Shown: positions 1-64,000, counted from the first letter of the stretch. The stretch is DNA of 64,000 nucleotides from Nitrospirota bacterium (GCA_963840455.1 CAWIYV010000010.1:448001-512000); one strand, 5' to 3'. Translations and numbers: made by a program. Notes: generated from the letters alone by a model not told the origin.

Positions 1-85
1 GGAATGCCGGTCGGTCCTTCAAGGCTTCTTTGAGAAGCTGAGAACATGATGATGCATCGCAGGGAAGCATTATCCGGTTTCATCG

Positions 86-175
86 GGAGAGGTGGCCGAG
101 CGGCTGAAGGCGGCAGTCTCGAAAACTGTTGTGGGGGTAACTCCACCGGGGGTTCAAATCCCCCCCTCTCCGCCA
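86..175 (+). tRNA. tRNA-Ser(CGA)
   Basis: GGAGAGG...CCTCTCC-G-CCA acceptor stem, anticodon arm GCAGT-CT CGA AA-ACTGT, long variable arm, GGTTCAAATCC T-loop. Confidence 0.96.
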
Positions 176-269
176 GTAAAAGAGAAGTGCAGAGTACCGA
201 GTAAAATAAGCGTCAAGATGTGAGGCTTTGCTCTGAACTCTACACTGTGTCCTTTGTCCTGAAGTCAAC

Positions 270-357
270 GGAGAGGTGGCCGAGCGGCTGAAGGCGCACG
301 CTTGGAAAGCGTGTTTAGGGAAACCTAACGTGGGTTCAAATCCCACCCTCTCCGCCA
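270..357 (+). tRNA. tRNA-Ser(GGA)
   Basis: Same acceptor stem, anticodon arm CACGC-TT GGA AA-GCGTG, long variable arm, encoded CCA. Confidence 0.96.
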
Positions 358-365
358 TATTACGT

Positions 366-432
366 ATTGCGGATTTTGGAATGCAGATTGCGGAATGAAA
401 ATCCGAAATCTGAAATCTACAATTCGAAATTG
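366..432. repeat. Degenerate heptamer repeats (ATTGCGG / AATCCGA type) forming an imperfect hairpin
   Basis: attgcgg attttgg aatgcag attgcgg ... aatccga aatctga aatctac aattcga; a similar tract lies at 3476-3541. Confidence 0.6.
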
Positions 433-438
433 AAACGC

Positions 439-550
439 GCTCATGGGCCCGGGTCCTGCGCAACCACGTCCTGTGAACCCCGTCAGGTCCGGAAGGAAGC
501 AGCGGTAAGCGGGAGCCGGGTGTGCCGCAGGGAAACCCGGGAACATGAGC
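439..550 (+). ncRNA. ffs: Signal recognition particle 4.5S RNA
   Basis: Conserved core TCAGGTCCGGAAGGAAGCAGC, GCTCATG/CATGAGC closing stem followed by a T-run, typical position upstream of dnaX. Confidence 0.95.
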
Positions 551-605
551 TTTTTTTTCGCCGTCAGCGAGCGGGAGTTCATTGCAGAGAGCGTCGTGAG
601 GGACC

Positions 606-2213
606 ATGAGCTACCAGGTGTTTGCACGTAAATGGCGGCCGCAGGTGTTCGAAGACGTGATCGGCCAGGGCCATATCACGCGAACGCTGCAGAACGCCAT
701 TGCCACGAACCGCCTGGCCCACGCGTTCCTTTTCTCCGGTCCCCGGGGCGTCGGAAAGACCACGACAGCGCGCATTCTCGCCAAGGCCCTGAATTGCAAG
801 GAGGGGCCGACCCCCACGCCGTGCGGCAAGTGTGATTCCTGCCTGGAGACCGCGGCAGGAACGTCCGTCGATGTCATCGAGATCGACGGCGCCTCGAACC
901 GCGGCATTGAGCACATTCGTGAGCTCCGTGAGACCGTGAAGTACGCGCCCGTCGGCGGAAAGAACAAGGTCTACGTGATCGACGAGGTCCACATGCTCAC
1001 GAACGAGGCGTTCAATGCGCTCCTCAAGACCCTCGAAGAGCCGCCGCCGCACGTCATCTTCATCTTCGCGACCACGGAACCCCAGAAGATCCCGGCAACC
1101 ATTCATTCCCGCTGCCAGCGCTACAGCTTCAAGCGGATCGCGCTTCATGAGATCGCCGCAAAGCTCCGGGAGATCACGGACAAGGAGGGTATCAAGGTCA
1201 GCGACCAGGGCCTGGCGATGATCGCCCGGGCCGCTGAGGGCAGCATGCGGGACTCCCAGAGCCTCCTTGACCAGGCCGTGTCCTACAGCGGCATGGAGAT
1301 CAGGAACGAGGACCTCCAGGCGATCCTCGGCGCGATCGGCCAGGAAACCCTGCGCTCCTTGGCAGACGGGCTCCTTGCCCGGGATTCCGCCGGACTGCTC
1401 AAGCAGATCGATTCGCTCCTGGAGCAGGGCCAGGACCTGCGGCAGCTTACGGCAGGGGTGGTGGAGCATATCAGGAACCTGATCGTTTCGCTGATCGCGA
1501 AGGAACCTGGAAAGATCGTCGAATTGCCGGCAGCGGACCTGGATGCGCTGAAACAACAGGCAGCAGGGACCGATGCAGAGCGGCTCATCATGCTGTTCGA
1601 CAGCCTGTCCCGGACGCTCGATGAGATGCGATGGTCGCCCCATCAGCGCTTCACCCTCGAGGTTGGACTGGTGAAGGCGTGCAGTCTGGCCCCGTTGAGA
1701 CCGCTTGGGGAGGTCCTTGAGCGGATGAGAGCGCTTGAAGCGAGGCTAGGTACGGGCGGCAAGAGCGTCGACTCCCGTAGCGAAGCGGTCCGCGAGCGCG
1801 CTTCCGGCTACGCGGCATCCCATCCGGTGCCGGCTCCAGGCGCCGGCCACAGCGACTCCTGGGGAAAGATCCTGGCGGCGCTCAAACAGAGGAAGCCGAA
1901 CCTCGGCTCGGCCCTTCAGAACAGCAGGGTCGTGGAGAGCACGGATGAGGCACTGGTAATCGGGATCAAGGGGTCTTCGTTCCAGGTGGAGCTCGCGGAC
2001 AAGAAGGAAAGCCGCGACATGATCGAGCAGCTTGCGGCCGAGGTCCTGGGAAAGCGCGTTCAGATAACCTTCCGGCTTCTGGCCACTGAAACCAAGCCTG
2101 AGCCCAAGTCTGCTGTGTCGAAGAAAACCTCTTCTGGAGAGCAGGACCCGTTCGTACAGGAAGCACTCAGCATCTTTAAGGGAAAGATCGTCGAACCCGA
2201 GAGCCAGGAATAA
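606..2213 (+). CDS. dnaX: DNA polymerase III subunit gamma/tau
   Basis: MSYQVFARKWRPQ start, Walker A GPRGVGKTT, Zn motif CGKCDSC, DEVHML, SRC motif. Confidence 0.98.
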   Translation: MSYQVFARKWRPQVFEDVIGQGHITRTLQNAIATNRLAHAFLFSGPRGVGKTTTARILAKALNCKEGPTPTPCGKCDSCLETAAGTSVDVIEIDGASNRGIEHIRELRETVKYAPVGGKNKVYVIDEVHMLTNEAFNALLKTLEEPPPHVIFIFATTEPQKIPATIHSRCQRYSFKRIALHEIAAKLREITDKEGIKVSDQGLAMIARAAEGSMRDSQSLLDQAVSYSGMEIRNEDLQAILGAIGQETLRSLADGLLARDSAGLLKQIDSLLEQGQDLRQLTAGVVEHIRNLIVSLIAKEPGKIVELPAADLDALKQQAAGTDAERLIMLFDSLSRTLDEMRWSPHQRFTLEVGLVKACSLAPLRPLGEVLERMRALEARLGTGGKSVDSRSEAVRERASGYAASHPVPAPGAGHSDSWGKILAALKQRKPNLGSALQNSRVVESTDEALVIGIKGSSFQVELADKKESRDMIEQLAAEVLGKRVQITFRLLATETKPEPKSAVSKKTSSGEQDPFVQEALSIFKGKIVEPESQE

Positions 2214-2435
2214 GGCGCCCGGGAACGCAACCCGGCCATTTATTTTTCTTATATCGCCATAATCCGCCCGTTTTCTCTTGCAAAAGAACCCGGATTTTTT
2301 TACTATAGTATTCCTTTTGCCCCGCTATTGGCAGAGCGTCAGCGACTTGCCGGAAGCAGAGGAGATCTTCCCGTGGGCGAGCGGCCATCATGGCTGCGGT
2401 AAACGGATGTTTTCATTCCAAGGGAGCTTAACGCT

Positions 2436-2756
2436 ATGTCCAAGAACCTTCTGAATAATTTGATGAAACAAGCGCAGCAGATGCAGGAGCAGGTGAAGAA
2501 GCTCCAGGCAGAGGCCGGGAACAAGACCGTCGAGGCTTCCTCCGGCGGCGGCATGGTGACGGTAGTCGTCAATGGACGTCAGGAAGTGCTTTCCATCAAG
2601 ATCGACCGGTCGGTGGTCGATCCGAACGACATCGACATGCTCCAGGACCTGGTTGCAGCTGCCGTGAACGAGGCGCTCCGCAAGTCCCAGGAGCTCATGA
2701 AGGATGAGATGGGCCGGCTGACCGCTGGCATGGGACTCCCGCCGGGACTGCTTTAG
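2436..2756 (+). CDS. ybaB: YbaB/EbfC nucleoid-associated protein
   Basis: MKQAQQMQ, SGGGMVTV, DMLQDLVAAAVNEA; located between dnaX and recR. Confidence 0.95.
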   Translation: MSKNLLNNLMKQAQQMQEQVKKLQAEAGNKTVEASSGGGMVTVVVNGRQEVLSIKIDRSVVDPNDIDMLQDLVAAAVNEALRKSQELMKDEMGRLTAGMGLPPGLL

Positions 2757-3473
2757 GTGACCATGGGAAGGGAGCCGAACGGACAGGACAGGACAACGGC
2801 GGTGAAGGAACACGATGCCTCGTCACCGGAGCCTTTGCGTACGAAAAAGCGTGAAAAGGCCGGGGACCAGGACGGGAAGATCTCCGGCAAGGCCCTGGGA
2901 CGGACCGTAGAAGCGTTCATGCGGCTCCCGGGCATCGGCAGGAAGAGTGCGGAGCGTCTCGCATTCGCAGTGCTCGGCATGCCGAAGGAAGAGGCTGCAG
3001 GCATCGCCCAGGCGATCGTGGACCTGAAAAACAGCAGCCGCTACTGTTCGGAATGCAACAACATCACCGAGGAAGAGATCTGCGGCATCTGCCGCGATGA
3101 GAAGCGGGACCGCACCGTGATCTGCGTGGTCGAAGAGCCCAGCAACATCCTGGTCCTCGAAAAGACCGGCACCTTCCGCGGACGGTACCACGCGCTGCTG
3201 GGAGCGCTCTCTCCCCTCGACGGTATCGGTCCGGAGGACCTGAAGATCGACGGCCTCATGCAGCGGCTCAAGGTTGGCGGAGTGAACGAGGTCATCATTG
3301 CCACGAACCCAACGGTAAAGGGCGAGACAACGGCGATGTACCTTGCGAAGCTCATCAAGCCCCTTGGCATCAGCGTCAGTCGCATTGCCTACGGGCTTCC
3401 GGTCGGCGGCGACATCGAATACGCCGATGAGAACACGGTCCAGCGGGCGCTCCAGGGAAGACGGGAAATGTAA
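2757..3473 (+). CDS. recR: Recombination mediator RecR (start uncertain; apparent N-terminal extension)
   Basis: LPGIGRKSAERLA HhH, C4 zinc finger CSEC...CGIC, Toprim ICVVE, GLPVGGDIEYAD. Confidence 0.95.
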   Translation: MTMGREPNGQDRTTAVKEHDASSPEPLRTKKREKAGDQDGKISGKALGRTVEAFMRLPGIGRKSAERLAFAVLGMPKEEAAGIAQAIVDLKNSSRYCSECNNITEEEICGICRDEKRDRTVICVVEEPSNILVLEKTGTFRGRYHALLGALSPLDGIGPEDLKIDGLMQRLKVGGVNEVIIATNPTVKGETTAMYLAKLIKPLGISVSRIAYGLPVGGDIEYADENTVQRALQGRREM

Positions 3474-3556
3474 ATAATTGCGGATCTCGGATTTTTATTT
3501 CGGATTGATAAATCCGCATTGCGCAATCTCAATCAGCAATTGAGTGGGAGGTTACC

Positions 3557-4132
3557 ATGGCAGAAATGATCGAGATAAGATGGCATGGACGGGGAGGGCA
3601 GGGGACCGTCACCGCGGCCAAGGTGCTCGCGGACGCGTGCCTCTCCGGGGGCCGCAACGTGCAGGCCTTCCCGGAATACGGCCCGGAACGCGCAGGCGCC
3701 CCGCTCCGCGCCTATAACCGCATCAGCGATAAGGTCCTCCGGATGCACTGCCCGGTGCTGAATCCCGGCGTTGTATGCGTTGTGGACGCGACGCTGCTGG
3801 ACGCCATCAACGTCGCCGAAGGGGCGAAGGATGATGCTGTGTTCGTGGTCAACACGAGCAAGGACCCGAAAGAGGTCCGCGAGAAGCTGAAAGCAAAACC
3901 GTCCCAGAAGGTCTTCGCCGTGGATGCGACGAAGATCGCCATTGAAACCATCGGAAGACCCATGCCGAATTCGTCCATGCTCGGCGCGGTGAACAAGGCC
4001 ACGGCGATCGTGACCATGGAAGTGCTGCTCGATGATGTAAAGGGCAGTTTTGGAAAAAAGTTCGCCCAGAAGATCATCGACGGGAATCTCGCCGCCGTGA
4101 AGCGCGGGTACGAGGAGGTAAAGCAGGGATGA
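3557..4132 (+). CDS. porC: Pyruvate/2-oxoacid:ferredoxin oxidoreductase gamma subunit
   Basis: IEIRWHGRGGQG, FPEYGPERAGAP, PNSSMLGA. Confidence 0.93.
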   Translation: MAEMIEIRWHGRGGQGTVTAAKVLADACLSGGRNVQAFPEYGPERAGAPLRAYNRISDKVLRMHCPVLNPGVVCVVDATLLDAINVAEGAKDDAVFVVNTSKDPKEVREKLKAKPSQKVFAVDATKIAIETIGRPMPNSSMLGAVNKATAIVTMEVLLDDVKGSFGKKFAQKIIDGNLAAVKRGYEEVKQG

Positions 4133-4422
4133 AACAGATGAAATGGAACGAGCTGCCCCACGCCGGGACGATCCTGAAGGCCGGCAATGCGAACGAATAC
4201 AAGACCGGATCGTGGCGCACCTATAAGCCGCGATGGATCGAAGAGAACTGCATCCAGTGCCTCTTCTGCTGGATCTACTGCCCCGACTCGGCGGTCATGA
4301 CGAAGGACGAGAAGATGACCGGCTTCGATTACGATCACTGCAAAGGCTGCGGCGTCTGCGCCATGGAATGCCCCGGGAAAAAAGGCAACAAGGCCATCGT
4401 CATGGAAGAGGAGGGCAAATAA
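4129..4422 (+). CDS. porD: Pyruvate/2-oxoacid:ferredoxin oxidoreductase delta subunit (2x[4Fe-4S])
   Basis: TGSWR, CIQCLFCWIYCP and CKGCGVCAMECP. Confidence 0.94.
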   Translation: MKQMKWNELPHAGTILKAGNANEYKTGSWRTYKPRWIEENCIQCLFCWIYCPDSAVMTKDEKMTGFDYDHCKGCGVCAMECPGKKGNKAIVMEEEGK

Positions 4423-4423
4423 C

Positions 4424-5612
4424 ATGGCTATAACCTCAACGAAGACCGTTGCCGTCACCGGCAACCAGGCGGTGGCCGAGGCGCTCCGTCAGCTGAATCC
4501 CGACGTGATGCCCGCCTATCCTATCACGCCGTCGACGGGCATCATGGAATCGTTCACCTCGTTCGTCTCGAACGGCAAGGTAGACACCGAGATGATCCTG
4601 GTGGAGAGCGAACACAGCGCCATGAGCGCCGGGATCGGCGCAGCGGCGGCAGGCGGCCGGGTGGCGACGGCCACCAGCGCCCAGGGCCTCGCGCTCATGT
4701 GGGAGATGCTGCACATCGCCTCGGGCTACCGCCTGCCGATCCTGATGGCGCTCGTGAACCGCGCACTGTCCGCGCCGCTCAATATCCACGGCGACCACTC
4801 CGACGGCATGGGCATGCGCGACTGCGGCTGGATCCAGCTGTTCTCCGAGAACGCCCAGGAGGCCTATGACAACACGATCATGGCCTACCGCATCGCCGAG
4901 CACAGGGACGTGCGCCTGCCCATCGCGGTCAACATGGACGGGTTCATCATCAGCCACTCCATCGAGAGCATGCAGTACATCGCCGACGCCGACGTGAAAA
5001 AGTTCGTCGGTGAGTACATCGCCGTCGATCCGCTCCTCGATATCGACAATCCCAAGAGCATCGGCGCCCTGGTGCTGACGGACTATTATATGGAGCACAA
5101 GCGCGCCCAGCACCAGGCCATGATCAACGCGAAGAAGGTCATCCAGGACGTTTCTACGGAGTTCGCGAAGCTCTTCGGCAGGAAATACGAGATGTTCGAA
5201 ACGTACCGGCTCGAAGACGCCGACGTCGTCCTGGTCGCCCTCAACTCGGCCGCCGGCACGATCAAGGACGAGGTGGACCGCTACCGCGAGAAAGGCGTCA
5301 AGGCCGGCCTGCTGAAGCCCCGGGTCTTCCGCCCCTTCCCGTACGAAGAGGTGCGGGCAGGCGCTCAGGAACGCCAAGGCTATCTGCATCATGGACCGGG
5401 CGGACTCTTACGGCGGGTTCGGCCCACTCTTCATGGAGATCGCGTCGGCTGTCGCGCCGCTCAAGGGCCCCGTGCTGTTCAACAAGATCTACGGCCTCGG
5501 CGGCAGGGACCTGATGCCGCTCGATGTGGACCAGGTGATCGACGAGACCATCGAGGTCGCGAAGACCGGCAAGGCGAAGATGCTGAAGGATTATCTGTCG
5601 GTCAGGAGCTAA
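4424..5612 (+). CDS. porA: Pyruvate/2-oxoacid:ferredoxin oxidoreductase alpha subunit, with a +1 frameshift near 5356
   Basis: AYPITPST, ESEHSAMS, ATSAQGLALM. Removing one G from GTGCGGGCAG restores ...EEVRQALRNAKAICIMDR...IYGLGGRD, ending at TAA 5612. Confidence 0.9.
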
Positions 5613-5714
5613 TACGAACGTGTCAACTACGGAGACCATTCGACAGGCTCATGGTAGAGAGCACGGTCGAACGACACAGGGACACGGAGAATACGTGACC
5701 TGTCCAAGGAGAAG

Positions 5715-6680
5715 ATGATAATGAGCGCACCGACTGAAGCAAAACCCATGACCCTGAAATCCCTGACGCACAAGAAAGACAACCTTTCCGGCGGGCACCG
5801 CATGTGCTCCGGCTGCGGCGCCCCGACCATCGTGCGCCAGGTGCTTCTGGCCGCCGACGAGCCGGTGGTCATCGCGAACGCCACGGGCTGCCTCGAGGTC
5901 TCGACCTGCCTCTTCCCGTACACGGCGTGGAAGGTGCCGTGGATGCACAGCGCCTTCGAGAATGCCGCGGCCACGGCTTCGGGCATCGAGACCATGTACC
6001 GGTCGCTCCGGAAGCAGGGGAAGCTCAAGAAGGAAATGAAGTTCATCGCCTTCGGCGGCGACGGCGGTACCTATGATATCGGGTTCCAGGCACTTTCCGG
6101 CGCCATGGAGCGGGGCCACCAGCTGCTCTATATTTGCTACGACAACGGCGCGTACATGAACACGGGCATCCAGCGTTCGAGCGCCACACCTTTCGGCGCG
6201 GACACGACCACCCAGCCGGTGGGCTCCCAGGTCCAGGGCAAGACACAGCGCAGGAAGGACCTCACGCGCATCATGGCGGCCCATAACGTGGCCTACGCCG
6301 CCCAGGCCTCGCCCCACAACTGGAAGGACCTGATGACCAAGGTCAAGAAGGCGCTGGCCACGAACGGTCCCGCTTACCTGGGCGTCGTGGCCCCCTGCAA
6401 CCGCGGCTGGCGCACCCAGACCAACGACTCCATCCTGCTCTCCCGGCTGGCCGTGGACACCTGCTACTGGCCTCTCTACGAGGTCGAGGCTGGAAAGTGG
6501 ACCATCAACTACGACCCCAAGGAACGGAAACGGCCGATCACCGAGTGGCTTAAGCCCCAGGGAAGGTTCAAGCATCTGTTCGCGCCGGGCAACGAGGGGA
6601 TGCTCGAGAAATTCCAGAAGCTCGTGGACGACGACTGGGAAAGCCTCCAGAAGATGGCGGGAGCGTTCGGGAAAAAATAG
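5715..6680 (+). CDS. porB: Pyruvate/2-oxoacid:ferredoxin oxidoreductase beta subunit (TPP-binding)
   Basis: GHRMCSGCG, ATGCLEV, TPP motif GGDGGTYDIG...YDNGAYMNTG. Confidence 0.94.
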   Translation: MIMSAPTEAKPMTLKSLTHKKDNLSGGHRMCSGCGAPTIVRQVLLAADEPVVIANATGCLEVSTCLFPYTAWKVPWMHSAFENAAATASGIETMYRSLRKQGKLKKEMKFIAFGGDGGTYDIGFQALSGAMERGHQLLYICYDNGAYMNTGIQRSSATPFGADTTTQPVGSQVQGKTQRRKDLTRIMAAHNVAYAAQASPHNWKDLMTKVKKALATNGPAYLGVVAPCNRGWRTQTNDSILLSRLAVDTCYWPLYEVEAGKWTINYDPKERKRPITEWLKPQGRFKHLFAPGNEGMLEKFQKLVDDDWESLQKMAGAFGKK

Positions 6681-6756
6681 CTCGGACAGTTCAAGGCAGC
6701 ATCTACGCAGCCGGGAGTTGTTGACCCGGCTGTGTTCGTTTCCCGGCCGACCAGCA

Positions 6757-6916
6757 TTGAAGCTCCCTGCAGCAAGCTGCAGGGAATCTTCGATCCTCCA
6801 GGAACTTTTATTATTCTAATCGCTCGCTAATCCCCTGCACTCGCGGTTCCCCTCGTAAACGCTGGGGGCAAGACCCTGCAGCAAACTACGGGGAATGCGC
6901 CCGCTCCTGCATTCAA
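6757..6916 (+). mobile_element. Non-autonomous palindromic miniature element, copy 1 (with ~40-bp internal insertion)
   Basis: TTGAA...TTCAA ends and hairpin CCCTGCAGCAAGCTGCAGGG; reverse complement of the copies at 9036 and 59090. Confidence 0.75.
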
Positions 6917-7008
6917 AAAAACCCTTGAAATCTCGTCATTACTGTGGTTAAATAGCACTCTATATCGGGCAAAACGGCTTTTTTTCAACAGTTACGAGGA
7001 GATAAGCG

Positions 7009-7503
7009 ATGATCGGTTCCGATCTGGTGATGTACGACGAGGAGTTCAAGCTCATTGATGCCGAGCTGCAGCGGCTCCTGGCGCAGTCCAATGCAAAGGT
7101 CGTGTTCCTGGTCGACAAGAACGGTCAATTGATCGCCGCCACCGGCGAAACAGAGAATCTGGACACCACTTCGCTCGCCTCCCTCACCGCAGGCAACATC
7201 GCCGCGACCGGCGGCATGGCCAAGCTCCTCGGGGAAAAAGAGTTCTCCATCCTTTTTCACGAAGGCCAGCGCGACAACATCCACATTTCCATCATCGGCC
7301 AGCGCGTCATTCTCGTGGTGATCTTCGACCAGCGCTCGTCCCTTGGGCTCGTGCGGCTTAGGGTCAAGAAAAGCGCCGAAATCCTGGGGAACATCTTCAA
7401 CCAGCTCCTCCAGAAGGTCGAATCCGGAAAGGGCCCGGCCAAGGGCGCCGACTCACCGTTCGCCGAGATCACCGACGAAGACATCGACAAGCTCTTTGGA
7501 TAA
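7009..7503 (+). CDS. mglB: Roadblock/LC7 GTPase-activating protein MglB
   Basis: [53 protein letters not shown]. Confidence 0.95.
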
Positions 7504-7541
7504 CCCGGCCGCGAACGTGCCAGGAGAGGAATTACCGTACT

Positions 7542-8138
7542 ATGTCGTTCATTAATTATTCATCGCGCGAGATCAATTGCAAGATCGTCTACTACGGCCC
7601 TGGCCTCTGCGGAAAGACGACGAACCTGCATTACATCTACAAGAAAACGAATCCCGACAGCAAGGGGAAGATGATCTCGCTCGCCACCGAGACGGAGCGG
7701 ACGCTCTTCTTCGATTTCCTGCCGCTCGCCTTAGGCGAGATCCGGGGCTTTAAGACCCGGTTCCACCTCTATACGGTGCCCGGCCAGGTGTTCTATGATG
7801 CGAGCCGCAAGCTCATCCTGAAGGGCGTGGACGGCGTTGTCTTCGTCGCCGACTCCCAGGTGGAGCGCATGGAGGCGAACGTCGAGAGCGTCGAGAATCT
7901 CCGGATCAACCTGGCCGAGCAGGGCTACAACCTCGATGCCATTCCCTACGTTATCCAGTACAATAAGCGGGACCTGCCGAACGTGGTTCCCGTGGCCGAG
8001 ATGAAGAAGGCTCTGAATCCCCGCGGCGTGCCGGACTTCGAGTCCGTGGCCTCGGAAGGCGGCGGCGTGTTCGACACGCTCAAGTCCATCGCCAAGCTGG
8101 TCATCATGGAGCTGAAGAAAGGCCAGGAGGGCGGGTAG
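7542..8138 (+). CDS. mglA: Small Ras-like GTPase MglA
   Basis: [41 protein letters not shown]. Confidence 0.97.
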
Positions 8139-8235
8139 GAGAACAGGACACGGAACGAAATAACCCGTTGACAGGACTGGCGTTCTATGGTAATTTGCCG
8201 GCCTGCAATCGGCACCTTTCCAGCAAAAAACATAT

Positions 8236-8311
8236 TCCCGGATAGCTCAGTCGGTAGAGCGGGTGGCTGTTAACCACCATGCCGCAGGTTCGAGTCCTGC
8301 TCCGGGAGCCA
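8236..8311 (+). tRNA. tRNA-Asn(GTT)
   Basis: TCCCGGA/TCCGGGA acceptor stem, GGTGG-CT GTT AA-CCACC anticodon arm, GGTTCGAGTCC, CCA. Confidence 0.96.
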
Positions 8312-8318
8312 GTTCGAT

Positions 8319-8350
8319 GCGCCCTGCCTCTTAACTAGAGGCAGGGCTTA
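8319..8350 (+). terminator. Hairpin/terminator downstream of tRNA-Asn
   Basis: GCCCTGCCTCT-TAACT-AGAGGCAGGGC followed by TTATT. Confidence 0.6.
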
Positions 8351-8504
8351 TTCATGGCGAGCCTGTCGAAGCATATGTGGTGAACTGCATCGAACTATGA
8401 AAAAAGGGCGTGCATCGAACTGCCCTGAGCACAGTCGAATGGCCAATACAAAGCAGAATTTCTCCGAGAGAGGTTCTGCTTTTTATTGGGGAGCTTGCCT
8501 GGGT

Positions 8505-8560
8505 TATGCGGTGTATATTCTCCGCATGCAAAACAGCCGTTACTATGCGGGCCTGATCAA
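8505..8560 (+). pseudogene. GIY-YIG nuclease N-terminal remnant
   Basis: YAVYILRMQNSRYYAG resembles the YxVYIL..D.SYYTG start of small GIY-YIG proteins; no recognisable continuation. Confidence 0.45.
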
Positions 8561-9035
8561 GAGCCCTGCTCGTCGAGCGCAGACCTCATACCTTTCTACA
8601 CCGATCTCATCCTCAGGAAGCCTTGACCGACACCTTTTCAAACTGCAAGTTCCTCTGTCTGATATACTTTCGCCGGCTTTCGGTCAATAAAATAGCTTGC
8701 CGGGAATTTTCCTTCATGTTATTGTATTGACAGCGAAAAAGCGGCTGGATACACTTTTTTCAAACCACATAGGGCACGTGCAACCTCCCTTTCGCAATGA
8801 TAGCCATCAATAATAATATAGGTGATATTTCAGCATCGCATACAAAGATCGTCGCGCCTGAATTAAGGGCGTGATCGATCACCGCAGCGAAGCGTTGCTG
8901 CCTGTCTTCGATGTTTCAGATCAAGGAATGCGCAGGGCCCGGACAGCGGGCAGCAACCAGGACACACCTGTACGTGTTTGTGCTCGAGACGCCATCCCGG
9001 TAACAGGCATAACTGAGCAGGTCCGCACGAGGTCC

Positions 9036-9152
9036 TTGAATCCAGGAGCGAACGCATTCCCTGCATCCTGCTGCGGGATCAGCGAGCGATTAGGATGACG
9101 AGGCTCACTTGAGGGTCGAAGATTCCCTGCAGCTTGCTGCAAGGAGCTTCAA
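9036..9152 (-). mobile_element. Non-autonomous palindromic miniature element, copy 2
   Basis: TTGAATCCAGGAGCGA...GAAGATTCCCTGCAGCTTGCTGCAAGGAGCTTCAA; closely matches 59090-59207. Confidence 0.75.
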
Positions 9153-9366
9153 CACTCGGGATGGACGCTCGTTCCCTGCATGCGGCCGCCAAGGGAAGGT
9201 CATCAAGAGCTTCGAAATCGCCGGATCGAGCCTGCTGTTCTACGCAGATAGTCTGCGCCACAGCTTGCCTGCTGCAGCCTATCGATCATCACGAACTCCT
9301 GACGGCATGACCATTTGAGGATGTTGACACCCTTTGTGCGTCAGGGTATCATGACATCGATTTGCC

Positions 9367-10419
9367 ATGGCAAGACAGAATACACCATATCGAGACAGGT
9401 CCTTGACGGCATTCCCCGGGCTGTTGCATTCGCAGGGCAGCTCCGGTCCCCGAAGCAGGATTGCTCCTGCCTTCCGGGCCATTCGATCCATCCCTCCGCG
9501 CCCGCTCAGCATATATTTTTTTGCAGGACTGGTCTTCCTGAGCAGCATGCTCGTTGCCGGGTGCAACAAAGAACGTGCCGGGGCTTCCCGACCGCAACAA
9601 CAGCGGCAAACCCTTCACCTCGGGCTGGTGCCCGAACAGAGCATCTTCAAGCAGATCCATCGCTATGAGCCGCTTGCGGATTATCTCTCGCGGCAGATGA
9701 ACGTGAACGTCAGCCTCTCGGTCATGCCCGGCTATGACAAGGCCCTGAGCAGCTTTACGGCAAAGAAAATGGACGCGGCTTTTTTCGGAAGCATGACCTA
9801 TGTTCTCGCTCATGCCAGGCTCGGCGTGGAGCCCATAGCGCGACCGGTGAACCTGGACGGGACCTCGACCTATTATGGCGTGATGTTCGTTCGAAAAGAC
9901 AGCAACATCCGGTCGGTCCGGGAGATGAAGGGAAAGCGCCTGGCCTTGGTCGACAGGAACACGATGGCGGGATACCTCCTTCCCCTTGCGTATTTCAAAA
10001 AAGCGGGTGTCGATTATACGACCTATCTCAAGGAGTTCTATTTCTCCGGCACTCATGAGGATGTCATCCATGATGTTCTCGACCGCAAGGCCGACATCGG
10101 TGCGGCCAAGAGCACGGTATTGATGCGGCTCTCAACAGACGATGCCAGGGTAAAGAACGACCTTCTCATCCTGGCGCGAACCCCTCTCGTGCCCGAGAAC
10201 TGTCTTGCCGTGCGACGGGACCTCAGCGCGACCCTTAAAGACCGGCTCAAGTCCGTGCTGCTGAACATGGACAAAGACCAGGAGGGGATCCGAGTCCTGC
10301 AGGAATTCAAGATCCGCAAGTTCATTGAAACGAGTGACAGCGATTTTAACTCCGTCTACTTCTTCGCACGGGAGCTCGACATCGATCTGAAAGCCGGGTT
10401 CGATGCAACGGTACGATGA
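9367..10419 (+). CDS. PhnD/PtxB-family periplasmic binding protein, probable lipoprotein (start uncertain)
   Basis: LVAGC lipobox-like segment, LGLVPEQ, YEPLADYLS, TMAGYLLP, FSGTHEDV; stop overlaps the kinase start (ATGA). Confidence 0.85.
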   Translation: MARQNTPYRDRSLTAFPGLLHSQGSSGPRSRIAPAFRAIRSIPPRPLSIYFFAGLVFLSSMLVAGCNKERAGASRPQQQRQTLHLGLVPEQSIFKQIHRYEPLADYLSRQMNVNVSLSVMPGYDKALSSFTAKKMDAAFFGSMTYVLAHARLGVEPIARPVNLDGTSTYYGVMFVRKDSNIRSVREMKGKRLALVDRNTMAGYLLPLAYFKKAGVDYTTYLKEFYFSGTHEDVIHDVLDRKADIGAAKSTVLMRLSTDDARVKNDLLILARTPLVPENCLAVRRDLSATLKDRLKSVLLNMDKDQEGIRVLQEFKIRKFIETSDSDFNSVYFFARELDIDLKAGFDATVR

Positions 10420-12251
10420 AGATCAAGCTCATCATATTCCTCAGCATTTCCATTCTTCTCGCCGTGGTCGGCGGAAGCTACCTCCTGGTAATGAGCGAGC
10501 GACGCATAGCTGATTTTGACTATTTGATCATGCTGCACGAGGTCGAGATCCTGCGAAACCAGCTTTTGCTCAGCGTACGGACCGTAGAGGCGGACCTCTA
10601 TTCGCAGCGATCTCGCCTTCCGGCAGGTGTTGATGAGATCGTAGGACATGTGAGCAAGATGGAAAGCACGATGAAATCGTGCTTCGAGTGTCATCACGAG
10701 GAGAGCGTGAATGCGCGGCTCAATGACCTCGATGACCAGGTCGGCGATTTCGGCCATTCGCTGAGCAGGATACTGACCCTTCGGGCGAACAGGAAACGAT
10801 ATGAAGCCGAGGTGGAAAAGGCCCACATCATCGCGGATTCGCTCGTGAGCAAGATCAACACCATGATCATCCTGACTGGCACGAAGCTCAACGAGAAGAC
10901 GGAGATATCCCTTCGGAACGTTGCCAGGACAAAACTGATCATGGTCGTTCTCGTCGCGGCCGGTCCCGTGATGATCGCCATTCTGGGGCTGACAGCGCTC
11001 GCGGGCTTTACGAAGCCGATCAAGGTCCTGCTGGAAGCCACGCGAAAAATGAAGGCAGGCAATCTGGACATACGGACCGCAGGCCTGAAAAACGAGTTCG
11101 CGGAGCTGGGCCAGGCCTTTGACGACATGGCGATCTCGCTGCAGAAGCACACGCAGATAATTGAAGAGAGCGAAAAACGCTATCGGCATCTGTTCGAAAG
11201 CGCCGCTGACGCCATCTTTATTCTGAGCGTTGAGGAAAATACGGCCGGCGAAATCCTGCAGGCAAATCAGGCTGCAGCCAGAATGCATGGCTATACCGTG
11301 GAAGAGCTCATGACGATGAACATCCGGGACCTCGATACGCCGGACGCGGCGTTGGGGATCCCGATACGCATTGACCGGATGCTGAGAGGGGAACGGGTGA
11401 GAACACAGATCAACCATCAGACACGGGACGGCACCATATTCCCGGTCGAAGTCAGCGCCAGCATTTTTGAGGTCGGGAACCATAAGTATATCCTGGCGAT
11501 CGACCGCGACATCACCGAACGCAAACAAACGGAAAATGCCCTTCAACGGGCACAGCAGATACGGGTCGCGGGAGAGATGGCCACGGGCCTTGCACACGAG
11601 ATCAAGAACCCCCTTGCGGGCATCAAGGCCGCGATGGAGATGCTTTCCCGCGAAACCTACTTTCCGGAAGAAGACCGGATCGTCCTGAACAAGGCCATTG
11701 ATGAGATCAAGCGGATCGAGTATTTGATGAAGAGCCTGCTGAACTTTGCCCGGCCGCCGAAGCCGCAACTGGTCAGGACCGACGTGAACGCGGTCCTGGA
11801 AACCGTCCTCGGCTCGGTCCTGAAAGACCCTGCCTACGCGCGGGACGCATCGCGTGCCATTGAAATTCAAAAGAACTACGACCTCCATCTCCCGGCGGTC
11901 ATGGCAGACCCCATGCAGCTTCAGCAGATCTTCATGAACCTGCTCCTGAACGCAGCTGATGCCATGCCTGAGGGGGGCATCCTGGTCCTCGAAACAATGT
12001 TCGATCACGGGCTCGGGATGCTGCAGATCAAGATCTCCGATACCGGCACGGGCGTTGATGCCGCGGTCATCAACAACATATTTCAACCGTTCTTTACGAC
12101 AAAGGCCAAGGGGACCGGTCTTGGCCTGGCCATAACCAAACGATTAGTCGAGGAAAATGAAGGGCAGATCAGCATCGAAAGCAAAGCGAACGGCGGAGCA
12201 GTGTTCATCATAACACTTCCGGCTTTGCACCAAGGAGAATCGCAGGCATGA
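10416..12251 (+). CDS. Sensor histidine kinase (TM-periplasmic CXXCH-TM-HAMP-PAS-HisKA-HATPase)
   Basis: Periplasmic CFECH, HAMP EFAELGQAFDDM, PAS, H-box LAHEIKNPL, N-box QIFMNLLLNA, FFTTK, GTGLGL. Confidence 0.93.
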   Translation: MKIKLIIFLSISILLAVVGGSYLLVMSERRIADFDYLIMLHEVEILRNQLLLSVRTVEADLYSQRSRLPAGVDEIVGHVSKMESTMKSCFECHHEESVNARLNDLDDQVGDFGHSLSRILTLRANRKRYEAEVEKAHIIADSLVSKINTMIILTGTKLNEKTEISLRNVARTKLIMVVLVAAGPVMIAILGLTALAGFTKPIKVLLEATRKMKAGNLDIRTAGLKNEFAELGQAFDDMAISLQKHTQIIEESEKRYRHLFESAADAIFILSVEENTAGEILQANQAAARMHGYTVEELMTMNIRDLDTPDAALGIPIRIDRMLRGERVRTQINHQTRDGTIFPVEVSASIFEVGNHKYILAIDRDITERKQTENALQRAQQIRVAGEMATGLAHEIKNPLAGIKAAMEMLSRETYFPEEDRIVLNKAIDEIKRIEYLMKSLLNFARPPKPQLVRTDVNAVLETVLGSVLKDPAYARDASRAIEIQKNYDLHLPAVMADPMQLQQIFMNLLLNAADAMPEGGILVLETMFDHGLGMLQIKISDTGTGVDAAVINNIFQPFFTTKAKGTGLGLAITKRLVEENEGQISIESKANGGAVFIITLPALHQGESQA

Positions 12252-13636
12252 AAATACAGGGTAGGATCTTTCTGGTTGATGATGATGAGCTGATCAATTC
12301 CATGCTCTCACGGATGTTGAAAAGCAGCGGATACGAGATCCGCACGTCGACCAGCGCCATCGATGTTGTGAGCAAGATCAAATCCTGGTCTGCCGACATC
12401 GTACTGCTCGATATCAGGATCGGCGACCGGAGCGGTATTGATGTGCTGACGGAGCTTGTCAAACAGGAAATCCCGGCGCAGGTCGTCATGCTGACCGCGG
12501 ATGACACCGCGGAGTCGGCGGTAAAAGCAATGAAGCTCGGCGCAGCGGACTACCTGACGAAGCCTTTTAATATCGATGAAGTGAAGATCGTGCTCCAGAA
12601 CATCATGGAACGGGGCAAGTTGAAGCAAGAGGTCGTCTATCTGAGAAAAGTTCAGTCAGAGGTCTTCGAAAAGGAGATCATCGGCAAGTCGAAGGAGATC
12701 CAGGATGTAAAGACCAAGATCAAGAGGATGGCCGATGCTGCGGTCTCAACGATCCTGATCACCGGCGAGAGCGGTACCGGCAAGGAGCTGTTCGCACGGT
12801 ATGCTCACCGTCTGTTCCATGATGTCACCCAGAAAGGATATGCGCCGTTCATCAAGATCAACTGCGCGGCCCTCCCGGAGACGCTGCTCGAGTCGGAGCT
12901 CTTCGGGCATGAAAAAGGGTCCTTTACCGATGCAAAAGCGGATAAAAAAGGACTGTTCGAGCTCGCTCAGGGGGGCTCGATCCTCCTGGACGAGATCGGC
13001 GATATGAAGCAGAGCCTTCAGGGGAAGCTGCTCCGGGTGCTGGAGGAACGAACGGTAAGGCCTGTGGGGGGAAGCGAGGAGATCCCGATCGATGTTACGG
13101 TGATCGCAACGACCAATACGGACCTGAAGAAAGCAGTGGAGAATGGCGAGTTCAGGATGGACCTCTTCTTCCGGTTAAGCGCGTTCCATCTGCACATACC
13201 GCCTCTTCGGGAGCGGAAGGTGGATGTCCCGGTCATCATCGGGCACTATCTGTCCTCCTTCGTCATGCAATATAAACGGCCGACCACGACGCGCATCTCT
13301 CCCGAGGCGGAGAAGATCCTGATGGCCTACGAATGGCCGGGCAATATCCGGGAGCTGAGAAACCTGCTTGAACGGCTTGTCGTCCTCGAAGGGGCGGAAG
13401 AGATCCTGCCCGAGCATCTGCCGAGCTGGCTGACCAGCAAATCAGGCATTGCGACCACGGCTTCCCGTGACCGGATCACGCTGCCGGAACAGGGCGTTTC
13501 GCTCGAGGAGCTGGAAAAAGACCTCATCATGCAGGCACTGGAGCGTACACATCATAATAAGACCCAGGCAGCCAAGCTCCTGAGCCTCAGTTATGATGCG
13601 TTCCGTTACCAGGTGAAAAAGTTCGGACTGGAATAG
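12248..13636 (+). CDS. Sigma54-dependent response regulator (REC-AAA+-Fis HTH, NtrC family)
   Basis: REC domain LVDDD/LLD, GESGTGKE, ESELFGHEKGSFTDA, LLDEIGDM, WPGNIREL, C-terminal HTH. Confidence 0.95.
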   Translation: MKIQGRIFLVDDDELINSMLSRMLKSSGYEIRTSTSAIDVVSKIKSWSADIVLLDIRIGDRSGIDVLTELVKQEIPAQVVMLTADDTAESAVKAMKLGAADYLTKPFNIDEVKIVLQNIMERGKLKQEVVYLRKVQSEVFEKEIIGKSKEIQDVKTKIKRMADAAVSTILITGESGTGKELFARYAHRLFHDVTQKGYAPFIKINCAALPETLLESELFGHEKGSFTDAKADKKGLFELAQGGSILLDEIGDMKQSLQGKLLRVLEERTVRPVGGSEEIPIDVTVIATTNTDLKKAVENGEFRMDLFFRLSAFHLHIPPLRERKVDVPVIIGHYLSSFVMQYKRPTTTRISPEAEKILMAYEWPGNIRELRNLLERLVVLEGAEEILPEHLPSWLTSKSGIATTASRDRITLPEQGVSLEELEKDLIMQALERTHHNKTQAAKLLSLSYDAFRYQVKKFGLE

Positions 13637-13830
13637 CCTCGTGCAACGGTCGCATCCAATCTTCATGAACCGATAATGTGTAAAATCTTACTGAATGTTA
13701 TGGGGGAAGGAGACGATAGTTAGCTGTATTTCTTTCACTGGCGCCATCGGCAATTATAGTGATAGCCTAATTTCCTGTTGACGAAATCCGAATTCGCCTT
13801 ATCGGTCAGCGGGTCTTTCCGTCGCTCCGC

Positions 13831-14562
13831 TTACTGCAGGAAGTGGTTTATATTGTTCATGGAGTTGACGAACTGTATGCCAACATGATGAGCTTCCGGA
13901 GTCCCCGATCGAGCACTCCAGCGGACCACTCCTTCGCACTGGACCTGGGCGTCACAAAGTTTCAGGATATAACCAGGGTCCAGCCCGCAATCTGTTCGAA
14001 TGCGCATGCCCCCCTCACTGATATCGAGGATGTCTGCAGTGAGGACGTCAGGGGTGTTTTTTTCATGAAAAGGGAATGCGACGTAATTGATTTTTCTGGC
14101 AACGGGTATGCGTTTATGTTTGCGGCAGCCATCGGCAAACCACGTTACAAAAGAATCCACATCGTCTTTCAGCGCGCTGCTTACATCACTATATCCAAGC
14201 TTGCCGGTCGTAAGAATCTGGTCAACAAAGGCCCTGAGGCGGTACAGATCAAAAGGCTTCGCTATCAGAAGAACTGCATTTTCCTGAATGTCACGCATCA
14301 TCGTTTCCGATATCTCGCTTCCCGTCATAATGATGATCTTCATCCAGGGAGAAGCCGGGCCTAACTTTTTCATGATCTCAAGGCCGCTCATATCGGGGAG
14401 ATGAATATCAAGGATGCATAGATCAAACCGGTTTTCGCTGAAGGCCTTCAATGCGGATTTCCCGTCCGCTGCTGATATGACTTCTGTATTCGCATCCTTA
14501 AATATTGCGGAAAGTGAATAGAGAATCAGATGTTCATCGTCAACAATAAGGATTTTTTTCAT
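13831..14562 (-). CDS. Response regulator with C-terminal PilZ domain (REC-PilZ)
   Basis: KILIVDDE, ILDIHLP, KPF; PilZ motifs RKHKR and DISEGG. Confidence 0.88.
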   Translation of the reverse strand: MKKILIVDDEHLILYSLSAIFKDANTEVISAADGKSALKAFSENRFDLCILDIHLPDMSGLEIMKKLGPASPWMKIIIMTGSEISETMMRDIQENAVLLIAKPFDLYRLRAFVDQILTTGKLGYSDVSSALKDDVDSFVTWFADGCRKHKRIPVARKINYVAFPFHEKNTPDVLTADILDISEGGMRIRTDCGLDPGYILKLCDAQVQCEGVVRWSARSGTPEAHHVGIQFVNSMNNINHFLQ

Positions 14563-14650
14563 TTTATTGGTAAATGAGAGAGAGACTTGATTTTTCGTTT
14601 ATCTCGCGACATTTTCTATCGTTAAAATCTTCGTAACCATTTAAAATTAA

Positions 14651-14666
14651 AGCAATTTTCATACCA
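14651..14666 (-). promoter_or_regulatory. Sigma54 -24/-12 promoter for the REC-PilZ gene
   Basis: Minus strand reads TGGTATGAAAATTGCT (correct GG-N10-GC spacing), ~90 bp upstream of the ATG. Confidence 0.7.
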
Positions 14667-14822
14667 TTATCAACTTCAAGCAGGAGTTCCTTGTTTTCTA
14701 GGCAGTTATATATATATTCTTGCTAAAGCATAAAAAAATTCCTGGGAAAAATTCCTTAAGTCTGGTGAATTAACGGCACTGACATGGAATTTTCCACTAT
14801 TAATATTATGCTGTGCCAAGAT

Positions 14823-14851
14823 GCCCCGCCCCTTGGGGCGGGGTGGTTCAC
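14823..14851. repeat. IS200/IS605-end-like palindrome (isolated)
   Basis: GCCCCGCCCC-TT-GGGGCGGGGT-GGTTCAC; related to 61232-61271; no transposase nearby. Confidence 0.55.
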
Positions 14852-15019
14852 TCTTCTCAGGCTGTTTTTTTGAATATTCGAAACCACGAAGATTTTTTAT
14901 TCTTTAAATTTTTTTTAGTATAGTAAACTTTGCCTAAATTGTCCAGCATTACTGACTTTAAATTTCATTAACTATAAATTAGCTATAATCTTGCGCCTTG
15001 TTATTGAGTTGTGGAATAT

Positions 15020-15205
15020 AATGAGATGCTCTCGCAGACCGTATATTTTGGGTTTATGATCGGCGGGATCAGCTGTCCGTCGAAAGATTTCAAGGACGTG
15101 TTCTCGATCAATTTCCGCGGAGCGTCAAGTACGGATCCGGCGTCCTCGCCACTTCGTTGAGATTTCAGCGATGGGGTATCATGCACTCGTCGATCTTCGA
15201 TACCA
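15020..15205 (+). pseudogene. Frameshifted C-terminal fragment of a GT2 glycosyltransferase, paralog of 22830-23579
   Basis: NEMLSQTVYFGFMIGGISCPSKDFKDVFSINFR / SVKYGSGVLATSLRFQRWGI aligns to [56 protein letters not shown]. Confidence 0.85.
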
Positions 15206-15637
15206 GGGGAAGAAGCTGGGATGGGAGTAACGAGGGCTCAGCTTCACGGGAAGGATTTTTACAACAGCCTGCTAATGCCGGAGCCCGTTCTAGGCGGTCT
15301 CATCCGTCACACGCTGGGTTCCCGCCCGGTAAGCTTCCGCCGGGCCTCCGCTCATGCACCACCGGACGCTTCCCGTTCGTTCTGTGCGCCACGCTTTTTC
15401 CCTTCCCCTCACGTTTCAGGCCGTTACGACATCATCCCTCCTGTTGAGTTTACTTCCCGATATTCCGGCTATTTCACGGAGCGTAATGGTTATATGACCG
15501 TTTTGTAAGACTTACGATGGATAAAGCACGTTGAATAATACCGTGTGAAATAGCTTGTTCCCGGCGCTTAATACCTTGATAAAAAAACAAGTTTCTGTCT
15601 CGACCAGCATATTGTTGAAAAAATAAACAAAAGAGGT

Positions 15638-15653
15638 TGGCCTGAATCTTGCT
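15638..15653 (+). promoter_or_regulatory. Sigma54 -24/-12 promoter for the large surface protein
   Basis: TGGCCTGAATCTTGCT, ~120 bp upstream of the AGGAG-preceded ATG at 15770. Confidence 0.72.
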
Positions 15654-15769
15654 CTTGCCAGAGATTAAAACCCATCGTGTGGCGAGGCATTGCAATTCGC
15701 ATTCGGGAGCAATGCTGATATCGAGCGCGGCAACCCGACAATTGATCTGGGGTTTATCAGGAGGAGAAC

Positions 15770-18700
15770 ATGAACACGCTGTTGATCTGGCTGGCTACTT
15801 GCTTGCTGAAAAAAGGTGTTCGTTCTCTAATAATTGTATTTGCGATCGTGATGGCAGTCAGCCTGTCAATACGGTCTCTTCCGGCCAATGCGGAGGAAGG
15901 GGGCAATGATCATTGCGCCGCACCTCCGATATCCACGATTACCTCTCCTCTTGCCGGCGCTCAAATCGGCGGCGTTACGACGTATACCATCACGGGCACG
16001 GCGAGCAGCGCGGGAACAGGCGTACTCAAAGTAAAGGTTTCCACGAATGGCGGCAAAAACTGGCATTTGGCCACCGATACCTCGGGCAATGCGTCCTGGA
16101 CTACCTGGAGCTTCACCTGGAAAATGATTTCCAACAAGGCTGATAATGACGGAGATATCGATCCTGATGAGAAAAACGTACTCAAGGACGGCAGCTATGT
16201 CATCAAATCGCGCGCCAAGAGCCACTCCGGGTGCGTTGAAACCGCCGGCCCGGGGGTGACCGTGACCGTAGATAATACCGAGCCCGTCACCGCGGCTTCT
16301 GCCGCCGGTTACGTTTTCGGCAGTCTGACGGCGACCAGCCCGGTCAGCGTGATACTTTCCGCAAGTGACGGCGCCGGCTCCGGTGTGGCAGCCGGCTATC
16401 CAAAGTATTGCGTCGACACGGCCAATACGTGCGCGCCGAATCTTGCATACAGTTCGGCAATCAACGTTACCTGCGCCCCCGGCTCGACATGCACCCAGTA
16501 TGTGCGGTACTATTCACTCGATCGGGCGGGCAACAGCGAGGTCGTACAGAGCTCCATGGTCAAACAGAATGTTCTGGACCTGCTGGCGCCGGTGACCACG
16601 GCGTCCCCGGCGGGCGGAAGGTCCAGCAACTTGCAGACGGTGACGCTCAGTTGCGATGACGGCGCGGGTTCGGGCTGTGCGAGAATCTATTACACTACGG
16701 ACGGCTCGACGCCGACAACGAACTCAGCCGTGTATGCCGGGCCGATCTCCATTTCAAAGACCTCCACTGTAAGTTTCTTTGCCGTCGACCATGCGGGAAA
16801 CAGCGAGGCGGTAAAATCGATTGCCTACATCATTACCTACCATGTCACCACAGACGCGGGAGCACACGGCAGCATATCATGCGGCCCGGTAACGGTGGAC
16901 TATAACGCAAACTCGCTGTGCACGATTACGCCTGATGCCGGATATCACATAGCGGGTGTGTCGGCAGGCCTGACCGGCGGGGCCTTGAATCCGGTAGGAG
17001 CGGTCACTTCCTATCTCCTGGCCAATGTCACGGCCGACATGACCATTGCGGCCGCGTTCGCGATCAATACTTTCACGGTAACGCCTTCGGCGGGACCGGG
17101 AGGCAGCATCAGTCCGAGCACGCCCCGGACTGTGGACTACAACGGTGCGGCTCTGTTCAGCGTGACACCTGACACCGGACATCACCTTGTGGCGGTCACG
17201 GGCTGCAACGGAACATTGTCCGGGAACACCTACACCACGGGGGCCATCTCGGGAGACTGTACCGTGTCGGCTGCGTTCGCGATCGATACTTTCACGATCA
17301 CGATGAATACGGGGACCCATGGGAGCGCCTCCTGCGACCCCACCATGGTGACCTACAATGCGGCCTCCACGTGCGTAATAACGCCCGATGCCGGATATCA
17401 CGCCTCGGTCACGGGCTGCAACGGAACATTGTCCGGGAACACCTTCACCACGGGGGCAATCACGAGCGACTGTACCGTGTCGGCGGTTTTCGTGATCGAT
17501 ACCTTTACAGTCACGCCGATGGCGGGCGCAGGCGGGAGCTTCGCTCCGAACGCCCCGCTGACCGTGAACTATCATGGTACGGCGACGCTCACCGCAGTTC
17601 CGGATGCCGGGAATCACGCAACGATCACGGGCTGCGGCGGCACGCAGTCCGGAAACACCTTCACGATCACGGCCGTCAAAGAAAACTGCACGGTGTTTGC
17701 GACCTTTGCCAACGGCGCGCCGAGCATGCCGGAGATCGACTTTCCTCTTCCGGCGAGCCAGACGGGTTTGACCCCGTCTCTTGAGGTCAAAGCCTCCACG
17801 GACCCCGACGGCGACGCGCTCACCTACACGTTCGAGATTTATTCGGACCCGGAGCTCAGTGAAGGTGCGCGCGTGGCCCAGGCCGCGACAACGAGCGCGA
17901 GCTGGGTAGTCCCGTCCGCCGCGCTCGCAGACAACACCATGTATTACTGGAGGGCCAAGGCCGCCGACGGATATCTATCGAGCGATTGGATGCCCACGGC
18001 CAATTTCTTCGTGAACACGGCCAACGACAACCCCACCACCCCGAACATCAGTTCGCCCCAGGATGGCGTACAGGTGACGACACTTGCACCCGCCCTCAGC
18101 GTCACAAACGCTTCGGACGTGGATTTCTACGACGCATTGAGCTATGACTTCGACGTCGCTACGGACGCCGGCTTCACGAATATCGTAGCGAGAACATCCG
18201 GTATCGCCAAGGGCGCGGGGGGCGCCACGTCCTGGATCGTGATGCCGGCGCTGTCTGAAAACAGTCTGTATTACTGGAGGGCCAGGGCCAAAGACACGAA
18301 TGGCGGGGAAAGCGTATGGGTGAGCGCCTCCTTCTTCGTCAATACGGCCAACGATTCGCCGACCGCTCCGGTGATCAAGACGCCGTCCGACGGCGGCGAA
18401 GTTGCGACATTTACACCAACGCTCGTCATGAACAACGCGACGGATCTCGACAGTCACTTCCTTATGTACACATTCGAGCTCGACACAGTCAATACGTTCG
18501 ACAGTCTAAACAAGCAGGCCTCCGGACTCATCGCGGAAGGTGCAGACACCACGGCCTGGACGCCGGCGGCCCTCACCGAGAACACCACCTACTACTGGCG
18601 GGCGAAGGCCGGCGACGGCCAGGCGGACAGCCCCTGGGTCACGGCGAGCTTCTTTGTAAACACGGTCAACGAGACCCCGAGCGTGCCTACGCTGCATGGG

Positions 18701-21700
18701 CCCGCGAACAACAGCTGGGTCACGGTTTTGGCGCCTTCGCTCCAGGTCAACGCCTCCATTGACCCGGACAACGACGGCGTCACCTATGCGTACGAGGTCT
18801 ATTCCGACAGCGCCCTTACTTCCAGGGTGATGGCTTTCTCCGGCGCGGGGACCAGTTGGACCATCAACAGGAACCTCATCGACAACACCTGGTACTGGTG
18901 GAGGGCGCAGGCGAAGGACGAGCACGGGGCCGTAAGCGGTTGGACAACGGCAAGCTCGTTCTTCGTAAACGATAAGGGGTATAACGATCCTCCGGGCATC
19001 ACCATCATCAAGCCGGGCGCTTCGGATTCAACGAACGCCGCGGGTTACACCATCGCATGGACGGCGTCCGATCCGGACAGCGACCCTGTGGTCACGCTCT
19101 TCTACGACACGACCGGCTCCGGATTCAGCGGCGTCCAGATCGCAACCGGGATGCGCCTGTCCGACCCCGTAAGCAGCTATGTCTGGGACATCTCCGGTCT
19201 TGGCGGCGGAACCTACTATGTGTACGCCAAAATCGACGACGGGACCACGGCTGTGTATGCTTACTCAGGACCGCTGACCATCGTCAGGGTCCCGACCTAT
19301 GACGTAACGGCCACAGCGGAGGCCACCGGAAGCATCACTCCGTCGGGCACGATAAGGGTGAACCAGGGAGACAGCCTGACCTTCAAGGTCACGCCGAATG
19401 CAGGATACGTGGTGCGGTCATTCTGGGTCAACGGCGCGCCGAAGACATTATCACCCGACGGCGTCTATACCTTGAGCAACATCCAGGCGAGCGCCACTGT
19501 CCAGGCTTTCTTCAAGGTGATACCGTATACCATCACGTCCGCGGTGGTGCCGGCAAACTCGGGCAAAATAACCTCACAGGGCGTGAACGCCCTCGGCACC
19601 TACACGTATTATATCTATAGCCCCGACAAGACCTACGACCTTGCCCCGAACGCGGGCTACCACCTTTTGGATGTGCTTGTTGACGGCGTATCCCGGGGGT
19701 TGGTGACCTCGTACACCTTCGTAAACGATCAGGCAAACCACACCATCACGGCTCTCTATGAGCAGAACCAGCCCTACATCATCGCCGCCCATGCAGGGCC
19801 GAATGGCTCCCTATCGCCGTCAGGCGACGTATCGGTGATCGGCGGCACCAACCAGACGTTCACCTTCACGGCCGCCGCAGGGTACCGCGTCCTCGACGTG
19901 CTCGTTGACGGAACCTCGGCGGGCGCGATGAACTCCTACACGTTCGTCAACGTCCAGGCAGGCCATACGATCAGCGCCACCTTCACGCCCGACGTCTATA
20001 CCATCACGGCCGCGGCGGACGTGAACGGGAGCATAGAGCCCTCGGGCGCATTAACGGTGAACAAAGGCGCAAGCCAGACATACACGATCACACCGGCTGA
20101 CGGCTACCAGGTGTCGTTCGTGATCGTCGACAACGCCCAGAAGGGGGCGATAACGACGTATACCTTCGCGAACATCGCGGCGAACCATACCATTAATGCG
20201 TACTTTAAGGTGAAGACCTACAACATCATAGCCAGTGCGGGAGCCGGGGGCAACATAACGCCCTCGGGCACGGCCACGCGGAACATCGGCACCGACCAGA
20301 CCTACACCATCACTCCGTCGCCGGGATACCACATAGCCGATGTCGCTGTCGACGGCCTGTCGCAGGGCGCGGTGGCTACGTATACCTTTGCCTCGCTATC
20401 GGCCGACCACACCATTACGGCAACATTCGCGCCGAACCCATCGTATACCCTTATTGCAAGCGCGGGGCCCAATGGAAGCATATCGCCGACCGGCCAGATA
20501 TCCGCGCTCGGCGGCACCAGCCGGACCTTTTTGATCGTCCCGGCCGCGGGGTACCGCGTGGCTGATGTGACCGTAGACGGAGCGTTACAAGGCGCGGTGA
20601 CGGCCTATGTCTTTACGAACATTGCGGCCGACCACACCATTTCGGCCACATTTGCCTTGATCCAATATTACGACATAACCGCGGGCGCGGGGCCGAATGG
20701 AAGCATATCGCCCTCGGGTACGGTTTCCGTGCCGGAGTTCACCAACACGACCTACACCATCACCCCGGCTCCGGGGTACCGCGTGTTGGACGTGCTGGTT
20801 GACGGCGCATCCGTAGGCGCGAGGATATCCTATACATTCTCTAGCGTCCAGGCGGTCCATACGATCAGCGCAACCTTCACGCCGGATGTCTATACCATCA
20901 CGGCCTCTGCCGATGTCAGTGGAGGCATCGCGCCGGCGGGTACGATAACGGTGAGCAAGGGAGACAGCCTGACCTTCACGATAACACCGGATGCGGGATA
21001 CGAGGTGCGGAGCTTGATCGTTGACGGCGCCAACAGGGGCGCTGTAACGACCTATACCTTCGCGAATATTGCGGCGAACCACACCATCAGCGCCTACTTC
21101 AAGATTATTACCTACACCATCACGGCTGCAACGGACGCCAATGGGACCATCAGCCCTGCGGGCGTCAGCTTCGTGAACATCGGCGCCGGCAAGACCTACA
21201 CCATTACGCCAAAACCGGGGTACCACACAGCAGATGTCCTTGTTGACGGGACATCAGTCGGCGCAGTGGGTACGTATGTCTTTACCAATGTAACGTCGAG
21301 CCACACCATCACGGCGACATTTGCGGAGAATCCTGCATACACTATCACAGCCCCTGATGATATGGATTTTGCGGGGATGCACGGCAGCATCTCGCCGGCG
21401 GGCATCAGCACCGTGCTGGGCGGCACCAACAAACGGTTCGATATCATCCCGGATGCTGGGTACCGCGTGGACAATGTGCTGGTAGACGGCGCTTTAGTCG
21501 GCGCGGTGACCTCCTACACGTTCTTCGACATCCAGAAGAACCACACGATCAGCGCAACGTTCACGCCAGATGTCTATACGATCACGGCGACGGCTGGCAT
21601 CAACGGGAACATCACCCCGGCGGGCGCGATAACGGTGAACAAGGGAGACAGCCTTACGTTCACGGTCACACCGGATGCAGGGTACACGGTGTTCAGCGTG

Positions 21701-21790
21701 ATCGTCGACGGCGCAAACAAGGGCGCCATAGCGGCCTACACCTTCACCAACGTCACGGCGAACCATACCATCAACGCCTACTTCCAGTAA
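15770..21790 (+). CDS. 2006-aa secreted multi-Ig-fold surface protein / adhesin
   Basis: N-terminal signal-like segment; Big-like domain; chitobiase/Fn3-associated IYYTTDGSTP; four ~100-aa Fn3-like YYWRA.A.D repeats; many ~76-aa YTITA.AG.NGSISPSG...GY.V.DV.VDG...HTISATF (divergent InlB-B-like) repeats; no CXXCH. Confidence 0.85.
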   Translation: MNTLLIWLATCLLKKGVRSLIIVFAIVMAVSLSIRSLPANAEEGGNDHCAAPPISTITSPLAGAQIGGVTTYTITGTASSAGTGVLKVKVSTNGGKNWHLATDTSGNASWTTWSFTWKMISNKADNDGDIDPDEKNVLKDGSYVIKSRAKSHSGCVETAGPGVTVTVDNTEPVTAASAAGYVFGSLTATSPVSVILSASDGAGSGVAAGYPKYCVDTANTCAPNLAYSSAINVTCAPGSTCTQYVRYYSLDRAGNSEVVQSSMVKQNVLDLLAPVTTASPAGGRSSNLQTVTLSCDDGAGSGCARIYYTTDGSTPTTNSAVYAGPISISKTSTVSFFAVDHAGNSEAVKSIAYIITYHVTTDAGAHGSISCGPVTVDYNANSLCTITPDAGYHIAGVSAGLTGGALNPVGAVTSYLLANVTADMTIAAAFAINTFTVTPSAGPGGSISPSTPRTVDYNGAALFSVTPDTGHHLVAVTGCNGTLSGNTYTTGAISGDCTVSAAFAIDTFTITMNTGTHGSASCDPTMVTYNAASTCVITPDAGYHASVTGCNGTLSGNTFTTGAITSDCTVSAVFVIDTFTVTPMAGAGGSFAPNAPLTVNYHGTATLTAVPDAGNHATITGCGGTQSGNTFTITAVKENCTVFATFANGAPSMPEIDFPLPASQTGLTPSLEVKASTDPDGDALTYTFEIYSDPELSEGARVAQAATTSASWVVPSAALADNTMYYWRAKAADGYLSSDWMPTANFFVNTANDNPTTPNISSPQDGVQVTTLAPALSVTNASDVDFYDALSYDFDVATDAGFTNIVARTSGIAKGAGGATSWIVMPALSENSLYYWRARAKDTNGGESVWVSASFFVNTANDSPTAPVIKTPSDGGEVATFTPTLVMNNATDLDSHFLMYTFELDTVNTFDSLNKQASGLIAEGADTTAWTPAALTENTTYYWRAKAGDGQADSPWVTASFFVNTVNETPSVPTLHGPANNSWVTVLAPSLQVNASIDPDNDGVTYAYEVYSDSALTSRVMAFSGAGTSWTINRNLIDNTWYWWRAQAKDEHGAVSGWTTASSFFVNDKGYNDPPGITIIKPGASDSTNAAGYTIAWTASDPDSDPVVTLFYDTTGSGFSGVQIATGMRLSDPVSSYVWDISGLGGGTYYVYAKIDDGTTAVYAYSGPLTIVRVPTYDVTATAEATGSITPSGTIRVNQGDSLTFKVTPNAGYVVRSFWVNGAPKTLSPDGVYTLSNIQASATVQAFFKVIPYTITSAVVPANSGKITSQGVNALGTYTYYIYSPDKTYDLAPNAGYHLLDVLVDGVSRGLVTSYTFVNDQANHTITALYEQNQPYIIAAHAGPNGSLSPSGDVSVIGGTNQTFTFTAAAGYRVLDVLVDGTSAGAMNSYTFVNVQAGHTISATFTPDVYTITAAADVNGSIEPSGALTVNKGASQTYTITPADGYQVSFVIVDNAQKGAITTYTFANIAANHTINAYFKVKTYNIIASAGAGGNITPSGTATRNIGTDQTYTITPSPGYHIADVAVDGLSQGAVATYTFASLSADHTITATFAPNPSYTLIASAGPNGSISPTGQISALGGTSRTFLIVPAAGYRVADVTVDGALQGAVTAYVFTNIAADHTISATFALIQYYDITAGAGPNGSISPSGTVSVPEFTNTTYTITPAPGYRVLDVLVDGASVGARISYTFSSVQAVHTISATFTPDVYTITASADVSGGIAPAGTITVSKGDSLTFTITPDAGYEVRSLIVDGANRGAVTTYTFANIAANHTISAYFKIITYTITAATDANGTISPAGVSFVNIGAGKTYTITPKPGYHTADVLVDGTSVGAVGTYVFTNVTSSHTITATFAENPAYTITAPDDMDFAGMHGSISPAGISTVLGGTNKRFDIIPDAGYRVDNVLVDGALVGAVTSYTFFDIQKNHTISATFTPDVYTITATAGINGNITPAGAITVNKGDSLTFTVTPDAGYTVFSVIVDGANKGAIAAYTFTNVTANHTINAYFQ

Positions 21791-21818
21791 TGCCTCGGTC
21801 AGTTTTGCAAGGCTGTGC

Positions 21819-21847
21819 AGGCCGGACCTGATGGTCCGGCCTTTTTT
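21819..21847 (+). terminator. Intrinsic terminator
   Basis: AGGCCGGACC-TGAT-GGTCCGGCCT followed by a T-run. Confidence 0.85.
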
Positions 21848-22049
21848 GTGAAAATTTCGTGCCAAGGTCCCGGAGGTGAACGGACAAGAGCGGAAAAACC
21901 CCTGTCGCGGTGCAGCGGCCGGGCTCTCAATAAAGCCGGTTTGGCGCGGTTGAGTTCCGCCTGTCGCAGTGGTATAATCACCCGGTTGCGAAGAGACAAG
22001 GAAAGCATAGCCATGCAAGGCAAGCGCAGAAGAGAGGAATGGCCAACGC

Positions 22050-22586
22050 ATGCGTTTTTTTGTTTTAGAAATCACCTATCTCATGTTTTTTTTATCCGGC
22101 GCGGCAGCGCTGATCTACCAGGTCGTGTGGGTCCGATCACTGACCCTCATTTTCGGCGGGTCCCAACCGGCTGTCACGGCGGTCCTTTCCATATTCATGG
22201 CCGGCCTGGCAATCGGCGGGTGTGTGATCGGGAAGTATGTGGATACCGTCAAGAAGCCGCTACTGCTCTACGGTCTGTTTGAGCTTGGTATCGCTCTTTT
22301 CGCCGTCATCTTTGTCGGTCTGATGAACCTCTATCCTTCGATCTCTATCTTCCTTGCCCGGGGGAGGGATGATTCTCCGCTGTATCTTTCGTTCATCCGC
22401 ATCCTCTTTTCCGTCCTTGCCCTGATCGTTCCGACAACCTTGATGGGTGGAACACTTCCCGTGCTGTCCCGATCCCTCTCTCATAAAACGCAAAATCTGA
22501 GAAATCACCTGTCGTTTCTCTATGGTTTCAATACCCTTGGAGCGGTACGGGGAGCGACAACGGCGGGCCCCCGGGCAAAAACCTGA
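22050..22586 (+). pseudogene. Truncated N-terminal membrane part of a fused MFS/spermidine-synthase-like protein
   Basis: FFLSGAAALIYQVVWVRSL, FMAGLAIGG, LYGLFELGI, PTTLMGGTLP, LYGFNTLGAV; stops at 178 aa with no methyltransferase-like domain. Confidence 0.8.
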
Positions 22587-22658
22587 TGATCTTTCGGAAT
22601 TTTCAGACGGAATCCAGCCTCTACCGGTCAAAGTGCATCGATGCCGCTGTCGAATGAC

Positions 22659-22817
22659 ATAAGACTGTTCCGGATATTCCCGGTCATCATAGTCATCGCA
22701 GTGTGTTTCGTGGTCAATGGGAACGCGCTTAGCAACGGATTTGTCTATGACGACATCCCCCAGGTGGTTCATAATTCCCGGATCAGGGATTTCCGGATTG
22801 CAGGGAATTATCAATAA
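22659..22817 (+). pseudogene. N-terminal remnant of a TMTC-like glycosyltransferase
   Basis: ...NALSNGFVYDDIPQVVHNSRIRDFR matches NTLRNGFVYDDIPQIVQNPWIRDVR of the 24448 gene; no start codon, early stop. Confidence 0.75.
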
Positions 22818-22829
22818 CAAGGAGGAGGA

Positions 22830-23579
22830 ATGCTTCACCAGAAGAAGATTGTTGTGGTCATGCCGGCCTACAATGCCTCCAAGACCCTAGAGCTGACCTA
22901 CAACGAGATCCCGATGGACATCGTTGATGATGTGATCCTGGTCGACGATGCGAGCAGGGACGATACAGCCGAAAGAGCAAGGGAGCTTGGCATTAATACC
23001 ATCATCCACGTAGAGAACCGCGGATACGGCGGCAACCAGAAGACGTGCTACCGCGAGGCATTGTCAAAGGGAGCTGACGTGGTAGTCATGCTCCACCCCG
23101 ATTACCAGTATTCTCCCCGTTTGATTACGGCCATGGCATCCATGATCATATCCGGACATTATGATCTTGTGTTGGGATCGCGGATCCTTGGTGGCCAAGC
23201 ACTGAAAGGTGGGATGCCCCTGTATAAGTATGTCGCGAACCGGCTACTTACTTTTGTAGAGAACATGGCTATCGGAGCCAAGCTGTCGGAATACCATACC
23301 GGATACCGGTCATTCAGTCGCCAAGTCCTGGAAAACCTCCCTTTGGAAGCGAATTCCGATGATTTTGTATTCGACAACGAGATGCTTGCCCAAGCAGTGT
23401 ATTTTGGGTTCCGGATCGGAGAGATAAGCTGTCCAACGAAATATTTTGATGATGCCTCCTCGATCAACTTCCGGAGAAGCGTCGCATACGGGTTCGGAGT
23501 ACTCGCAACATCCCTACAATTCCTGCTGCAAAAATGGGGAATAAAAAATTCGCCTCTGTTCAAAAAAATGAAAAAGTGA
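22830..23579 (+). CDS. GT2 polyprenol-phosphate glycosyltransferase (DPM1-like)
   Basis: [32 protein letters not shown]; strong RBS AAGGAGGAGG. Confidence 0.92.
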
Positions 23580-23655
23580 AAACGGCGGTCTGAACCGCAT
23601 AGATTTCTGTGCTGAAAGAGCGGCCGCCCGTGCAGCACAAGTGAACAAATGGACC

Positions 23656-24174
23656 ATGAACAGGGCTGCCGCTGATTCTGCCAGCCTGGCACATGCGCGC
23701 TTCCTGAAAAGTGCATACGAAACACAGGAATTCAAGAAACTGCTTGAAGAACTTGGCACACAGTATCCGTGGTTTGCGCCGGGACGGTTTCTCAGGAATG
23801 AGTACCTGGCGTAGTCCATGTTGCAGCCATCGCTCATCCGGAGGAGCGCATTCCTGCTCTTTCATGAAAAGGGACAGAGTATCACGAAGGAGATCGCTAC
23901 CGTTCTCGTGCCGATCAGTCCGGAGCGGGCATCTGTTGTTTTTGTCGATTATGCTGCGAAAAAGGTCTATGGTCAGCGGTATTTCTCCGGCGCTGACCGC
24001 GATACGGAGATCAATCGTTTTGCCCAAGATGTCGCGGCCGCGCTTGAAGCCGCATACCGAAAAGAAGCCTATCACGCCCGCAGCCGGGGGAATCAGCTCC
24101 AACCTGCAGAGTCAACGCTTCGGAGAATGCAGGATATCATTATTTTGAAGGTTCAGGAGGCCCGGGATTCATAG
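23656..24174 (+). pseudogene. Probable gene fragment interrupted by in-frame TAG (23812-23814)
   Basis: Protein-like frame from ATG 23656 is in frame with the 118-aa ORF at 23818; family not recognised. Confidence 0.4.
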
Positions 24175-24447
24175 TATCGATGCGCCGCCACTGACCATGT
24201 CGAGGACGGAAGGCCAAGGTCGACTCTCTGGATATAGGCCTCTTTCGAGCAATCTGACCCAGCAGAGGACGCTGTTTCCCAGGCCCGTGCCGGGAGGTTC
24301 GGACGGGCCACCACCGCAGAGTGCCCGAGGATCATGAGTATTTCTTCCAGCCACATACGCTCAGGGGCTGCTGATCCTTCTGTGGCGGGACCAAAAGCAC
24401 GAACGCTTGCCGCGTGAGCAGACGTGCAGGGTCGGGAGCAGGAAACG

Positions 24448-26274
24448 ATGATATTCATACCCAACGCAGTGACAGACGCACCTCGCACAAAAATAGAGCA
24501 ACCATCGCAGTGGTCTTATCTCAGAATCCCTTTGCTGTTCCTGATGGCGGTCATCATTGCGTCTTCCGGGGTCTATGTGAACACCCTCCGCAACGGATTC
24601 GTGTATGATGACATCCCGCAGATAGTGCAGAACCCTTGGATCCGGGATGTCCGGTTCCTTCCCGAGATTTTTTCCACCAATGTCTGGGGATTTCAGGGCA
24701 TAAGCACCAACTACTACCGGCCCTTTTTACACGTCATCTACCTGCTGAGCTACCAGCTTTTTGGCTTGGCACCCTGGGGATTCCATCTCGTCAACATCGT
24801 TCTGCACGTAGGCGTGACCTTGCTGGTGTTCCTGCTCTCATCCCGACTTTTCCAGGCGGCCTCTCCTCGAGCCGCTTCCGCTTCATCGATCTTACCGTTC
24901 ATCGCGGCAATGCTATTTGCCGTTCACCCCATCCATACCGAGGTCGTTGCTTGGGCAGGAGGGGTCACGGACCTCTCCTTCACCCTGTTCTTCCTTCTCG
25001 CCCTTTATCTCTATATCCTCTCCACCGATAGGGGTGTCCATCAGAAGGGCTTCTACCTTCTTTCCGTAGCGTGCTTTTTTTTCGCAACCCTTTGCAAAGA
25101 GCCGGCCCTGACCTTCCCGGTCATCCTTGCAGCCTACGACTACGCCTTCAGCAGGGAGACGCTCCGACCCCTTGATTATCTGAAACGATATTCCCCCTAT
25201 CTGGGAGTTGCAGCCGTCTACTTCATCCTGAGGGTCAACGCCCTCGGCGGTTTTGCGCCGGTCAGCCGCCACAGCGAGTTAAGCGCTTATGAATACCTGA
25301 TCAATGCTTTGCCTCTTTTCCGGCAGTATCTGGGAAAACTTCTTCTCCCGACTCATCTCAATGTTTACCATGTTTTTTCACCGATCTCCTCCCTCCTTCA
25401 GCCGAACGGTCTGCTTTCCCTGGCCGCCACCGTGGTCTTTGCCATCGCCGTTCTGCTGGCCTTGAAAAAGAGCAGGCAGGTCTTTTTCGCCCTTGCCCTC
25501 GTGCTGGTGCCCTTGCTGCCGGCCCTTTACATTCCGGGGGCCGGCGAAAACACTTTTGCCGAGCGGTACCTCTATCTTCCGTCCTTCGGCTTCGTACTCT
25601 TTATCGCCTTCCTTGCGGATCAGGTGGTGCTCTATATGCCGCGCTGGTCCGTTCCCTTGGCCGCGGCATTCGCACTCGTCGCCGTTCTCTACGCCTTCGG
25701 CACAGTGCAGAGAAACGTTGTCTGGAAAGATGATGAGCGCCTTTGGCGAGACGTGGTGGAAAAATCGCCTGCCAGCGCCGTTTCCCACTATAACCTTGCC
25801 TGTATATTGAGTACCCGAGGTCAGAACGACGAAGCGATAAGGGAGTTTCGGACCGCGATCCGCCTGCAGCCGGCTGCCACGGCTTACAAGCGCCTTGGTG
25901 TGGCCTACCAAGCCAAGGGACTCATCGGCGAGGCTATTGAACAGTACCAGCTTGCCATACGGCTGCAACCCGGCGATAGCGATGCCCACGCCTTGCTTGC
26001 GGCTGCGTATGCCGATTCAGGATCACTGGACAAGGCGATTGAGCATTTTCGCATCGTCGTGCAACTACAGCCGGATTCCGCTAATGCCCAGTATGATCTG
26101 GGGAGGGCGTACCTCGAAAAGGGGCGACCGGCGGAGGCCATACCTCATTTGGAGGCCGCCGTGCTGCTCAATCCTTCTGATCCGTTGTTCCGCAGCACCC
26201 TGAACAGGGCGTTATCGATGAAGGCACCTGCCGCGAAGAACGATGGCAGGACCGGCAGCAGGAGAGATCGGTAG
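24448..26274 (+). CDS. TMTC-like GT-C membrane glycosyltransferase with C-terminal TPR
   Basis: GFVYDD acidic motif, YYRP, FAVHPIHTEVV, KE, ERYLYLPS, RNVVW...LW, TPRs. Confidence 0.88.
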   Translation: MIFIPNAVTDAPRTKIEQPSQWSYLRIPLLFLMAVIIASSGVYVNTLRNGFVYDDIPQIVQNPWIRDVRFLPEIFSTNVWGFQGISTNYYRPFLHVIYLLSYQLFGLAPWGFHLVNIVLHVGVTLLVFLLSSRLFQAASPRAASASSILPFIAAMLFAVHPIHTEVVAWAGGVTDLSFTLFFLLALYLYILSTDRGVHQKGFYLLSVACFFFATLCKEPALTFPVILAAYDYAFSRETLRPLDYLKRYSPYLGVAAVYFILRVNALGGFAPVSRHSELSAYEYLINALPLFRQYLGKLLLPTHLNVYHVFSPISSLLQPNGLLSLAATVVFAIAVLLALKKSRQVFFALALVLVPLLPALYIPGAGENTFAERYLYLPSFGFVLFIAFLADQVVLYMPRWSVPLAAAFALVAVLYAFGTVQRNVVWKDDERLWRDVVEKSPASAVSHYNLACILSTRGQNDEAIREFRTAIRLQPAATAYKRLGVAYQAKGLIGEAIEQYQLAIRLQPGDSDAHALLAAAYADSGSLDKAIEHFRIVVQLQPDSANAQYDLGRAYLEKGRPAEAIPHLEAAVLLNPSDPLFRSTLNRALSMKAPAAKNDGRTGSRRDR

Positions 26275-26361
26275 CGACAACGAAGAGGCCGAGACCGGAA
26301 AGGGCGGGCAGACAGTGAGATGTCCTGCCCCGCGAACGCAGAGGCCGACCAACGGTTTTCT

Positions 26362-27507
26362 ATGGCAAAGCTCAACCTGAAAGAGTTCGTCGTTTTCATA
26401 AAATATTCTGCCGTGGGCGTTACCGGAACGGTGCTGGATGTAGGATCGCTCTATATTTTTGTCGACCTGTTGCACATCTCTGTTCTCGTTGCCGCAGCGA
26501 TGTCCTTTACTCTCGCCGTTGTCAACAATTTTATCCTGAATAAGTTCTGGACGTTCCGGAATGCCGGTCGCAATATAAGAAAACAATTCATTAAGTTCGT
26601 CATTGTTTCTGTCGTCGGGCTCGCCCTTACGGAATTCTGCATGGCGGTCTTTGTGTTCCTTTTGGGCATCTGGTATATTGCGTCAAAACTGATCACGTCG
26701 GTCGTCGTGTTGACATGGAATTTTCTTGCGAATAAAAATTGGACATTCACCGAGACCATCCGCCCTCTTTCAGTGGCCGATCGATATGATTATGACCTTA
26801 CGATAATTATTCCAGCTTTTAATGAAGAAAAACGCATAGGAAGTACGCTCGACGTCATTCATAGGTATTTTGACCAGAAAAGCATGACACGGGAGATTAT
26901 TGTTATCGATGACGGCAGCAATGATGATACGGCCGGAGTCGTGAACGCAATGAAAAGGCGGATACACGACTTGCGTTGCATCCGCTCTCTTCCCAATCGC
27001 GGCAAGGGATATGCGGTCAAGGCCGGCGTGGAACAGAGCAGAGGAGAATACGTCCTGTTTACTGACGCGGACAACTCTACGCCGATCGAGGAATTTGAAA
27101 AATTTCATCCTATCTTGCCTCACGCAAAAGTTGTTATCGGTTCCCGCTATATGGCCAAAAGCTCCGTGGTCATCAGACAGCCATACTACCGGATCCTCCT
27201 CGGACGACTGGGCAATTTTCTCATCCGGGTCTTTCTCTTCGATGATATCAGGGACACCCAATGCGGATTTAAAGCCTTTCAGCACCGTGCGGCCCGGGAG
27301 CTGTTCAGCCGCATGAAGGTCAACCGGTTCGGGTTCGATATCGAGCTGTTGTCCATCGCGCATCTGTTAAAGTATTCCGTACGCGAGGTCCCGGTAAGCT
27401 GGTATAATTCACCCCTGAGCAGGGTCAGGCCGATAAAGGACGCTTTGCGTACGTTTGCTGATCTGATCTACATAAAACTCAATCTTCTGAGCGGACGATA
27501 TGAATAA
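26362..27507 (+). CDS. GtrA-like flippase fused to GT2 (dolichyl-phosphate glucosyltransferase-like)
   Basis: 4-TM GtrA domain (NNFILNKFWTF, WNFLANKNWTF), then IIPAFNE, DDGSND, NRGKG, FTDAD, DTQCGFK. Confidence 0.9.
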   Translation: MAKLNLKEFVVFIKYSAVGVTGTVLDVGSLYIFVDLLHISVLVAAAMSFTLAVVNNFILNKFWTFRNAGRNIRKQFIKFVIVSVVGLALTEFCMAVFVFLLGIWYIASKLITSVVVLTWNFLANKNWTFTETIRPLSVADRYDYDLTIIIPAFNEEKRIGSTLDVIHRYFDQKSMTREIIVIDDGSNDDTAGVVNAMKRRIHDLRCIRSLPNRGKGYAVKAGVEQSRGEYVLFTDADNSTPIEEFEKFHPILPHAKVVIGSRYMAKSSVVIRQPYYRILLGRLGNFLIRVFLFDDIRDTQCGFKAFQHRAARELFSRMKVNRFGFDIELLSIAHLLKYSVREVPVSWYNSPLSRVRPIKDALRTFADLIYIKLNLLSGRYE

Positions 27508-27618
27508 GGGCGGTCACCGAGAAAACACGGTATGCCCTCTGGAAGGCGCCGCCTTTTCTCGAAAGCATTATTCCACGCGCAGGGACCAGAGAATCGTCGG
27601 TGCAGCAGAGGAGAAAGC

Positions 27619-28566
27619 ATGATGCATCAGGAAACGGGACAGGAGACCGAAGGGCGCCGCATTCTGCCTTTGAGCGTCTTGATCCTGTTGCTGGCGGCTG
27701 CATCGTTCGCACGGAACGGCATCTATCACGAGGACCTGCGCTTGTGGCAGGATGTGGTGGAAAAAAGCCCTGCAAAGGCCCGGCCCCGCTATCAACTGGG
27801 TTTCTATTACGATAAGCGGGAACACCACGAAGAGGCAGTACGGGAATATCGGGCAGCGATCCGGCTCGGCCCTCCGGGTCCCGTTGTCGACCGGGCGCAT
27901 AATAATCTCGGGAACCTTTACGGAAAACAAGGCCGCTTTGAGGAGGCGATAGAGGAATTTCAGGCAGTCCTCCGGTATGATCCTAGGGATAGTGTCGCCC
28001 GTGCAAACCTCGGGATCATCTACGCCAAGCAGGGGAGAGTGAGTGAGGCTCTCCATGAGTTCCAGACCGCCATTGAGGCCGATCCCGGCAATACCATGGC
28101 ACATTACAATCTTGGCAATGCATACCAGGAACAGGGAAGGCTCGGAGAGGCAATCTTGGCATACCAGGCGGCCCTGCGGATGGACCCCGCCCATGCCGAC
28201 GCGCGTAATAACCTCGGATTGCTGTACGGGGAGCAGGGACGTTTTGCAGAAGCGATCCAGGAGTTTCAGGAGGCAATAAAAAGCCAGCCCGAGAGTGCAG
28301 AGGCATACAACAACCTCGGGATCGTCTTCGCGAAACAGGGCCGATATGATGAAGCGATCCGCGCGTTTCAACGGGCTCTCCTGCACGGGCCTGAAAGCGC
28401 CGAAGTGCACAAAAACATCGGCATAGCGTACAGCTACCAGGGGCGCCTCGAAGACGCCATACGGGAATTCCAGACCGCGCTCCGGATCGATCCGGGACAT
28501 GCCGGCGCCCGCCACCATCTGGAGAGCACGTACAAGAAATTAAGGGATAATCGCGGCGTCAAATGA
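27619..28566 (+). CDS. Membrane-anchored TPR protein (C-terminal half of the TMTC-like architecture)
   Basis: One TM, RNGIY...LWQDVVEKSP.KAR motif, ~8 TPRs (AHNNLG...GRFEEAI). Confidence 0.85.
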   Translation: MMHQETGQETEGRRILPLSVLILLLAAASFARNGIYHEDLRLWQDVVEKSPAKARPRYQLGFYYDKREHHEEAVREYRAAIRLGPPGPVVDRAHNNLGNLYGKQGRFEEAIEEFQAVLRYDPRDSVARANLGIIYAKQGRVSEALHEFQTAIEADPGNTMAHYNLGNAYQEQGRLGEAILAYQAALRMDPAHADARNNLGLLYGEQGRFAEAIQEFQEAIKSQPESAEAYNNLGIVFAKQGRYDEAIRAFQRALLHGPESAEVHKNIGIAYSYQGRLEDAIREFQTALRIDPGHAGARHHLESTYKKLRDNRGVK

Positions 28567-28624
28567 TACTATTCTTCGAGGCGGTATCCCACGGAATGAT
28601 TTGCTGCGGTAGCAACTCTGACCA

Positions 28625-29719
28625 ATGAATAGACAAATAACAACAGTCATTGCGTTCTGTCTGCTCTCCTTGTTCTGTGGCACCGGCCATGCAGAAGAAT
28701 ACGTATGGCATTTTGACAAGGGCGCTGATGCGTTGCATTGGAAGGCTCTCAATGCGGCTCCCGAGAACACGGCCGACGGGTTTTCCCTTGTCCGGCAGGA
28801 TGACCCGTTCTGGTTCGTTTCACCGCCGAACCTCAATATTTCTCCCGAGCTTTCGTATGCAGAGTTCAGGCTCAAGACCCCTGAAACCTATCTGCGCGGG
28901 TATCTCGTTGTGAAAACACGCGATGCCAGAAGTTGGGAAGAGGAATTTACCCTGGGTCTGCCCGATACGTACCATGTGTACCGGATCAATATGCAAAAGG
29001 GCAACGTGACCGGATCCCCGGTTGACGCGGTCGCATTCTCGTTCGGCGGCGTTGACCGGGTTTTCCTTGACTACGTCAAGATCTATCAACCATCTTTTCT
29101 TCAACTCCTGGGAGTGTATTGGGGAGAGTTCTGGAGCGTACCGTTTACAAGTTCGACAACCGTTAATTTCGTCGATACTCCTCTGATAGGCGATTATCCG
29201 TTCCTGGCCCCCCTGTATATTCTTCTCCTGGTCATCGTGGTCTGCATGGTCGCCCTGCTGAGACCGGTTACCAGGCAGTCCGTCGTGAGATCCCTGCTCC
29301 TGTCCTGCATGGCGGCGGGGGCGTTGTTCGCCGTGCGTATGGATTACACCTGGTATATGCAGTGGAGAGCGGACCGGTCATCGCTGGGGCAGAGAAGTCT
29401 TGATGAACGGATAGCCCGGGTGGACGGTACAGGAGCGTATACTTTCGCTCAGGGCTTGAAAAAGGTCATCCCTCCCGGCTCGACCGTAAGGATCTACGCC
29501 GGCATTCTTGAGGGTAAGGTGAGATACTACCTCCTGCCTGTAAAAGTATCTGCTCGGGCACCGTATATCGCGGTTTTTAAGGACCCCGCTATTTCCCATG
29601 ACCCAGTCAATAAATTGCTGCAGAGAGATCACGAGATCGTGGCCCGGAACGTCCAATTGATCATGGCTATTGGAAAAGACGGTTTTCTCTACAAATCCTC
29701 CGAGGACGGCCACCCATGA
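28625..29719 (+). CDS. Exported/membrane hypothetical protein (periplasmic beta domain plus TM segments)
   Basis: Signal peptide ending GHA-EE, two internal hydrophobic helices, stop overlaps the next start (ATGA). Confidence 0.7.
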   Translation: MNRQITTVIAFCLLSLFCGTGHAEEYVWHFDKGADALHWKALNAAPENTADGFSLVRQDDPFWFVSPPNLNISPELSYAEFRLKTPETYLRGYLVVKTRDARSWEEEFTLGLPDTYHVYRINMQKGNVTGSPVDAVAFSFGGVDRVFLDYVKIYQPSFLQLLGVYWGEFWSVPFTSSTTVNFVDTPLIGDYPFLAPLYILLLVIVVCMVALLRPVTRQSVVRSLLLSCMAAGALFAVRMDYTWYMQWRADRSSLGQRSLDERIARVDGTGAYTFAQGLKKVIPPGSTVRIYAGILEGKVRYYLLPVKVSARAPYIAVFKDPAISHDPVNKLLQRDHEIVARNVQLIMAIGKDGFLYKSSEDGHP

Positions 29720-31156
29720 CGATCATGATGCTCGCATATGCTTTGGCTGTGCCTTCGGTGTCCGGATTCCTGTTCGTCACCTGGTGCACCCGTTCAGACC
29801 TCAAGCAGAGCTTTTTTGAACGGTTCTTTCTCGGCTTTGGCATCGGCACAGGGATTATCACGTTCGAGATGTTCCTCCTCGGGCTGTTCAGAATACCGTT
29901 GAACACTGGTGGCGATCTCTATCATGCCGATCGCAACAGCGATTCTTCTTGGGTATCTCCTGTACCGGTCAGGAATACCATGGCGACAGATCTTCAGCCA
30001 AGCGGCAGAAGATACTGATGTGTCACCGGTAAAGGCAGCGTATCTCAAAAGGTTCATTGTCTTTGTCCTCATCGCATGGATCCTTGCAAAGGTCCTGTTT
30101 GTCCTGTATGAAGGGTTTTTCCTGCCTGAGCACACATCGGACAGTTGGGAACACTGGAGTTCAGGCGCTAAATTCATTTTTTATGAAAAAGGTCTTGCAC
30201 TCGATCCTGCGAACGAGCACTTTTTTGGAGCGGGCTACTTGAAAGTGCAGCGATATCCGCTGAATGTTCCCCTCATGCAGGTCTGGATCTCTCTCTGCAT
30301 CGGGGAGGCCCATGAAGTGTACATGAAGGTATGGAATGCCCTGTTTTTCATCAGCATGGTAGGCCTGCTGTTCTTTGCTCTCCGCAGGAAAACGACGCTC
30401 ATGACCGCACTCCTTGCCGCCTTTTTCCTCTCGACGGTTCCGCTGCTCACCTATCATGCGCTTACCGCATATGCGGACCTGCCGTTAAGCGCCTACGCTC
30501 TGGGCGCCATGGTCTGTTTCTGGAACGCGATCGAGGCTCTGAAGAGCGGACGCGCCGGCCATGCCACAGGCCTATTCGTGCTCATGGGTGCCTGTGCGGC
30601 GCTGTGCGTGTGGACCAAGATGGAGGGCTTGTTTTTCGCAGCAGCCTTTTCCGCTTCGTTGGCGCTTTATTATCTGATGAAAAAAATTTCATTCACACAG
30701 GTGATGGCCTTTCTCGCCCCTCTCGTTCTCGTCTCCGTTCCGTGGTATGTTTTTTTGATGAGCATTGGCGTTCCGATAAGTTATGGCAAGGCGGAGTTGC
30801 CGGGAGCAACGATGACCGCGGGAATTCATTTCCAGGTGCTGCCCGTCATAGCTGAGCAGATCCTGTTCTCGGCGAATTTCAACCTGATCTTTTTGTTCCT
30901 GTTCCTGCTGGTCATCGCTGGATACAGGCGGATCCGGGAGTCCGGCCTCGGATACCTTTACGCGGTGTTGCTCTCCGTCATGGCGATGTTTCTTGTGATG
31001 TATCTGGGCACGGATACGTACCGGTGGGTTATGAACCTGACAGCGGTCAACCGGAATATCCTGACCTTTATCCCGATGATGTATTATGTGTCGGCATTGA
31101 CCGCCGGCAGGCTTCTCGAGGGGGATGTGGTCACGGACCGCCGGCCGCATCGATGA
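29716..31156 (+). CDS. Multi-TM GT-C/PMT-like glycosyltransferase, +1 frameshift near 29907
   Basis: The 29716 and 29909 ORFs join by removing one base in AACACTGGTGGCG; motifs DSWEHW, YPLNVP, YADLP, WTKMEG. Confidence 0.72.
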
Positions 31157-31227
31157 GGTCCCGACAAGGGGGATCCCATGCCATCAAAAATATTCTGATC
31201 ATGCCACGGAGAGGCCGGACCGGCGAT

Positions 31228-33327
31228 ATGCATACCCAACTGCGGAACAATGCTCGACAAGCGGATTCTCGATGGCTGCCGTATTTCAAAAGCCCTTTCG
31301 TCCACGGCGCCCTGATCATCATCCTCTGCCTTGCCGCCTATTCCAACACCTTTCACGTGCCGTTCCAGTTCGATGACCCGCGCAGCATCAGCGAGGTGCC
31401 CTATGTCAGGGACATGCACCAATTTCCGAATCCCATAACGCTGCAGCGGGCCGTCGGCTTCTTTACGTTTGCCCTGAACTATCGGCTCCATGGTACTGAC
31501 GTTGTCGGTTACCATATCGTCAACCTCGTTATCCATATCATAAACGCGTTCCTCGTATACGCATTTATTGTCCTGACCTTCCGGACGCCGGTCCTGCAAA
31601 GGTCTACGCTAAAGAAGCATGCGAAGCTCATAGCCCTTTTCAGCGCCCTTCTCTTTGCGGGTCATCCGATACAGACCCAGGCGGTCACCTATATTGCCCA
31701 GCGCTTCGCCTCGCTTGCGACGCTCTTTTTCCTTCTGAGCCTCGTCGCCTATATCAGGTCGAGGATTCCGGCCGTTGCGAACCCGTCGAACCGTCGGTCC
31801 TTCATCTGGTACGGTGTTTCCCTTCTCTCCGCCGTGTTTGCGATGAAGACCAAGGAGACAGCGTTCACCCTCCCGGTCGTCATCGCCCTGTACGAATTCC
31901 TGTTCCTTGAGGGAGCGATCAGAAAGAGGCTCCTGCTGCTGCTGCCCTTTCTGCTCACGATGACCATCATTCCTCTGAGCCTTCTTGGCACAGCCAAGCC
32001 TCTTGGGGACATGCTGGGCGACATTAGCGAGGTGACGAGGCTTCAGACGAAGGTATCGAGAGCGGAGTATCTCATTACGGAGTTCACGGTGATCGCAACG
32101 TACCTGCGTCTGCTGTTCTTCCCGGTGCACCAGAATCTCGACTATGACTACCCGATTTTTGAGTCGTTCTTCACGCCGGAGGTGGTTTTCTCATTCCTTC
32201 TCCTGGCGCTGATCCTCGGTACGGGCGTCTATCTCCTGTATCGTGACCGGCGTTCACCCGGCACCGGCAAGCTCGCGGCCTTCGGCATTTTCTGGTTCTT
32301 CATCACCCTTTCCGTGGAATCGAGCATCATCCCCATTGCCGACGTGATCTTTGAGCACCGGCTGTATCTTCCCTCTGTCGGGTTCTTCCTCGCCTGCACG
32401 ACCGCCGTCTTTTGGGGCGTTGATCGGCTCAAGGCCCGATGGGCGAAAGCGGAACAAGCGGTAGTGATCGCCCTTGCAGCGGCTGTTCTCGTATTCGCCG
32501 GCCTCGCCTATGCGCGGAACATCGTCTGGCAGAGCGAGGAGAGTTTATGGGAGGACGTGATCAGGAACAGCCCCATGAAGGCACGGGGGTACAACGGACT
32601 TGGTCTGGCCTATTTCAACAGGGGCCGCTATGACAGGGCGATCGAGGCCTTTGCGAAGGCCATCGCGCTCCATCCTGCCTATGGCGTGGCGTTCAATAAC
32701 ATCGGAAATGCCTTGTATCGTAACGGCCGGTTCGACAGGGCGATCGAGGCGCAGACAGAGGCGATCGCGCTGGAGCCGAATAATGCGATCTTTCGCGACA
32801 ACCGGGGGCTGTCCTATTCGGCAATCGGTGCGTACGACCGGGCTATCGATGATTTTACCAAGGCGATTGCATTGGATCCCTTCTCTGTAAAGTCATACCA
32901 TAACCTGGGGTTTGTCTATCACAGCAAGGGACTGTATCGCCAGGCGATAGAAGAATACACGAGGGCCATCGCATTGGATCCTGGCAACGCTGTTTTTCGC
33001 ACCAACCGGGGGTCGGCCTATGCGGCAAACGGCGAATATGAAAGGGCGATCGAGGACCAGACGACGGCGATCGCCCTTGATCCGGATTTTGCTGCTGCAT
33101 ACAATGGGCGGGGAACCGCGTATGGCCTTCAGGGGCGGTACAATGAGGCTATCGCTGATTTTACGCGGGCAATATCCCTGGACGCCGGCAACGCCCTTTA
33201 CTACGCCGGCCGCGGTGCCGCCTTTTCACGGGCAGGTCGCCGGGCTGAAGCGCTGGCAGATTTTAAGCACGCCTGCGATCTGGGAAGCGAGACAGGATGC
33301 AAAATGGTGATGCAGCTAAAGCATTAG
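31228..33327 (+). CDS. TMTC-like GT-C membrane glycosyltransferase with C-terminal TPR
   Basis: PFQFDD, HPIQTQAVTYIAQR, KE, NLDYD, FEHRLYLPS, RNIVW, ~8 TPRs; start could be 31201. Confidence 0.88.
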   Translation: MHTQLRNNARQADSRWLPYFKSPFVHGALIIILCLAAYSNTFHVPFQFDDPRSISEVPYVRDMHQFPNPITLQRAVGFFTFALNYRLHGTDVVGYHIVNLVIHIINAFLVYAFIVLTFRTPVLQRSTLKKHAKLIALFSALLFAGHPIQTQAVTYIAQRFASLATLFFLLSLVAYIRSRIPAVANPSNRRSFIWYGVSLLSAVFAMKTKETAFTLPVVIALYEFLFLEGAIRKRLLLLLPFLLTMTIIPLSLLGTAKPLGDMLGDISEVTRLQTKVSRAEYLITEFTVIATYLRLLFFPVHQNLDYDYPIFESFFTPEVVFSFLLLALILGTGVYLLYRDRRSPGTGKLAAFGIFWFFITLSVESSIIPIADVIFEHRLYLPSVGFFLACTTAVFWGVDRLKARWAKAEQAVVIALAAAVLVFAGLAYARNIVWQSEESLWEDVIRNSPMKARGYNGLGLAYFNRGRYDRAIEAFAKAIALHPAYGVAFNNIGNALYRNGRFDRAIEAQTEAIALEPNNAIFRDNRGLSYSAIGAYDRAIDDFTKAIALDPFSVKSYHNLGFVYHSKGLYRQAIEEYTRAIALDPGNAVFRTNRGSAYAANGEYERAIEDQTTAIALDPDFAAAYNGRGTAYGLQGRYNEAIADFTRAISLDAGNALYYAGRGAAFSRAGRRAEALADFKHACDLGSETGCKMVMQLKH

Positions 33328-33509
33328 AGAATATAAGTTCGTCCCCGCCTTTCTTATTGTCCCGTTTCAACAAGCACTCGGAAATCTCCCCAATCCCTAT
33401 TCTGTAATATGCCCATGACTTGGTGATTTCACCATCAATTTGCAAAAGAAGAATCCCGCCAATTACTATAATGTATTGTTATTTAATAATTTAATTAATA
33501 TCAATTAAC

Positions 33510-33525
33510 TGGTACAGACCTTGCT
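33510..33525 (+). promoter_or_regulatory. Sigma54 -24/-12 promoter of the nanowire operon
   Basis: TGGTACAGACCTTGCT preceded by an AT-rich tract and followed by a riboswitch. Confidence 0.78.
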
Positions 33526-33595
33526 ATATATCAGAGCGAGAGAGAATAGGTAATACTACAAAAGTACCTATTCTTTCTCGCAGTATATAAGCAGC

Positions 33596-33683
33596 ACTTT
33601 CCGATAAAGCCAAACCTTTCGTGAGGAGGGGGCGGAAAGCACCGGGTCTTCAATCAGGAAGATGGCCGGGCCACCGAAGAAAG
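33596..33683 (+). ncRNA. GEMM-I (c-di-GMP-I class) riboswitch, G20 type
   Basis: CGATAAAGCC-AAACC...GTGA tetraloop...GGCGG-AAAGC..GGGTC...GATGGCCGGGCCACCGA; G at the Vc2 position-20 equivalent (33609). Confidence 0.85.
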
Positions 33684-33729
33684 AGCGCCACATCCCGTGC
33701 ACCAAGATCCGCTTCCGTGTGGAGAACGT

Positions 33730-34692
33730 ATGGGAACGAGTGGACTCATAAGAACCCCCCTCAGAATAATAATCACGATGGTGATGATGCTTACCTTTGC
33801 ATTGCCCGCATTGGCAGTGGCCATCGAGGCAAACTTCCTGTATACGCTGTCCGATTTCACCGGCCCCTTTTTGATCCATGGGGGGAGGATGTTCGTTGAC
33901 AAGGACCGGAACGAGACCTACGTCGTGTATCAGAATGTCGTCAGAGTGTTCAATGAAAACGGGCTGGAGATCTATCGGTTCAATGAAGAAAACAACCTCG
34001 GCAGGATCGCCGCCTTAGCAGTGGACCGGGACGGCGCCATCTTCTTCCTTTCCTATGATGATAGAGGAGTGTATGGAATCATCCGCTGCAATTACCGGGG
34101 AACGCCGAAGGGGAGGATCGAGATCGCCGGGCTCCCGTCCGATTTTTCCAACGCTGAGAAGTTTTCGCCGAGCCAGATGGTGTACCAGGGAGGACAGTTC
34201 TACCTTGCGGACACGAGTAGCCTGAGGATCGCGGTCGCCGATATGACCGGCCAGGTGAAGAAGACCTATGACATTATCCCTCTCCTTGATCTCAAGGAAA
34301 AGGGCCGGGCCGATCTCGAGATGGGCGGCTTCAGCGTGGACAAAGAGGGCAATATGCTGTTCACCATTCCGGTCCTGTTCAGTGCTACCGTGCTCTCTCC
34401 GGAGGGGAAGGTAGCGAACTTCGGCGAACCGGGGAGCGTCCCGGGGAAATTCGGGGTTGTGTCGGACATCACAACGGACAACGTGGGGAACTATCTGGTG
34501 TCGGACAAGTTGAAATGCGTCGTCAGCGTGTATGACAAGGGCTTTCGGTTTCTCAAGGAATTCGGCGGCCGCGGGAACGAGCCGGGCAATTTGATCATGC
34601 CCCAGGTGCTGGCCGTGGACGGCAGCGACAAGCTGTATGTCACCCAGGGCGGGAACCGGGGGATCAGCGTTTTCAGGTTGATTTACAACTGA
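33730..34692 (+). CDS. Exported NHL/6-bladed beta-propeller protein, first gene of the omcS operon
   Basis: Signal peptide, FGEPGSVPGKFG, FGGRGNEPGNLIMPQVLAVD, LYVTQ. Confidence 0.85.
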   Translation: MGTSGLIRTPLRIIITMVMMLTFALPALAVAIEANFLYTLSDFTGPFLIHGGRMFVDKDRNETYVVYQNVVRVFNENGLEIYRFNEENNLGRIAALAVDRDGAIFFLSYDDRGVYGIIRCNYRGTPKGRIEIAGLPSDFSNAEKFSPSQMVYQGGQFYLADTSSLRIAVADMTGQVKKTYDIIPLLDLKEKGRADLEMGGFSVDKEGNMLFTIPVLFSATVLSPEGKVANFGEPGSVPGKFGVVSDITTDNVGNYLVSDKLKCVVSVYDKGFRFLKEFGGRGNEPGNLIMPQVLAVDGSDKLYVTQGGNRGISVFRLIYN

Positions 34693-34747
34693 AGACAGCA
34701 GTCCACATAAAAGGAGGTGAATGCCGTCAGAGAATAAAAAAAGTGGA

Positions 34748-34797
34748 AAGCAGGCAGTAGTAAGCAGTAAGCAGTAAGCAGGAAGCAGTAAGCAGTA
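34748..34797 (+). repeat. Heptamer tandem repeat (AAGCAGT)n
   Basis: ...AAGCAGT AAGCAGT AAGCAGG AAGCAGT AAGCAGT A. Confidence 0.8.
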
Positions 34798-34831
34798 CGT
34801 TGTACCCATGTCGGCTAAGCCGACACACTCT

Positions 34832-34914
34832 ATCCTCCGAAAAGAGTAAACCCATCGCAAGGTGGGGACACAAAGCCAACGGGTCCCGAAAGCGGGACGG
34901 CCGGGCTGCCGGAG
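34832..34914 (+). ncRNA. GEMM-I riboswitch, A20 variant (predicted 3',3'-cGAMP sensing, GEMM-Ib-like)
   Basis: CTCCG-AAAAG-A-GT-AAACCCATC-GCAA-GGTGGG-GACAC-AAAGCC..GGGTCCCG...CGGGACGGCCGGGCTGC-CGGAG; A at the position-20 equivalent (34845). Confidence 0.85.
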
Positions 34915-34940
34915 CAAAAAAAACTGATCTGGAGGATTTA

Positions 34941-36194
34941 ATGAAGATCTACAAATTAAGCCTTATCCTTGTTGCTGTGGCCGCGGTAGTTGTTGGGCTG
35001 AGCGGAACCAGCTTCGCCTTCCATAGCGGCGGCGTCGCCGAATGCGTGGGCTGCCACCAAATGCACGATGCACCAGGCGCCAACCTTCTTATCGCCGCTG
35101 ACCAGAGCTCGACCTGTCTGAGCTGCCATGGCGCAGCAGGCCAGTCCAGCTACCATGTTGCCACCCCCGACGCAGACATGCCCGCGGGTTCGCCGCCAGT
35201 CAATGAAGGCCCCGGCGGTGACTTCGGCTGGCTGCACAAGTCCTATTACTTCACGATCCGTGGTGGATTGACCACCGACCTCGGCGACACCCACGGCCAT
35301 AACATTATCGCTGCTGGCTACACCGGCGGCACTTACGTTGCTGACCCCATCAACGCAACGGCCCCGGGAGGCACGTTCCCGGGAGGCCAGCTCTCCTGCG
35401 TCTCCTGCCATGACCAGCATGGTAAGGGCCGTTGGACGACGGCCGGCACCTATAGCAAGACCTCCGGCGCTATCTACACCTCCGGTTCCTATGGTTCCAT
35501 ACCCTCAACGTTCGGCCCCACGGGCGAACTTTTGTCGACGGGTGTGTACCGCCTGCTCCGTGCTGCCGAGGCTGTTGACGGCGTGACCTTCCCCGCCCTC
35601 CCGCCGGTAGCAGTTGTTCCGAGCACCTACAACAGGTCAGAGTACTTCTTCCAGACCCGCACTGCCTACGGCTCCGGTATGTCAGACTTCTGCGCAACCT
35701 GTCATCCTGACATGCACGACACCGCAGGTATTCTCCGTCACCCGGCCGGCCAGACCATGAGCGGCGCGGTCCAGGGCAACTACAACAGCTATGTGAAAAC
35801 AGGTGCTATGACCGGCTCCGCGACCACCTCGTACCTGTCGCTGGTTCCGTTCGAAGAAGGCCAGGCCTACAGCACTGCCGCCATCGGCGTTCTGAAGAGC
35901 CATGCCCAGATCAACGATTCCAATCTGAACGGCCCGGGCGCTGGTACCGTGCCTGCAACGGCGACCGTAATGTGCCTCTCCTGCCACAGGGCGCATGCGT
36001 CCGGCTGGCCGGAAATGCTTAAGTGGAACCCCGAAGTTACGACCATCACCGTCGCTGGCGCCTATCCTACTGGCAATGACGCAGGCTGGGGCCGCAGCGC
36101 AACGGAAGTATCGAAAGCCTACTATGACAAGAACGTAACGAAGTGGTCCGCCTATCAGCGCCAACTCTGCAACAAGTGCCATGCGAAAGACTAA
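34941..36194 (+). CDS. omcS: OmcS-family hexaheme c-type cytochrome (nanowire subunit), copy 1
   Basis: Signal peptide then FHSGGVAECVGCHQMH; six CXXCH; PGGDFGW, GHNI, YLSLVPFEEG, CLSCHRAHASG, LCNKCHAKD as in Geobacter OmcS; SD GGAGG at 34931. Confidence 0.93.
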   Translation: MKIYKLSLILVAVAAVVVGLSGTSFAFHSGGVAECVGCHQMHDAPGANLLIAADQSSTCLSCHGAAGQSSYHVATPDADMPAGSPPVNEGPGGDFGWLHKSYYFTIRGGLTTDLGDTHGHNIIAAGYTGGTYVADPINATAPGGTFPGGQLSCVSCHDQHGKGRWTTAGTYSKTSGAIYTSGSYGSIPSTFGPTGELLSTGVYRLLRAAEAVDGVTFPALPPVAVVPSTYNRSEYFFQTRTAYGSGMSDFCATCHPDMHDTAGILRHPAGQTMSGAVQGNYNSYVKTGAMTGSATTSYLSLVPFEEGQAYSTAAIGVLKSHAQINDSNLNGPGAGTVPATATVMCLSCHRAHASGWPEMLKWNPEVTTITVAGAYPTGNDAGWGRSATEVSKAYYDKNVTKWSAYQRQLCNKCHAKD

Positions 36195-36216
36195 CGCATG
36201 CTGAAGAAGTAGCGCC

Positions 36217-36251
36217 AGGGAGGATCGGCAGATGCCGGTCCTCCCTTTTTT
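36217..36251 (+). terminator. Intrinsic terminator/stabilising hairpin inside the operon
   Basis: AGGGAGGATCGGCA-GA-TGCCGGTCCTCCCT followed by a T-run. Confidence 0.85.
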
Positions 36252-36345
36252 ATCATCGAACGTGCATTTTCCCGCTGTTTCTGGTAACATGCTGCCTGAA
36301 CCATTCCAGCCCGGTCTTGGCTCACCGAGCGGAATGATTGACCTC

Positions 36346-37632
36346 ATGAAAGTCACCACCATAATTCCGATCATGATGCTCCTGATTCTCTGTATGAGAC
36401 CGGACAACGCCGCGTCCGCCTTTCATGACGGCGGTGTCGGTGCCTGCGATGCCTGCCATTCCATGCATAACGCCTCACCATTAGCAGGCGACAGTCTGTT
36501 GAAGTCATCGGACCCGAGCTCGACCTGTCTCTATTGCCACCAGAATACGGGCGACATCGGACCGACGAGCTACCATGTCAGCACCTCTTTATCCGACATG
36601 CCGCCGGGCGCTCCACCCAAGCAGCTTACCCCGGCCGGCGATTTCGCGTGGTTGAAGAAGACCTTCACCTGGCTACCCAGCGCCAACGGGCTTTTGCAGT
36701 TCAGTTACGGCGACCGGCACGGCCACAATATCATCGCCAATGATTTTCAGTATGCCGTGGACATGACCAACAGCACGGCCCCCGGGGGCGCCTACCCCGC
36801 GTTGAGCCTCACCTGCATCAGCTGTCATGACCCGCACGGCAAATACCGCAGGGACGCAGTCGGCTCGATCGCCACGACCGGCACTCCTATTCAGGGCTCG
36901 GGGTCCTATGCCTCCAGTGCCGGCCCGCAGGCCGGATCCTCGGTCGGCGTGTACCGGCTGTTGGGCGGCAAGAACTATCATCCCAGGAACCTGCTCGGCA
37001 GTTTCGCTTTTCAGAACGACCCGCCTGCTGCCGTCGCTCCGGACGCGTACAACAGGTCCGAGACCGGGACCCAGACCCGCGTGGCCTACGGCTCGGGGAT
37101 GTCCGATTGGTGCCAGAACTGCCATACGACCATGCATACCATCGTCTCATCGGGAACATCAACTATTCCGAAGACCCATCCCGTCGGGAGTCTCGCCAAG
37201 CTAGGACCGACGGTGTCCACCAACTATAATATGTATGTCAAGACCGGAGTCCTCACGGGTATCGTGAACACATCGTTCCTTTCCCTCGTCCCCTTTGAGG
37301 AGGGTACCAGTAATTATTCCGCGCTCAAAGCGCATGCTCGAAGCGATGATTCCTATCTTTTCGGGCCCGATTCGGGCAGCTCCCAAGTGATGTGTCTCAC
37401 CTGCCACCGGGCCCACGCCTCGGGCTGGGACCACGCGACCAGGTGGAACACCAATACGGACCATATCGTCGTCAACGGGTTCTATTCCCAAGATGGCCAA
37501 ACATATCAGCCCTATGGGCAGGGACGCACGGAGCTGGAGGCGCAGAAGGCCTACTACGACATGCGGGCAGGCCGGTTCGCCCTTAATCAGGATACGCTCT
37601 GCCATAAATGCCATGGAGGGGCCCTCCCGTGA
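36346..37632 (+). CDS. OmcS-family hexaheme c-type cytochrome, divergent paralog
   Basis: AFHDGGVGACDACHSMH; six CXXCH; CISCHDPHGKYRR, YNRSETGTQTRVAYGSGMSDWC, CLTCHRAHASG. Confidence 0.92.
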   Translation: MKVTTIIPIMMLLILCMRPDNAASAFHDGGVGACDACHSMHNASPLAGDSLLKSSDPSSTCLYCHQNTGDIGPTSYHVSTSLSDMPPGAPPKQLTPAGDFAWLKKTFTWLPSANGLLQFSYGDRHGHNIIANDFQYAVDMTNSTAPGGAYPALSLTCISCHDPHGKYRRDAVGSIATTGTPIQGSGSYASSAGPQAGSSVGVYRLLGGKNYHPRNLLGSFAFQNDPPAAVAPDAYNRSETGTQTRVAYGSGMSDWCQNCHTTMHTIVSSGTSTIPKTHPVGSLAKLGPTVSTNYNMYVKTGVLTGIVNTSFLSLVPFEEGTSNYSALKAHARSDDSYLFGPDSGSSQVMCLTCHRAHASGWDHATRWNTNTDHIVVNGFYSQDGQTYQPYGQGRTELEAQKAYYDMRAGRFALNQDTLCHKCHGGALP

Positions 37633-37634
37633 CC

Positions 37635-39041
37635 ATGCTCCCTGGAATAAAAAAATATGGCCCTCTCCTTCTTCTGATACTCTGCGGATGCCAGACACTT
37701 CAGCTCCACACGACGGCCATTCGCGAGGACGAAGGCACGGTGTTCTTCTACCTCCAGCCCTTCTCAGGGGGGGCTGAGCGGCTCCGATTCTCCCTCTCGG
37801 CGTTTGCGGCGCTCAAGGATGACGGCACGGAGATTCCGGTGCCCCTCTCGCTCAATGAGTTCAGCAGTATGGTCATGAACAGGCAGAGGCTGATGGCCGA
37901 GGTGCGGCTGCCTGAAGGAAAATACAGGGGCTTTCTCATGCGAATCAAGAGCGCCGCACTCACCACAGAGGGTGGAACGGCCGCGCTCCTCGTGCCGGAG
38001 ACGCCGCATATGATCGCGTTCCCCTTCAGCGTGGAAAAAAGAAAGGCGTTCATCATATCACTGACCCTCCGCTATGACCAATCCCTGCAGGGGGTCAATT
38101 TCAGCCCGGTGTTCCTCGTGGCTATCCCGGCCCGGCCGCTCGTCGCGGTCACGGGGTTTGCCTCCAATGCCGGCATCGACGCCATCACGGTATTTGACAA
38201 GATTCATCTGCAGGCCACGGGCGTCATCGCCACCGGGAGAGGGCCCACGTGTATTGCCCTGGACCAGCGCCTCAAACGGGCCTATGTCGCCCTGGCCGGC
38301 GATAACGCCGTCGAGGTTTTCGATATGGACTCGGAAATCGTTCTCGCCAGAACCATGCTGATGCCGGGAGACGAGCCGCAGGAGATTGCGCTCACTCCTG
38401 ACGGCTTGTCGTTGCTCGTGGCGAATGGTCGTTCGGACACGGTAAGCATCATTGACACCGTGACGATGGGGGAGGTGGGCAGGATCAGTGTCGGCAGATA
38501 CCCCAGCACCCTGGTGATTGACAAAACCGGAACGAAGGCCTTTGTCTTCAACAGGATGTCCGACAATATATCGGTCATTGATATTCCCTACCGGCAGGTC
38601 ATAGGCACGATCAAAACCGGACCGGAACCGCTGCGGGGGCAGTTCAACCGGGCGGGAAGCCTGCTTTACGTGATCCACGCAGCCTATCCCTACCTGTTCG
38701 TCATCGATCCGGCGTCGTTCTCTGTGGTGCGGCGGGAATTTATCGGGATGGGGACGGTCTCCCTCAAGGTCGATACGCGGACCGATCAGATCTACATCGG
38801 CAAAAAGAACGAAACCCTGATTACGGTATATGATCCCGTCTCCTTTGTCCGGGTGAGCTCTATTCCGACCGGGGGGACCGTAACCTTCATGACCATAGAC
38901 GGTGAGACGAACTTTCTTTACCTGCTCATCCCCGAACGAAAGGTCCTCCTGGTCATCAATCTGGCGAGCAAAAGGCCGGTCTCGGAGATCGATGTCAGCG
39001 AAGAACGCCCCGCGTGGATAACCATGATGGGAGAGCGATAG
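37635..39041 (+). CDS. YVTN/YncE beta-propeller lipoprotein
   Basis: Lipobox LCGC; repeats IATGRGP, LLVAN.RSDTVSIID, ISVGRYP, IKTGPEP. Confidence 0.85.
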   Translation: MLPGIKKYGPLLLLILCGCQTLQLHTTAIREDEGTVFFYLQPFSGGAERLRFSLSAFAALKDDGTEIPVPLSLNEFSSMVMNRQRLMAEVRLPEGKYRGFLMRIKSAALTTEGGTAALLVPETPHMIAFPFSVEKRKAFIISLTLRYDQSLQGVNFSPVFLVAIPARPLVAVTGFASNAGIDAITVFDKIHLQATGVIATGRGPTCIALDQRLKRAYVALAGDNAVEVFDMDSEIVLARTMLMPGDEPQEIALTPDGLSLLVANGRSDTVSIIDTVTMGEVGRISVGRYPSTLVIDKTGTKAFVFNRMSDNISVIDIPYRQVIGTIKTGPEPLRGQFNRAGSLLYVIHAAYPYLFVIDPASFSVVRREFIGMGTVSLKVDTRTDQIYIGKKNETLITVYDPVSFVRVSSIPTGGTVTFMTIDGETNFLYLLIPERKVLLVINLASKRPVSEIDVSEERPAWITMMGER

Positions 39042-39042
39042 C

Positions 39043-41343
39043 ATGCGGCGATTGACGTGGTCCAGCCTGCGCCGTGCTCGAAAGGCCCGGTGGTTGATCG
39101 TTCTCGCGGGAACGGCCGGGGTGATGTTTTTTTTTTGGTACGCACCGGCAATGGCTTTAGCTGAAGGGCTCTCGGGGCGTATGAGTTGGGTGTACGCAAC
39201 TACTGATTCCACGTCAACAGAATATTTCACCGGCACGACCACGGACTTTTCATCCCGATCTTTTGCTCAACAGTACAGCCTGACCGCTGACAAGTTCCTC
39301 TATCCGAACCTCAGGCTGTTTGCCTCCGGCCTGTTCCAGAAAGCCGATGCGACCAGCTCGACGAACGGCCAGGGAACATGGGGGGATTCCACGGTCATAC
39401 GGCCGTACATCGACCTTACCTTGAGAACTCCCGTGTTCGCCGTCGGCGTGAATTATAACGCAGTAACGACCGAGACGAAATCCTTGAATGCGCCGACGAT
39501 GACCTTGAAGCACGAGTCCTATGGTGGAATTCTGGGCATGAAACCGGAGGGCCTGCCTACGCTCGACTTGGTGCTGACCAGAAGCTACAATTACGACGAG
39601 AACCGGGTTCTGCAGGATATCGTGAACGACTCGGTGAGCCTCTATTCGCGCTACGATCCGACGAAAACAATCCGGCTGCGGTACCAGGGAAACTATACCG
39701 ATACACAGGACCGCCTCAAGGATGTGGAAAACAAGACCACGGGCAATGACATGAGGATCATGTATGACGATCAATACCTGCGTGACCGGATCATGGTATC
39801 GACATACTATGATTACGGCCACAGTACGACAGAGATCACGTCGAGCGGGAAGGGAACGGTGAATTTCCCGGTCCTCGCAGTTGACGGGCTCTTCCTGAAC
39901 AGCGACAATCTCCTGACGGACCCCCTGCGTTCGTCGCCGTTCCTGATCGACAACACGGCGACCGGCCCTACGAACGCCGCCAACAATATCGGGTCTGCAA
40001 CGTCCGCAGCTTCTCCGCCCGATACAGCGGCCAGAAACATCGGGCTGCAGTTCCCTGCGGCAGTGGAGATGAACACCCTCAACGTATGGGTCTATTCCGT
40101 GTCCGGCGCCACGGTCGATATAGCTGTCCCTGCCTTTCTGCCGGCTCCCGTGGCAGGGTCATTGACGTGGGCGGTGTACACGAGCTCCGATAACCTGAAC
40201 TGGCGGTTGTATCAAACGGGCGTCCCCGCCCCCTATGAGATCGATGTCTCCCGCCCCGGCGTGGGGCGATTCGAGATAACCTTCCCGAACGTGGTCACGA
40301 AATACATCAAGGTCGTCGTCAGTCCTCTTTCGCCGTTCGCGGCAGGAGGACAGGGGAGGGAGTTCCCGGGCATCTATGTGACCGAGCTTCAGGCGTTCAC
40401 CGCCAGATCTGCCGCAGATGTCACCGGGAAGTCCTCAGCAACCACTCAACTTGCAGGCCTGTCCACCAAGGTGATACTTTTGAAAACTCCGGGACTGAAT
40501 TATGATTTTTCCTATTTTTACAATAAGCAGGAAAGCCAGTTTTCCACGACGCTGTATACAACGATGTCGAATGCGCTTTCGGTCCAGCACCGGTTCAACC
40601 CTGTATTTTTCGGATCTGCGCAAGTACAACGGGTCGACGATTCCAGCCCCTCCGGGGATCAGGTCACGTTACAGGCCGGCGGCCAGATCGTGATTGTCCC
40701 CTTGCGGACGCTGAGCCACACCATTGGCGCTTCCAGCTCGACCATACAAAGGTCGACGGGACGGAGCAAGAGTAACGCGGTGACATTGACCAATACCGCC
40801 GAGCTTTACCCCAATATCAATGCCTTCTTGAACGGCGGGCTGAGCAGTAACGTATCGGAGACGGACCAGAAAATGGAGTCCAGGAACTATTCGGCGGGGC
40901 TCAATCTGATCCCGATACAGACATTGAACATCACGCTGAGCTCCGGGGGCCAGACAAGCGATCAATCAGGCGGAGGCGCCCCGGACAGTACGCAGTCCAC
41001 CCGGAGCAACGAGGTTAGCGCGTCGTATTATCCGTTCAAAACCCTGTACCTCTTCGCCTCCCGGAGCGTGAGATCAGGCTCGGGCCAGGCGAGCGACAGG
41101 ATCACGAACTACGGACTCAACTGGGCGCCGTTCCCGGGTGGAGATCTCGTGTTCAATTATTCCTATTTCGAGAACCGGAGGGCCTTTGATGATTCGATTG
41201 ATACGTCATCCATCCCGAGCCTGCGGTGGAATATCACCAGGCGGGCCTATGCGACTGTAGCGTATAACTCTACCAAGAACACTTCTAGAATAGGGCAGTC
41301 AACGACGAGGATAGAATCTGCGTCGTTGAATGTGATCTTTTAG
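39043..41343 (+). CDS. Predicted outer-membrane beta-barrel with inserted discoidin-like domain
   Basis: Signal peptide, Ser/Thr/Tyr-rich amphipathic strands, C-terminal SLNVIF; central WAVYTSSDNLNW...TKYIKVV module. Confidence 0.7.
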   Translation: MRRLTWSSLRRARKARWLIVLAGTAGVMFFFWYAPAMALAEGLSGRMSWVYATTDSTSTEYFTGTTTDFSSRSFAQQYSLTADKFLYPNLRLFASGLFQKADATSSTNGQGTWGDSTVIRPYIDLTLRTPVFAVGVNYNAVTTETKSLNAPTMTLKHESYGGILGMKPEGLPTLDLVLTRSYNYDENRVLQDIVNDSVSLYSRYDPTKTIRLRYQGNYTDTQDRLKDVENKTTGNDMRIMYDDQYLRDRIMVSTYYDYGHSTTEITSSGKGTVNFPVLAVDGLFLNSDNLLTDPLRSSPFLIDNTATGPTNAANNIGSATSAASPPDTAARNIGLQFPAAVEMNTLNVWVYSVSGATVDIAVPAFLPAPVAGSLTWAVYTSSDNLNWRLYQTGVPAPYEIDVSRPGVGRFEITFPNVVTKYIKVVVSPLSPFAAGGQGREFPGIYVTELQAFTARSAADVTGKSSATTQLAGLSTKVILLKTPGLNYDFSYFYNKQESQFSTTLYTTMSNALSVQHRFNPVFFGSAQVQRVDDSSPSGDQVTLQAGGQIVIVPLRTLSHTIGASSSTIQRSTGRSKSNAVTLTNTAELYPNINAFLNGGLSSNVSETDQKMESRNYSAGLNLIPIQTLNITLSSGGQTSDQSGGGAPDSTQSTRSNEVSASYYPFKTLYLFASRSVRSGSGQASDRITNYGLNWAPFPGGDLVFNYSYFENRRAFDDSIDTSSIPSLRWNITRRAYATVAYNSTKNTSRIGQSTTRIESASLNVIF

Positions 41344-41358
41344 CATGGAGGGATTGTC

Positions 41359-41925
41359 GTGAATGTCAAAAAAATCATATCGCTGTTAATGCTCGTCGGT
41401 CTTGCAGCCTGTGCCCGTCCGACAAGCGGCGTGTTCCGCGACCAGAACATGGATTTTGGGGCGATCCAGAACATTGCCGTAATGCCCCTTTCGAACCAGT
41501 CGCGGGAGCAGACCGCTGCTGACCGGGTGAGGGACGTATTCATCAATAAGCTCTTATCCACCGGCGCGGCGTATGTACTTCCTATCGGTGAGGTGAAGCG
41601 GGGGATCGCGAGGGCGGGGATCTCCGATGCGACGGCCCCCTCGCCCGAGGAAATCGTAAGGTTTGGGGGCATTGTGAAGGCTGACGTCGTGATCGTCGGT
41701 TCGGTAAAGGAGTATGGTGAGGTGAGGTCAGGCACCTCTTCCTCCACGTCCATCGCCCTGAGCATGCAGATGCTCGAAGCGCAGACGGGTCGGGTTGTAT
41801 GGGCCGCATCGTCCACCAAGGGAGGTATCACATTCGGCGACCGTCTCTTAGGCGGGGGCGGCGAACCTATGAATGTAGTTACCGAGAAGGCTGTTGATGA
41901 CATTATCGATAAACTGTTTAAATAG
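41359..41925 (+). CDS. GNA1162/CsgG-like lipoprotein
   Basis: Lipobox LAAC, IAVMPLSN, ADVVIVGSVKEY, MLEAQTGRVVW. Confidence 0.8.
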   Translation: MNVKKIISLLMLVGLAACARPTSGVFRDQNMDFGAIQNIAVMPLSNQSREQTAADRVRDVFINKLLSTGAAYVLPIGEVKRGIARAGISDATAPSPEEIVRFGGIVKADVVIVGSVKEYGEVRSGTSSSTSIALSMQMLEAQTGRVVWAASSTKGGITFGDRLLGGGGEPMNVVTEKAVDDIIDKLFK

Positions 41926-44900
41926 AAGGGGTCTTTATGTTGTCGTTGCTGGTTTCCTTGTTTTAACAGCGTGCGCGGGCAGCAGAAATTCCGTGCTGAT
42001 CAACCCTCCCGAGAAACATCTGCACGTCGCCGTATATCCAGTCGATAACCTGAGCAATGCCGTTGTGCCTTTGGACGAGATCCGGCAATCGCTGGTCCAG
42101 CAGTTGAAGGCAGCAGGGGCTGATGTGCTTGATGACGCCGCGCTCGACCAGTTTATGAAGAAACACCGTGTCCGCTATACCGCAGGTCTGGATGCCGCGA
42201 CATCAGAGTCATTCAGCAGCGAGATCGGTGTTGACGCAGTTCTTATTACCTCGGTGGAGGCCTACAGCGAGACCTATCCTCCCGCGATCGCCCTCATCTC
42301 CAGGCTGGTTTCTGCCGGACCCAGACCGTCGGTTTTGTGGGCTGACAGCATCGGAATGACAGGCGCCGATTCCCCCGGCCTCCTCGGGCTTGGCCTGATT
42401 GAAGATCCTAAAGTCCTGCGGCACAAGGCAATGGTACAGCTGGGCGCCTTATTAACGAAGTATCTTGCAGGGGAGAAGGACCGTATCCACGGCGGGCGGA
42501 AGAGCTTTGGACCGAGAGCATCATACCGCTCCCCTATCATCGGCGCGAACTTTCGGCAGAATGCCGTCGGTTTTGTGAACAGCAGTTCCAGCGGGGATGA
42601 GGGGAATGGACCGGTCAGGTTGGATGTCGCACTCACCGCTGAGAGCAGAGCGCCGGTGACGGTGGAGTATGCGGTCACGGGCGGCAAAGCGACGGAGGGG
42701 AGGGATTATGTCGTGAAGGGGAACACCCTCACCTTTGCGCCCGGAGAGACGCTCAAGAGCATTGAGGTCGACATCAGACACAACGGTGTGAATACGGGAG
42801 ACGAGACCGTCGAGGTGAGCCTGAAGAACCCGGCGGGCGCGGCCTTGGGCAGCACGGCGGTCCATACCTATACCATCATCGACAGGGATCCAGAGCCTGC
42901 GGTTACGTTTGCGGTACCGAGCCAGCAGGTGCGGGTAAAGGAGAACGCGGGGAAGGCGACGATCGGCGTGGAGCTATCGGCCGTGTCGGGCAGGGATGTG
43001 ACCATCCCGTTCATGGTGGGCGGGACGGCGAAGACACCGTCGAACTACACCATCACGCCGGGCCCGCTCGTGATCAAGGCGGGACAGAGGAGCGCAGCGA
43101 TCACGGTGAATGTCACGGACAAAGGGTTGAACGAGGACGCCAAGACCGTGGTGGTGAGCATGGGCGTGCCGACGAACGGGGTGCAGGGGAAGATTGTGCA
43201 GAGCTCTGTGACCATCGTCAACACCAGCCCCGATCCCACGGTTACGTTCACCGTAGCGAGCCAGCAGGTGAAGGAAAGCGCAGGGACAGCGGCCATCGGT
43301 GTCGAGCTCTCGGCAATTTCAGGCAGGGACGTGACCGTGCCGTTCATGGTGGGCGGGACAGCGAAGACGCCGGAGAACTTCACCATGCCTTCAGGTCCGG
43401 TGGTGATCAAGGCAGGGACGAAGGGCACGACGGTCCCGGTGCAGGTGAAGGCCAACGGGGTGAACGAGGACGACAAGACCGTGGTGGTGAGCATGGGCGT
43501 GCCGACGCACGCAGCCCAGGGAAAGACGACCACGAGCACGGTGACCATCGTCGACACGGACCCCGTCCCCGCGGTATCGTTTGTGAGCGCGAGTTCGAGC
43601 GGAGAGGAGAAGTCCGGTCCTGCGCGTCTTGAGGTGAAGCTCTCCGCGGCGAGCGGGAAGCCGGTGACGGTCGAGTACGGGGTGAAGGGCGGGACAGCGG
43701 TCTTGGGCAAGGACTACGCCCTTCCGGCCGGCGTCGTGAGCTTCGAGCCCGGAGAGACGAGCAAGACCCTGGTGGTGGACATCAAGGACCACGGCATCTA
43801 CGACGACGACAAGACCCTTGAGATCACCCTGAAGAACCCGAAGAACGCGGTGCTGGGAAGCACGGCGGTCCATACCCATACCATCATCGTCAGCGGCGGA
43901 CCCGGGCAGATCAAGAAAGCCGCGGGGACAGAGATCAAGGACGCGACCAAGCCGCTCATCATGCTTGCCATGGCGGGTACTTCGGGGGACTCTGCAATCA
44001 TGACGGGTCTGCTGGCGGCCGAAACAGAGGAGCGGAGAGAGGAGATGCCGTTGCCGGCAATCTCGTTCCTCTACGCGAATTCCCGCGGCGATGAGAAGAT
44101 GAGTTCCGTTCTTCTCCCGGTGGGCCTCTCCGCTCCGAGCGGAAAGCCGGTGCGGGTGGAGTACGAAGTGACGGGCGGGACAGCGGAGGCCGGGAAGCAG
44201 TATGTTTTGAAGGGGACCAGCCTGACCTTTGCGCCGGGCGAGACGGTGAAGGAGATCGAGGTCACGGTAAAGGATGACGGTGTGAACCGTGACGACACGA
44301 CCGTTGCGGTAAGCCTCAAGAACCCGACGGGCGCGGTGCTGGGCGAGACGGCAATGCATACCTACACCATCCTGGACAGCAGCCCCGAGCCGGCGGTGAC
44401 GTTTACCACAGCGAGCCAGCAGGTGAAGGAAAGCGCAGGGACAGCGGCCATCGGTGTCGAGCTCTCGGCAATTTCAGGCAGGGACGTGACCGTGCCGCTC
44501 CTGGTGAGCGGGACAGCGAAGACACCGTCGAACTACACCATGACGCCGGGTCCGGTGGTGATCAAGGCAGGGACGAAGAGCGCGACGGTCCCGGTGCAGG
44601 TTGCGGCCAACGGGGTGAACGAGGACGACAAGACCGTGGTGGTGAGCATGGGAGTGCCGACGCACGGTGTGCAGGGGAAAACGACCACGAGCACGGTGAC
44701 CATCGTCGACACGGACCCCGTCCCCGCGGTATCGTTTGCGAGCGCGAGTTCGAGCGGAGAGGAGAAGTCCGGCCCTGCGCGTCTTGAGATGAAGCTCTCC
44801 GCGGCGAGCGGGAAGCCGGTGTGGGTCGAGTACGGGGTGAAGGGCGGGACAGCGGTCTTGGGCAAGGACTACGCCCTTCCGGCCGGCGTCCTGAGCTTCG

Positions 44901-47900
44901 AGCCCGGAGAGACGAGCAAGACCCTGGTGGTGGACATCAAGGACCACGGCATCTACGACGACGACAAGACCCTTGAGATCGCCCTGAAGAACCCGAAGAA
45001 CGCGGTGCTGGGCGGAAGCCCGGTCCATACCCTGACCATTGTGCACACCGCACCCCTGCCGGCAGTGGCATTCCTGCATGCAGGCTCCCGGGGTACGGAG
45101 AAGTCCGGTTCCGCGCGTCTTGAGGTGCAGCTCTCTTCGGCGAGCGGAAAGCCGGTGCGGGTGGAGTACGAAGTGACGGGCGGGACAGCGGAGGCCGGGA
45201 AGCAGTATGTTTTGAAGGGGACCAGCCTGACCTTTGCGCCGGGCGAGACGGTGAAGGAGATCGAGGTCACGGTAAAGGATGACGGTGTGAACCGTGACGA
45301 CACGACCGTTGCGGTAAGCCTCAAGAACCCGACGGGCGCGGTGCTGGGCGAGACGGCAATGCATACCTACACCATCCTGGACAGCAGCCCCGAGCCGGCG
45401 GTGACGTTTACCACAGCGAGCCAGCAGGTGAAGGAAAGCGCAGGGACAGCGGCCATCGGTGTCGAGCTCTCGGCAATTTCAGGCAGGGACGTGACCGTGC
45501 CGCTCCTGGTGAGCGGGACAGCGAAGACACCGTCGAACTACACCATAACGCCGGGTCCGGTGGTGATCAAGGCAGGGACGAAGAGCGCGACGGTCCCGGT
45601 GCAGGTTGCGGCCAACGGGGTGAACGAGGACGACAAGACCGTGGTGGTGAGCATGGGAGTGCCGACGCACGGTGTGCAGGGGAAAACGACCACGAGCACG
45701 GTGACCATCGTCGACACGGACCCCGTCCCCGCGGTATCGTTTGCGAGCGCGAGTTCGAGCGGAGAGGAGAAGTCCGGTCCTGCGCGTCTTGAGGTGAAGC
45801 TCTCCGCGGCGAGCGGGAAGCCGGTGTGGGTCGAGTACGGGGTGAAGGGCGGGACAGCGGTCTTGGGCAAGGACTACGCCCTTCCGGCCGGCGTCCTGAG
45901 CTTCGAGCCCGGAGAGACGAGCAAGACCCTGGTGGTGGACATCAAGGACCACGGCATCTACGACGACGACAAGACCCTTGAGATCACCCTGAAGAACCCG
46001 AAGAACGCGGTGCTGGGCGGAAGCCCGGTCCATACCCGGACCATTGTGCACACCGCACCCCTGCCGGCAGTGGCATTCCTGCATGCAGGCTCCCGGGGTA
46101 CGGAGAAGTCCGGTTCCGCGCGTCTTGGAGGTGCAGCTCTCTTCGGCGAGCGGAAAGCCGGTGCGGGTGGAGTACGAAGTGACGGGCGGGACAGCGGAGG
46201 CCGGGAAGCAGTACGTTTTGAAGGGGACCAGCCTGACCTTTGCGCCGGGCGAGACGGTGAAGGAGATCGAGGTCACGGTAAAGGATGACGGTGTGAACCG
46301 TGACGACACGACCGTTGCGGTAAGCCTCAAGAACCCGACGGGCGCGGTGCTGGGCGAGACGGCAATGCATACCTACACCATCCTGGACAGCAGCCCCGAG
46401 CCAGCGGTGACGTTTACCACAGCAAGCCAGCAGGTGAAGGAAAGCGCAGGGACAGCGACCATCGGTGTCGAGCTCTCGGCAATTTCAGGCAGGGACGTGA
46501 CCGTGCCGCTCCTGGTGAGCGGGACAGCGAAGACACCGGGAAACTTTACCATGACTTCGGGCCCGGTGGTGATCAAGGCAGGGACGAAGAGCGCGACGGT
46601 CCCGGTGCAGGTTGCGGCCAACGGGGTGAACGAGGACGACAAGACCGTGGTGGTGAGCATGGGCGTGCCGACGCACGGTGTGCAGGGGAAAACGACCACG
46701 AGCACGGTGACCATCGTCGACACGGACCCCGTCCCCGCGGTATCGTTTGCGAGCGCGAGTTCGAGCGGAGAGGAGAAGTCCGGCCCTGCGCGTCTTGAGG
46801 TGAAGCTCTCCGCGGCGAGCGGGAAGCCGGTGACGGTGGAGTACGGGGTGAAGGGCGGGACAGCGGTCTTGGGCAAGGACTACGCCCTTCCGGCCGGCGT
46901 CCTGAGCTTCGAGCCCGGAGAGACGAGCAAGACCCTGGTGGTGGACATCAAGGACCACGGCATCTACGACGACGACAAGACCCTTGAGATCACCCTGAAG
47001 AACCCGAAGAACGCGGTGCTGGGCAAGACGACCATTCATACTCATACCTTGAGCAAAACAAATTCAGCGCCCGCAGCAGTTTCCTCCACGGCCGAGGGCC
47101 GGCAGATGAAGGAAACCTCCACTCTTGTGACCATCACTGTTGAGCCTGCTGCTGATCCGGGAAAGGATGCGATCGTCCCCGCGGTTACGTTTGCGGGCGC
47201 GAGTTCGAGCGGAGAGGAGAAGTCCGGCCCTGCGCGTCTTGAGGTGAAGCTCTCCGCGGCGAGCGGGAAGCCGGTGTGGGTCGAGTACGGGGTGAAGGGC
47301 GGGACAGCGGTCTTGGGCAAGGACTACGCCCTTCCGGCCGGCGTCCTGAGCTTCGAGCCCGGAGAGACGAGCAAGACCCTGGTGGTGGACATCAAGGACC
47401 ACGGCATCTACGACGACGACAAGACCCTTGAGATCGCCCTGAAGAACCCGAAGAACGCGGTGCTGGGCGGAAGCCCGGTCCATACCCTGACCATTGTGCA
47501 CACCGCACCCCTGCCGGCAGTGGCATTCCTGCATGCAGGCTCCCGGGGTACGGAGAAGTCCGGTTCCGCGCGTCTTGAGGTGCAGCTCTCTTCGGCGAGC
47601 GGAAAGCCGGTGCGGGTGGAGTACGAAGTGACGGGCGGGACAGCGGAGGCCGGGAAGCAGTATGTTTTGAAGGGGACCAGCCTGACCTTTGCGCCGGGCG
47701 AGACGGTGAAGGAGATCGAGGTCACGGTAAAGGATGACGGTGTGAACCGTGACGACACGACCGTTGCGGTAAGCCTCAAGAACCCGACGGGCGCGGTGCT
47801 GGGCGAGACGGCAATGCATACCTACACCATCCTGGACAGCAGCCCCGAGCCGGCGGTGACGTTTACCACAGCGAGCCAGCAGGTGAAGGAAAGCGCAGGG

Positions 47901-50900
47901 ACAGCGGCCATCGGTGTCGAGCTCTCGGCAATTTCAGGCAGGGACGTGACCGTGCCGCTCCTGGTGAGCGGGACAGCGAAGACACCGGAGAACTACACCA
48001 TGACGCCGGGTCCGGTGGTGATCAAGGCAGGGACGAAGAGCGCGACGGTCCCGGTGCAGGTTGCGGCCAACGGGGTGAACGAGGACGACAAGACCGTGGT
48101 GGTGAGCATGGGAGTGCCGACGCACGGTGTGCAGGGGAAAACGACCACGAGCACGGTGACCATCGTCGACACGGACCCCGTCCCCGCGGTATCGTTTGCG
48201 AGCGCGAGTTCGAGCGGAGAGGAGAAGTCCGGTCCTGCGCGTCTTGAGGTGAAGCTCTCCGCGGCGAGCGGGAAGCCGGTGTGGGTCGAGTACGGGGTGA
48301 AGGGCGGGACAGCGGTCTTGGGCAAGGACTACGCCCTTCCGGCCGGCGTCCTGAGCTTCGAGCCCGGAGAGACGAGCAAGACCCTGGTGGTGGACATCAA
48401 GGACCACGGCATCTACGACGACGACAAGACCCTTGAGATCGCCCTGAAGAACCCGAAGAACGCGGTGCTGGGCGGAAGCCCGGTCCATACCCTGACCATT
48501 GTGCACACCGCACCCCTGCCGGCAGTGGCATTCCTGCATGCAGGCTCCCGGGGTACGGAGAAGTCCGGTTCCGCGCGTCTTGAGGTGCAGCTCTCCGCTC
48601 CGAGCGGAAAGCCGGTGCGGGTGGAGTACGAAGTGACGGGCGGGACAGCGGAGGCCGGGAAGCAGTACGTTTTGAAGGGGACCAGCCTGACCTTTGCGCC
48701 GGGCGAGACGGTGAAGGAGATCGAGGTCACGGTAAAGGATGACGGTGTGAACCGTGACGACACGACCGTTGCGGTAAGCCTCAAGAACCCGACGGGCGCG
48801 GTGCTGGGCGAGACGGCAATGCATACCTACACCATCCTGGACAGCAGCCCCGAGCCAGCGGTGACGTTTACCACAGCAAGCCAGCAGGTGAAGGAAAGCG
48901 CAGGGACAGCGGCCATCGGTGTCGAGCTCTCGGCAATTTCAGGCAGGGACGTGACCGTGCCGCTCCTGGTGAGCGGGACAGCGAAGACACCGTCGAACTA
49001 CACCATGACGCCGGGTCCGGTGGTGATCAAGGCAGGGACGAAGAGCGCGACGGTCCCGGTGCAGGTTGCGGCCAACGGGGTGAACGAGGACGACAAGACC
49101 GTGGTGGTGAGCATGGGCGTGCCGACGCACGGTGTGCAGGGGAAAACGACCACGAGCACGGTGACCATCGTCGACACGGACCCCGTCCCCGCGGTATCGT
49201 TTGCGAGCGCGAGTTCGAGCGGAGAGGAGAAGTCCGGTCCTGCGCGTCTTGAGGTGAAGCTCTCCGCGGCGAGCGGGAAGCCGGTGTGGGTCGAGTACGG
49301 GGTGAAGGGCGGGACAGCGGTCTTGGGCAAGGACTACGCCCTTCCGGCCGGCGTCCTGAGCTTCGAGCCCGGAGAGACGAGCAAGACCCTGGTGGTGGAC
49401 ATCAAGGACCACGGCATCTACGACGACGACAAGACCCTTGAGATCACCCTGAAGAACCCGAAGAACGCGGTCCTGGGAAGCACGGCGGTGCATACCCGTA
49501 CCATCATCGTCAGCGGAGAGTCTGAGCAGACAACGGGCGTTTCCCGCCCGGTCCAACAGGCAAAGGCGACCACGGGGGCAGCGACCAAGAACGCGACCAT
49601 GCCGCTCATGATGCTTGCCATGGCAGACATTCCCGGGAACTCCACAATTATGCCGGTACTGATTGCAGCCAAAACAGACGAGCGGAGAGTGGGGATTCCC
49701 AAGCCTACGGTGGCGTTCCTGTATGCGATCTCCCGCGGCTACGAGAGGGTAAGTACTGTCCGGATTCCTGTGGCGCTTAACGCGGTAAGCGGCAAGCCGG
49801 TAACGGTGGAGTATGCGGTAAGGGGCGGAACAGCGGTTCGAGGTATGAACTACACTCTGAAGGACGGAGGGCTAACCTTCAAACCCGGAGAGACGGTCAA
49901 GACCATTGAGGTCAGTATAAAGGATAACGGTGTGAACGAGCCTGACAGGACCGTCGAGTTGAGCCTGATGAACCCGAAGAACGCGGTCCTGGGCAACACA
50001 GCGGTCCATACCTATACCATCATGGATAACGACCCCGAGCCCGCTGTTACGTTCACGGTGGCGGGCCAGCAGGTGAAGGAGAGCGCGCGGAGCGTTTCCA
50101 TCGGGGTGGAGCTTTCTACGGTGTCGGGCTGGGACGTAGCGGTGCCGTTCCTGGTGACCGGGACTGCGAGGACGCCGGGGAACTACTCCATCGTGCCTAG
50201 TCCGCTGGTGATCAAGGAAGGCCAGCGGAGTGCTTCGATCACGGTGCAGGTTGCTGATAACGGTCTGAACGAGGATGACAAGACCGTAGCGGTGAGCATG
50301 GGGGTGCCGACGCACGCGGTGCAGGGAAAGGTCGTCGCGAGCACCGTGACCATCGTTAACATCGATCCCGAGCCAGCGGTGACGTTCACGATGGCGGGCC
50401 AGCAGGTGAAGGAGAACGCGGGGAAGGCGACCATCGGTGTTGAGCTTTCGGCAGTGTCGGGCAGGGACGTGATCGTGCCGCTTATGGTAAGCGGAACAGC
50501 GAAGACACCGGAGAACTTCGCCATGCCTTCGGGCCCGGTGGTGATCAAGGCAGGGACGAAGAGTGCGACGATCCCGGTGCAGGTGGTGGCCAACGGGGTG
50601 AGCGAGGACGACAAGACCGTGGTGGTGAGCATGGGAGTGCCGATACACGCGGTGCAGGGGAAAACGACCGCGAACACGGTGACCATTGTCAATACGGATC
50701 CTGAGCCCACAGTATCGTTTGCGAGCGCGAGTTCGAGCGGAGAGGAGAAGTCCGGCCCTGCCCATCTTGAGGTGAAGCTCTCTGCGGCGAGCGGCAGGCC
50801 GGTGACGGTGGAGTATGCTGCCTCGGGCGGCACGGCGATACAGGGGAAGGACTACGCCCTGCAGGGAGGTCCGCTGACCTTCGCTCCCGGCGAGACGGCC

Positions 50901-51836
50901 AAGGAGATCCTGGTCGACATCAAGAACCACAATATCTACAGCGAGAGCAAGACCAAGACCATCGAGGTGGCCCTGAAGAACGCTTCGGGCGCGGTCCTGG
51001 GCAGCAGCGCGGTGTTTGCCTACACCATAGTCAACAATCATATGAAGCCGACGGTCGTAATCCGAACCGCAAACCAGCGCATCAGAAAGAGCGCAGGAAG
51101 ACTGAACATCACTGTCCAGCTATCAGAAGTTTCCGGAAAAGACGTGACGGTACCCTTCACGGTCAGCGGCACAGCGATTCAGGGAAAAGACTTCGCCATT
51201 ACCCCGAGCCCGGTCGTGATCAGAGCGGGGATGCGGAGTATGGAGATCGTGATAACCATGAAGGACAATATCCCGGTCGAAGCTGATAAGACGATCGAAG
51301 TGAGGCTGTCGAACCCGGACAACGCATTCCTCGGGTTGACCGGGGTATACCGCATAGTCATCGTGAAGGATGCCATTCCCACCATTGCCGTTGTTCCTTT
51401 TTTCACCACAAGCACGAAGAAGAATGCCGGCGACATCATGGCGTTACAGTTTGTCAAAGAATTAAAGAAACAAGAGGACTTCGTGGTGATCGAGCCGGGT
51501 GTAGTCAGGCAGCAGTTTCTGGACATGAGGGTCATCATGTCTGAAGGGGTTTCATCTGCCGATATCGACCTGATCACCAGCAAAATCGATGCAGACCTGA
51601 TCCTGGCCGGGCAGGTAATGGATTACCAGGATGACATAGCGTTATACGGCAAGCCGAAAGTGGCTTTTTCCGTCATGTTGATCGACAGATCGAGCAAGAA
51701 GATCATCTGGGCATCCAGGAGCTCCAATAAGGGAGATGACGCGGTCACCCTGTTCGATTGGGGAAGCGTCAATTCGGCCAATGAGATGGTATCGGAGATG
51801 GTGCGGGTACTCACAAAGAGGGTGGTAACATGGTGA
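41897..51836 (+). CDS. Giant (~3300 aa) lipoprotein: CsgG/GNA1162-like domain, ~25 Calx-beta domains, CsgG/GNA1162-like domain; +1 frameshift at 46127-46128
   Basis: Lipobox LTAC; VAVYPVDN...VDAVLITSV and IAVVPF...ADLILAGQV terminal domains; Calx-beta motifs V.VEY...GGTA..G.DY...L.F.PGET.K...V.I.DD; sibling repeats read CGTCTTGAG where this copy reads CGTCTTGGAG. Confidence 0.85.
44130..49510 (+). repeat. Near-identical 1005-bp tandem repeats (three Calx-beta domains per unit), about five full units plus partial units
   Basis: Identical antisense ORFs recur at 44533/45538 and 47993/48998 (offset 1005); the array is interrupted by a unique linker at ~47025-47175. Confidence 0.93.
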
Positions 51837-51919
51837 GCAGTTATTGTAATTTTTTTTGTTCTAGGATATAATGCTCCAATTTCGTGCATATTGTCATGTG
51901 ACACGCAATGAGAGGTGAA

Positions 51920-53725
51920 ATGATGCTGAAGAAATGGTTCATAACAACCGTAGCGCTGATGTTCTTCCTGGTTGCCGCCATGACGGGATTTTCATCAGAC
52001 CAGAAGCCAGTGACCCCTGCAGAGAAAACGGGCGGAGCGCAGAATCCGGGGGTATCAGCAGGCGGCATGGTCATTATCGTAAAGGATCCCCGCTCGTCCA
52101 CGACGGTAACGGTTCCCTTCGATTCCACGGTACACGATGATCTCCCTGTTGCCGTGGTGAACGATGTGCCGATTACGGTGGATGATCTCAAGAATGCGAT
52201 CGCCGCTGCCCATGAAGAAGGGCATGAGGGCAAGAAGGAAACGACGACTCAGGCGCCCAAAATAGATTTTAATGAACTGCTGCAGCGCATGATCAATGTG
52301 GAGCTTGTCATCCAGGAGGCAAAGAGCATCGGTCTCGACGAATTGCCCGAAGTACAGGATCCTATGGATGTCTTCTCAAGGGTGTCCCTGCGGGGCCTCT
52401 TGCGGGAAGATGTCGCGAAAGATATTACGGCAAATGAAGACGAGGTCGAGAAGGTCTATCGAGGGAACGTGAGGGAAGTGAGGACGAATACGGCTTTTTT
52501 CGAAAAGGAAAAGGCTGCGAAGAAGGCCGTTAGAGAGATCAAGGCAGGAAAAAGCTTTGACGATGTGATCGCAAGGGGGAAAAAGGATGAGACGGTAAAA
52601 GGGGCCGACGTAGGGAACTATATAAAATTCAAAGATCTCAACCCGGCGATAGCAGCAGCTCTTTCAAAAATGAAGGTCGGTTCCGTAAGCCCTGTTACGA
52701 AGATCGCAATGTCGGACAACAAAACATACTTTGCCGTCTTCCGGCTGGACGATGACCGGTTAGCAGAAAGCCCCGAAGCAAAAGAGCAGGCCCGGCAAAC
52801 AGTTCTCCAGAGCAAGATAGATAAAGCTATGGAGACATTGGGCAATTCCTTGTACAAAAAATATGTGAAAGCGGATAAGAAGCTGATTGAAAGTCTGGAT
52901 TACGGACCGCAGGGCGAGGGACTCGAGAAGCTCCTGGAGGACCAACGGGTCGTGGCCGAGATCGAGGGAGACCAACCCGTTACGGTGGCGCAACTGTCCC
53001 AGGCGATGCAGGAAAAGTTCTACCACGGGATGAAGAAGCTGAAAGGGGAAAAGATGATCAGGACCAAGCATGACGTCCTGGAAAGCCTCGTAAAGAAACG
53101 CCTGTTCCTGCTGGAGGCAAAGAGGCGGGGACTTGACAAAACAGCGGCATACAAAAATATGATGGAGGAGTACGAACGGAATATTTTGTGGAGCGCTTTC
53201 ATTCAGAAGGTTGTTGTACGGGACGTGAAACTGCGGGATGAGGACATGAGAGCCTACTACCATGATCATGCCGGCGATTACCTGTCCGACAAAATGATCA
53301 AGATCCGAAGTCTCGCATTCGGGAAAGAGACAGATGCCGTAACAGTGCTCGAGAAGCTCAGGAAGGGCGCGGATTTTAACTGGACCAAGGCCAATGTCGA
53401 AGGCAAGCTGGATGCCGGCACAAAGGACCTCATGACCTTTGATGAAGAGCTGGTGCCGATCACCACAATGGCCCCGGATGTGCAGAAAGCCCTCTCTGGA
53501 GTCAATGCCGGGGATTTCCGGCTGTATGAAAGCCCGCAGGGCCATTTCTATGTTCTGTACATAATGAACGTGGTGCCTCCTGTGCAGCAGCCGTTCGAGA
53601 ATGTCCGGGTGGCAATCCGAAACCAAGTGTTCAATGAGAAGCTGGGTGAAGCAGCGAACGAGTGGATCCGCAAACTGAGAAAATCCGCCGATATCAAGGT
53701 TTATCTGGCAGGTCCTGAGAAATAA
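51920..53725 (+). CDS. Periplasmic SurA/PpiC-type chaperone (peptidyl-prolyl isomerase-like, duplicated)
   Basis: Signal peptide, VAVVNDVPIT, QEAKSIGLD, GKSFD, KMKVGSVSPV, second copy EAKRRGLD...GADF, WIRKLRKSADI. Confidence 0.82.
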   Translation: MMLKKWFITTVALMFFLVAAMTGFSSDQKPVTPAEKTGGAQNPGVSAGGMVIIVKDPRSSTTVTVPFDSTVHDDLPVAVVNDVPITVDDLKNAIAAAHEEGHEGKKETTTQAPKIDFNELLQRMINVELVIQEAKSIGLDELPEVQDPMDVFSRVSLRGLLREDVAKDITANEDEVEKVYRGNVREVRTNTAFFEKEKAAKKAVREIKAGKSFDDVIARGKKDETVKGADVGNYIKFKDLNPAIAAALSKMKVGSVSPVTKIAMSDNKTYFAVFRLDDDRLAESPEAKEQARQTVLQSKIDKAMETLGNSLYKKYVKADKKLIESLDYGPQGEGLEKLLEDQRVVAEIEGDQPVTVAQLSQAMQEKFYHGMKKLKGEKMIRTKHDVLESLVKKRLFLLEAKRRGLDKTAAYKNMMEEYERNILWSAFIQKVVVRDVKLRDEDMRAYYHDHAGDYLSDKMIKIRSLAFGKETDAVTVLEKLRKGADFNWTKANVEGKLDAGTKDLMTFDEELVPITTMAPDVQKALSGVNAGDFRLYESPQGHFYVLYIMNVVPPVQQPFENVRVAIRNQVFNEKLGEAANEWIRKLRKSADIKVYLAGPEK

Positions 53726-53753
53726 AAAACCGTGAGATAGTCTGAGGAGAACC

Positions 53754-55733
53754 ATGCATACCATACACTCAAAACAGAAAATTCTTCACCTTGTACTGTT
53801 CCTTCTTCTGGGCGGGGCGGTTTTTCTCGCCGCGACCACCCAGGCGCTTGCACAGAAGAAATTTGAAAAGAAGGAGTGTCTCGAATGCCATAAAAAATTT
53901 GCCGACAAGTATCTTGACATGAAGAATGTGCACCGCGTGGTGAAAGAGAAAAAATGTGAGGACTGCCATCTCCGGCACGGCAAAGTTCCTACTCTGCTCC
54001 TGAAGAAACCCCAGAATGATCTCTGCTATTCGTGCCACCCCAAGGATAAAATGGGCCTGGACAAGGCAAAAATGCACACGGCGGTGCGGGCCGGCACGTG
54101 TACGAACTGTCATGATCCCCATGCGTCACAGATGCCCCACCTGCTCAAGCAGGAAGGCGCGGCCCTCTGTTACCAGTGCCACCAGAAGGAGAATTATGAG
54201 AAGAAAGTTACGCATAAAACCCTGAAGACCGACGGCTGCAAAGCATGTCATCTTCCCCACGGCGCCGATTTGGACAACCTGCTCACCAAGGCGGAGCCGG
54301 CCCTGTGTCTCGACTGCCACAGCAGCGGTTCATCGTCATTCAAGAAGGCGCACAACGGGTACCCCGTGGACGGCAAAACCTGCTCACGCTGCCATAACCC
54401 CCACGCTTCGTCGGAGCCAAAGCTCCTGAAGGCGAGCGTTCACAACCCCGTTGCCTCCTCGAGCTGCGATTCGTGCCACAACCCTGCCGGGTCCGAGAAA
54501 CCCTTTGCTACGGCGCAACAGGGAGGCGACCTCTGTTTCCAGTGCCATGACGCGTCGGCGCTGAAGGCCGGAGGCACGGTCGAACATCCTCCGTTCAGTG
54601 GCGGGATGTGTCTTTCCTGCCATGATCCGCATTCCTCGGAGAATCCGAAGCTGGTTGCCGAGAAAGGCAATAAGCTCTGTTTCGGATGCCATCCGGACAA
54701 AGAGGCGAAAAAAACCTTTGGCCATGCAGCGGTCTCGAGCGGGAAGGGGTGCTTGTCCTGTCACGCGCCCCATGCAGCAAAGAACAAGAATCTCCTGATC
54801 GCGAAAGAAGGGGAGATCTGCTTCACCTGCCACGCAAAGACCCAGGAGCTGAAGAAGGCGAAAGACGTCCATACGCCGTTTGCCAAAAATATGTGCAGCT
54901 CGTGCCACAATCCGCACGGCTCCGATTTTATTGCTATGACGCGGAACCGGATGGACACGATCTGCTATTCGTGTCATACCAATGCCGAAAAGGAGTTTCT
55001 GAAAGCCTATACCCATAAGCCCGTAAGCACTGCAGCGTGCTATGTATGCCACAATCCCCACGGCTCGAATGAGGGGAAGCTCCTGAAAGTGTCGGCATCG
55101 GCCCTCTGTGCGCAATGTCATGGTGAGCTAATGAAAAAGGCAGGCACCGGAGGGGCCAATCATCCTCCCTTCCAGGACGAGCAGTGTCTTACCTGCCATG
55201 ATGCCCATGCGAGCAATATCAGCGGGATGATCGTTGCGAAACAGGACGTACTCTGCTTCCAGTGCCATACGAAACTGCAGCAGGAGATGGGGACCGGAAA
55301 GAGCAAGCATGCCCCAATGATGACGGGCGAATGCACCCAGTGCCACAGCCCCCACAAGTCAAAGTTGGCAAAACTCCTCGTAGTGGAAAGTCCCGATCTG
55401 TGTTTTACCTGTCATAAGAACATAAAGGAACGCTTGGGGAAGGATATAACCCATCCGCCGGCGGCGAGAGATTGCCTGCGGTGCCACCTGCCGCATTTTT
55501 CGAAGGACCCTTCGCTGATGGCGCAGCCGTTATCCGCATTATGCGGTGAATGCCATGACCTGAACGGAAGTTCTTTTGCGAAGGCCCATATCGGCATCAA
55601 GGCTGCTGTGATGGATTGCATGAGCTGTCACGATCCGCATGCTTCGAAGGACCCGAAACTGTTCAAAGCAAACATCCATCCTCCCTTCGCCGCACGATCG
55701 TGCGATGATTGCCATATAGGAGAAAAGAAATGA
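53754..55733 (+). CDS. 26-heme periplasmic c-type cytochrome
   Basis: Signal peptide; 26 CXXCH counted, in repeating CxxCHxPH...LL...LCxxCH pairs. Confidence 0.93.
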   Translation: MHTIHSKQKILHLVLFLLLGGAVFLAATTQALAQKKFEKKECLECHKKFADKYLDMKNVHRVVKEKKCEDCHLRHGKVPTLLLKKPQNDLCYSCHPKDKMGLDKAKMHTAVRAGTCTNCHDPHASQMPHLLKQEGAALCYQCHQKENYEKKVTHKTLKTDGCKACHLPHGADLDNLLTKAEPALCLDCHSSGSSSFKKAHNGYPVDGKTCSRCHNPHASSEPKLLKASVHNPVASSSCDSCHNPAGSEKPFATAQQGGDLCFQCHDASALKAGGTVEHPPFSGGMCLSCHDPHSSENPKLVAEKGNKLCFGCHPDKEAKKTFGHAAVSSGKGCLSCHAPHAAKNKNLLIAKEGEICFTCHAKTQELKKAKDVHTPFAKNMCSSCHNPHGSDFIAMTRNRMDTICYSCHTNAEKEFLKAYTHKPVSTAACYVCHNPHGSNEGKLLKVSASALCAQCHGELMKKAGTGGANHPPFQDEQCLTCHDAHASNISGMIVAKQDVLCFQCHTKLQQEMGTGKSKHAPMMTGECTQCHSPHKSKLAKLLVVESPDLCFTCHKNIKERLGKDITHPPAARDCLRCHLPHFSKDPSLMAQPLSALCGECHDLNGSSFAKAHIGIKAAVMDCMSCHDPHASKDPKLFKANIHPPFAARSCDDCHIGEKK

Positions 55734-57019
55734 AAAATAAAGGCATGAATGTATGGTACTGGCCGTTCCCGGCGCTTATTGCGGTCTGTGTTCTCGGTAT
55801 CATAGCATCCGCCGGTGCGCAGGAAAATAAATTCAGACTGAAGCCGGGAGCGGAGGGGAAGAATTGCCTGACCTGTCATGTGACGTTCGAGGACAAGCTT
55901 AAGCAGCCTTTTGTCCATTCGCCGGTAAAGTCCAGAAAATGCGCAAGCTGTCATAATCCCCATGCGTCTTCCCATGGCAAGCTCCTTACAGCGGATCCTA
56001 ATAAGATCTGCTTCACCTGCCACCCCGATGTGATATCCAAAAAGGCACGCAGTTCCCATGTGGTCGTGGTAGAGGGAAATTGTATCAAATGTCACGATCC
56101 TCACGCAGCAAAGAACAAGTTCAACCTGCTGGAGGCAGGGAACAAACTCTGTTTCGGATGTCATAAGGATATGGGCGATACCCTAGCAAAGGTGAAATTC
56201 AAGCACAATCCCGTGGAGCGGGGATGCATCAACTGTCACAACCCCCACTCTTCTGATCAGGCCGCCTCGCTGTTAAAGGACGACGTGCCGGCTCTCTGCC
56301 TGAAGTGCCACAAGACGGCAACGCCTTCGTTCCAGAAACAGCACATGAACTATCCCGTAGCGAAAGCGCGCTGCACGAGCTGTCATGATCCTCATGGTTC
56401 TGATAGGGGAGGGGTGCTCTACACGAACGTCCACCGGCCCGTTGCCAATAAGATGTGCAATCAGTGCCATGAAGACCCTACTTCCCCGAAGCCCTTTGCG
56501 ACCAAAAAGACGGGATACGAGCTGTGCCGGGGATGCCATAGCACGATGGTCAATGAGGCACTCAGCAAGAACCGGATCCATTGGCCTGCGTTGGACAAAA
56601 CAGGCTGTATCCATTGCCACAGTCCCCATGCAAGCCCGGTAAAGGGGCTTCTCAAGGCCAAGATGATCGACCTGTGCAGCGAATGTCACCCCGATGCCAT
56701 TGAGAGGCAGAAACGCTCTCAAACAAAACACGCTCCGATAAAAGACGGCATGTGCACCACCTGCCATTCGCCCCATGCCTCGGATAATGTGTTCCTGTTC
56801 AAGCAGGCATCCACGATCGACCTGTGCCTGTCCTGTCATAACTATGGGAAACACTCAACGCATCCCCTTGGAGCAAAGGCCCTCGACCCGAGAAATAACA
56901 ATGTCATGGTCCAGTGCACAAGCTGCCATGGGACCCACGGGACGGAGAACAAAAAAATGCTTTACTATCCGACGACGACGGAACTGTGCGTCCAGTGCCA
57001 TGCAGAACATAGGAGATAA
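55730..57019 (+). CDS. 16-heme periplasmic c-type cytochrome
   Basis: ATGA overlap with the previous gene; signal peptide; 16 CXXCH counted. Confidence 0.93.
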   Translation: MKNKGMNVWYWPFPALIAVCVLGIIASAGAQENKFRLKPGAEGKNCLTCHVTFEDKLKQPFVHSPVKSRKCASCHNPHASSHGKLLTADPNKICFTCHPDVISKKARSSHVVVVEGNCIKCHDPHAAKNKFNLLEAGNKLCFGCHKDMGDTLAKVKFKHNPVERGCINCHNPHSSDQAASLLKDDVPALCLKCHKTATPSFQKQHMNYPVAKARCTSCHDPHGSDRGGVLYTNVHRPVANKMCNQCHEDPTSPKPFATKKTGYELCRGCHSTMVNEALSKNRIHWPALDKTGCIHCHSPHASPVKGLLKAKMIDLCSECHPDAIERQKRSQTKHAPIKDGMCTTCHSPHASDNVFLFKQASTIDLCLSCHNYGKHSTHPLGAKALDPRNNNVMVQCTSCHGTHGTENKKMLYYPTTTELCVQCHAEHRR

Positions 57020-57023
57020 TGCC

Positions 57024-57914
57024 ATGATGAAAAATATCGTTCTGATAGCGATCCTGCTGCTGCCTGCTCCGGCCCTGAGCGCCGAGATGATGAACTTTCA
57101 GCGTGTTGCCTCGATATATGCCGATGCTGGAGGAATTAAAATCAATCAGCCCGAAGGAGTTGCCTGCAGGGATAAATCCCTTCTTCTCGTGTCCGATACT
57201 GCAAACGGCCGTCTTCAGCCCTATACTCTCCAGGATGACGGGACCATAAAGCCGGGACCGGGGGCTGAGATCAAAGTGCCCTATCCCTTGCATGTTCGTC
57301 TGAATTCCAAGGGAGATATCTTTGTGCTCGACGGCAAGCAGCGCAAGATCCTCCGCATGAGCCCCAATGGCGAGCCCAAAGGATCATTCGAACCCGAGGG
57401 GATGCCTTTGCCGACAGCATGGATTCCGAAAAATTTTGCGATCGATACGAAGGATACGGTGTACATTCTTGATGTATTTTCTTCACGAGTGCTCATCGTG
57501 AGCCCGGAAGGAAAGTTCCAAAGGCAGATCGCGCTCCCGAATGCTGATGGTTTTTTCTCTGACCTGGCCGTGGATCCCCAGGGCACGATCTTTATACTCA
57601 ACAGCATCGCTGCTTCGGTCTATTCTGCTGGTCCCGATGACAAGGCATTTTCCCCGCTGACAAAGGGCCTCAAAGACTATGTCACGTTCGCGACCACGCT
57701 TGCAGCAGACAAACAATTTCTCTACATGGTAGATCAGTTCGGCAGTGGTGTCGTGGTTCTGGGGAAGGACGGCTCCTTTAAAGGTCGCAAGCTCAGAATG
57801 GGCTGGAAGGAGGGAGAACTTCTCTATCCTTCCGATATTTGCCTGAACGAGAAGGGGGAAATATTCATCGCGGACCGCGGGAACAACCGCATCCAGATGT
57901 TCAGGAAAGAATGA
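57024..57914 (+). CDS. Exported NHL-repeat beta-propeller protein
   Basis: AGGAG RBS, signal peptide, QPEGVA, SDTANGR, GWKEGELLYPSDI, IADRGNNRIQMF. Confidence 0.88.
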   Translation: MMKNIVLIAILLLPAPALSAEMMNFQRVASIYADAGGIKINQPEGVACRDKSLLLVSDTANGRLQPYTLQDDGTIKPGPGAEIKVPYPLHVRLNSKGDIFVLDGKQRKILRMSPNGEPKGSFEPEGMPLPTAWIPKNFAIDTKDTVYILDVFSSRVLIVSPEGKFQRQIALPNADGFFSDLAVDPQGTIFILNSIAASVYSAGPDDKAFSPLTKGLKDYVTFATTLAADKQFLYMVDQFGSGVVVLGKDGSFKGRKLRMGWKEGELLYPSDICLNEKGEIFIADRGNNRIQMFRKE

Positions 57915-57984
57915 ACTTCGATAGTTCCGGCAGCCTGGTATCACCTTCTTGGAACCGGGGAAATGTCTGAAGACCTCTCTTTGC

Positions 57985-58023
57985 GAGAGCGCAGCTTACG
58001 TGATGCGCTCTCGTTCTTCTTTT
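57985..58023 (+). terminator. Probable intrinsic terminator of the nanowire operon
   Basis: GAGAGCGCA...TGCGCTCTC followed by GTTCTTCTTTT. Confidence 0.6.
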
Positions 58024-58075
58024 GGGGATCGTCGGTCATCATACCGCCTGATTCGAACTCGTTAAGGGCAAGATT

Positions 58076-58726
58076 ATGAAAGAGAAATCATTCCGGACAG
58101 GGACCCGGGGAGAGAATCGAAAAGGCATGGTCATCTCGCTTGTCGCGGTCCTGCTGGTCATTGCTTTTTCAAGTATCACGTATTCGAGAAACATACTCTG
58201 GCAGGATTCGGTAACGTTGTGGCAGGATACAACACTCAAAAGTCCGAAAAAGTTCAGACCTCGGTTTAACCTGGCGAAAGAATACGAAGCACGAGGGCAA
58301 TTGGACCTGGCGGCCGAGAACTATCGAGCGTCCATCGATCTGAAACCAGATGATGCAATGGCTCATAACAACCTAGGGAATGTGTACATGAACCAGAGGC
58401 GCCTCGGGGAAGCGATCGAGGAGTTTCGCACGGCCGTCCATCTCAACCCGGACGCTCCGTTGACCCGCGATAACCTTGGCTATGTTTACTTCAAGCAAGG
58501 TCGGCCTGACGAAGCCATCAAGGAGTATCAAGCGGCAATAAAGCTCGCACCGGATGTTGCCGAGATTCATAACAATCTCGGGTACGTCTATTTCACCCAG
58601 GGACGTTTCGAAGACGCAGCGGAACAATATCAGATCGCTTTGAAGCTCAAGCCGGACTTCCCCGCGGCACTCGAGAACATTCATTTGCTCGATCGGGTAT
58701 CGAACCAGAAGCAACTGCGGAAATGA
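58076..58726 (+). CDS. Membrane-anchored TPR protein (C-terminal half of the TMTC-like architecture)
   Basis: One TM, RNILWQD..TLWQD...KSP.K.RP, four TPRs. Confidence 0.85.
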   Translation: MKEKSFRTGTRGENRKGMVISLVAVLLVIAFSSITYSRNILWQDSVTLWQDTTLKSPKKFRPRFNLAKEYEARGQLDLAAENYRASIDLKPDDAMAHNNLGNVYMNQRRLGEAIEEFRTAVHLNPDAPLTRDNLGYVYFKQGRPDEAIKEYQAAIKLAPDVAEIHNNLGYVYFTQGRFEDAAEQYQIALKLKPDFPAALENIHLLDRVSNQKQLRK

Positions 58727-59089
58727 ACGAGATTACGCACTATCTGAGGGCGATGTATGTATATCGATCGAAACCGCATCGAGAAACCATACGAGGACCT
58801 GGAAGGAAACGAAACAAGGTTCGACCGCGAGCCTCGGACGTGTTAAGGTCGCAGGTGAGCACAACGAGAAACCTCAAATAATCCATCATGGTTCATCCGC
58901 AATCACTGCCTTGTCGTCCTCTTTGGCATCTCTGCAGATTACGTTCGATAAGGAGGATGATAATGCCAATCTTCCTGAAAACCCATATAGTCCTCGCACT
59001 ACTGGCAGCTCATTGAAATATATTCCAGCGGTACCTTCCGGAAGCAAGGGTTTGAGAAACCGCAGGTTCTGGAAGAGTATTCTTATCAA

Positions 59090-59207
59090 TTGAATCCAGG
59101 AGCGAGCGCATTCCCCGTAGCTTGCTGCGGGGTTAGCGAGCGATGAGAATAAATAGTACTACCTTGAGGATCGAAGATTCCCTGCAGCTTGCTGCAGGGA
59201 GCTTCAA
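59090..59207 (-). mobile_element. Non-autonomous palindromic miniature element, copy 3
   Basis: TTGAA...TTCAA ends; hairpins CCCCGTAGCTTGCTGCGGGG and CCCTGCAGCTTGCTGCAGGG. Confidence 0.78.
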
Positions 59208-59360
59208 TGCCCCGCACCTTGCTGTACCGCGGTTGTTTTCAGGGGCAACGAAAGCACTCACTCGCAAAACGATCATACCAGCAGGTTGGGTCTTCATCAG
59301 TTTTATCCGATGAACATGTTTAAGAATTTCAATGTGAAGAAAACACGGCACGTTCAATAT

Positions 59361-61235
59361 ATGCTCGAACTCCCTCATGGTTTAAAAAAGCACAAGCCTA
59401 TTCTTGACAATATACGGCATCACATCATACCTATAATTGTTCTTGTTGGCGCGACCTTTGCTGTATATGCCGGTACGCTCGAACATGATTTTCTCTTGAA
59501 TTGGGATGACAGCTTGTATGTCACGGACAATGAAACGATACGAGGTTTGACATGGGAACACGTGAAGGAGGCATTCGCCCGATTCTATGTAGGAAATTAC
59601 GCTCCGATCCAGATCATCTCATACATGGTGGACTATTCCGTTGGGGGACTGCGCCCTAGTGTTTATATTTTTACTAATGTTCTTTTGCATGTCACAAACG
59701 GCATCCTATTCTATTTGCTGCTTTTTCGACTTACCCAACGCAAGGTAATCGGCTTTCTTGCCGCATTTATTTTCCTGCTCCACCCTGTTCAGGTCGAGTC
59801 AGTTGCCTGGATATCCCAGCGGAAAAATCTGCTCGCCATGTTTTTCTTCCTTGCAGCTTTTCACTTCTATATTTCCTATCGGCTTGCAGAGAAAACAAAG
59901 GGCACGTTATCGTATATATTTTCTGTTGCGGCATTTATGGTCGCCCTTCTGTCAAAAACGGTTGCGATCATTCTCCCTCTTGTTCTCTTTCTTTACGACC
60001 TTTGTTATCGTGATAAGACCGACCGGCCATCATGGCTGATCAATAAGATCCCTTTTATATCCATTGCAGGCGTTGCGCTCTTGGTCGCGTTAAAAAGCCA
60101 GTTGCCGGAATATGACGGAGGGCGGATATCGTATGCCATTGAAGGTCCGCTGGGTGTTTTCTACACCATGCTCACGGTCCTTGTCCGCTATTGTAAGATC
60201 ATTTTCTGGCCGATGGAATTAAGTGCTCTGTATATGCCGCCCATGAAAGTAAGAATAGATTCAGCGGTTGTGTTGTCCGCGTTGTTTGCTGTTCTGTTGA
60301 TCATTCTGGGATGGTATCTTTACCGGAGAAGAAAAGAGCTTTTCTTCTGGTACGCACTTTTTTTTGTCGGCCTCCTTCCCGTTTCCCAGATCGTGCCCCT
60401 GGTCACGCTCATGAATGATCGTTATCTCTATTTTCCCCTGTTGGGAGCCGCAGCGTTTTTTGGACTCATGGCGCTCGCTTTTACCGATGATGTCCATAAT
60501 TTACGAAAAAGAAGCATAGCGGTCATTCTTGGTCTTTTGATCATACTGCTTCCCTGGCTTTCGTGGCAGAGAACGTCTGTTTGGAGCAATGACCTGTCTT
60601 TATGGAGGGACGCGACAAGTAAAACCCCGGTTTCGCCCCTCGCCTGGAATGGTCTCGGCATGTCCTACGTTGATGCGGGGAGGTTTGAAGAAGCGGCCAG
60701 CGCCTTCTTAAAGGCATTATCGATTGACCCTGATTACGAGCTGGCGCTCAACAATATTGGCGGCCTGTACAATAGCCGTGGGAAAATAGCGGAGGCTCGG
60801 CCTTTTTTGCTCAAGGCCACGAAGTTATTTCCTGAAAACAGCAATAGCTTGATGAACTTGGGAATCAATTATTATGTTTCCCATGATTATCAAAACGCCG
60901 AACTGATTTTTAAAAAAGTGCTGGTGTTGAAACCCCAGTCAGCCGATGCTCTCTCGCGTTTAGGCGATGTCTATCTAAGGATGAGAAAACCTGAGATGGC
61001 CCGGGATTATTTTCAAAAAGCGACCGAACTTGAAGGCACAACGGCAGATCTGGAGTATCGTCTGGCCTGCGTCGAATCTCTCAGCAGACATCCCCATGAA
61101 GCGTTAGGGCGTCTTGAGTCAGCATTGAACAAGGGATATAACGACTACCAGAACATCGCACGGGACGCGTGCCTGGATCCTCTTCGGGGCCATAGTGGTT
61201 TCCAGTTTCTTATGAGAAAGTATTTTGGCAAGTGA
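59361..61235 (+). CDS. TMTC-like GT-C membrane glycosyltransferase with C-terminal TPR (start uncertain)
   Basis: FLLNWDD, NYAP, LHPVQVESVAWISQRK, LLSK, NDRYLYFP, VW...LW, TPRs. Confidence 0.88.
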   Translation: MLELPHGLKKHKPILDNIRHHIIPIIVLVGATFAVYAGTLEHDFLLNWDDSLYVTDNETIRGLTWEHVKEAFARFYVGNYAPIQIISYMVDYSVGGLRPSVYIFTNVLLHVTNGILFYLLLFRLTQRKVIGFLAAFIFLLHPVQVESVAWISQRKNLLAMFFFLAAFHFYISYRLAEKTKGTLSYIFSVAAFMVALLSKTVAIILPLVLFLYDLCYRDKTDRPSWLINKIPFISIAGVALLVALKSQLPEYDGGRISYAIEGPLGVFYTMLTVLVRYCKIIFWPMELSALYMPPMKVRIDSAVVLSALFAVLLIILGWYLYRRRKELFFWYALFFVGLLPVSQIVPLVTLMNDRYLYFPLLGAAAFFGLMALAFTDDVHNLRKRSIAVILGLLIILLPWLSWQRTSVWSNDLSLWRDATSKTPVSPLAWNGLGMSYVDAGRFEEAASAFLKALSIDPDYELALNNIGGLYNSRGKIAEARPFLLKATKLFPENSNSLMNLGINYYVSHDYQNAELIFKKVLVLKPQSADALSRLGDVYLRMRKPEMARDYFQKATELEGTTADLEYRLACVESLSRHPHEALGRLESALNKGYNDYQNIARDACLDPLRGHSGFQFLMRKYFGK

Positions 61236-61271
61236 ACCACTCCCCGGCCTTTAGGCCGGGAAGTGATTCAC
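61232..61271. repeat. IS200/IS605-end-like palindrome overlapping the stop codon
   Basis: GTGAACCACTCCCCGGCC-TTTA-GGCCGGGAAGTGATTCAC. Confidence 0.6.
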
Positions 61272-61405
61272 GGGGTGTTGGCTTTCTAAAATGGCTTAAG
61301 ACATTAGGGGACGTATTTAGAGCACCTTTTGCTTGTACATGATGGCTATTATTGTGCAGTCCGTGTGTCAGGAGAGAGCTGAAGCAGATCCCGCCCGGTA
61401 AAAAA

Positions 61406-61452
61406 CCTTCACACGGCAGGGACCACTGGTTCAAACCCAGTAGCGCCCACCA
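61406..61452 (+). pseudogene. 3' half of tRNA-Val(CAC), att-like remnant
   Basis: CCTT-CAC-ACGGCAGGGACC-ACTGGTTCAAACCCAGT-AGCGCCC-A-CCA; 5' half absent. Confidence 0.75.
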
Positions 61453-61468
61453 GAAATATCAAGGGGTT

Positions 61469-61620
61469 AGCTTACCGGAGAGTCATCTTAATGTCTTTGT
61501 GACACAGCAGATCCTTTACTGCTGTGAGGTCTGCTCACGACATTACCAGGTGACTACCAAAGGTATGCAGACCGTGAAAGTGAAAATCCGCAATGTCTGC
61601 CCGTTTCAATACTCTCCAAG
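61469..61620 (-). pseudogene. Degenerate tyrosine integrase C-terminal fragment
   Basis: Minus strand reads WRVLKRADIADFHFHGLHTFGSHLVMS*ADLTAVKDLLCHKDIKMTLR*A versus the consensus FHDLRHTFAS.L...G.DL..V..LLGH....MT.RYA. Confidence 0.85.
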
Positions 61621-62167
61621 AGGAGCCAGCACAATCCATAAAGTCCAGCTTTCCAATTAGTGCAATGACTCGGTTACGTCAATGGTCAACTATTACTCTC
61701 CTAATTTTAGCCATGCGGTAACATACTCCACGATGTATACTTTATTTTATTGATATTACAATAATTAATAGCTGTGTCGAAATGTTGACTTTGACGCTTT
61801 ATAATAGGTTCTGCTATTTTAGTTTTACTATCTGCTATTAACCTACCTGTTGCTGATCTTTTCTCGCCACAGTCAATCGCTGTTTGCGTAAAATCCTAGC
61901 GGCTATTTCTTCGTAAAGACGCATCCCAGGTTAATGAAGGACAACGTAAATTAGATACGGATCCTATGCATAATATTTGATAATTGCGCTTCGAATGCAG
62001 TTCGAGACAGAATTCGCGATCTCATTATTAGTTAAGATATTTCTTATATTTTATGACCATCCCATATAGGTCAAATGACCATTTTCTATCGGTTGTTTCG
62101 CCAGACATGCAGATAGTATATATCCAACAATAGTCGCATTGTATTGTTATTAAAGAAGTTGCAACTA

Positions 62168-62183
62168 AGGCATGATTGTTGCT
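62168..62183 (+). promoter_or_regulatory. Sigma54 -24/-12 promoter for omcS copy 3
   Basis: AGGCATGATTGTTGCT immediately upstream of the tandem riboswitches. Confidence 0.72.
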
Positions 62184-62202
62184 TTTTTCAATACATAAGT
62201 AG

Positions 62203-62320
62203 GTATCGATAAAGCCAAACCCACCGCGAGGTGGGGACGGAAAGCAAACGGATCTTGATAAACCACGCAAGATGGCCGAGCTGCCGAAGGATATATCCTG
62301 AGGTATGCTTGGCCTTTTTT
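62203..62320 (+). ncRNA. GEMM-I riboswitch, G20 type, with overlapping terminator (tandem copy 1)
   Basis: CGATAAAGCC-AAACCCACC-GCGA-GGTGGG-GACGG-AAAGC...GATGGCCGAGCTGCCGAA; GGCCGAGC pairs with GCTTGGCC, which is followed by TTTTTT. Confidence 0.88.
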
Positions 62321-62408
62321 ATTCCAGCTGAAGGAGCGGACCCTAGAAGTATCAACCACCCCAGGAACGAGCGCCGGGGAAAAGATAATCTGGATGCAAT
62401 ATAAATAG

Positions 62409-62528
62409 GTTGCGACAAAGCCAAACCCATCGTGAGATGGGGACGGAAAGCAAACGGATCTTGATAAACCACGCAAGATGGCCGAGCTGCCGAAGGATAT
62501 ATCCTGAGGTATTGCTTGGCCTTTTTTT
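62409..62528 (+). ncRNA. GEMM-I riboswitch, G20 type, with overlapping terminator (tandem copy 2)
   Basis: Direct repeat of the previous unit at offset 206; CGACAAAGCC-AAACCCATC-GTGA-GATGGG-GACGG-AAAGC; terminator ends in TTTTTTT. Confidence 0.88.
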
Positions 62529-62656
62529 ATTCCAGCGGAAGGAGCTGGCCCTAGAAGTGGTCAACAACCCAATGGACGAGCGCTGGGGAAAATGTTTGGA
62601 AGCAACGTCACAGCATTCGTGGAAAGGCTTGGAATAAGTGTTAGGTGGATTTATAC

Positions 62657-63913
62657 ATGACGTTCACGGTTAGCTTGATTATCATTATTACTGCGCTCGT
62701 GACCTGCGGGTTGGGCATGGATGCATTCGCTTTCCATAGCGGCGGCGTCGCCGAATGCGTGGGCTGCCACCAGATGCACGATGCACCAGGCGCCAACCTT
62801 CTGATCGCCGTTGATCAGAGCTCGACCTGTCTTGATTGCCATGGCGCATCAGGCCAGTCCAGCTACCATGTTGCCACCCCCGATGCGGACATGCCCGCGG
62901 GATCGCCGCCGGTCAATGAGACTCCGGGCGGTGACTTCGGCTGGCTGCACAAGTCCTATTACTTCACGATCCGCGGTGGATTGACGACCGACCTCGGCGA
63001 GACCCACGGCCATAACATCATTGCTGCAGGCTACACAGGCGGCACGTACGCTGTTGACCCAAAGAACGCAACGGCCCCGGGCGGCACGTTTCCGTCAGCC
63101 CAGCTCAACTGCATCTCCTGCCATGACCAGCATGGTAAGGGCCGTTGGACGACAGCCGGCACCTATAGCAAGACCTCCGGCGCTATCTACACCTCCGGTT
63201 CGTATGGTTCCATCCCGTCAACTTTCGGCCCCACAGGCGAACTTTTGTCGACGGGCGTATACCGCCTGCTCCGTGCTATGGATACTGTTGACGGCGTGAC
63301 CTTCCCTGCGCTCCCGCCGGTAGCAGTGGTTCCGAGCACCTACAACAGGTCAGAGTACTTCTTCCAGACCCGCACTGCCTACGGCTCCGGCATGTCCGAC
63401 TGGTGCAGCACCTGCCATCCTGACATGCACACCGGAAACGGAAATACGGGGGGGATTATCAGGCATCCGACAGATCGAAAGCTGACGGGGTTGACCGTCA
63501 GGAACTACAACAACTATACAAAGAGCGGCGTCATGACCGGTAATGCGGCCACCTCCTACCTGTCGCTCGTTCCGTTCGAAGAAGGCCTGACCTACAGCAC
63601 AGCGAACATCAACACTTTGAAGTCCCATGCAAAGACGGATGATTCTTACCTGAACGGTCCAGACCAGACCAATGGTTCGACAACGGTGTTCTGCCTTTCC
63701 TGCCACAGGGCGCATGCGTCCGGCTGGCCGAAAATGCTTAAGTGGAACCCCGAAGTTACGACCATCACCCTTGCTGGCGCCTATCCTACCGGGAATGACG
63801 CGGGCTGGGGCCGAACCTTGACCGAGGTATCCAAAGCCTATTACGATAAGAACGTAACGAGGTGGTCCGCCTATCAGCGCTCGCTCTGCAATAAATGCCA
63901 TGCGAAAGATTGA
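62657..63913 (+). CDS. omcS: OmcS-family hexaheme cytochrome, copy 3 (close paralog of 34941-36194)
   Basis: AFHSGGVAECVGCHQMH, six CXXCH, LCNKCHAKD; long stretches identical to copy 1; start could be GTG 62645. Confidence 0.93.
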   Translation: MTFTVSLIIIITALVTCGLGMDAFAFHSGGVAECVGCHQMHDAPGANLLIAVDQSSTCLDCHGASGQSSYHVATPDADMPAGSPPVNETPGGDFGWLHKSYYFTIRGGLTTDLGETHGHNIIAAGYTGGTYAVDPKNATAPGGTFPSAQLNCISCHDQHGKGRWTTAGTYSKTSGAIYTSGSYGSIPSTFGPTGELLSTGVYRLLRAMDTVDGVTFPALPPVAVVPSTYNRSEYFFQTRTAYGSGMSDWCSTCHPDMHTGNGNTGGIIRHPTDRKLTGLTVRNYNNYTKSGVMTGNAATSYLSLVPFEEGLTYSTANINTLKSHAKTDDSYLNGPDQTNGSTTVFCLSCHRAHASGWPKMLKWNPEVTTITLAGAYPTGNDAGWGRTLTEVSKAYYDKNVTRWSAYQRSLCNKCHAKD

Positions 63914-64000
63914 CTCCCAAATCTTCATAGGATCAAAAAACACATAAGGCGGGAGGACAGTCTCCGGCCTTTGGTTTTTGTCACAGCATCAACCTTCTCA

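Follow-up and report, generated by a model that had tools for sequence, protein, structure and literature searches.

Paralogous omcS-type cytochrome genes of a Nitrospirota bacterium stand behind two kinds of GEMM-I leader with different predicted ligand preferences

A stretch of 64,000 nt (CAWIYV010000010.1:448001-512000; hereafter the window) from an uncultured Nitrospirota bacterium (GCA_963840455.1) was analysed. It carries omcS copies 1 and 3, an omcT-like copy 2 and an NHL-type gene directly upstream of copy 1 (Table 1). An Rfam cmscan (Infernal) of the window at gathering thresholds returned four GEMM-I aptamers, one heading the NHL gene, one before copy 1 and two in tandem before copy 3, and none belonging to copy 2. 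Copy 4, a further close paralog with an A20 leader, lies 15 kb beyond the window (G000:C10:527134-528491).

Table 1. Features of the omcS loci in the window (positions counted from its first nucleotide)
Feature	Position	Strand	Evidence
GEMM-I aptamer, G20 (33609), head of module-1 NHL gene	33600..33679	+	60.8 bits, E 7e-12
NHL/beta-propeller-like secreted protein gene, 320 aa from ATG 33730	33730..34692	+	ORF
AUCCUCC, predicted anti-SD: P1 5' strand plus two extra bases	34832..34838	+	complementary to GGAGGAU
GEMM-I aptamer, A20 (34845), pocket A20/A47/C92	34836..34914	+	RF03167 59.9 bits, E 1.2e-11; RF01051 63.5 bits
Shine-Dalgarno (SD) GGAGGAU of omcS copy 1	34931..34937	+	sequence; 3 nt before ATG at 34941
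omcS copy 1, 417 aa, six CXXCH	34941..36194	+	ORF, structure match, alignment
Strong intrinsic terminator after copy 1	36217..36246	+	13 pairs, 9 G-C, then T run
omcS-family copy 2, omcT-like	36346..37632	+	44% identical to copy 1
Left direct repeat, like 3' part of tRNA-Val gene	61381..61466	+	sequence comparison
First tandem GEMM-I aptamer, G20 (62214), pocket G/A/C	62205..62289	+	67.3 bits, E 9e-14
Intrinsic terminator 1	62274..62320	+	dG -27.7 kcal/mol, z -5.5, 0/200 shuffles fold as well
Second tandem GEMM-I aptamer, G20 (62420), pocket G/A/C	62411..62495	+	67.6 bits, E 8e-14
Intrinsic terminator 2, overlaps 3' part of aptamer 2	62480..62528	+	dG -26.1 kcal/mol, z -4.4, 0/200 shuffles
omcS copy 3, 418 aa, six CXXCH, own signal peptide	62657..63913	+	ORF, alignment

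Judged by homology, copies 1, 3 and 4 are recently duplicated genes for OmcS-type (nanowire-type) hexahaem cytochromes. Copy 1 matches the OmcS structures PDB 6EF8/6NEF over its full length (E 1e-93, query 27-417 against chain 1-407). All six haem motifs (C35/C38/H39, C59/C62/H63, C153/C156/H157, C251/C254/H255, C345/C348/H349 and C410/C413/H414) are invariant in the four aligned copies, as is H42, the His of CHxMH, which we take to ligate the haem of the neighbouring subunit in the OmcS filament. Copies 1 and 3 had been called near-identical in the earlier note, which overstated the matter, as they share 81% of their amino acids (339/418) and 84.9% of their nucleotides over 1202 nt. In the four-copy alignment copies 3 and 4 are 82% identical to copy 1, and the three form a single clade, (copy4,(copy1,copy3)), with supports of 96/99 and 96/90.

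Homology between copies 3 and 1 starts no earlier than codon 25 (35013) and runs to the stop; the leader and signal peptide of copy 3 are unrelated to those of copy 1. Copy 3 and its leader are bracketed by direct repeats as a 3.5-kb cassette, the right repeat (G000:C10:512931-513016) lying about 1 kb beyond the window end. The repeats are 89% identical over 55 nt (E 1.9e-8), with a mean column identity of 88% in 88 aligned columns, and resemble the tRNA-Val gene at C10:394315-394389 (87% over 47 nt). The breakpoint at codon 25 and the repeat-flanked cassette support a leader swap, and the earlier proposal of duplication plus leader exchange is thus supported by these comparisons and by the one-clade tree.

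All four window aptamers pass the covariance-model threshold for GEMM-I (RF01051, clan CL00126; 55.2-63.5 bits against a cut-off of 35), and the best Rfam model for each is RF03167 ("c-di-GMP-I-GGC"), with 59.9-67.6 bits where the gathering score is 59 (E 1e-11 to 8e-14). As a proxy for the RF03167 variant we used the first unpaired base to follow the closing pair of P1a, which is G in the model consensus and A in all four window aptamers; RF03167 probably scores best through overall similarity to its seed sequences. The equivalent of Vc2 G20 was taken from the printed alignments as model position 10, the base directly 5' of the two-base-pair helix in front of AAAC. The Infernal alignment places A there in the copy-1 aptamer and G in both copy-3 aptamers, in agreement with the earlier note, and G in the head aptamer of the NHL gene, which that note had missed. 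All four have A and C at the equivalents of A47 and C92, so that the three G20 aptamers have the c-di-GMP-type pocket and the copy-1 aptamer does not, having A/A/C; the A that marks GEMM-Ib at this position is present in the copy-1 and copy-4 aptamers. These are ordinary G/A/C and A/A/C pockets. Genome-wide, A20 occurs in 5 of 27 GEMM-I aptamers. The P1a/P1b two-helix fold is supported by compensatory changes at 12 of its 18 predicted pairs among 22 aptamers from OmcS loci, in an alignment that is biased towards the structure, having been fitted to a model built from the source genome's own aptamers.

The copy-1 aptamer ends 26 nt before the omcS start codon and the copy-4 aptamer 22 nt before its own, with no T run in either leader; this short-spacer layout recurs in 21 of 22 aptamer matches adjoining OmcS homologues from several phyla. 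The centroid fold pairs the predicted anti-SD of copy 1 with the SD, and AUCCUCC pairs with the SD in centroid or MFE folds of the A20 leaders of both copies. The same pairing potential is present in most omcS-proximal leaders compared, and three of them (L080, L082 and L105) have CUCCUCC/GGAGGAG, with CU..AG replacing AU..AU. An A20 aptamer this close to the ATG, with pairing potential to the ribosome-binding site, suggests that the copy-1 and copy-4 leaders are likely translational ON switches, as judged from folding and one covarying group of three related sequences. RNA contigs from four metatranscriptome runs in two studies give no cover past about 36215, near the terminator after copy 1, which is a weak hint only.

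The leader of copy 3 is that of a tandem riboswitch: the ORF is preceded by two complete aptamers, both of which have an expression platform of their own. The units (62195-62383 and 62401-62592) are 90.1% identical over 192 nt and belong to a separate, dispersed leader family. Terminator 1 has the 3' part of aptamer 1 as its 5' arm (GGCCGAGCUGCC) and is followed by a T run. Since each G20 aptamer has its own terminator, two serial transcriptional ON switches are predicted. We think it very probable that riboswitch leaders of different mechanism gate the paralogs.

Copies 1 and 4 end modules of common order (G20 aptamer, NHL gene, A20 aptamer, omcS) that are 88.5% identical over 2470 nt. The NHL product matches the NCBIfam ScyF NHL model weakly (E 2.7e-14, below cut-off) and has no Pfam match at 1e-5. 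A terminator stands behind the homologous head aptamer of module 4 (fold z -5.4). In module 1 none was found, the fold of 33652-33745 having a z of -0.5. Copy 1 may depend additionally on the G20 aptamer heading its module.

A known counterpart is the omcS-omcT locus of Geobacter sulfurreducens with its GEMM-I/GEMM-Ib riboswitch, which likewise has a GEMM-I aptamer in the omcS 5' leader. An omcT-like paralog and an NHL-type gene adjoin omcS in the source Nitrospirota too, and G. sulfurreducens presumably carries an NHL gene next to omcS. The present case differs in that the host is a Nitrospirota, there are three close paralogs instead of one, one paralog has been swapped to tandem G20 aptamer-terminator units, and no GacA-type enzyme was found in the genome. 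The link between GEMM aptamers and omcS dates from the first description of the motif (PMC1950547), and OmcST expression in G. sulfurreducens drops 2-3 fold without the cGAMP synthase GacA (PMC6456294).

The earlier note took G20 and A20 to separate c-di-GMP from cGAMP preference, and the literature bears this out, naming position 20 as the main determinant (PMC6140456, PMC9481103). A20 is necessary and by itself insufficient for cGAMP selectivity, because natural A20 aptamers can be bispecific; by way of a protonated adenine A20 aptamers can bind c-di-GMP, and several of those found in nature accept both ligands (PMC6140456). The OmcST riboswitch is reported to be sensitive to both ligands, and Gs1761 to select cGAMP over c-di-GMP by about 1200-fold (PMC6456294). 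Gs1761 (pgcA; PDB 4YAZ) shares with the copy-1 aptamer the GEMM-I fold and the A at the G20 equivalent (A14 in Gs1761 numbering; PMC6140456), whereas the bases around it differ from the G19-A20-G21-U22 of copy 1, and Gs1761 is described as working through a terminator (PMC6456294) while the copy-1 leader has none and is predicted to control access to the ribosome-binding site. In a seven-riboswitch region of Desulfobacca acetoxidans, highly similar GEMM-I aptamers likewise differ at the G/A specificity position, and by in-line probing the G forms strongly favour c-di-GMP whereas an A form gains cGAMP affinity with a slight loss for c-di-GMP (PMC9481103). Unlike the omcS leaders, the D. acetoxidans aptamers come in pairs with AdoCbl riboswitches, and the genes behind them are not paralogs. 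The copy-3 leader has the architecture of the known tandem c-di-GMP-I riboswitches, two aptamer and expression-platform units before one gene, of which 347 doublets have been catalogued and which are thought to sharpen the response (PMC9481103); it is of interest only because its sister omcS copies use another leader type.

The GacA-like Hypr GGDEF cGAMP synthase envisaged in the earlier note was not found in canonical form, Ser/GGDE[F/Y] being absent from the genome's 23 GGDEF domains, and three non-canonical candidates were found. The genome gave no Rec-GGDEF GacA and no match to the SMODS/CD-NTase family; a DncV-like search gave no match either, in this genome or in the control genomes. All eight HD-GYP proteins keep R-x-[YF]-K/R in a regex search of the genome, and none has RxxQ/N, presumably the form proposed for cGAMP phosphodiesterases as mapped onto these proteins. 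Two of the candidates are GAF-GGDEFs for which 6D9M, the structure of a Hypr GGDEF, is the best PDB match (E 1.6e-34); in the alignment their Ser falls on Ser348 and their Tyr on Tyr304 ("LNYR" vs "FNYR"). Of 24 family relatives 23 keep them, all 30 loci have the Ser, and GGEEF stands in both paralogs and in 30/30 orthologous loci. They thus share the Ser348 and Tyr304 equivalents with the Hypr enzymes GacA and GacB, and the GAF-GGDEF architecture with Myxococcus xanthus GacB (10.1101/600031), and differ by GGEEF in place of GGDEF. Although the non-Arg cross-dimer residue accords with the rule for Hypr GGDEFs, GGDE[F/Y] is required together with Ser348, a pairing of Ser348 with GGEEF is reported to lack activity (GacA D374E), and it is absent from the natural Ser/Thr enzymes in that paper's survey (PMC6456294).

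The third candidate is a 468-aa ORF with Ser at 348 and GGDDF, assigned as a TM-HAMP protein from reading the sequence, and it has no EAL or HD-GYP domain. Full-length homologues at 36-37% identity occur in 5/5 Geobacteraceae/Desulfuromonadaceae genomes searched, and three of these (two Geomonas and one Citrifermentans) have the same Ser/GGDDF motifs. It fits the published description of GSU1937, to which part of the cGAMP reporter activity of G. sulfurreducens is attributed (PMC8835794). Among genomes with an A20 omcS leader 3 of 4 showed Ser-type GGDEFs, and among those with a G20 leader 5 of 10 did, which gives no association between enzyme and leader type.

The reading we prefer is that two kinds of riboswitch with different predicted ligands govern the paralogs, and we put its probability at about 0.5. 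Copies 1 and 4 would each be controlled by one start-codon-proximal A20 aptamer with a predicted preference for 3',3'-cGAMP, which may also accept c-di-GMP, and copy 3 by a tandem pair of G20 aptamer-terminator units, predicted to switch transcription on in series in response to c-di-GMP. Ligand binding would close P1, preventing terminator formation at copy 3 and freeing the ribosome-binding site at copies 1 and 4, and two switches in series would give a steeper response with little leak. G20 would sense c-di-GMP and A20 be biased to cGAMP in this organism, the cGAMP perhaps coming from the non-canonical Ser-type GGDEF proteins. Whether the paralogs read different messengers in the cell is at best an even question.

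A single messenger with two dose-responses is possible, and we lean against it. All leaders would then sense c-di-GMP and A20 would only weaken affinity, so that the one low-affinity translational switch of copies 1 and 4 and the two high-affinity serial transcriptional switches of copy 3 would differ in threshold and steepness. The lack of a canonical cGAMP synthase in the genome, the published inactivity of Ser/GGEEF, the canonical HD-GYP motifs, c-di-GMP binding by A20 and the dual response of OmcST all agree with this, as does the rise of predicted "cGAMP" genes in a high-c-di-GMP strain of G. metallireducens (PMC12285248). The Schekmanbacteria MAG G041, which has an A20 omcS leader, shows no Ser-type protein among its 4 GGDEF matches, of which 3 could be parsed. 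On a tree of 30 aptamer-led omcS genes the A/G label needs 8 changes, 7 of them forced by well-supported branches, and shuffled labels need 8.5 on average; with flips as frequent as in shuffled labels, near-neutral drift also fits. However, A20 is kept in 5 of the 27 aptamers and in omcS leaders of three relatives (G007, G023 and G024), three conserved Ser-type GGDEF-family genes are present, one of the GSU1937 kind with its genetic evidence for cGAMP production, and Gs1761 strongly prefers cGAMP.

Compatible with either one messenger or two is control of copies 1 and 4 by two inputs, which we regard as unlikely: omcS would be co-transcribed with the NHL gene, the head G20 aptamer acting on transcription and the A20 aptamer on translation, and copies 1 and 4 would differ from copy 3 as "c-di-GMP AND second input" does from "c-di-GMP only". 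The shared module order, found twice in relative G024, and the module-4 head terminator fit this, and the scan of the stretch from the NHL stop to the A20 aptamer flagged neither a terminator-like site nor a sigma-70-like promoter. The loss of the head terminator in module 1 speaks against it, as do the omcS-proximal aptamers of other phyla, most of which lack a second aptamer in the 3 kb of upstream sequence covered, and the summed depth of RNA contigs in soil metatranscriptomes stays low across the NHL gene and is >10-fold higher in bin 34761-34857 than in 34664-34760 (X4, X12), a weak hint only, as the contigs come from relatives and depth cannot rank genes. That copy 3 is a silent passenger, a recently inserted cassette whose gene and leader are unused, would leave the contrast physiologically meaningless, and we hold it to be very improbable. 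The tRNA-Val-derived repeats and an AT-rich stretch upstream of the cassette are in keeping with it, and in three soil metatranscriptome runs contigs matching copy 3 continue at 62726 into signal-peptide sequence of the copy-1/4 type, with none joining the copy-3 leader to the coding region; the RNA runs may, however, not contain the organism (shares of words 0.05-0.19). Also against a silent passenger, the reading frame is unbroken and keeps every haem motif, dN/dS relative to copy 1 is 0.28, and each aptamer passes the gathering threshold with its pocket and terminator intact.

The riboswitch arrangement is real and of an ordinary class, and the wiring that gives it interest is predicted only. 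The link of the two signals to biofilm and particle-contact lifestyles, drawn in the earlier note, is an inference carried over from Geobacter and would hold here by analogy. On the preferred reading of two riboswitch kinds, as on that of one messenger, the prediction is that the omcS paralogs respond to different signals or doses.

The sister omcS genes of this Nitrospirota genome (copies 1 and 3 in the window, copy 4 past its end) are very probably gated by mechanistically different leaders. Four GEMM-I aptamers in the window exceed the gathering score in an Rfam scan (table). The specificity position, equivalent to G20 of the Vc2 aptamer, was taken as the base immediately 5' of the two-pair helix preceding AAAC; PMC6140456 equates A14 of Gs1761 with G20 of Vc2. 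The earlier note had put an A at this position (A20) before copy 1 and a G (G20) in both aptamers before copy 3, and the Rfam alignments place these bases at exactly the same coordinates. The equivalents of A47 and C92 are A and C in all four aptamers. Clan competition in Rfam gave the label RF03167 (the 'GGC' variant), which we rejected as a description of these aptamers, all four having A against the G of the model consensus. They also all pass the RF01051 cut-off and are treated here, going by their sequences, as ordinary G/A/C and A/A/C pockets. The aptamer fold is well supported by covariation, 12 of the 18 aptamer pairs showing compensatory changes.

The whole genome has 27 GEMM-I aptamers (22 G20 and 5 A20), and the five same-genus genomes searched have three to nine each. 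A T run lies within 110 nt of the aptamer in 15 of the 22 G20 cases. A dispersed aptamer-terminator family (74-84% identity) stands mostly before genes for secreted, lipoprotein-like or repeat proteins; the aptamer-terminator copies at C4:224976 and C6:5025 are identical, downstream gene included. Contig C9 carries a mixed tandem in which a G20 aptamer, then a T run, are followed some 400 nt on by an A20 aptamer. This tandem precedes the gene for a 676-aa repeat-rich lipoprotein and adjoins two GGDEF genes (C9:275738, C9:276721) and a G20 aptamer (C9:277765).

Riboswitches, OmcS-family genes, repeats and candidate cyclases in the genome (window positions unless a contig, C, or extracted locus, L, is named)
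Feature	Location	Strand	Remarks
GEMM-I aptamer, head of module 1	33600-33679		G20 equivalent: G at 33609
GEMM-I aptamer, copy 1	34836-34914		G20 equivalent: A at 34845
GEMM-I aptamer, copy 3, upstream	62205-62289		G20 equivalent: G at 62214
GEMM-I aptamer, copy 3, downstream	62411-62495		G20 equivalent: G at 62420
Mixed tandem	C9:281781-282360	-	G20 aptamer 282281-282360; A20 aptamer 281781-281869
Module 1	33793-36254		NHL gene, spacer, A20 aptamer, omcS, terminator
omcS copy 1	34941-36194		OmcS homologue; PDB 6EF8/6NEF match, E 1e-93, nearly full length
Strong terminator 3' of copy 1	36217-36246
omcS-family copy 2	36346-37632		44% identity with copy 1; lacks its own aptamer
omcS copy 3	62657-63913		OmcS homologue
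omcS copy 4	C10:527250-528488		15 kb beyond the window; own A20 aptamer
Fifth OmcS-family gene	C11:42394-43632		65% identical to copy 3
Direct repeat, upstream of copy 3	61381-61466		L134:225-310
Direct repeat, downstream of copy 3	C10:512931-513016		about 1 kb past the window; L134:3775-3860
tRNA-Val(cac) gene	C10:394315-394389
Repeat fragment	C10:388807-388851		5.5 kb from the tRNA-Val gene
Small ORF, module 1	34721-34777		18 codons
Small ORF, module 4	L057:15046-15132		28 codons
GAF-GGDEF paralogs	C11:420801-421865; C7:435292-436407	-; -	L055, L056
468-aa membrane HAMP protein	C7, L265:1233-2639	-	...GYAHGS... (Ser at 348) and GGDDF

OmcS-family genes number five in this genome (14 contigs, estimated 100% complete), and the aligned copies show no variation in the six CXXCH motifs or the His of CHxMH. 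Calling copies 1 and 3 near-identical, as had been done, was an overstatement; they are close, at 81% protein and 84.9% DNA identity, with the divergence concentrated in residues 241-360. Protein identity among the sister genes (copies 1, 3 and 4) is 75-82%, all three are intact, and dN/dS is 0.28-0.44. The nearest OmcS locus outside the genome (L061) is 75% identical. No GEMM-I aptamer was found near the fifth gene, the sole GEMM-I match on contig C11 being at 231325. Copy 1 stands at the head of a long cluster of envelope and electron-transfer genes (37608-61235), which encodes a YVTN/YncE-like beta-propeller, a 766-aa protein without family match, two giant Calx-beta proteins of 1464 and 1930 aa, a SurA-like PPIase, two large multihaem cytochromes scoring 12 and 8 doubled-CXXCH hits, an NHL protein and TPR proteins.

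The A20 aptamers stop short of the start codon by 26 nt in copy 1 and by 22 nt in copy 4, and carry no T run. Upstream of copy 1, AUCCUCC (34832-34838; the P1 5' strand plus two extra bases) is exactly complementary to the Shine-Dalgarno sequence GGAGGAU (34931-34937), and this pairing forms in the centroid fold for copy 1 and in the MFE fold for copy 4. From the modelled folds we infer a translational ON switch, in which the P1 5' strand would sequester the ribosome-binding site in the absence of ligand and would be drawn into P1 when ligand is bound. A covariance model built from 25 of the 27 aptamers of this genome gave 22 matches when run on 73 OmcS loci of many phyla, all except one of which sit 16-109 nt 5' of an OmcS homologue. 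The leader pattern is ...CCGGAG-N(9-25)-GGAGGAU-N(3-6)-AUG. Three related sequences (L080, L082 and L105) have CUCCUCC with GGAGGAG instead, which is one compensatory event, and thin evidence, in favour of anti-SD/SD pairing. The same model found no aptamer within 3 kb upstream of four Geomonas/Citrifermentans OmcS loci (L095, L097, L108 and L123).

In the copy 3 leader, each aptamer is followed by a hairpin and a T run, and the aptamer's 3' part doubles as the 5' arm of the hairpin (GGCCGAGCUGCC), so that a ligand-stabilised aptamer would exclude the terminator. The two terminators have dG values of -27.7 and -26.1 kcal/mol (z scores -5.5 and -4.4), and none of 200 shuffles folds as well. The leader would act as two independent ON switches in series. 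Tandem c-di-GMP-I doublets, of which 347 were counted, are described in PMC9481103 as sharpening the response.

Modules 1 and 4, the latter around copy 4, are 88.5% identical over 2470 nt and are a segmental duplication in which the leader was retained. Homology of copy 3 to copy 1 runs from 35013 (codon 25) to the stop only, signal peptide and leader being unrelated. When 30 aptamer-led OmcS proteins were placed in an ML tree, the sisters formed the clade (copy4,(copy1,copy3)), with supports of 96/99 and 96/90. Because of this clade and the restricted homology, copy 3 is a recent derivative with a newly acquired 5' end. Its leader is a doubled 206-nt unit of aptamer, terminator and spacer (90.1% identity over 192 nt), the aptamer-terminator part of which shares 74-84% identity with leaders at 15 sites elsewhere in the genome. 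Copy 3 lies in a segment of about 3.55 kb bracketed by direct repeats (mean column identity 88%, 88 alignment columns), both of which look like the 3' portion of the tRNA-Val(cac) gene. The segment comprises an AT-rich stretch upstream, the tandem riboswitches, copy 3 and an ORF for a 192-aa lipoprotein-like protein, and no integrase-sized ORF was found inside it. A further repeat fragment lies near the tRNA-Val gene. The duplication with leader exchange proposed in the earlier note is thus supported by the break at codon 25, the foreign leader of a dispersed family, the tree clade and the repeat-flanked cassette.

We place the probability that the copies read different messengers at about 0.45-0.5. 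PMC6140456 states that G20 pairs with the G-alpha base of c-di-GMP and that cGAMP riboswitches have A there; it also reports that the Vc2 G20A mutant binds both ligands, that several natural A20 aptamers are bispecific, and that Gs1761 too binds c-di-GMP, by means of a protonated adenine. Since these published A20 aptamers also bind c-di-GMP, A20 predicts, by analogy, cGAMP-biased and not cGAMP-exclusive sensing. For sister aptamers of D. acetoxidans, PMC9481103 gives a strong preference for c-di-GMP in the G forms and a gain of cGAMP affinity in the A form, perhaps with a slight loss for c-di-GMP. The alternative that all leaders sense c-di-GMP and differ in threshold is somewhat doubtful.

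Position 20 was read by eye in 27 distinct omcS-proximal aptamers outside this genome, 19 of them G20 and 8 A20. The A20 set comprises loci of Schekmanbacteria (L064), Nitrospirota (L100, L067) and Desulfuromonadaceae (L090), and the related genomes G007, G023 and G024 (twice); G20 is present in the same-genus genomes G002 and G003 and at the L061 locus. Over the 30 rows of the OmcS tree the A/G label changes 8 times (7 changes forced by starred branches), the copy 3 leader replacement being one of these, and shuffled labels give a mean of 8.5 changes, with 225-236 of 500 shuffles as low. Because the changes equal those of shuffled labels, position 20 of omcS leaders is labile. This lability fits frequent rewiring, and equally near-neutral drift if both forms serve c-di-GMP.

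The search for a Hypr GGDEF synthase proposed in the earlier note gave no canonical enzyme among the 23 GGDEF domains of the genome; three with Ser at the Asp344/Ser348 position are non-canonical candidates. Two of these are GAF-GGDEF paralogs, both with equivalents of Ser348 and Tyr304, yet with GGEEF; in PDB the C11 paralog is matched best by the Hypr GGDEF structure 6D9M (E 1.6e-34), its Ser falling on Ser348 and its LNYR on FNYR (Tyr304). Ser348 with GGEEF is reported in PMC6456294 as inactive and absent from nature. Of 24 family relatives, 23 have Ser/GGEEF GAF-GGDEF genes (the remaining genome is 63% complete), as against none of 16 genomes of the phylum's other families, and Ser and GGEEF are kept in 30 of 30 loci examined; being near-universal in the family, they offer no A20/G20 contrast there. 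They may be either an exception to the rule or non-cyclases.

The third candidate, the membrane HAMP protein, has full-length homologues in all five Geobacteraceae/Desulfuromonadaceae genomes searched (36-37% identity, E about 1e-73 to 1e-78), with the same Ser/GGDDF motifs found by regex in three of them (two Geomonas, one Citrifermentans). By published description it is like GSU1937 (TM-HAMP, Ser348, GGDDF). According to PMC8835794, GSU1937 is the sole further Ser348 GGDEF in G. sulfurreducens; when GSU1937 is deleted, a cGAMP reporter drops by about 25% (fumarate) or 70% (Fe(III) citrate), and some cGAMP came from one GSU1937 fusion construct. PF18144 (SMODS) has no match in our genome, nor has PF21654 (DncV-like), for which the control genomes are equally silent. 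Given the three Ser-type GGDEFs and no SMODS or DncV-like match, a cGAMP source is plausible from sequence, in the form of a non-canonical candidate. All eight HD-GYP ORFs caught by regex have the canonical basic R-x-[YF]-K/R, which we take to be the equivalent of R314/K317 of PmGH. None of the eight has RxxQ/N, the cGAMP-specific HD-GYP signature (10.1101/600031). A co-occurrence test (GGDEF-domain matches at E<=1e-25, motifs read by regex) found Ser-type GGDEFs in 3 of 4 genomes whose omcS leader is A20 and in 5 of 10 whose leader is G20, counts in which 4/24 loci of the A20 group and 6/56 of the G20 group were unparsed and nine matches had no locus; no association was seen among these 14 genomes, the test being non-discriminating.

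Upstream of both copy 1 and copy 4 is an NHL gene itself led by a G20 aptamer, and the same order (G20 aptamer, NHL, A20 aptamer, omcS) occurs twice in the relative G024. If NHL and omcS are co-transcribed, copies 1 and 4 would require both inputs. Scans marked neither a terminator-like nor a promoter-like site in the interval from the NHL stop to the A20 aptamer. The head aptamer has a terminator in module 4 and none in module 1; homology between the modules is broken between the head aptamer and 33793 (33680-33792, the terminator being lost in module 1). Against co-transcription, soil metatranscriptome contigs from four RNA runs over 33500-36400 cover the A20 aptamer and the coding region with far lower summed depth over the NHL gene, and one 397-nt X19 contig spans 34838-35230, joining aptamer to coding region; cover ends at about 36215. 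This is a weak hint of a separate transcription start for copy 1, the contigs being from relatives and depth being unable to rank genes. Sigma-70 promoter scans gave counts near shuffled expectation and no usable start sites. Directly past the NHL stop, each module has a small ORF preceded by a strong ribosome-binding site (AAAGGAGGTGA), and the two ORFs share their first seven residues, MPSENKK; in module 1 a heptamer repeat (GCAGTAA-like) comes next, at about 34752-34795.

For copy 3, 61900-64000 was compared with three soil metatranscriptomes and one wetland DNA run, which yielded short contigs over the conserved coding part only. Their loose ends at 62726 continue into signal-peptide sequence of the copy-1/4 type, so they are uninformative on copy 3 expression. 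The RNA runs matched only 0.05-0.19 of sampled words, and the organism may be absent from them.

Taken jointly, the Ser/Tyr-GGEEF GAF-GGDEFs and/or the GSU1937-like GGDDF protein would make 3',3'-cGAMP, by which the A20 aptamers would open translation of copies 1 and 4, and c-di-GMP would turn copy 3 on in digital fashion by way of two serial G20 terminator switches. Position 20 would have flipped repeatedly across phyla, moving nanowire genes between messengers, in a two-messenger programme without a textbook cGAMP enzyme. This full chain is unlikely to hold in every part. A20/G20 specificity, tandem c-di-GMP-I switches and G/A sister aptamers in one genome are already known, as is GEMM before omcS (PMC1950547). 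The host phylum is new, as is the split of three sister genes between translational A20 and tandem transcriptional G20 leaders; new too are the odd enzyme set and the swap mechanism visible here. The literature searched on OmcS, Nitrospirota and riboswitches yielded no account of paralogs wired in this way.

With these loci the GEMM-omcS link reaches Nitrospirota and several further phyla, a start-proximal aptamer being present in 21 of 73 sampled OmcS loci, and the specificity base is shown to be evolutionarily labile. The conserved Ser/GGEEF GGDEF clade is either at odds with the published 'Goldilocks' rule or the mark of a non-catalytic receptor. Should all leaders sense c-di-GMP, the genes would be a clean case of paralogs with different dose-responses, which is ordinary riboswitch biology. 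If the leader types read different signals, they would be a compact natural experiment, in which sister genes differing mainly in riboswitch type make the c-di-GMP/cGAMP partition of extracellular-electron-transfer genes testable outside Geobacter.
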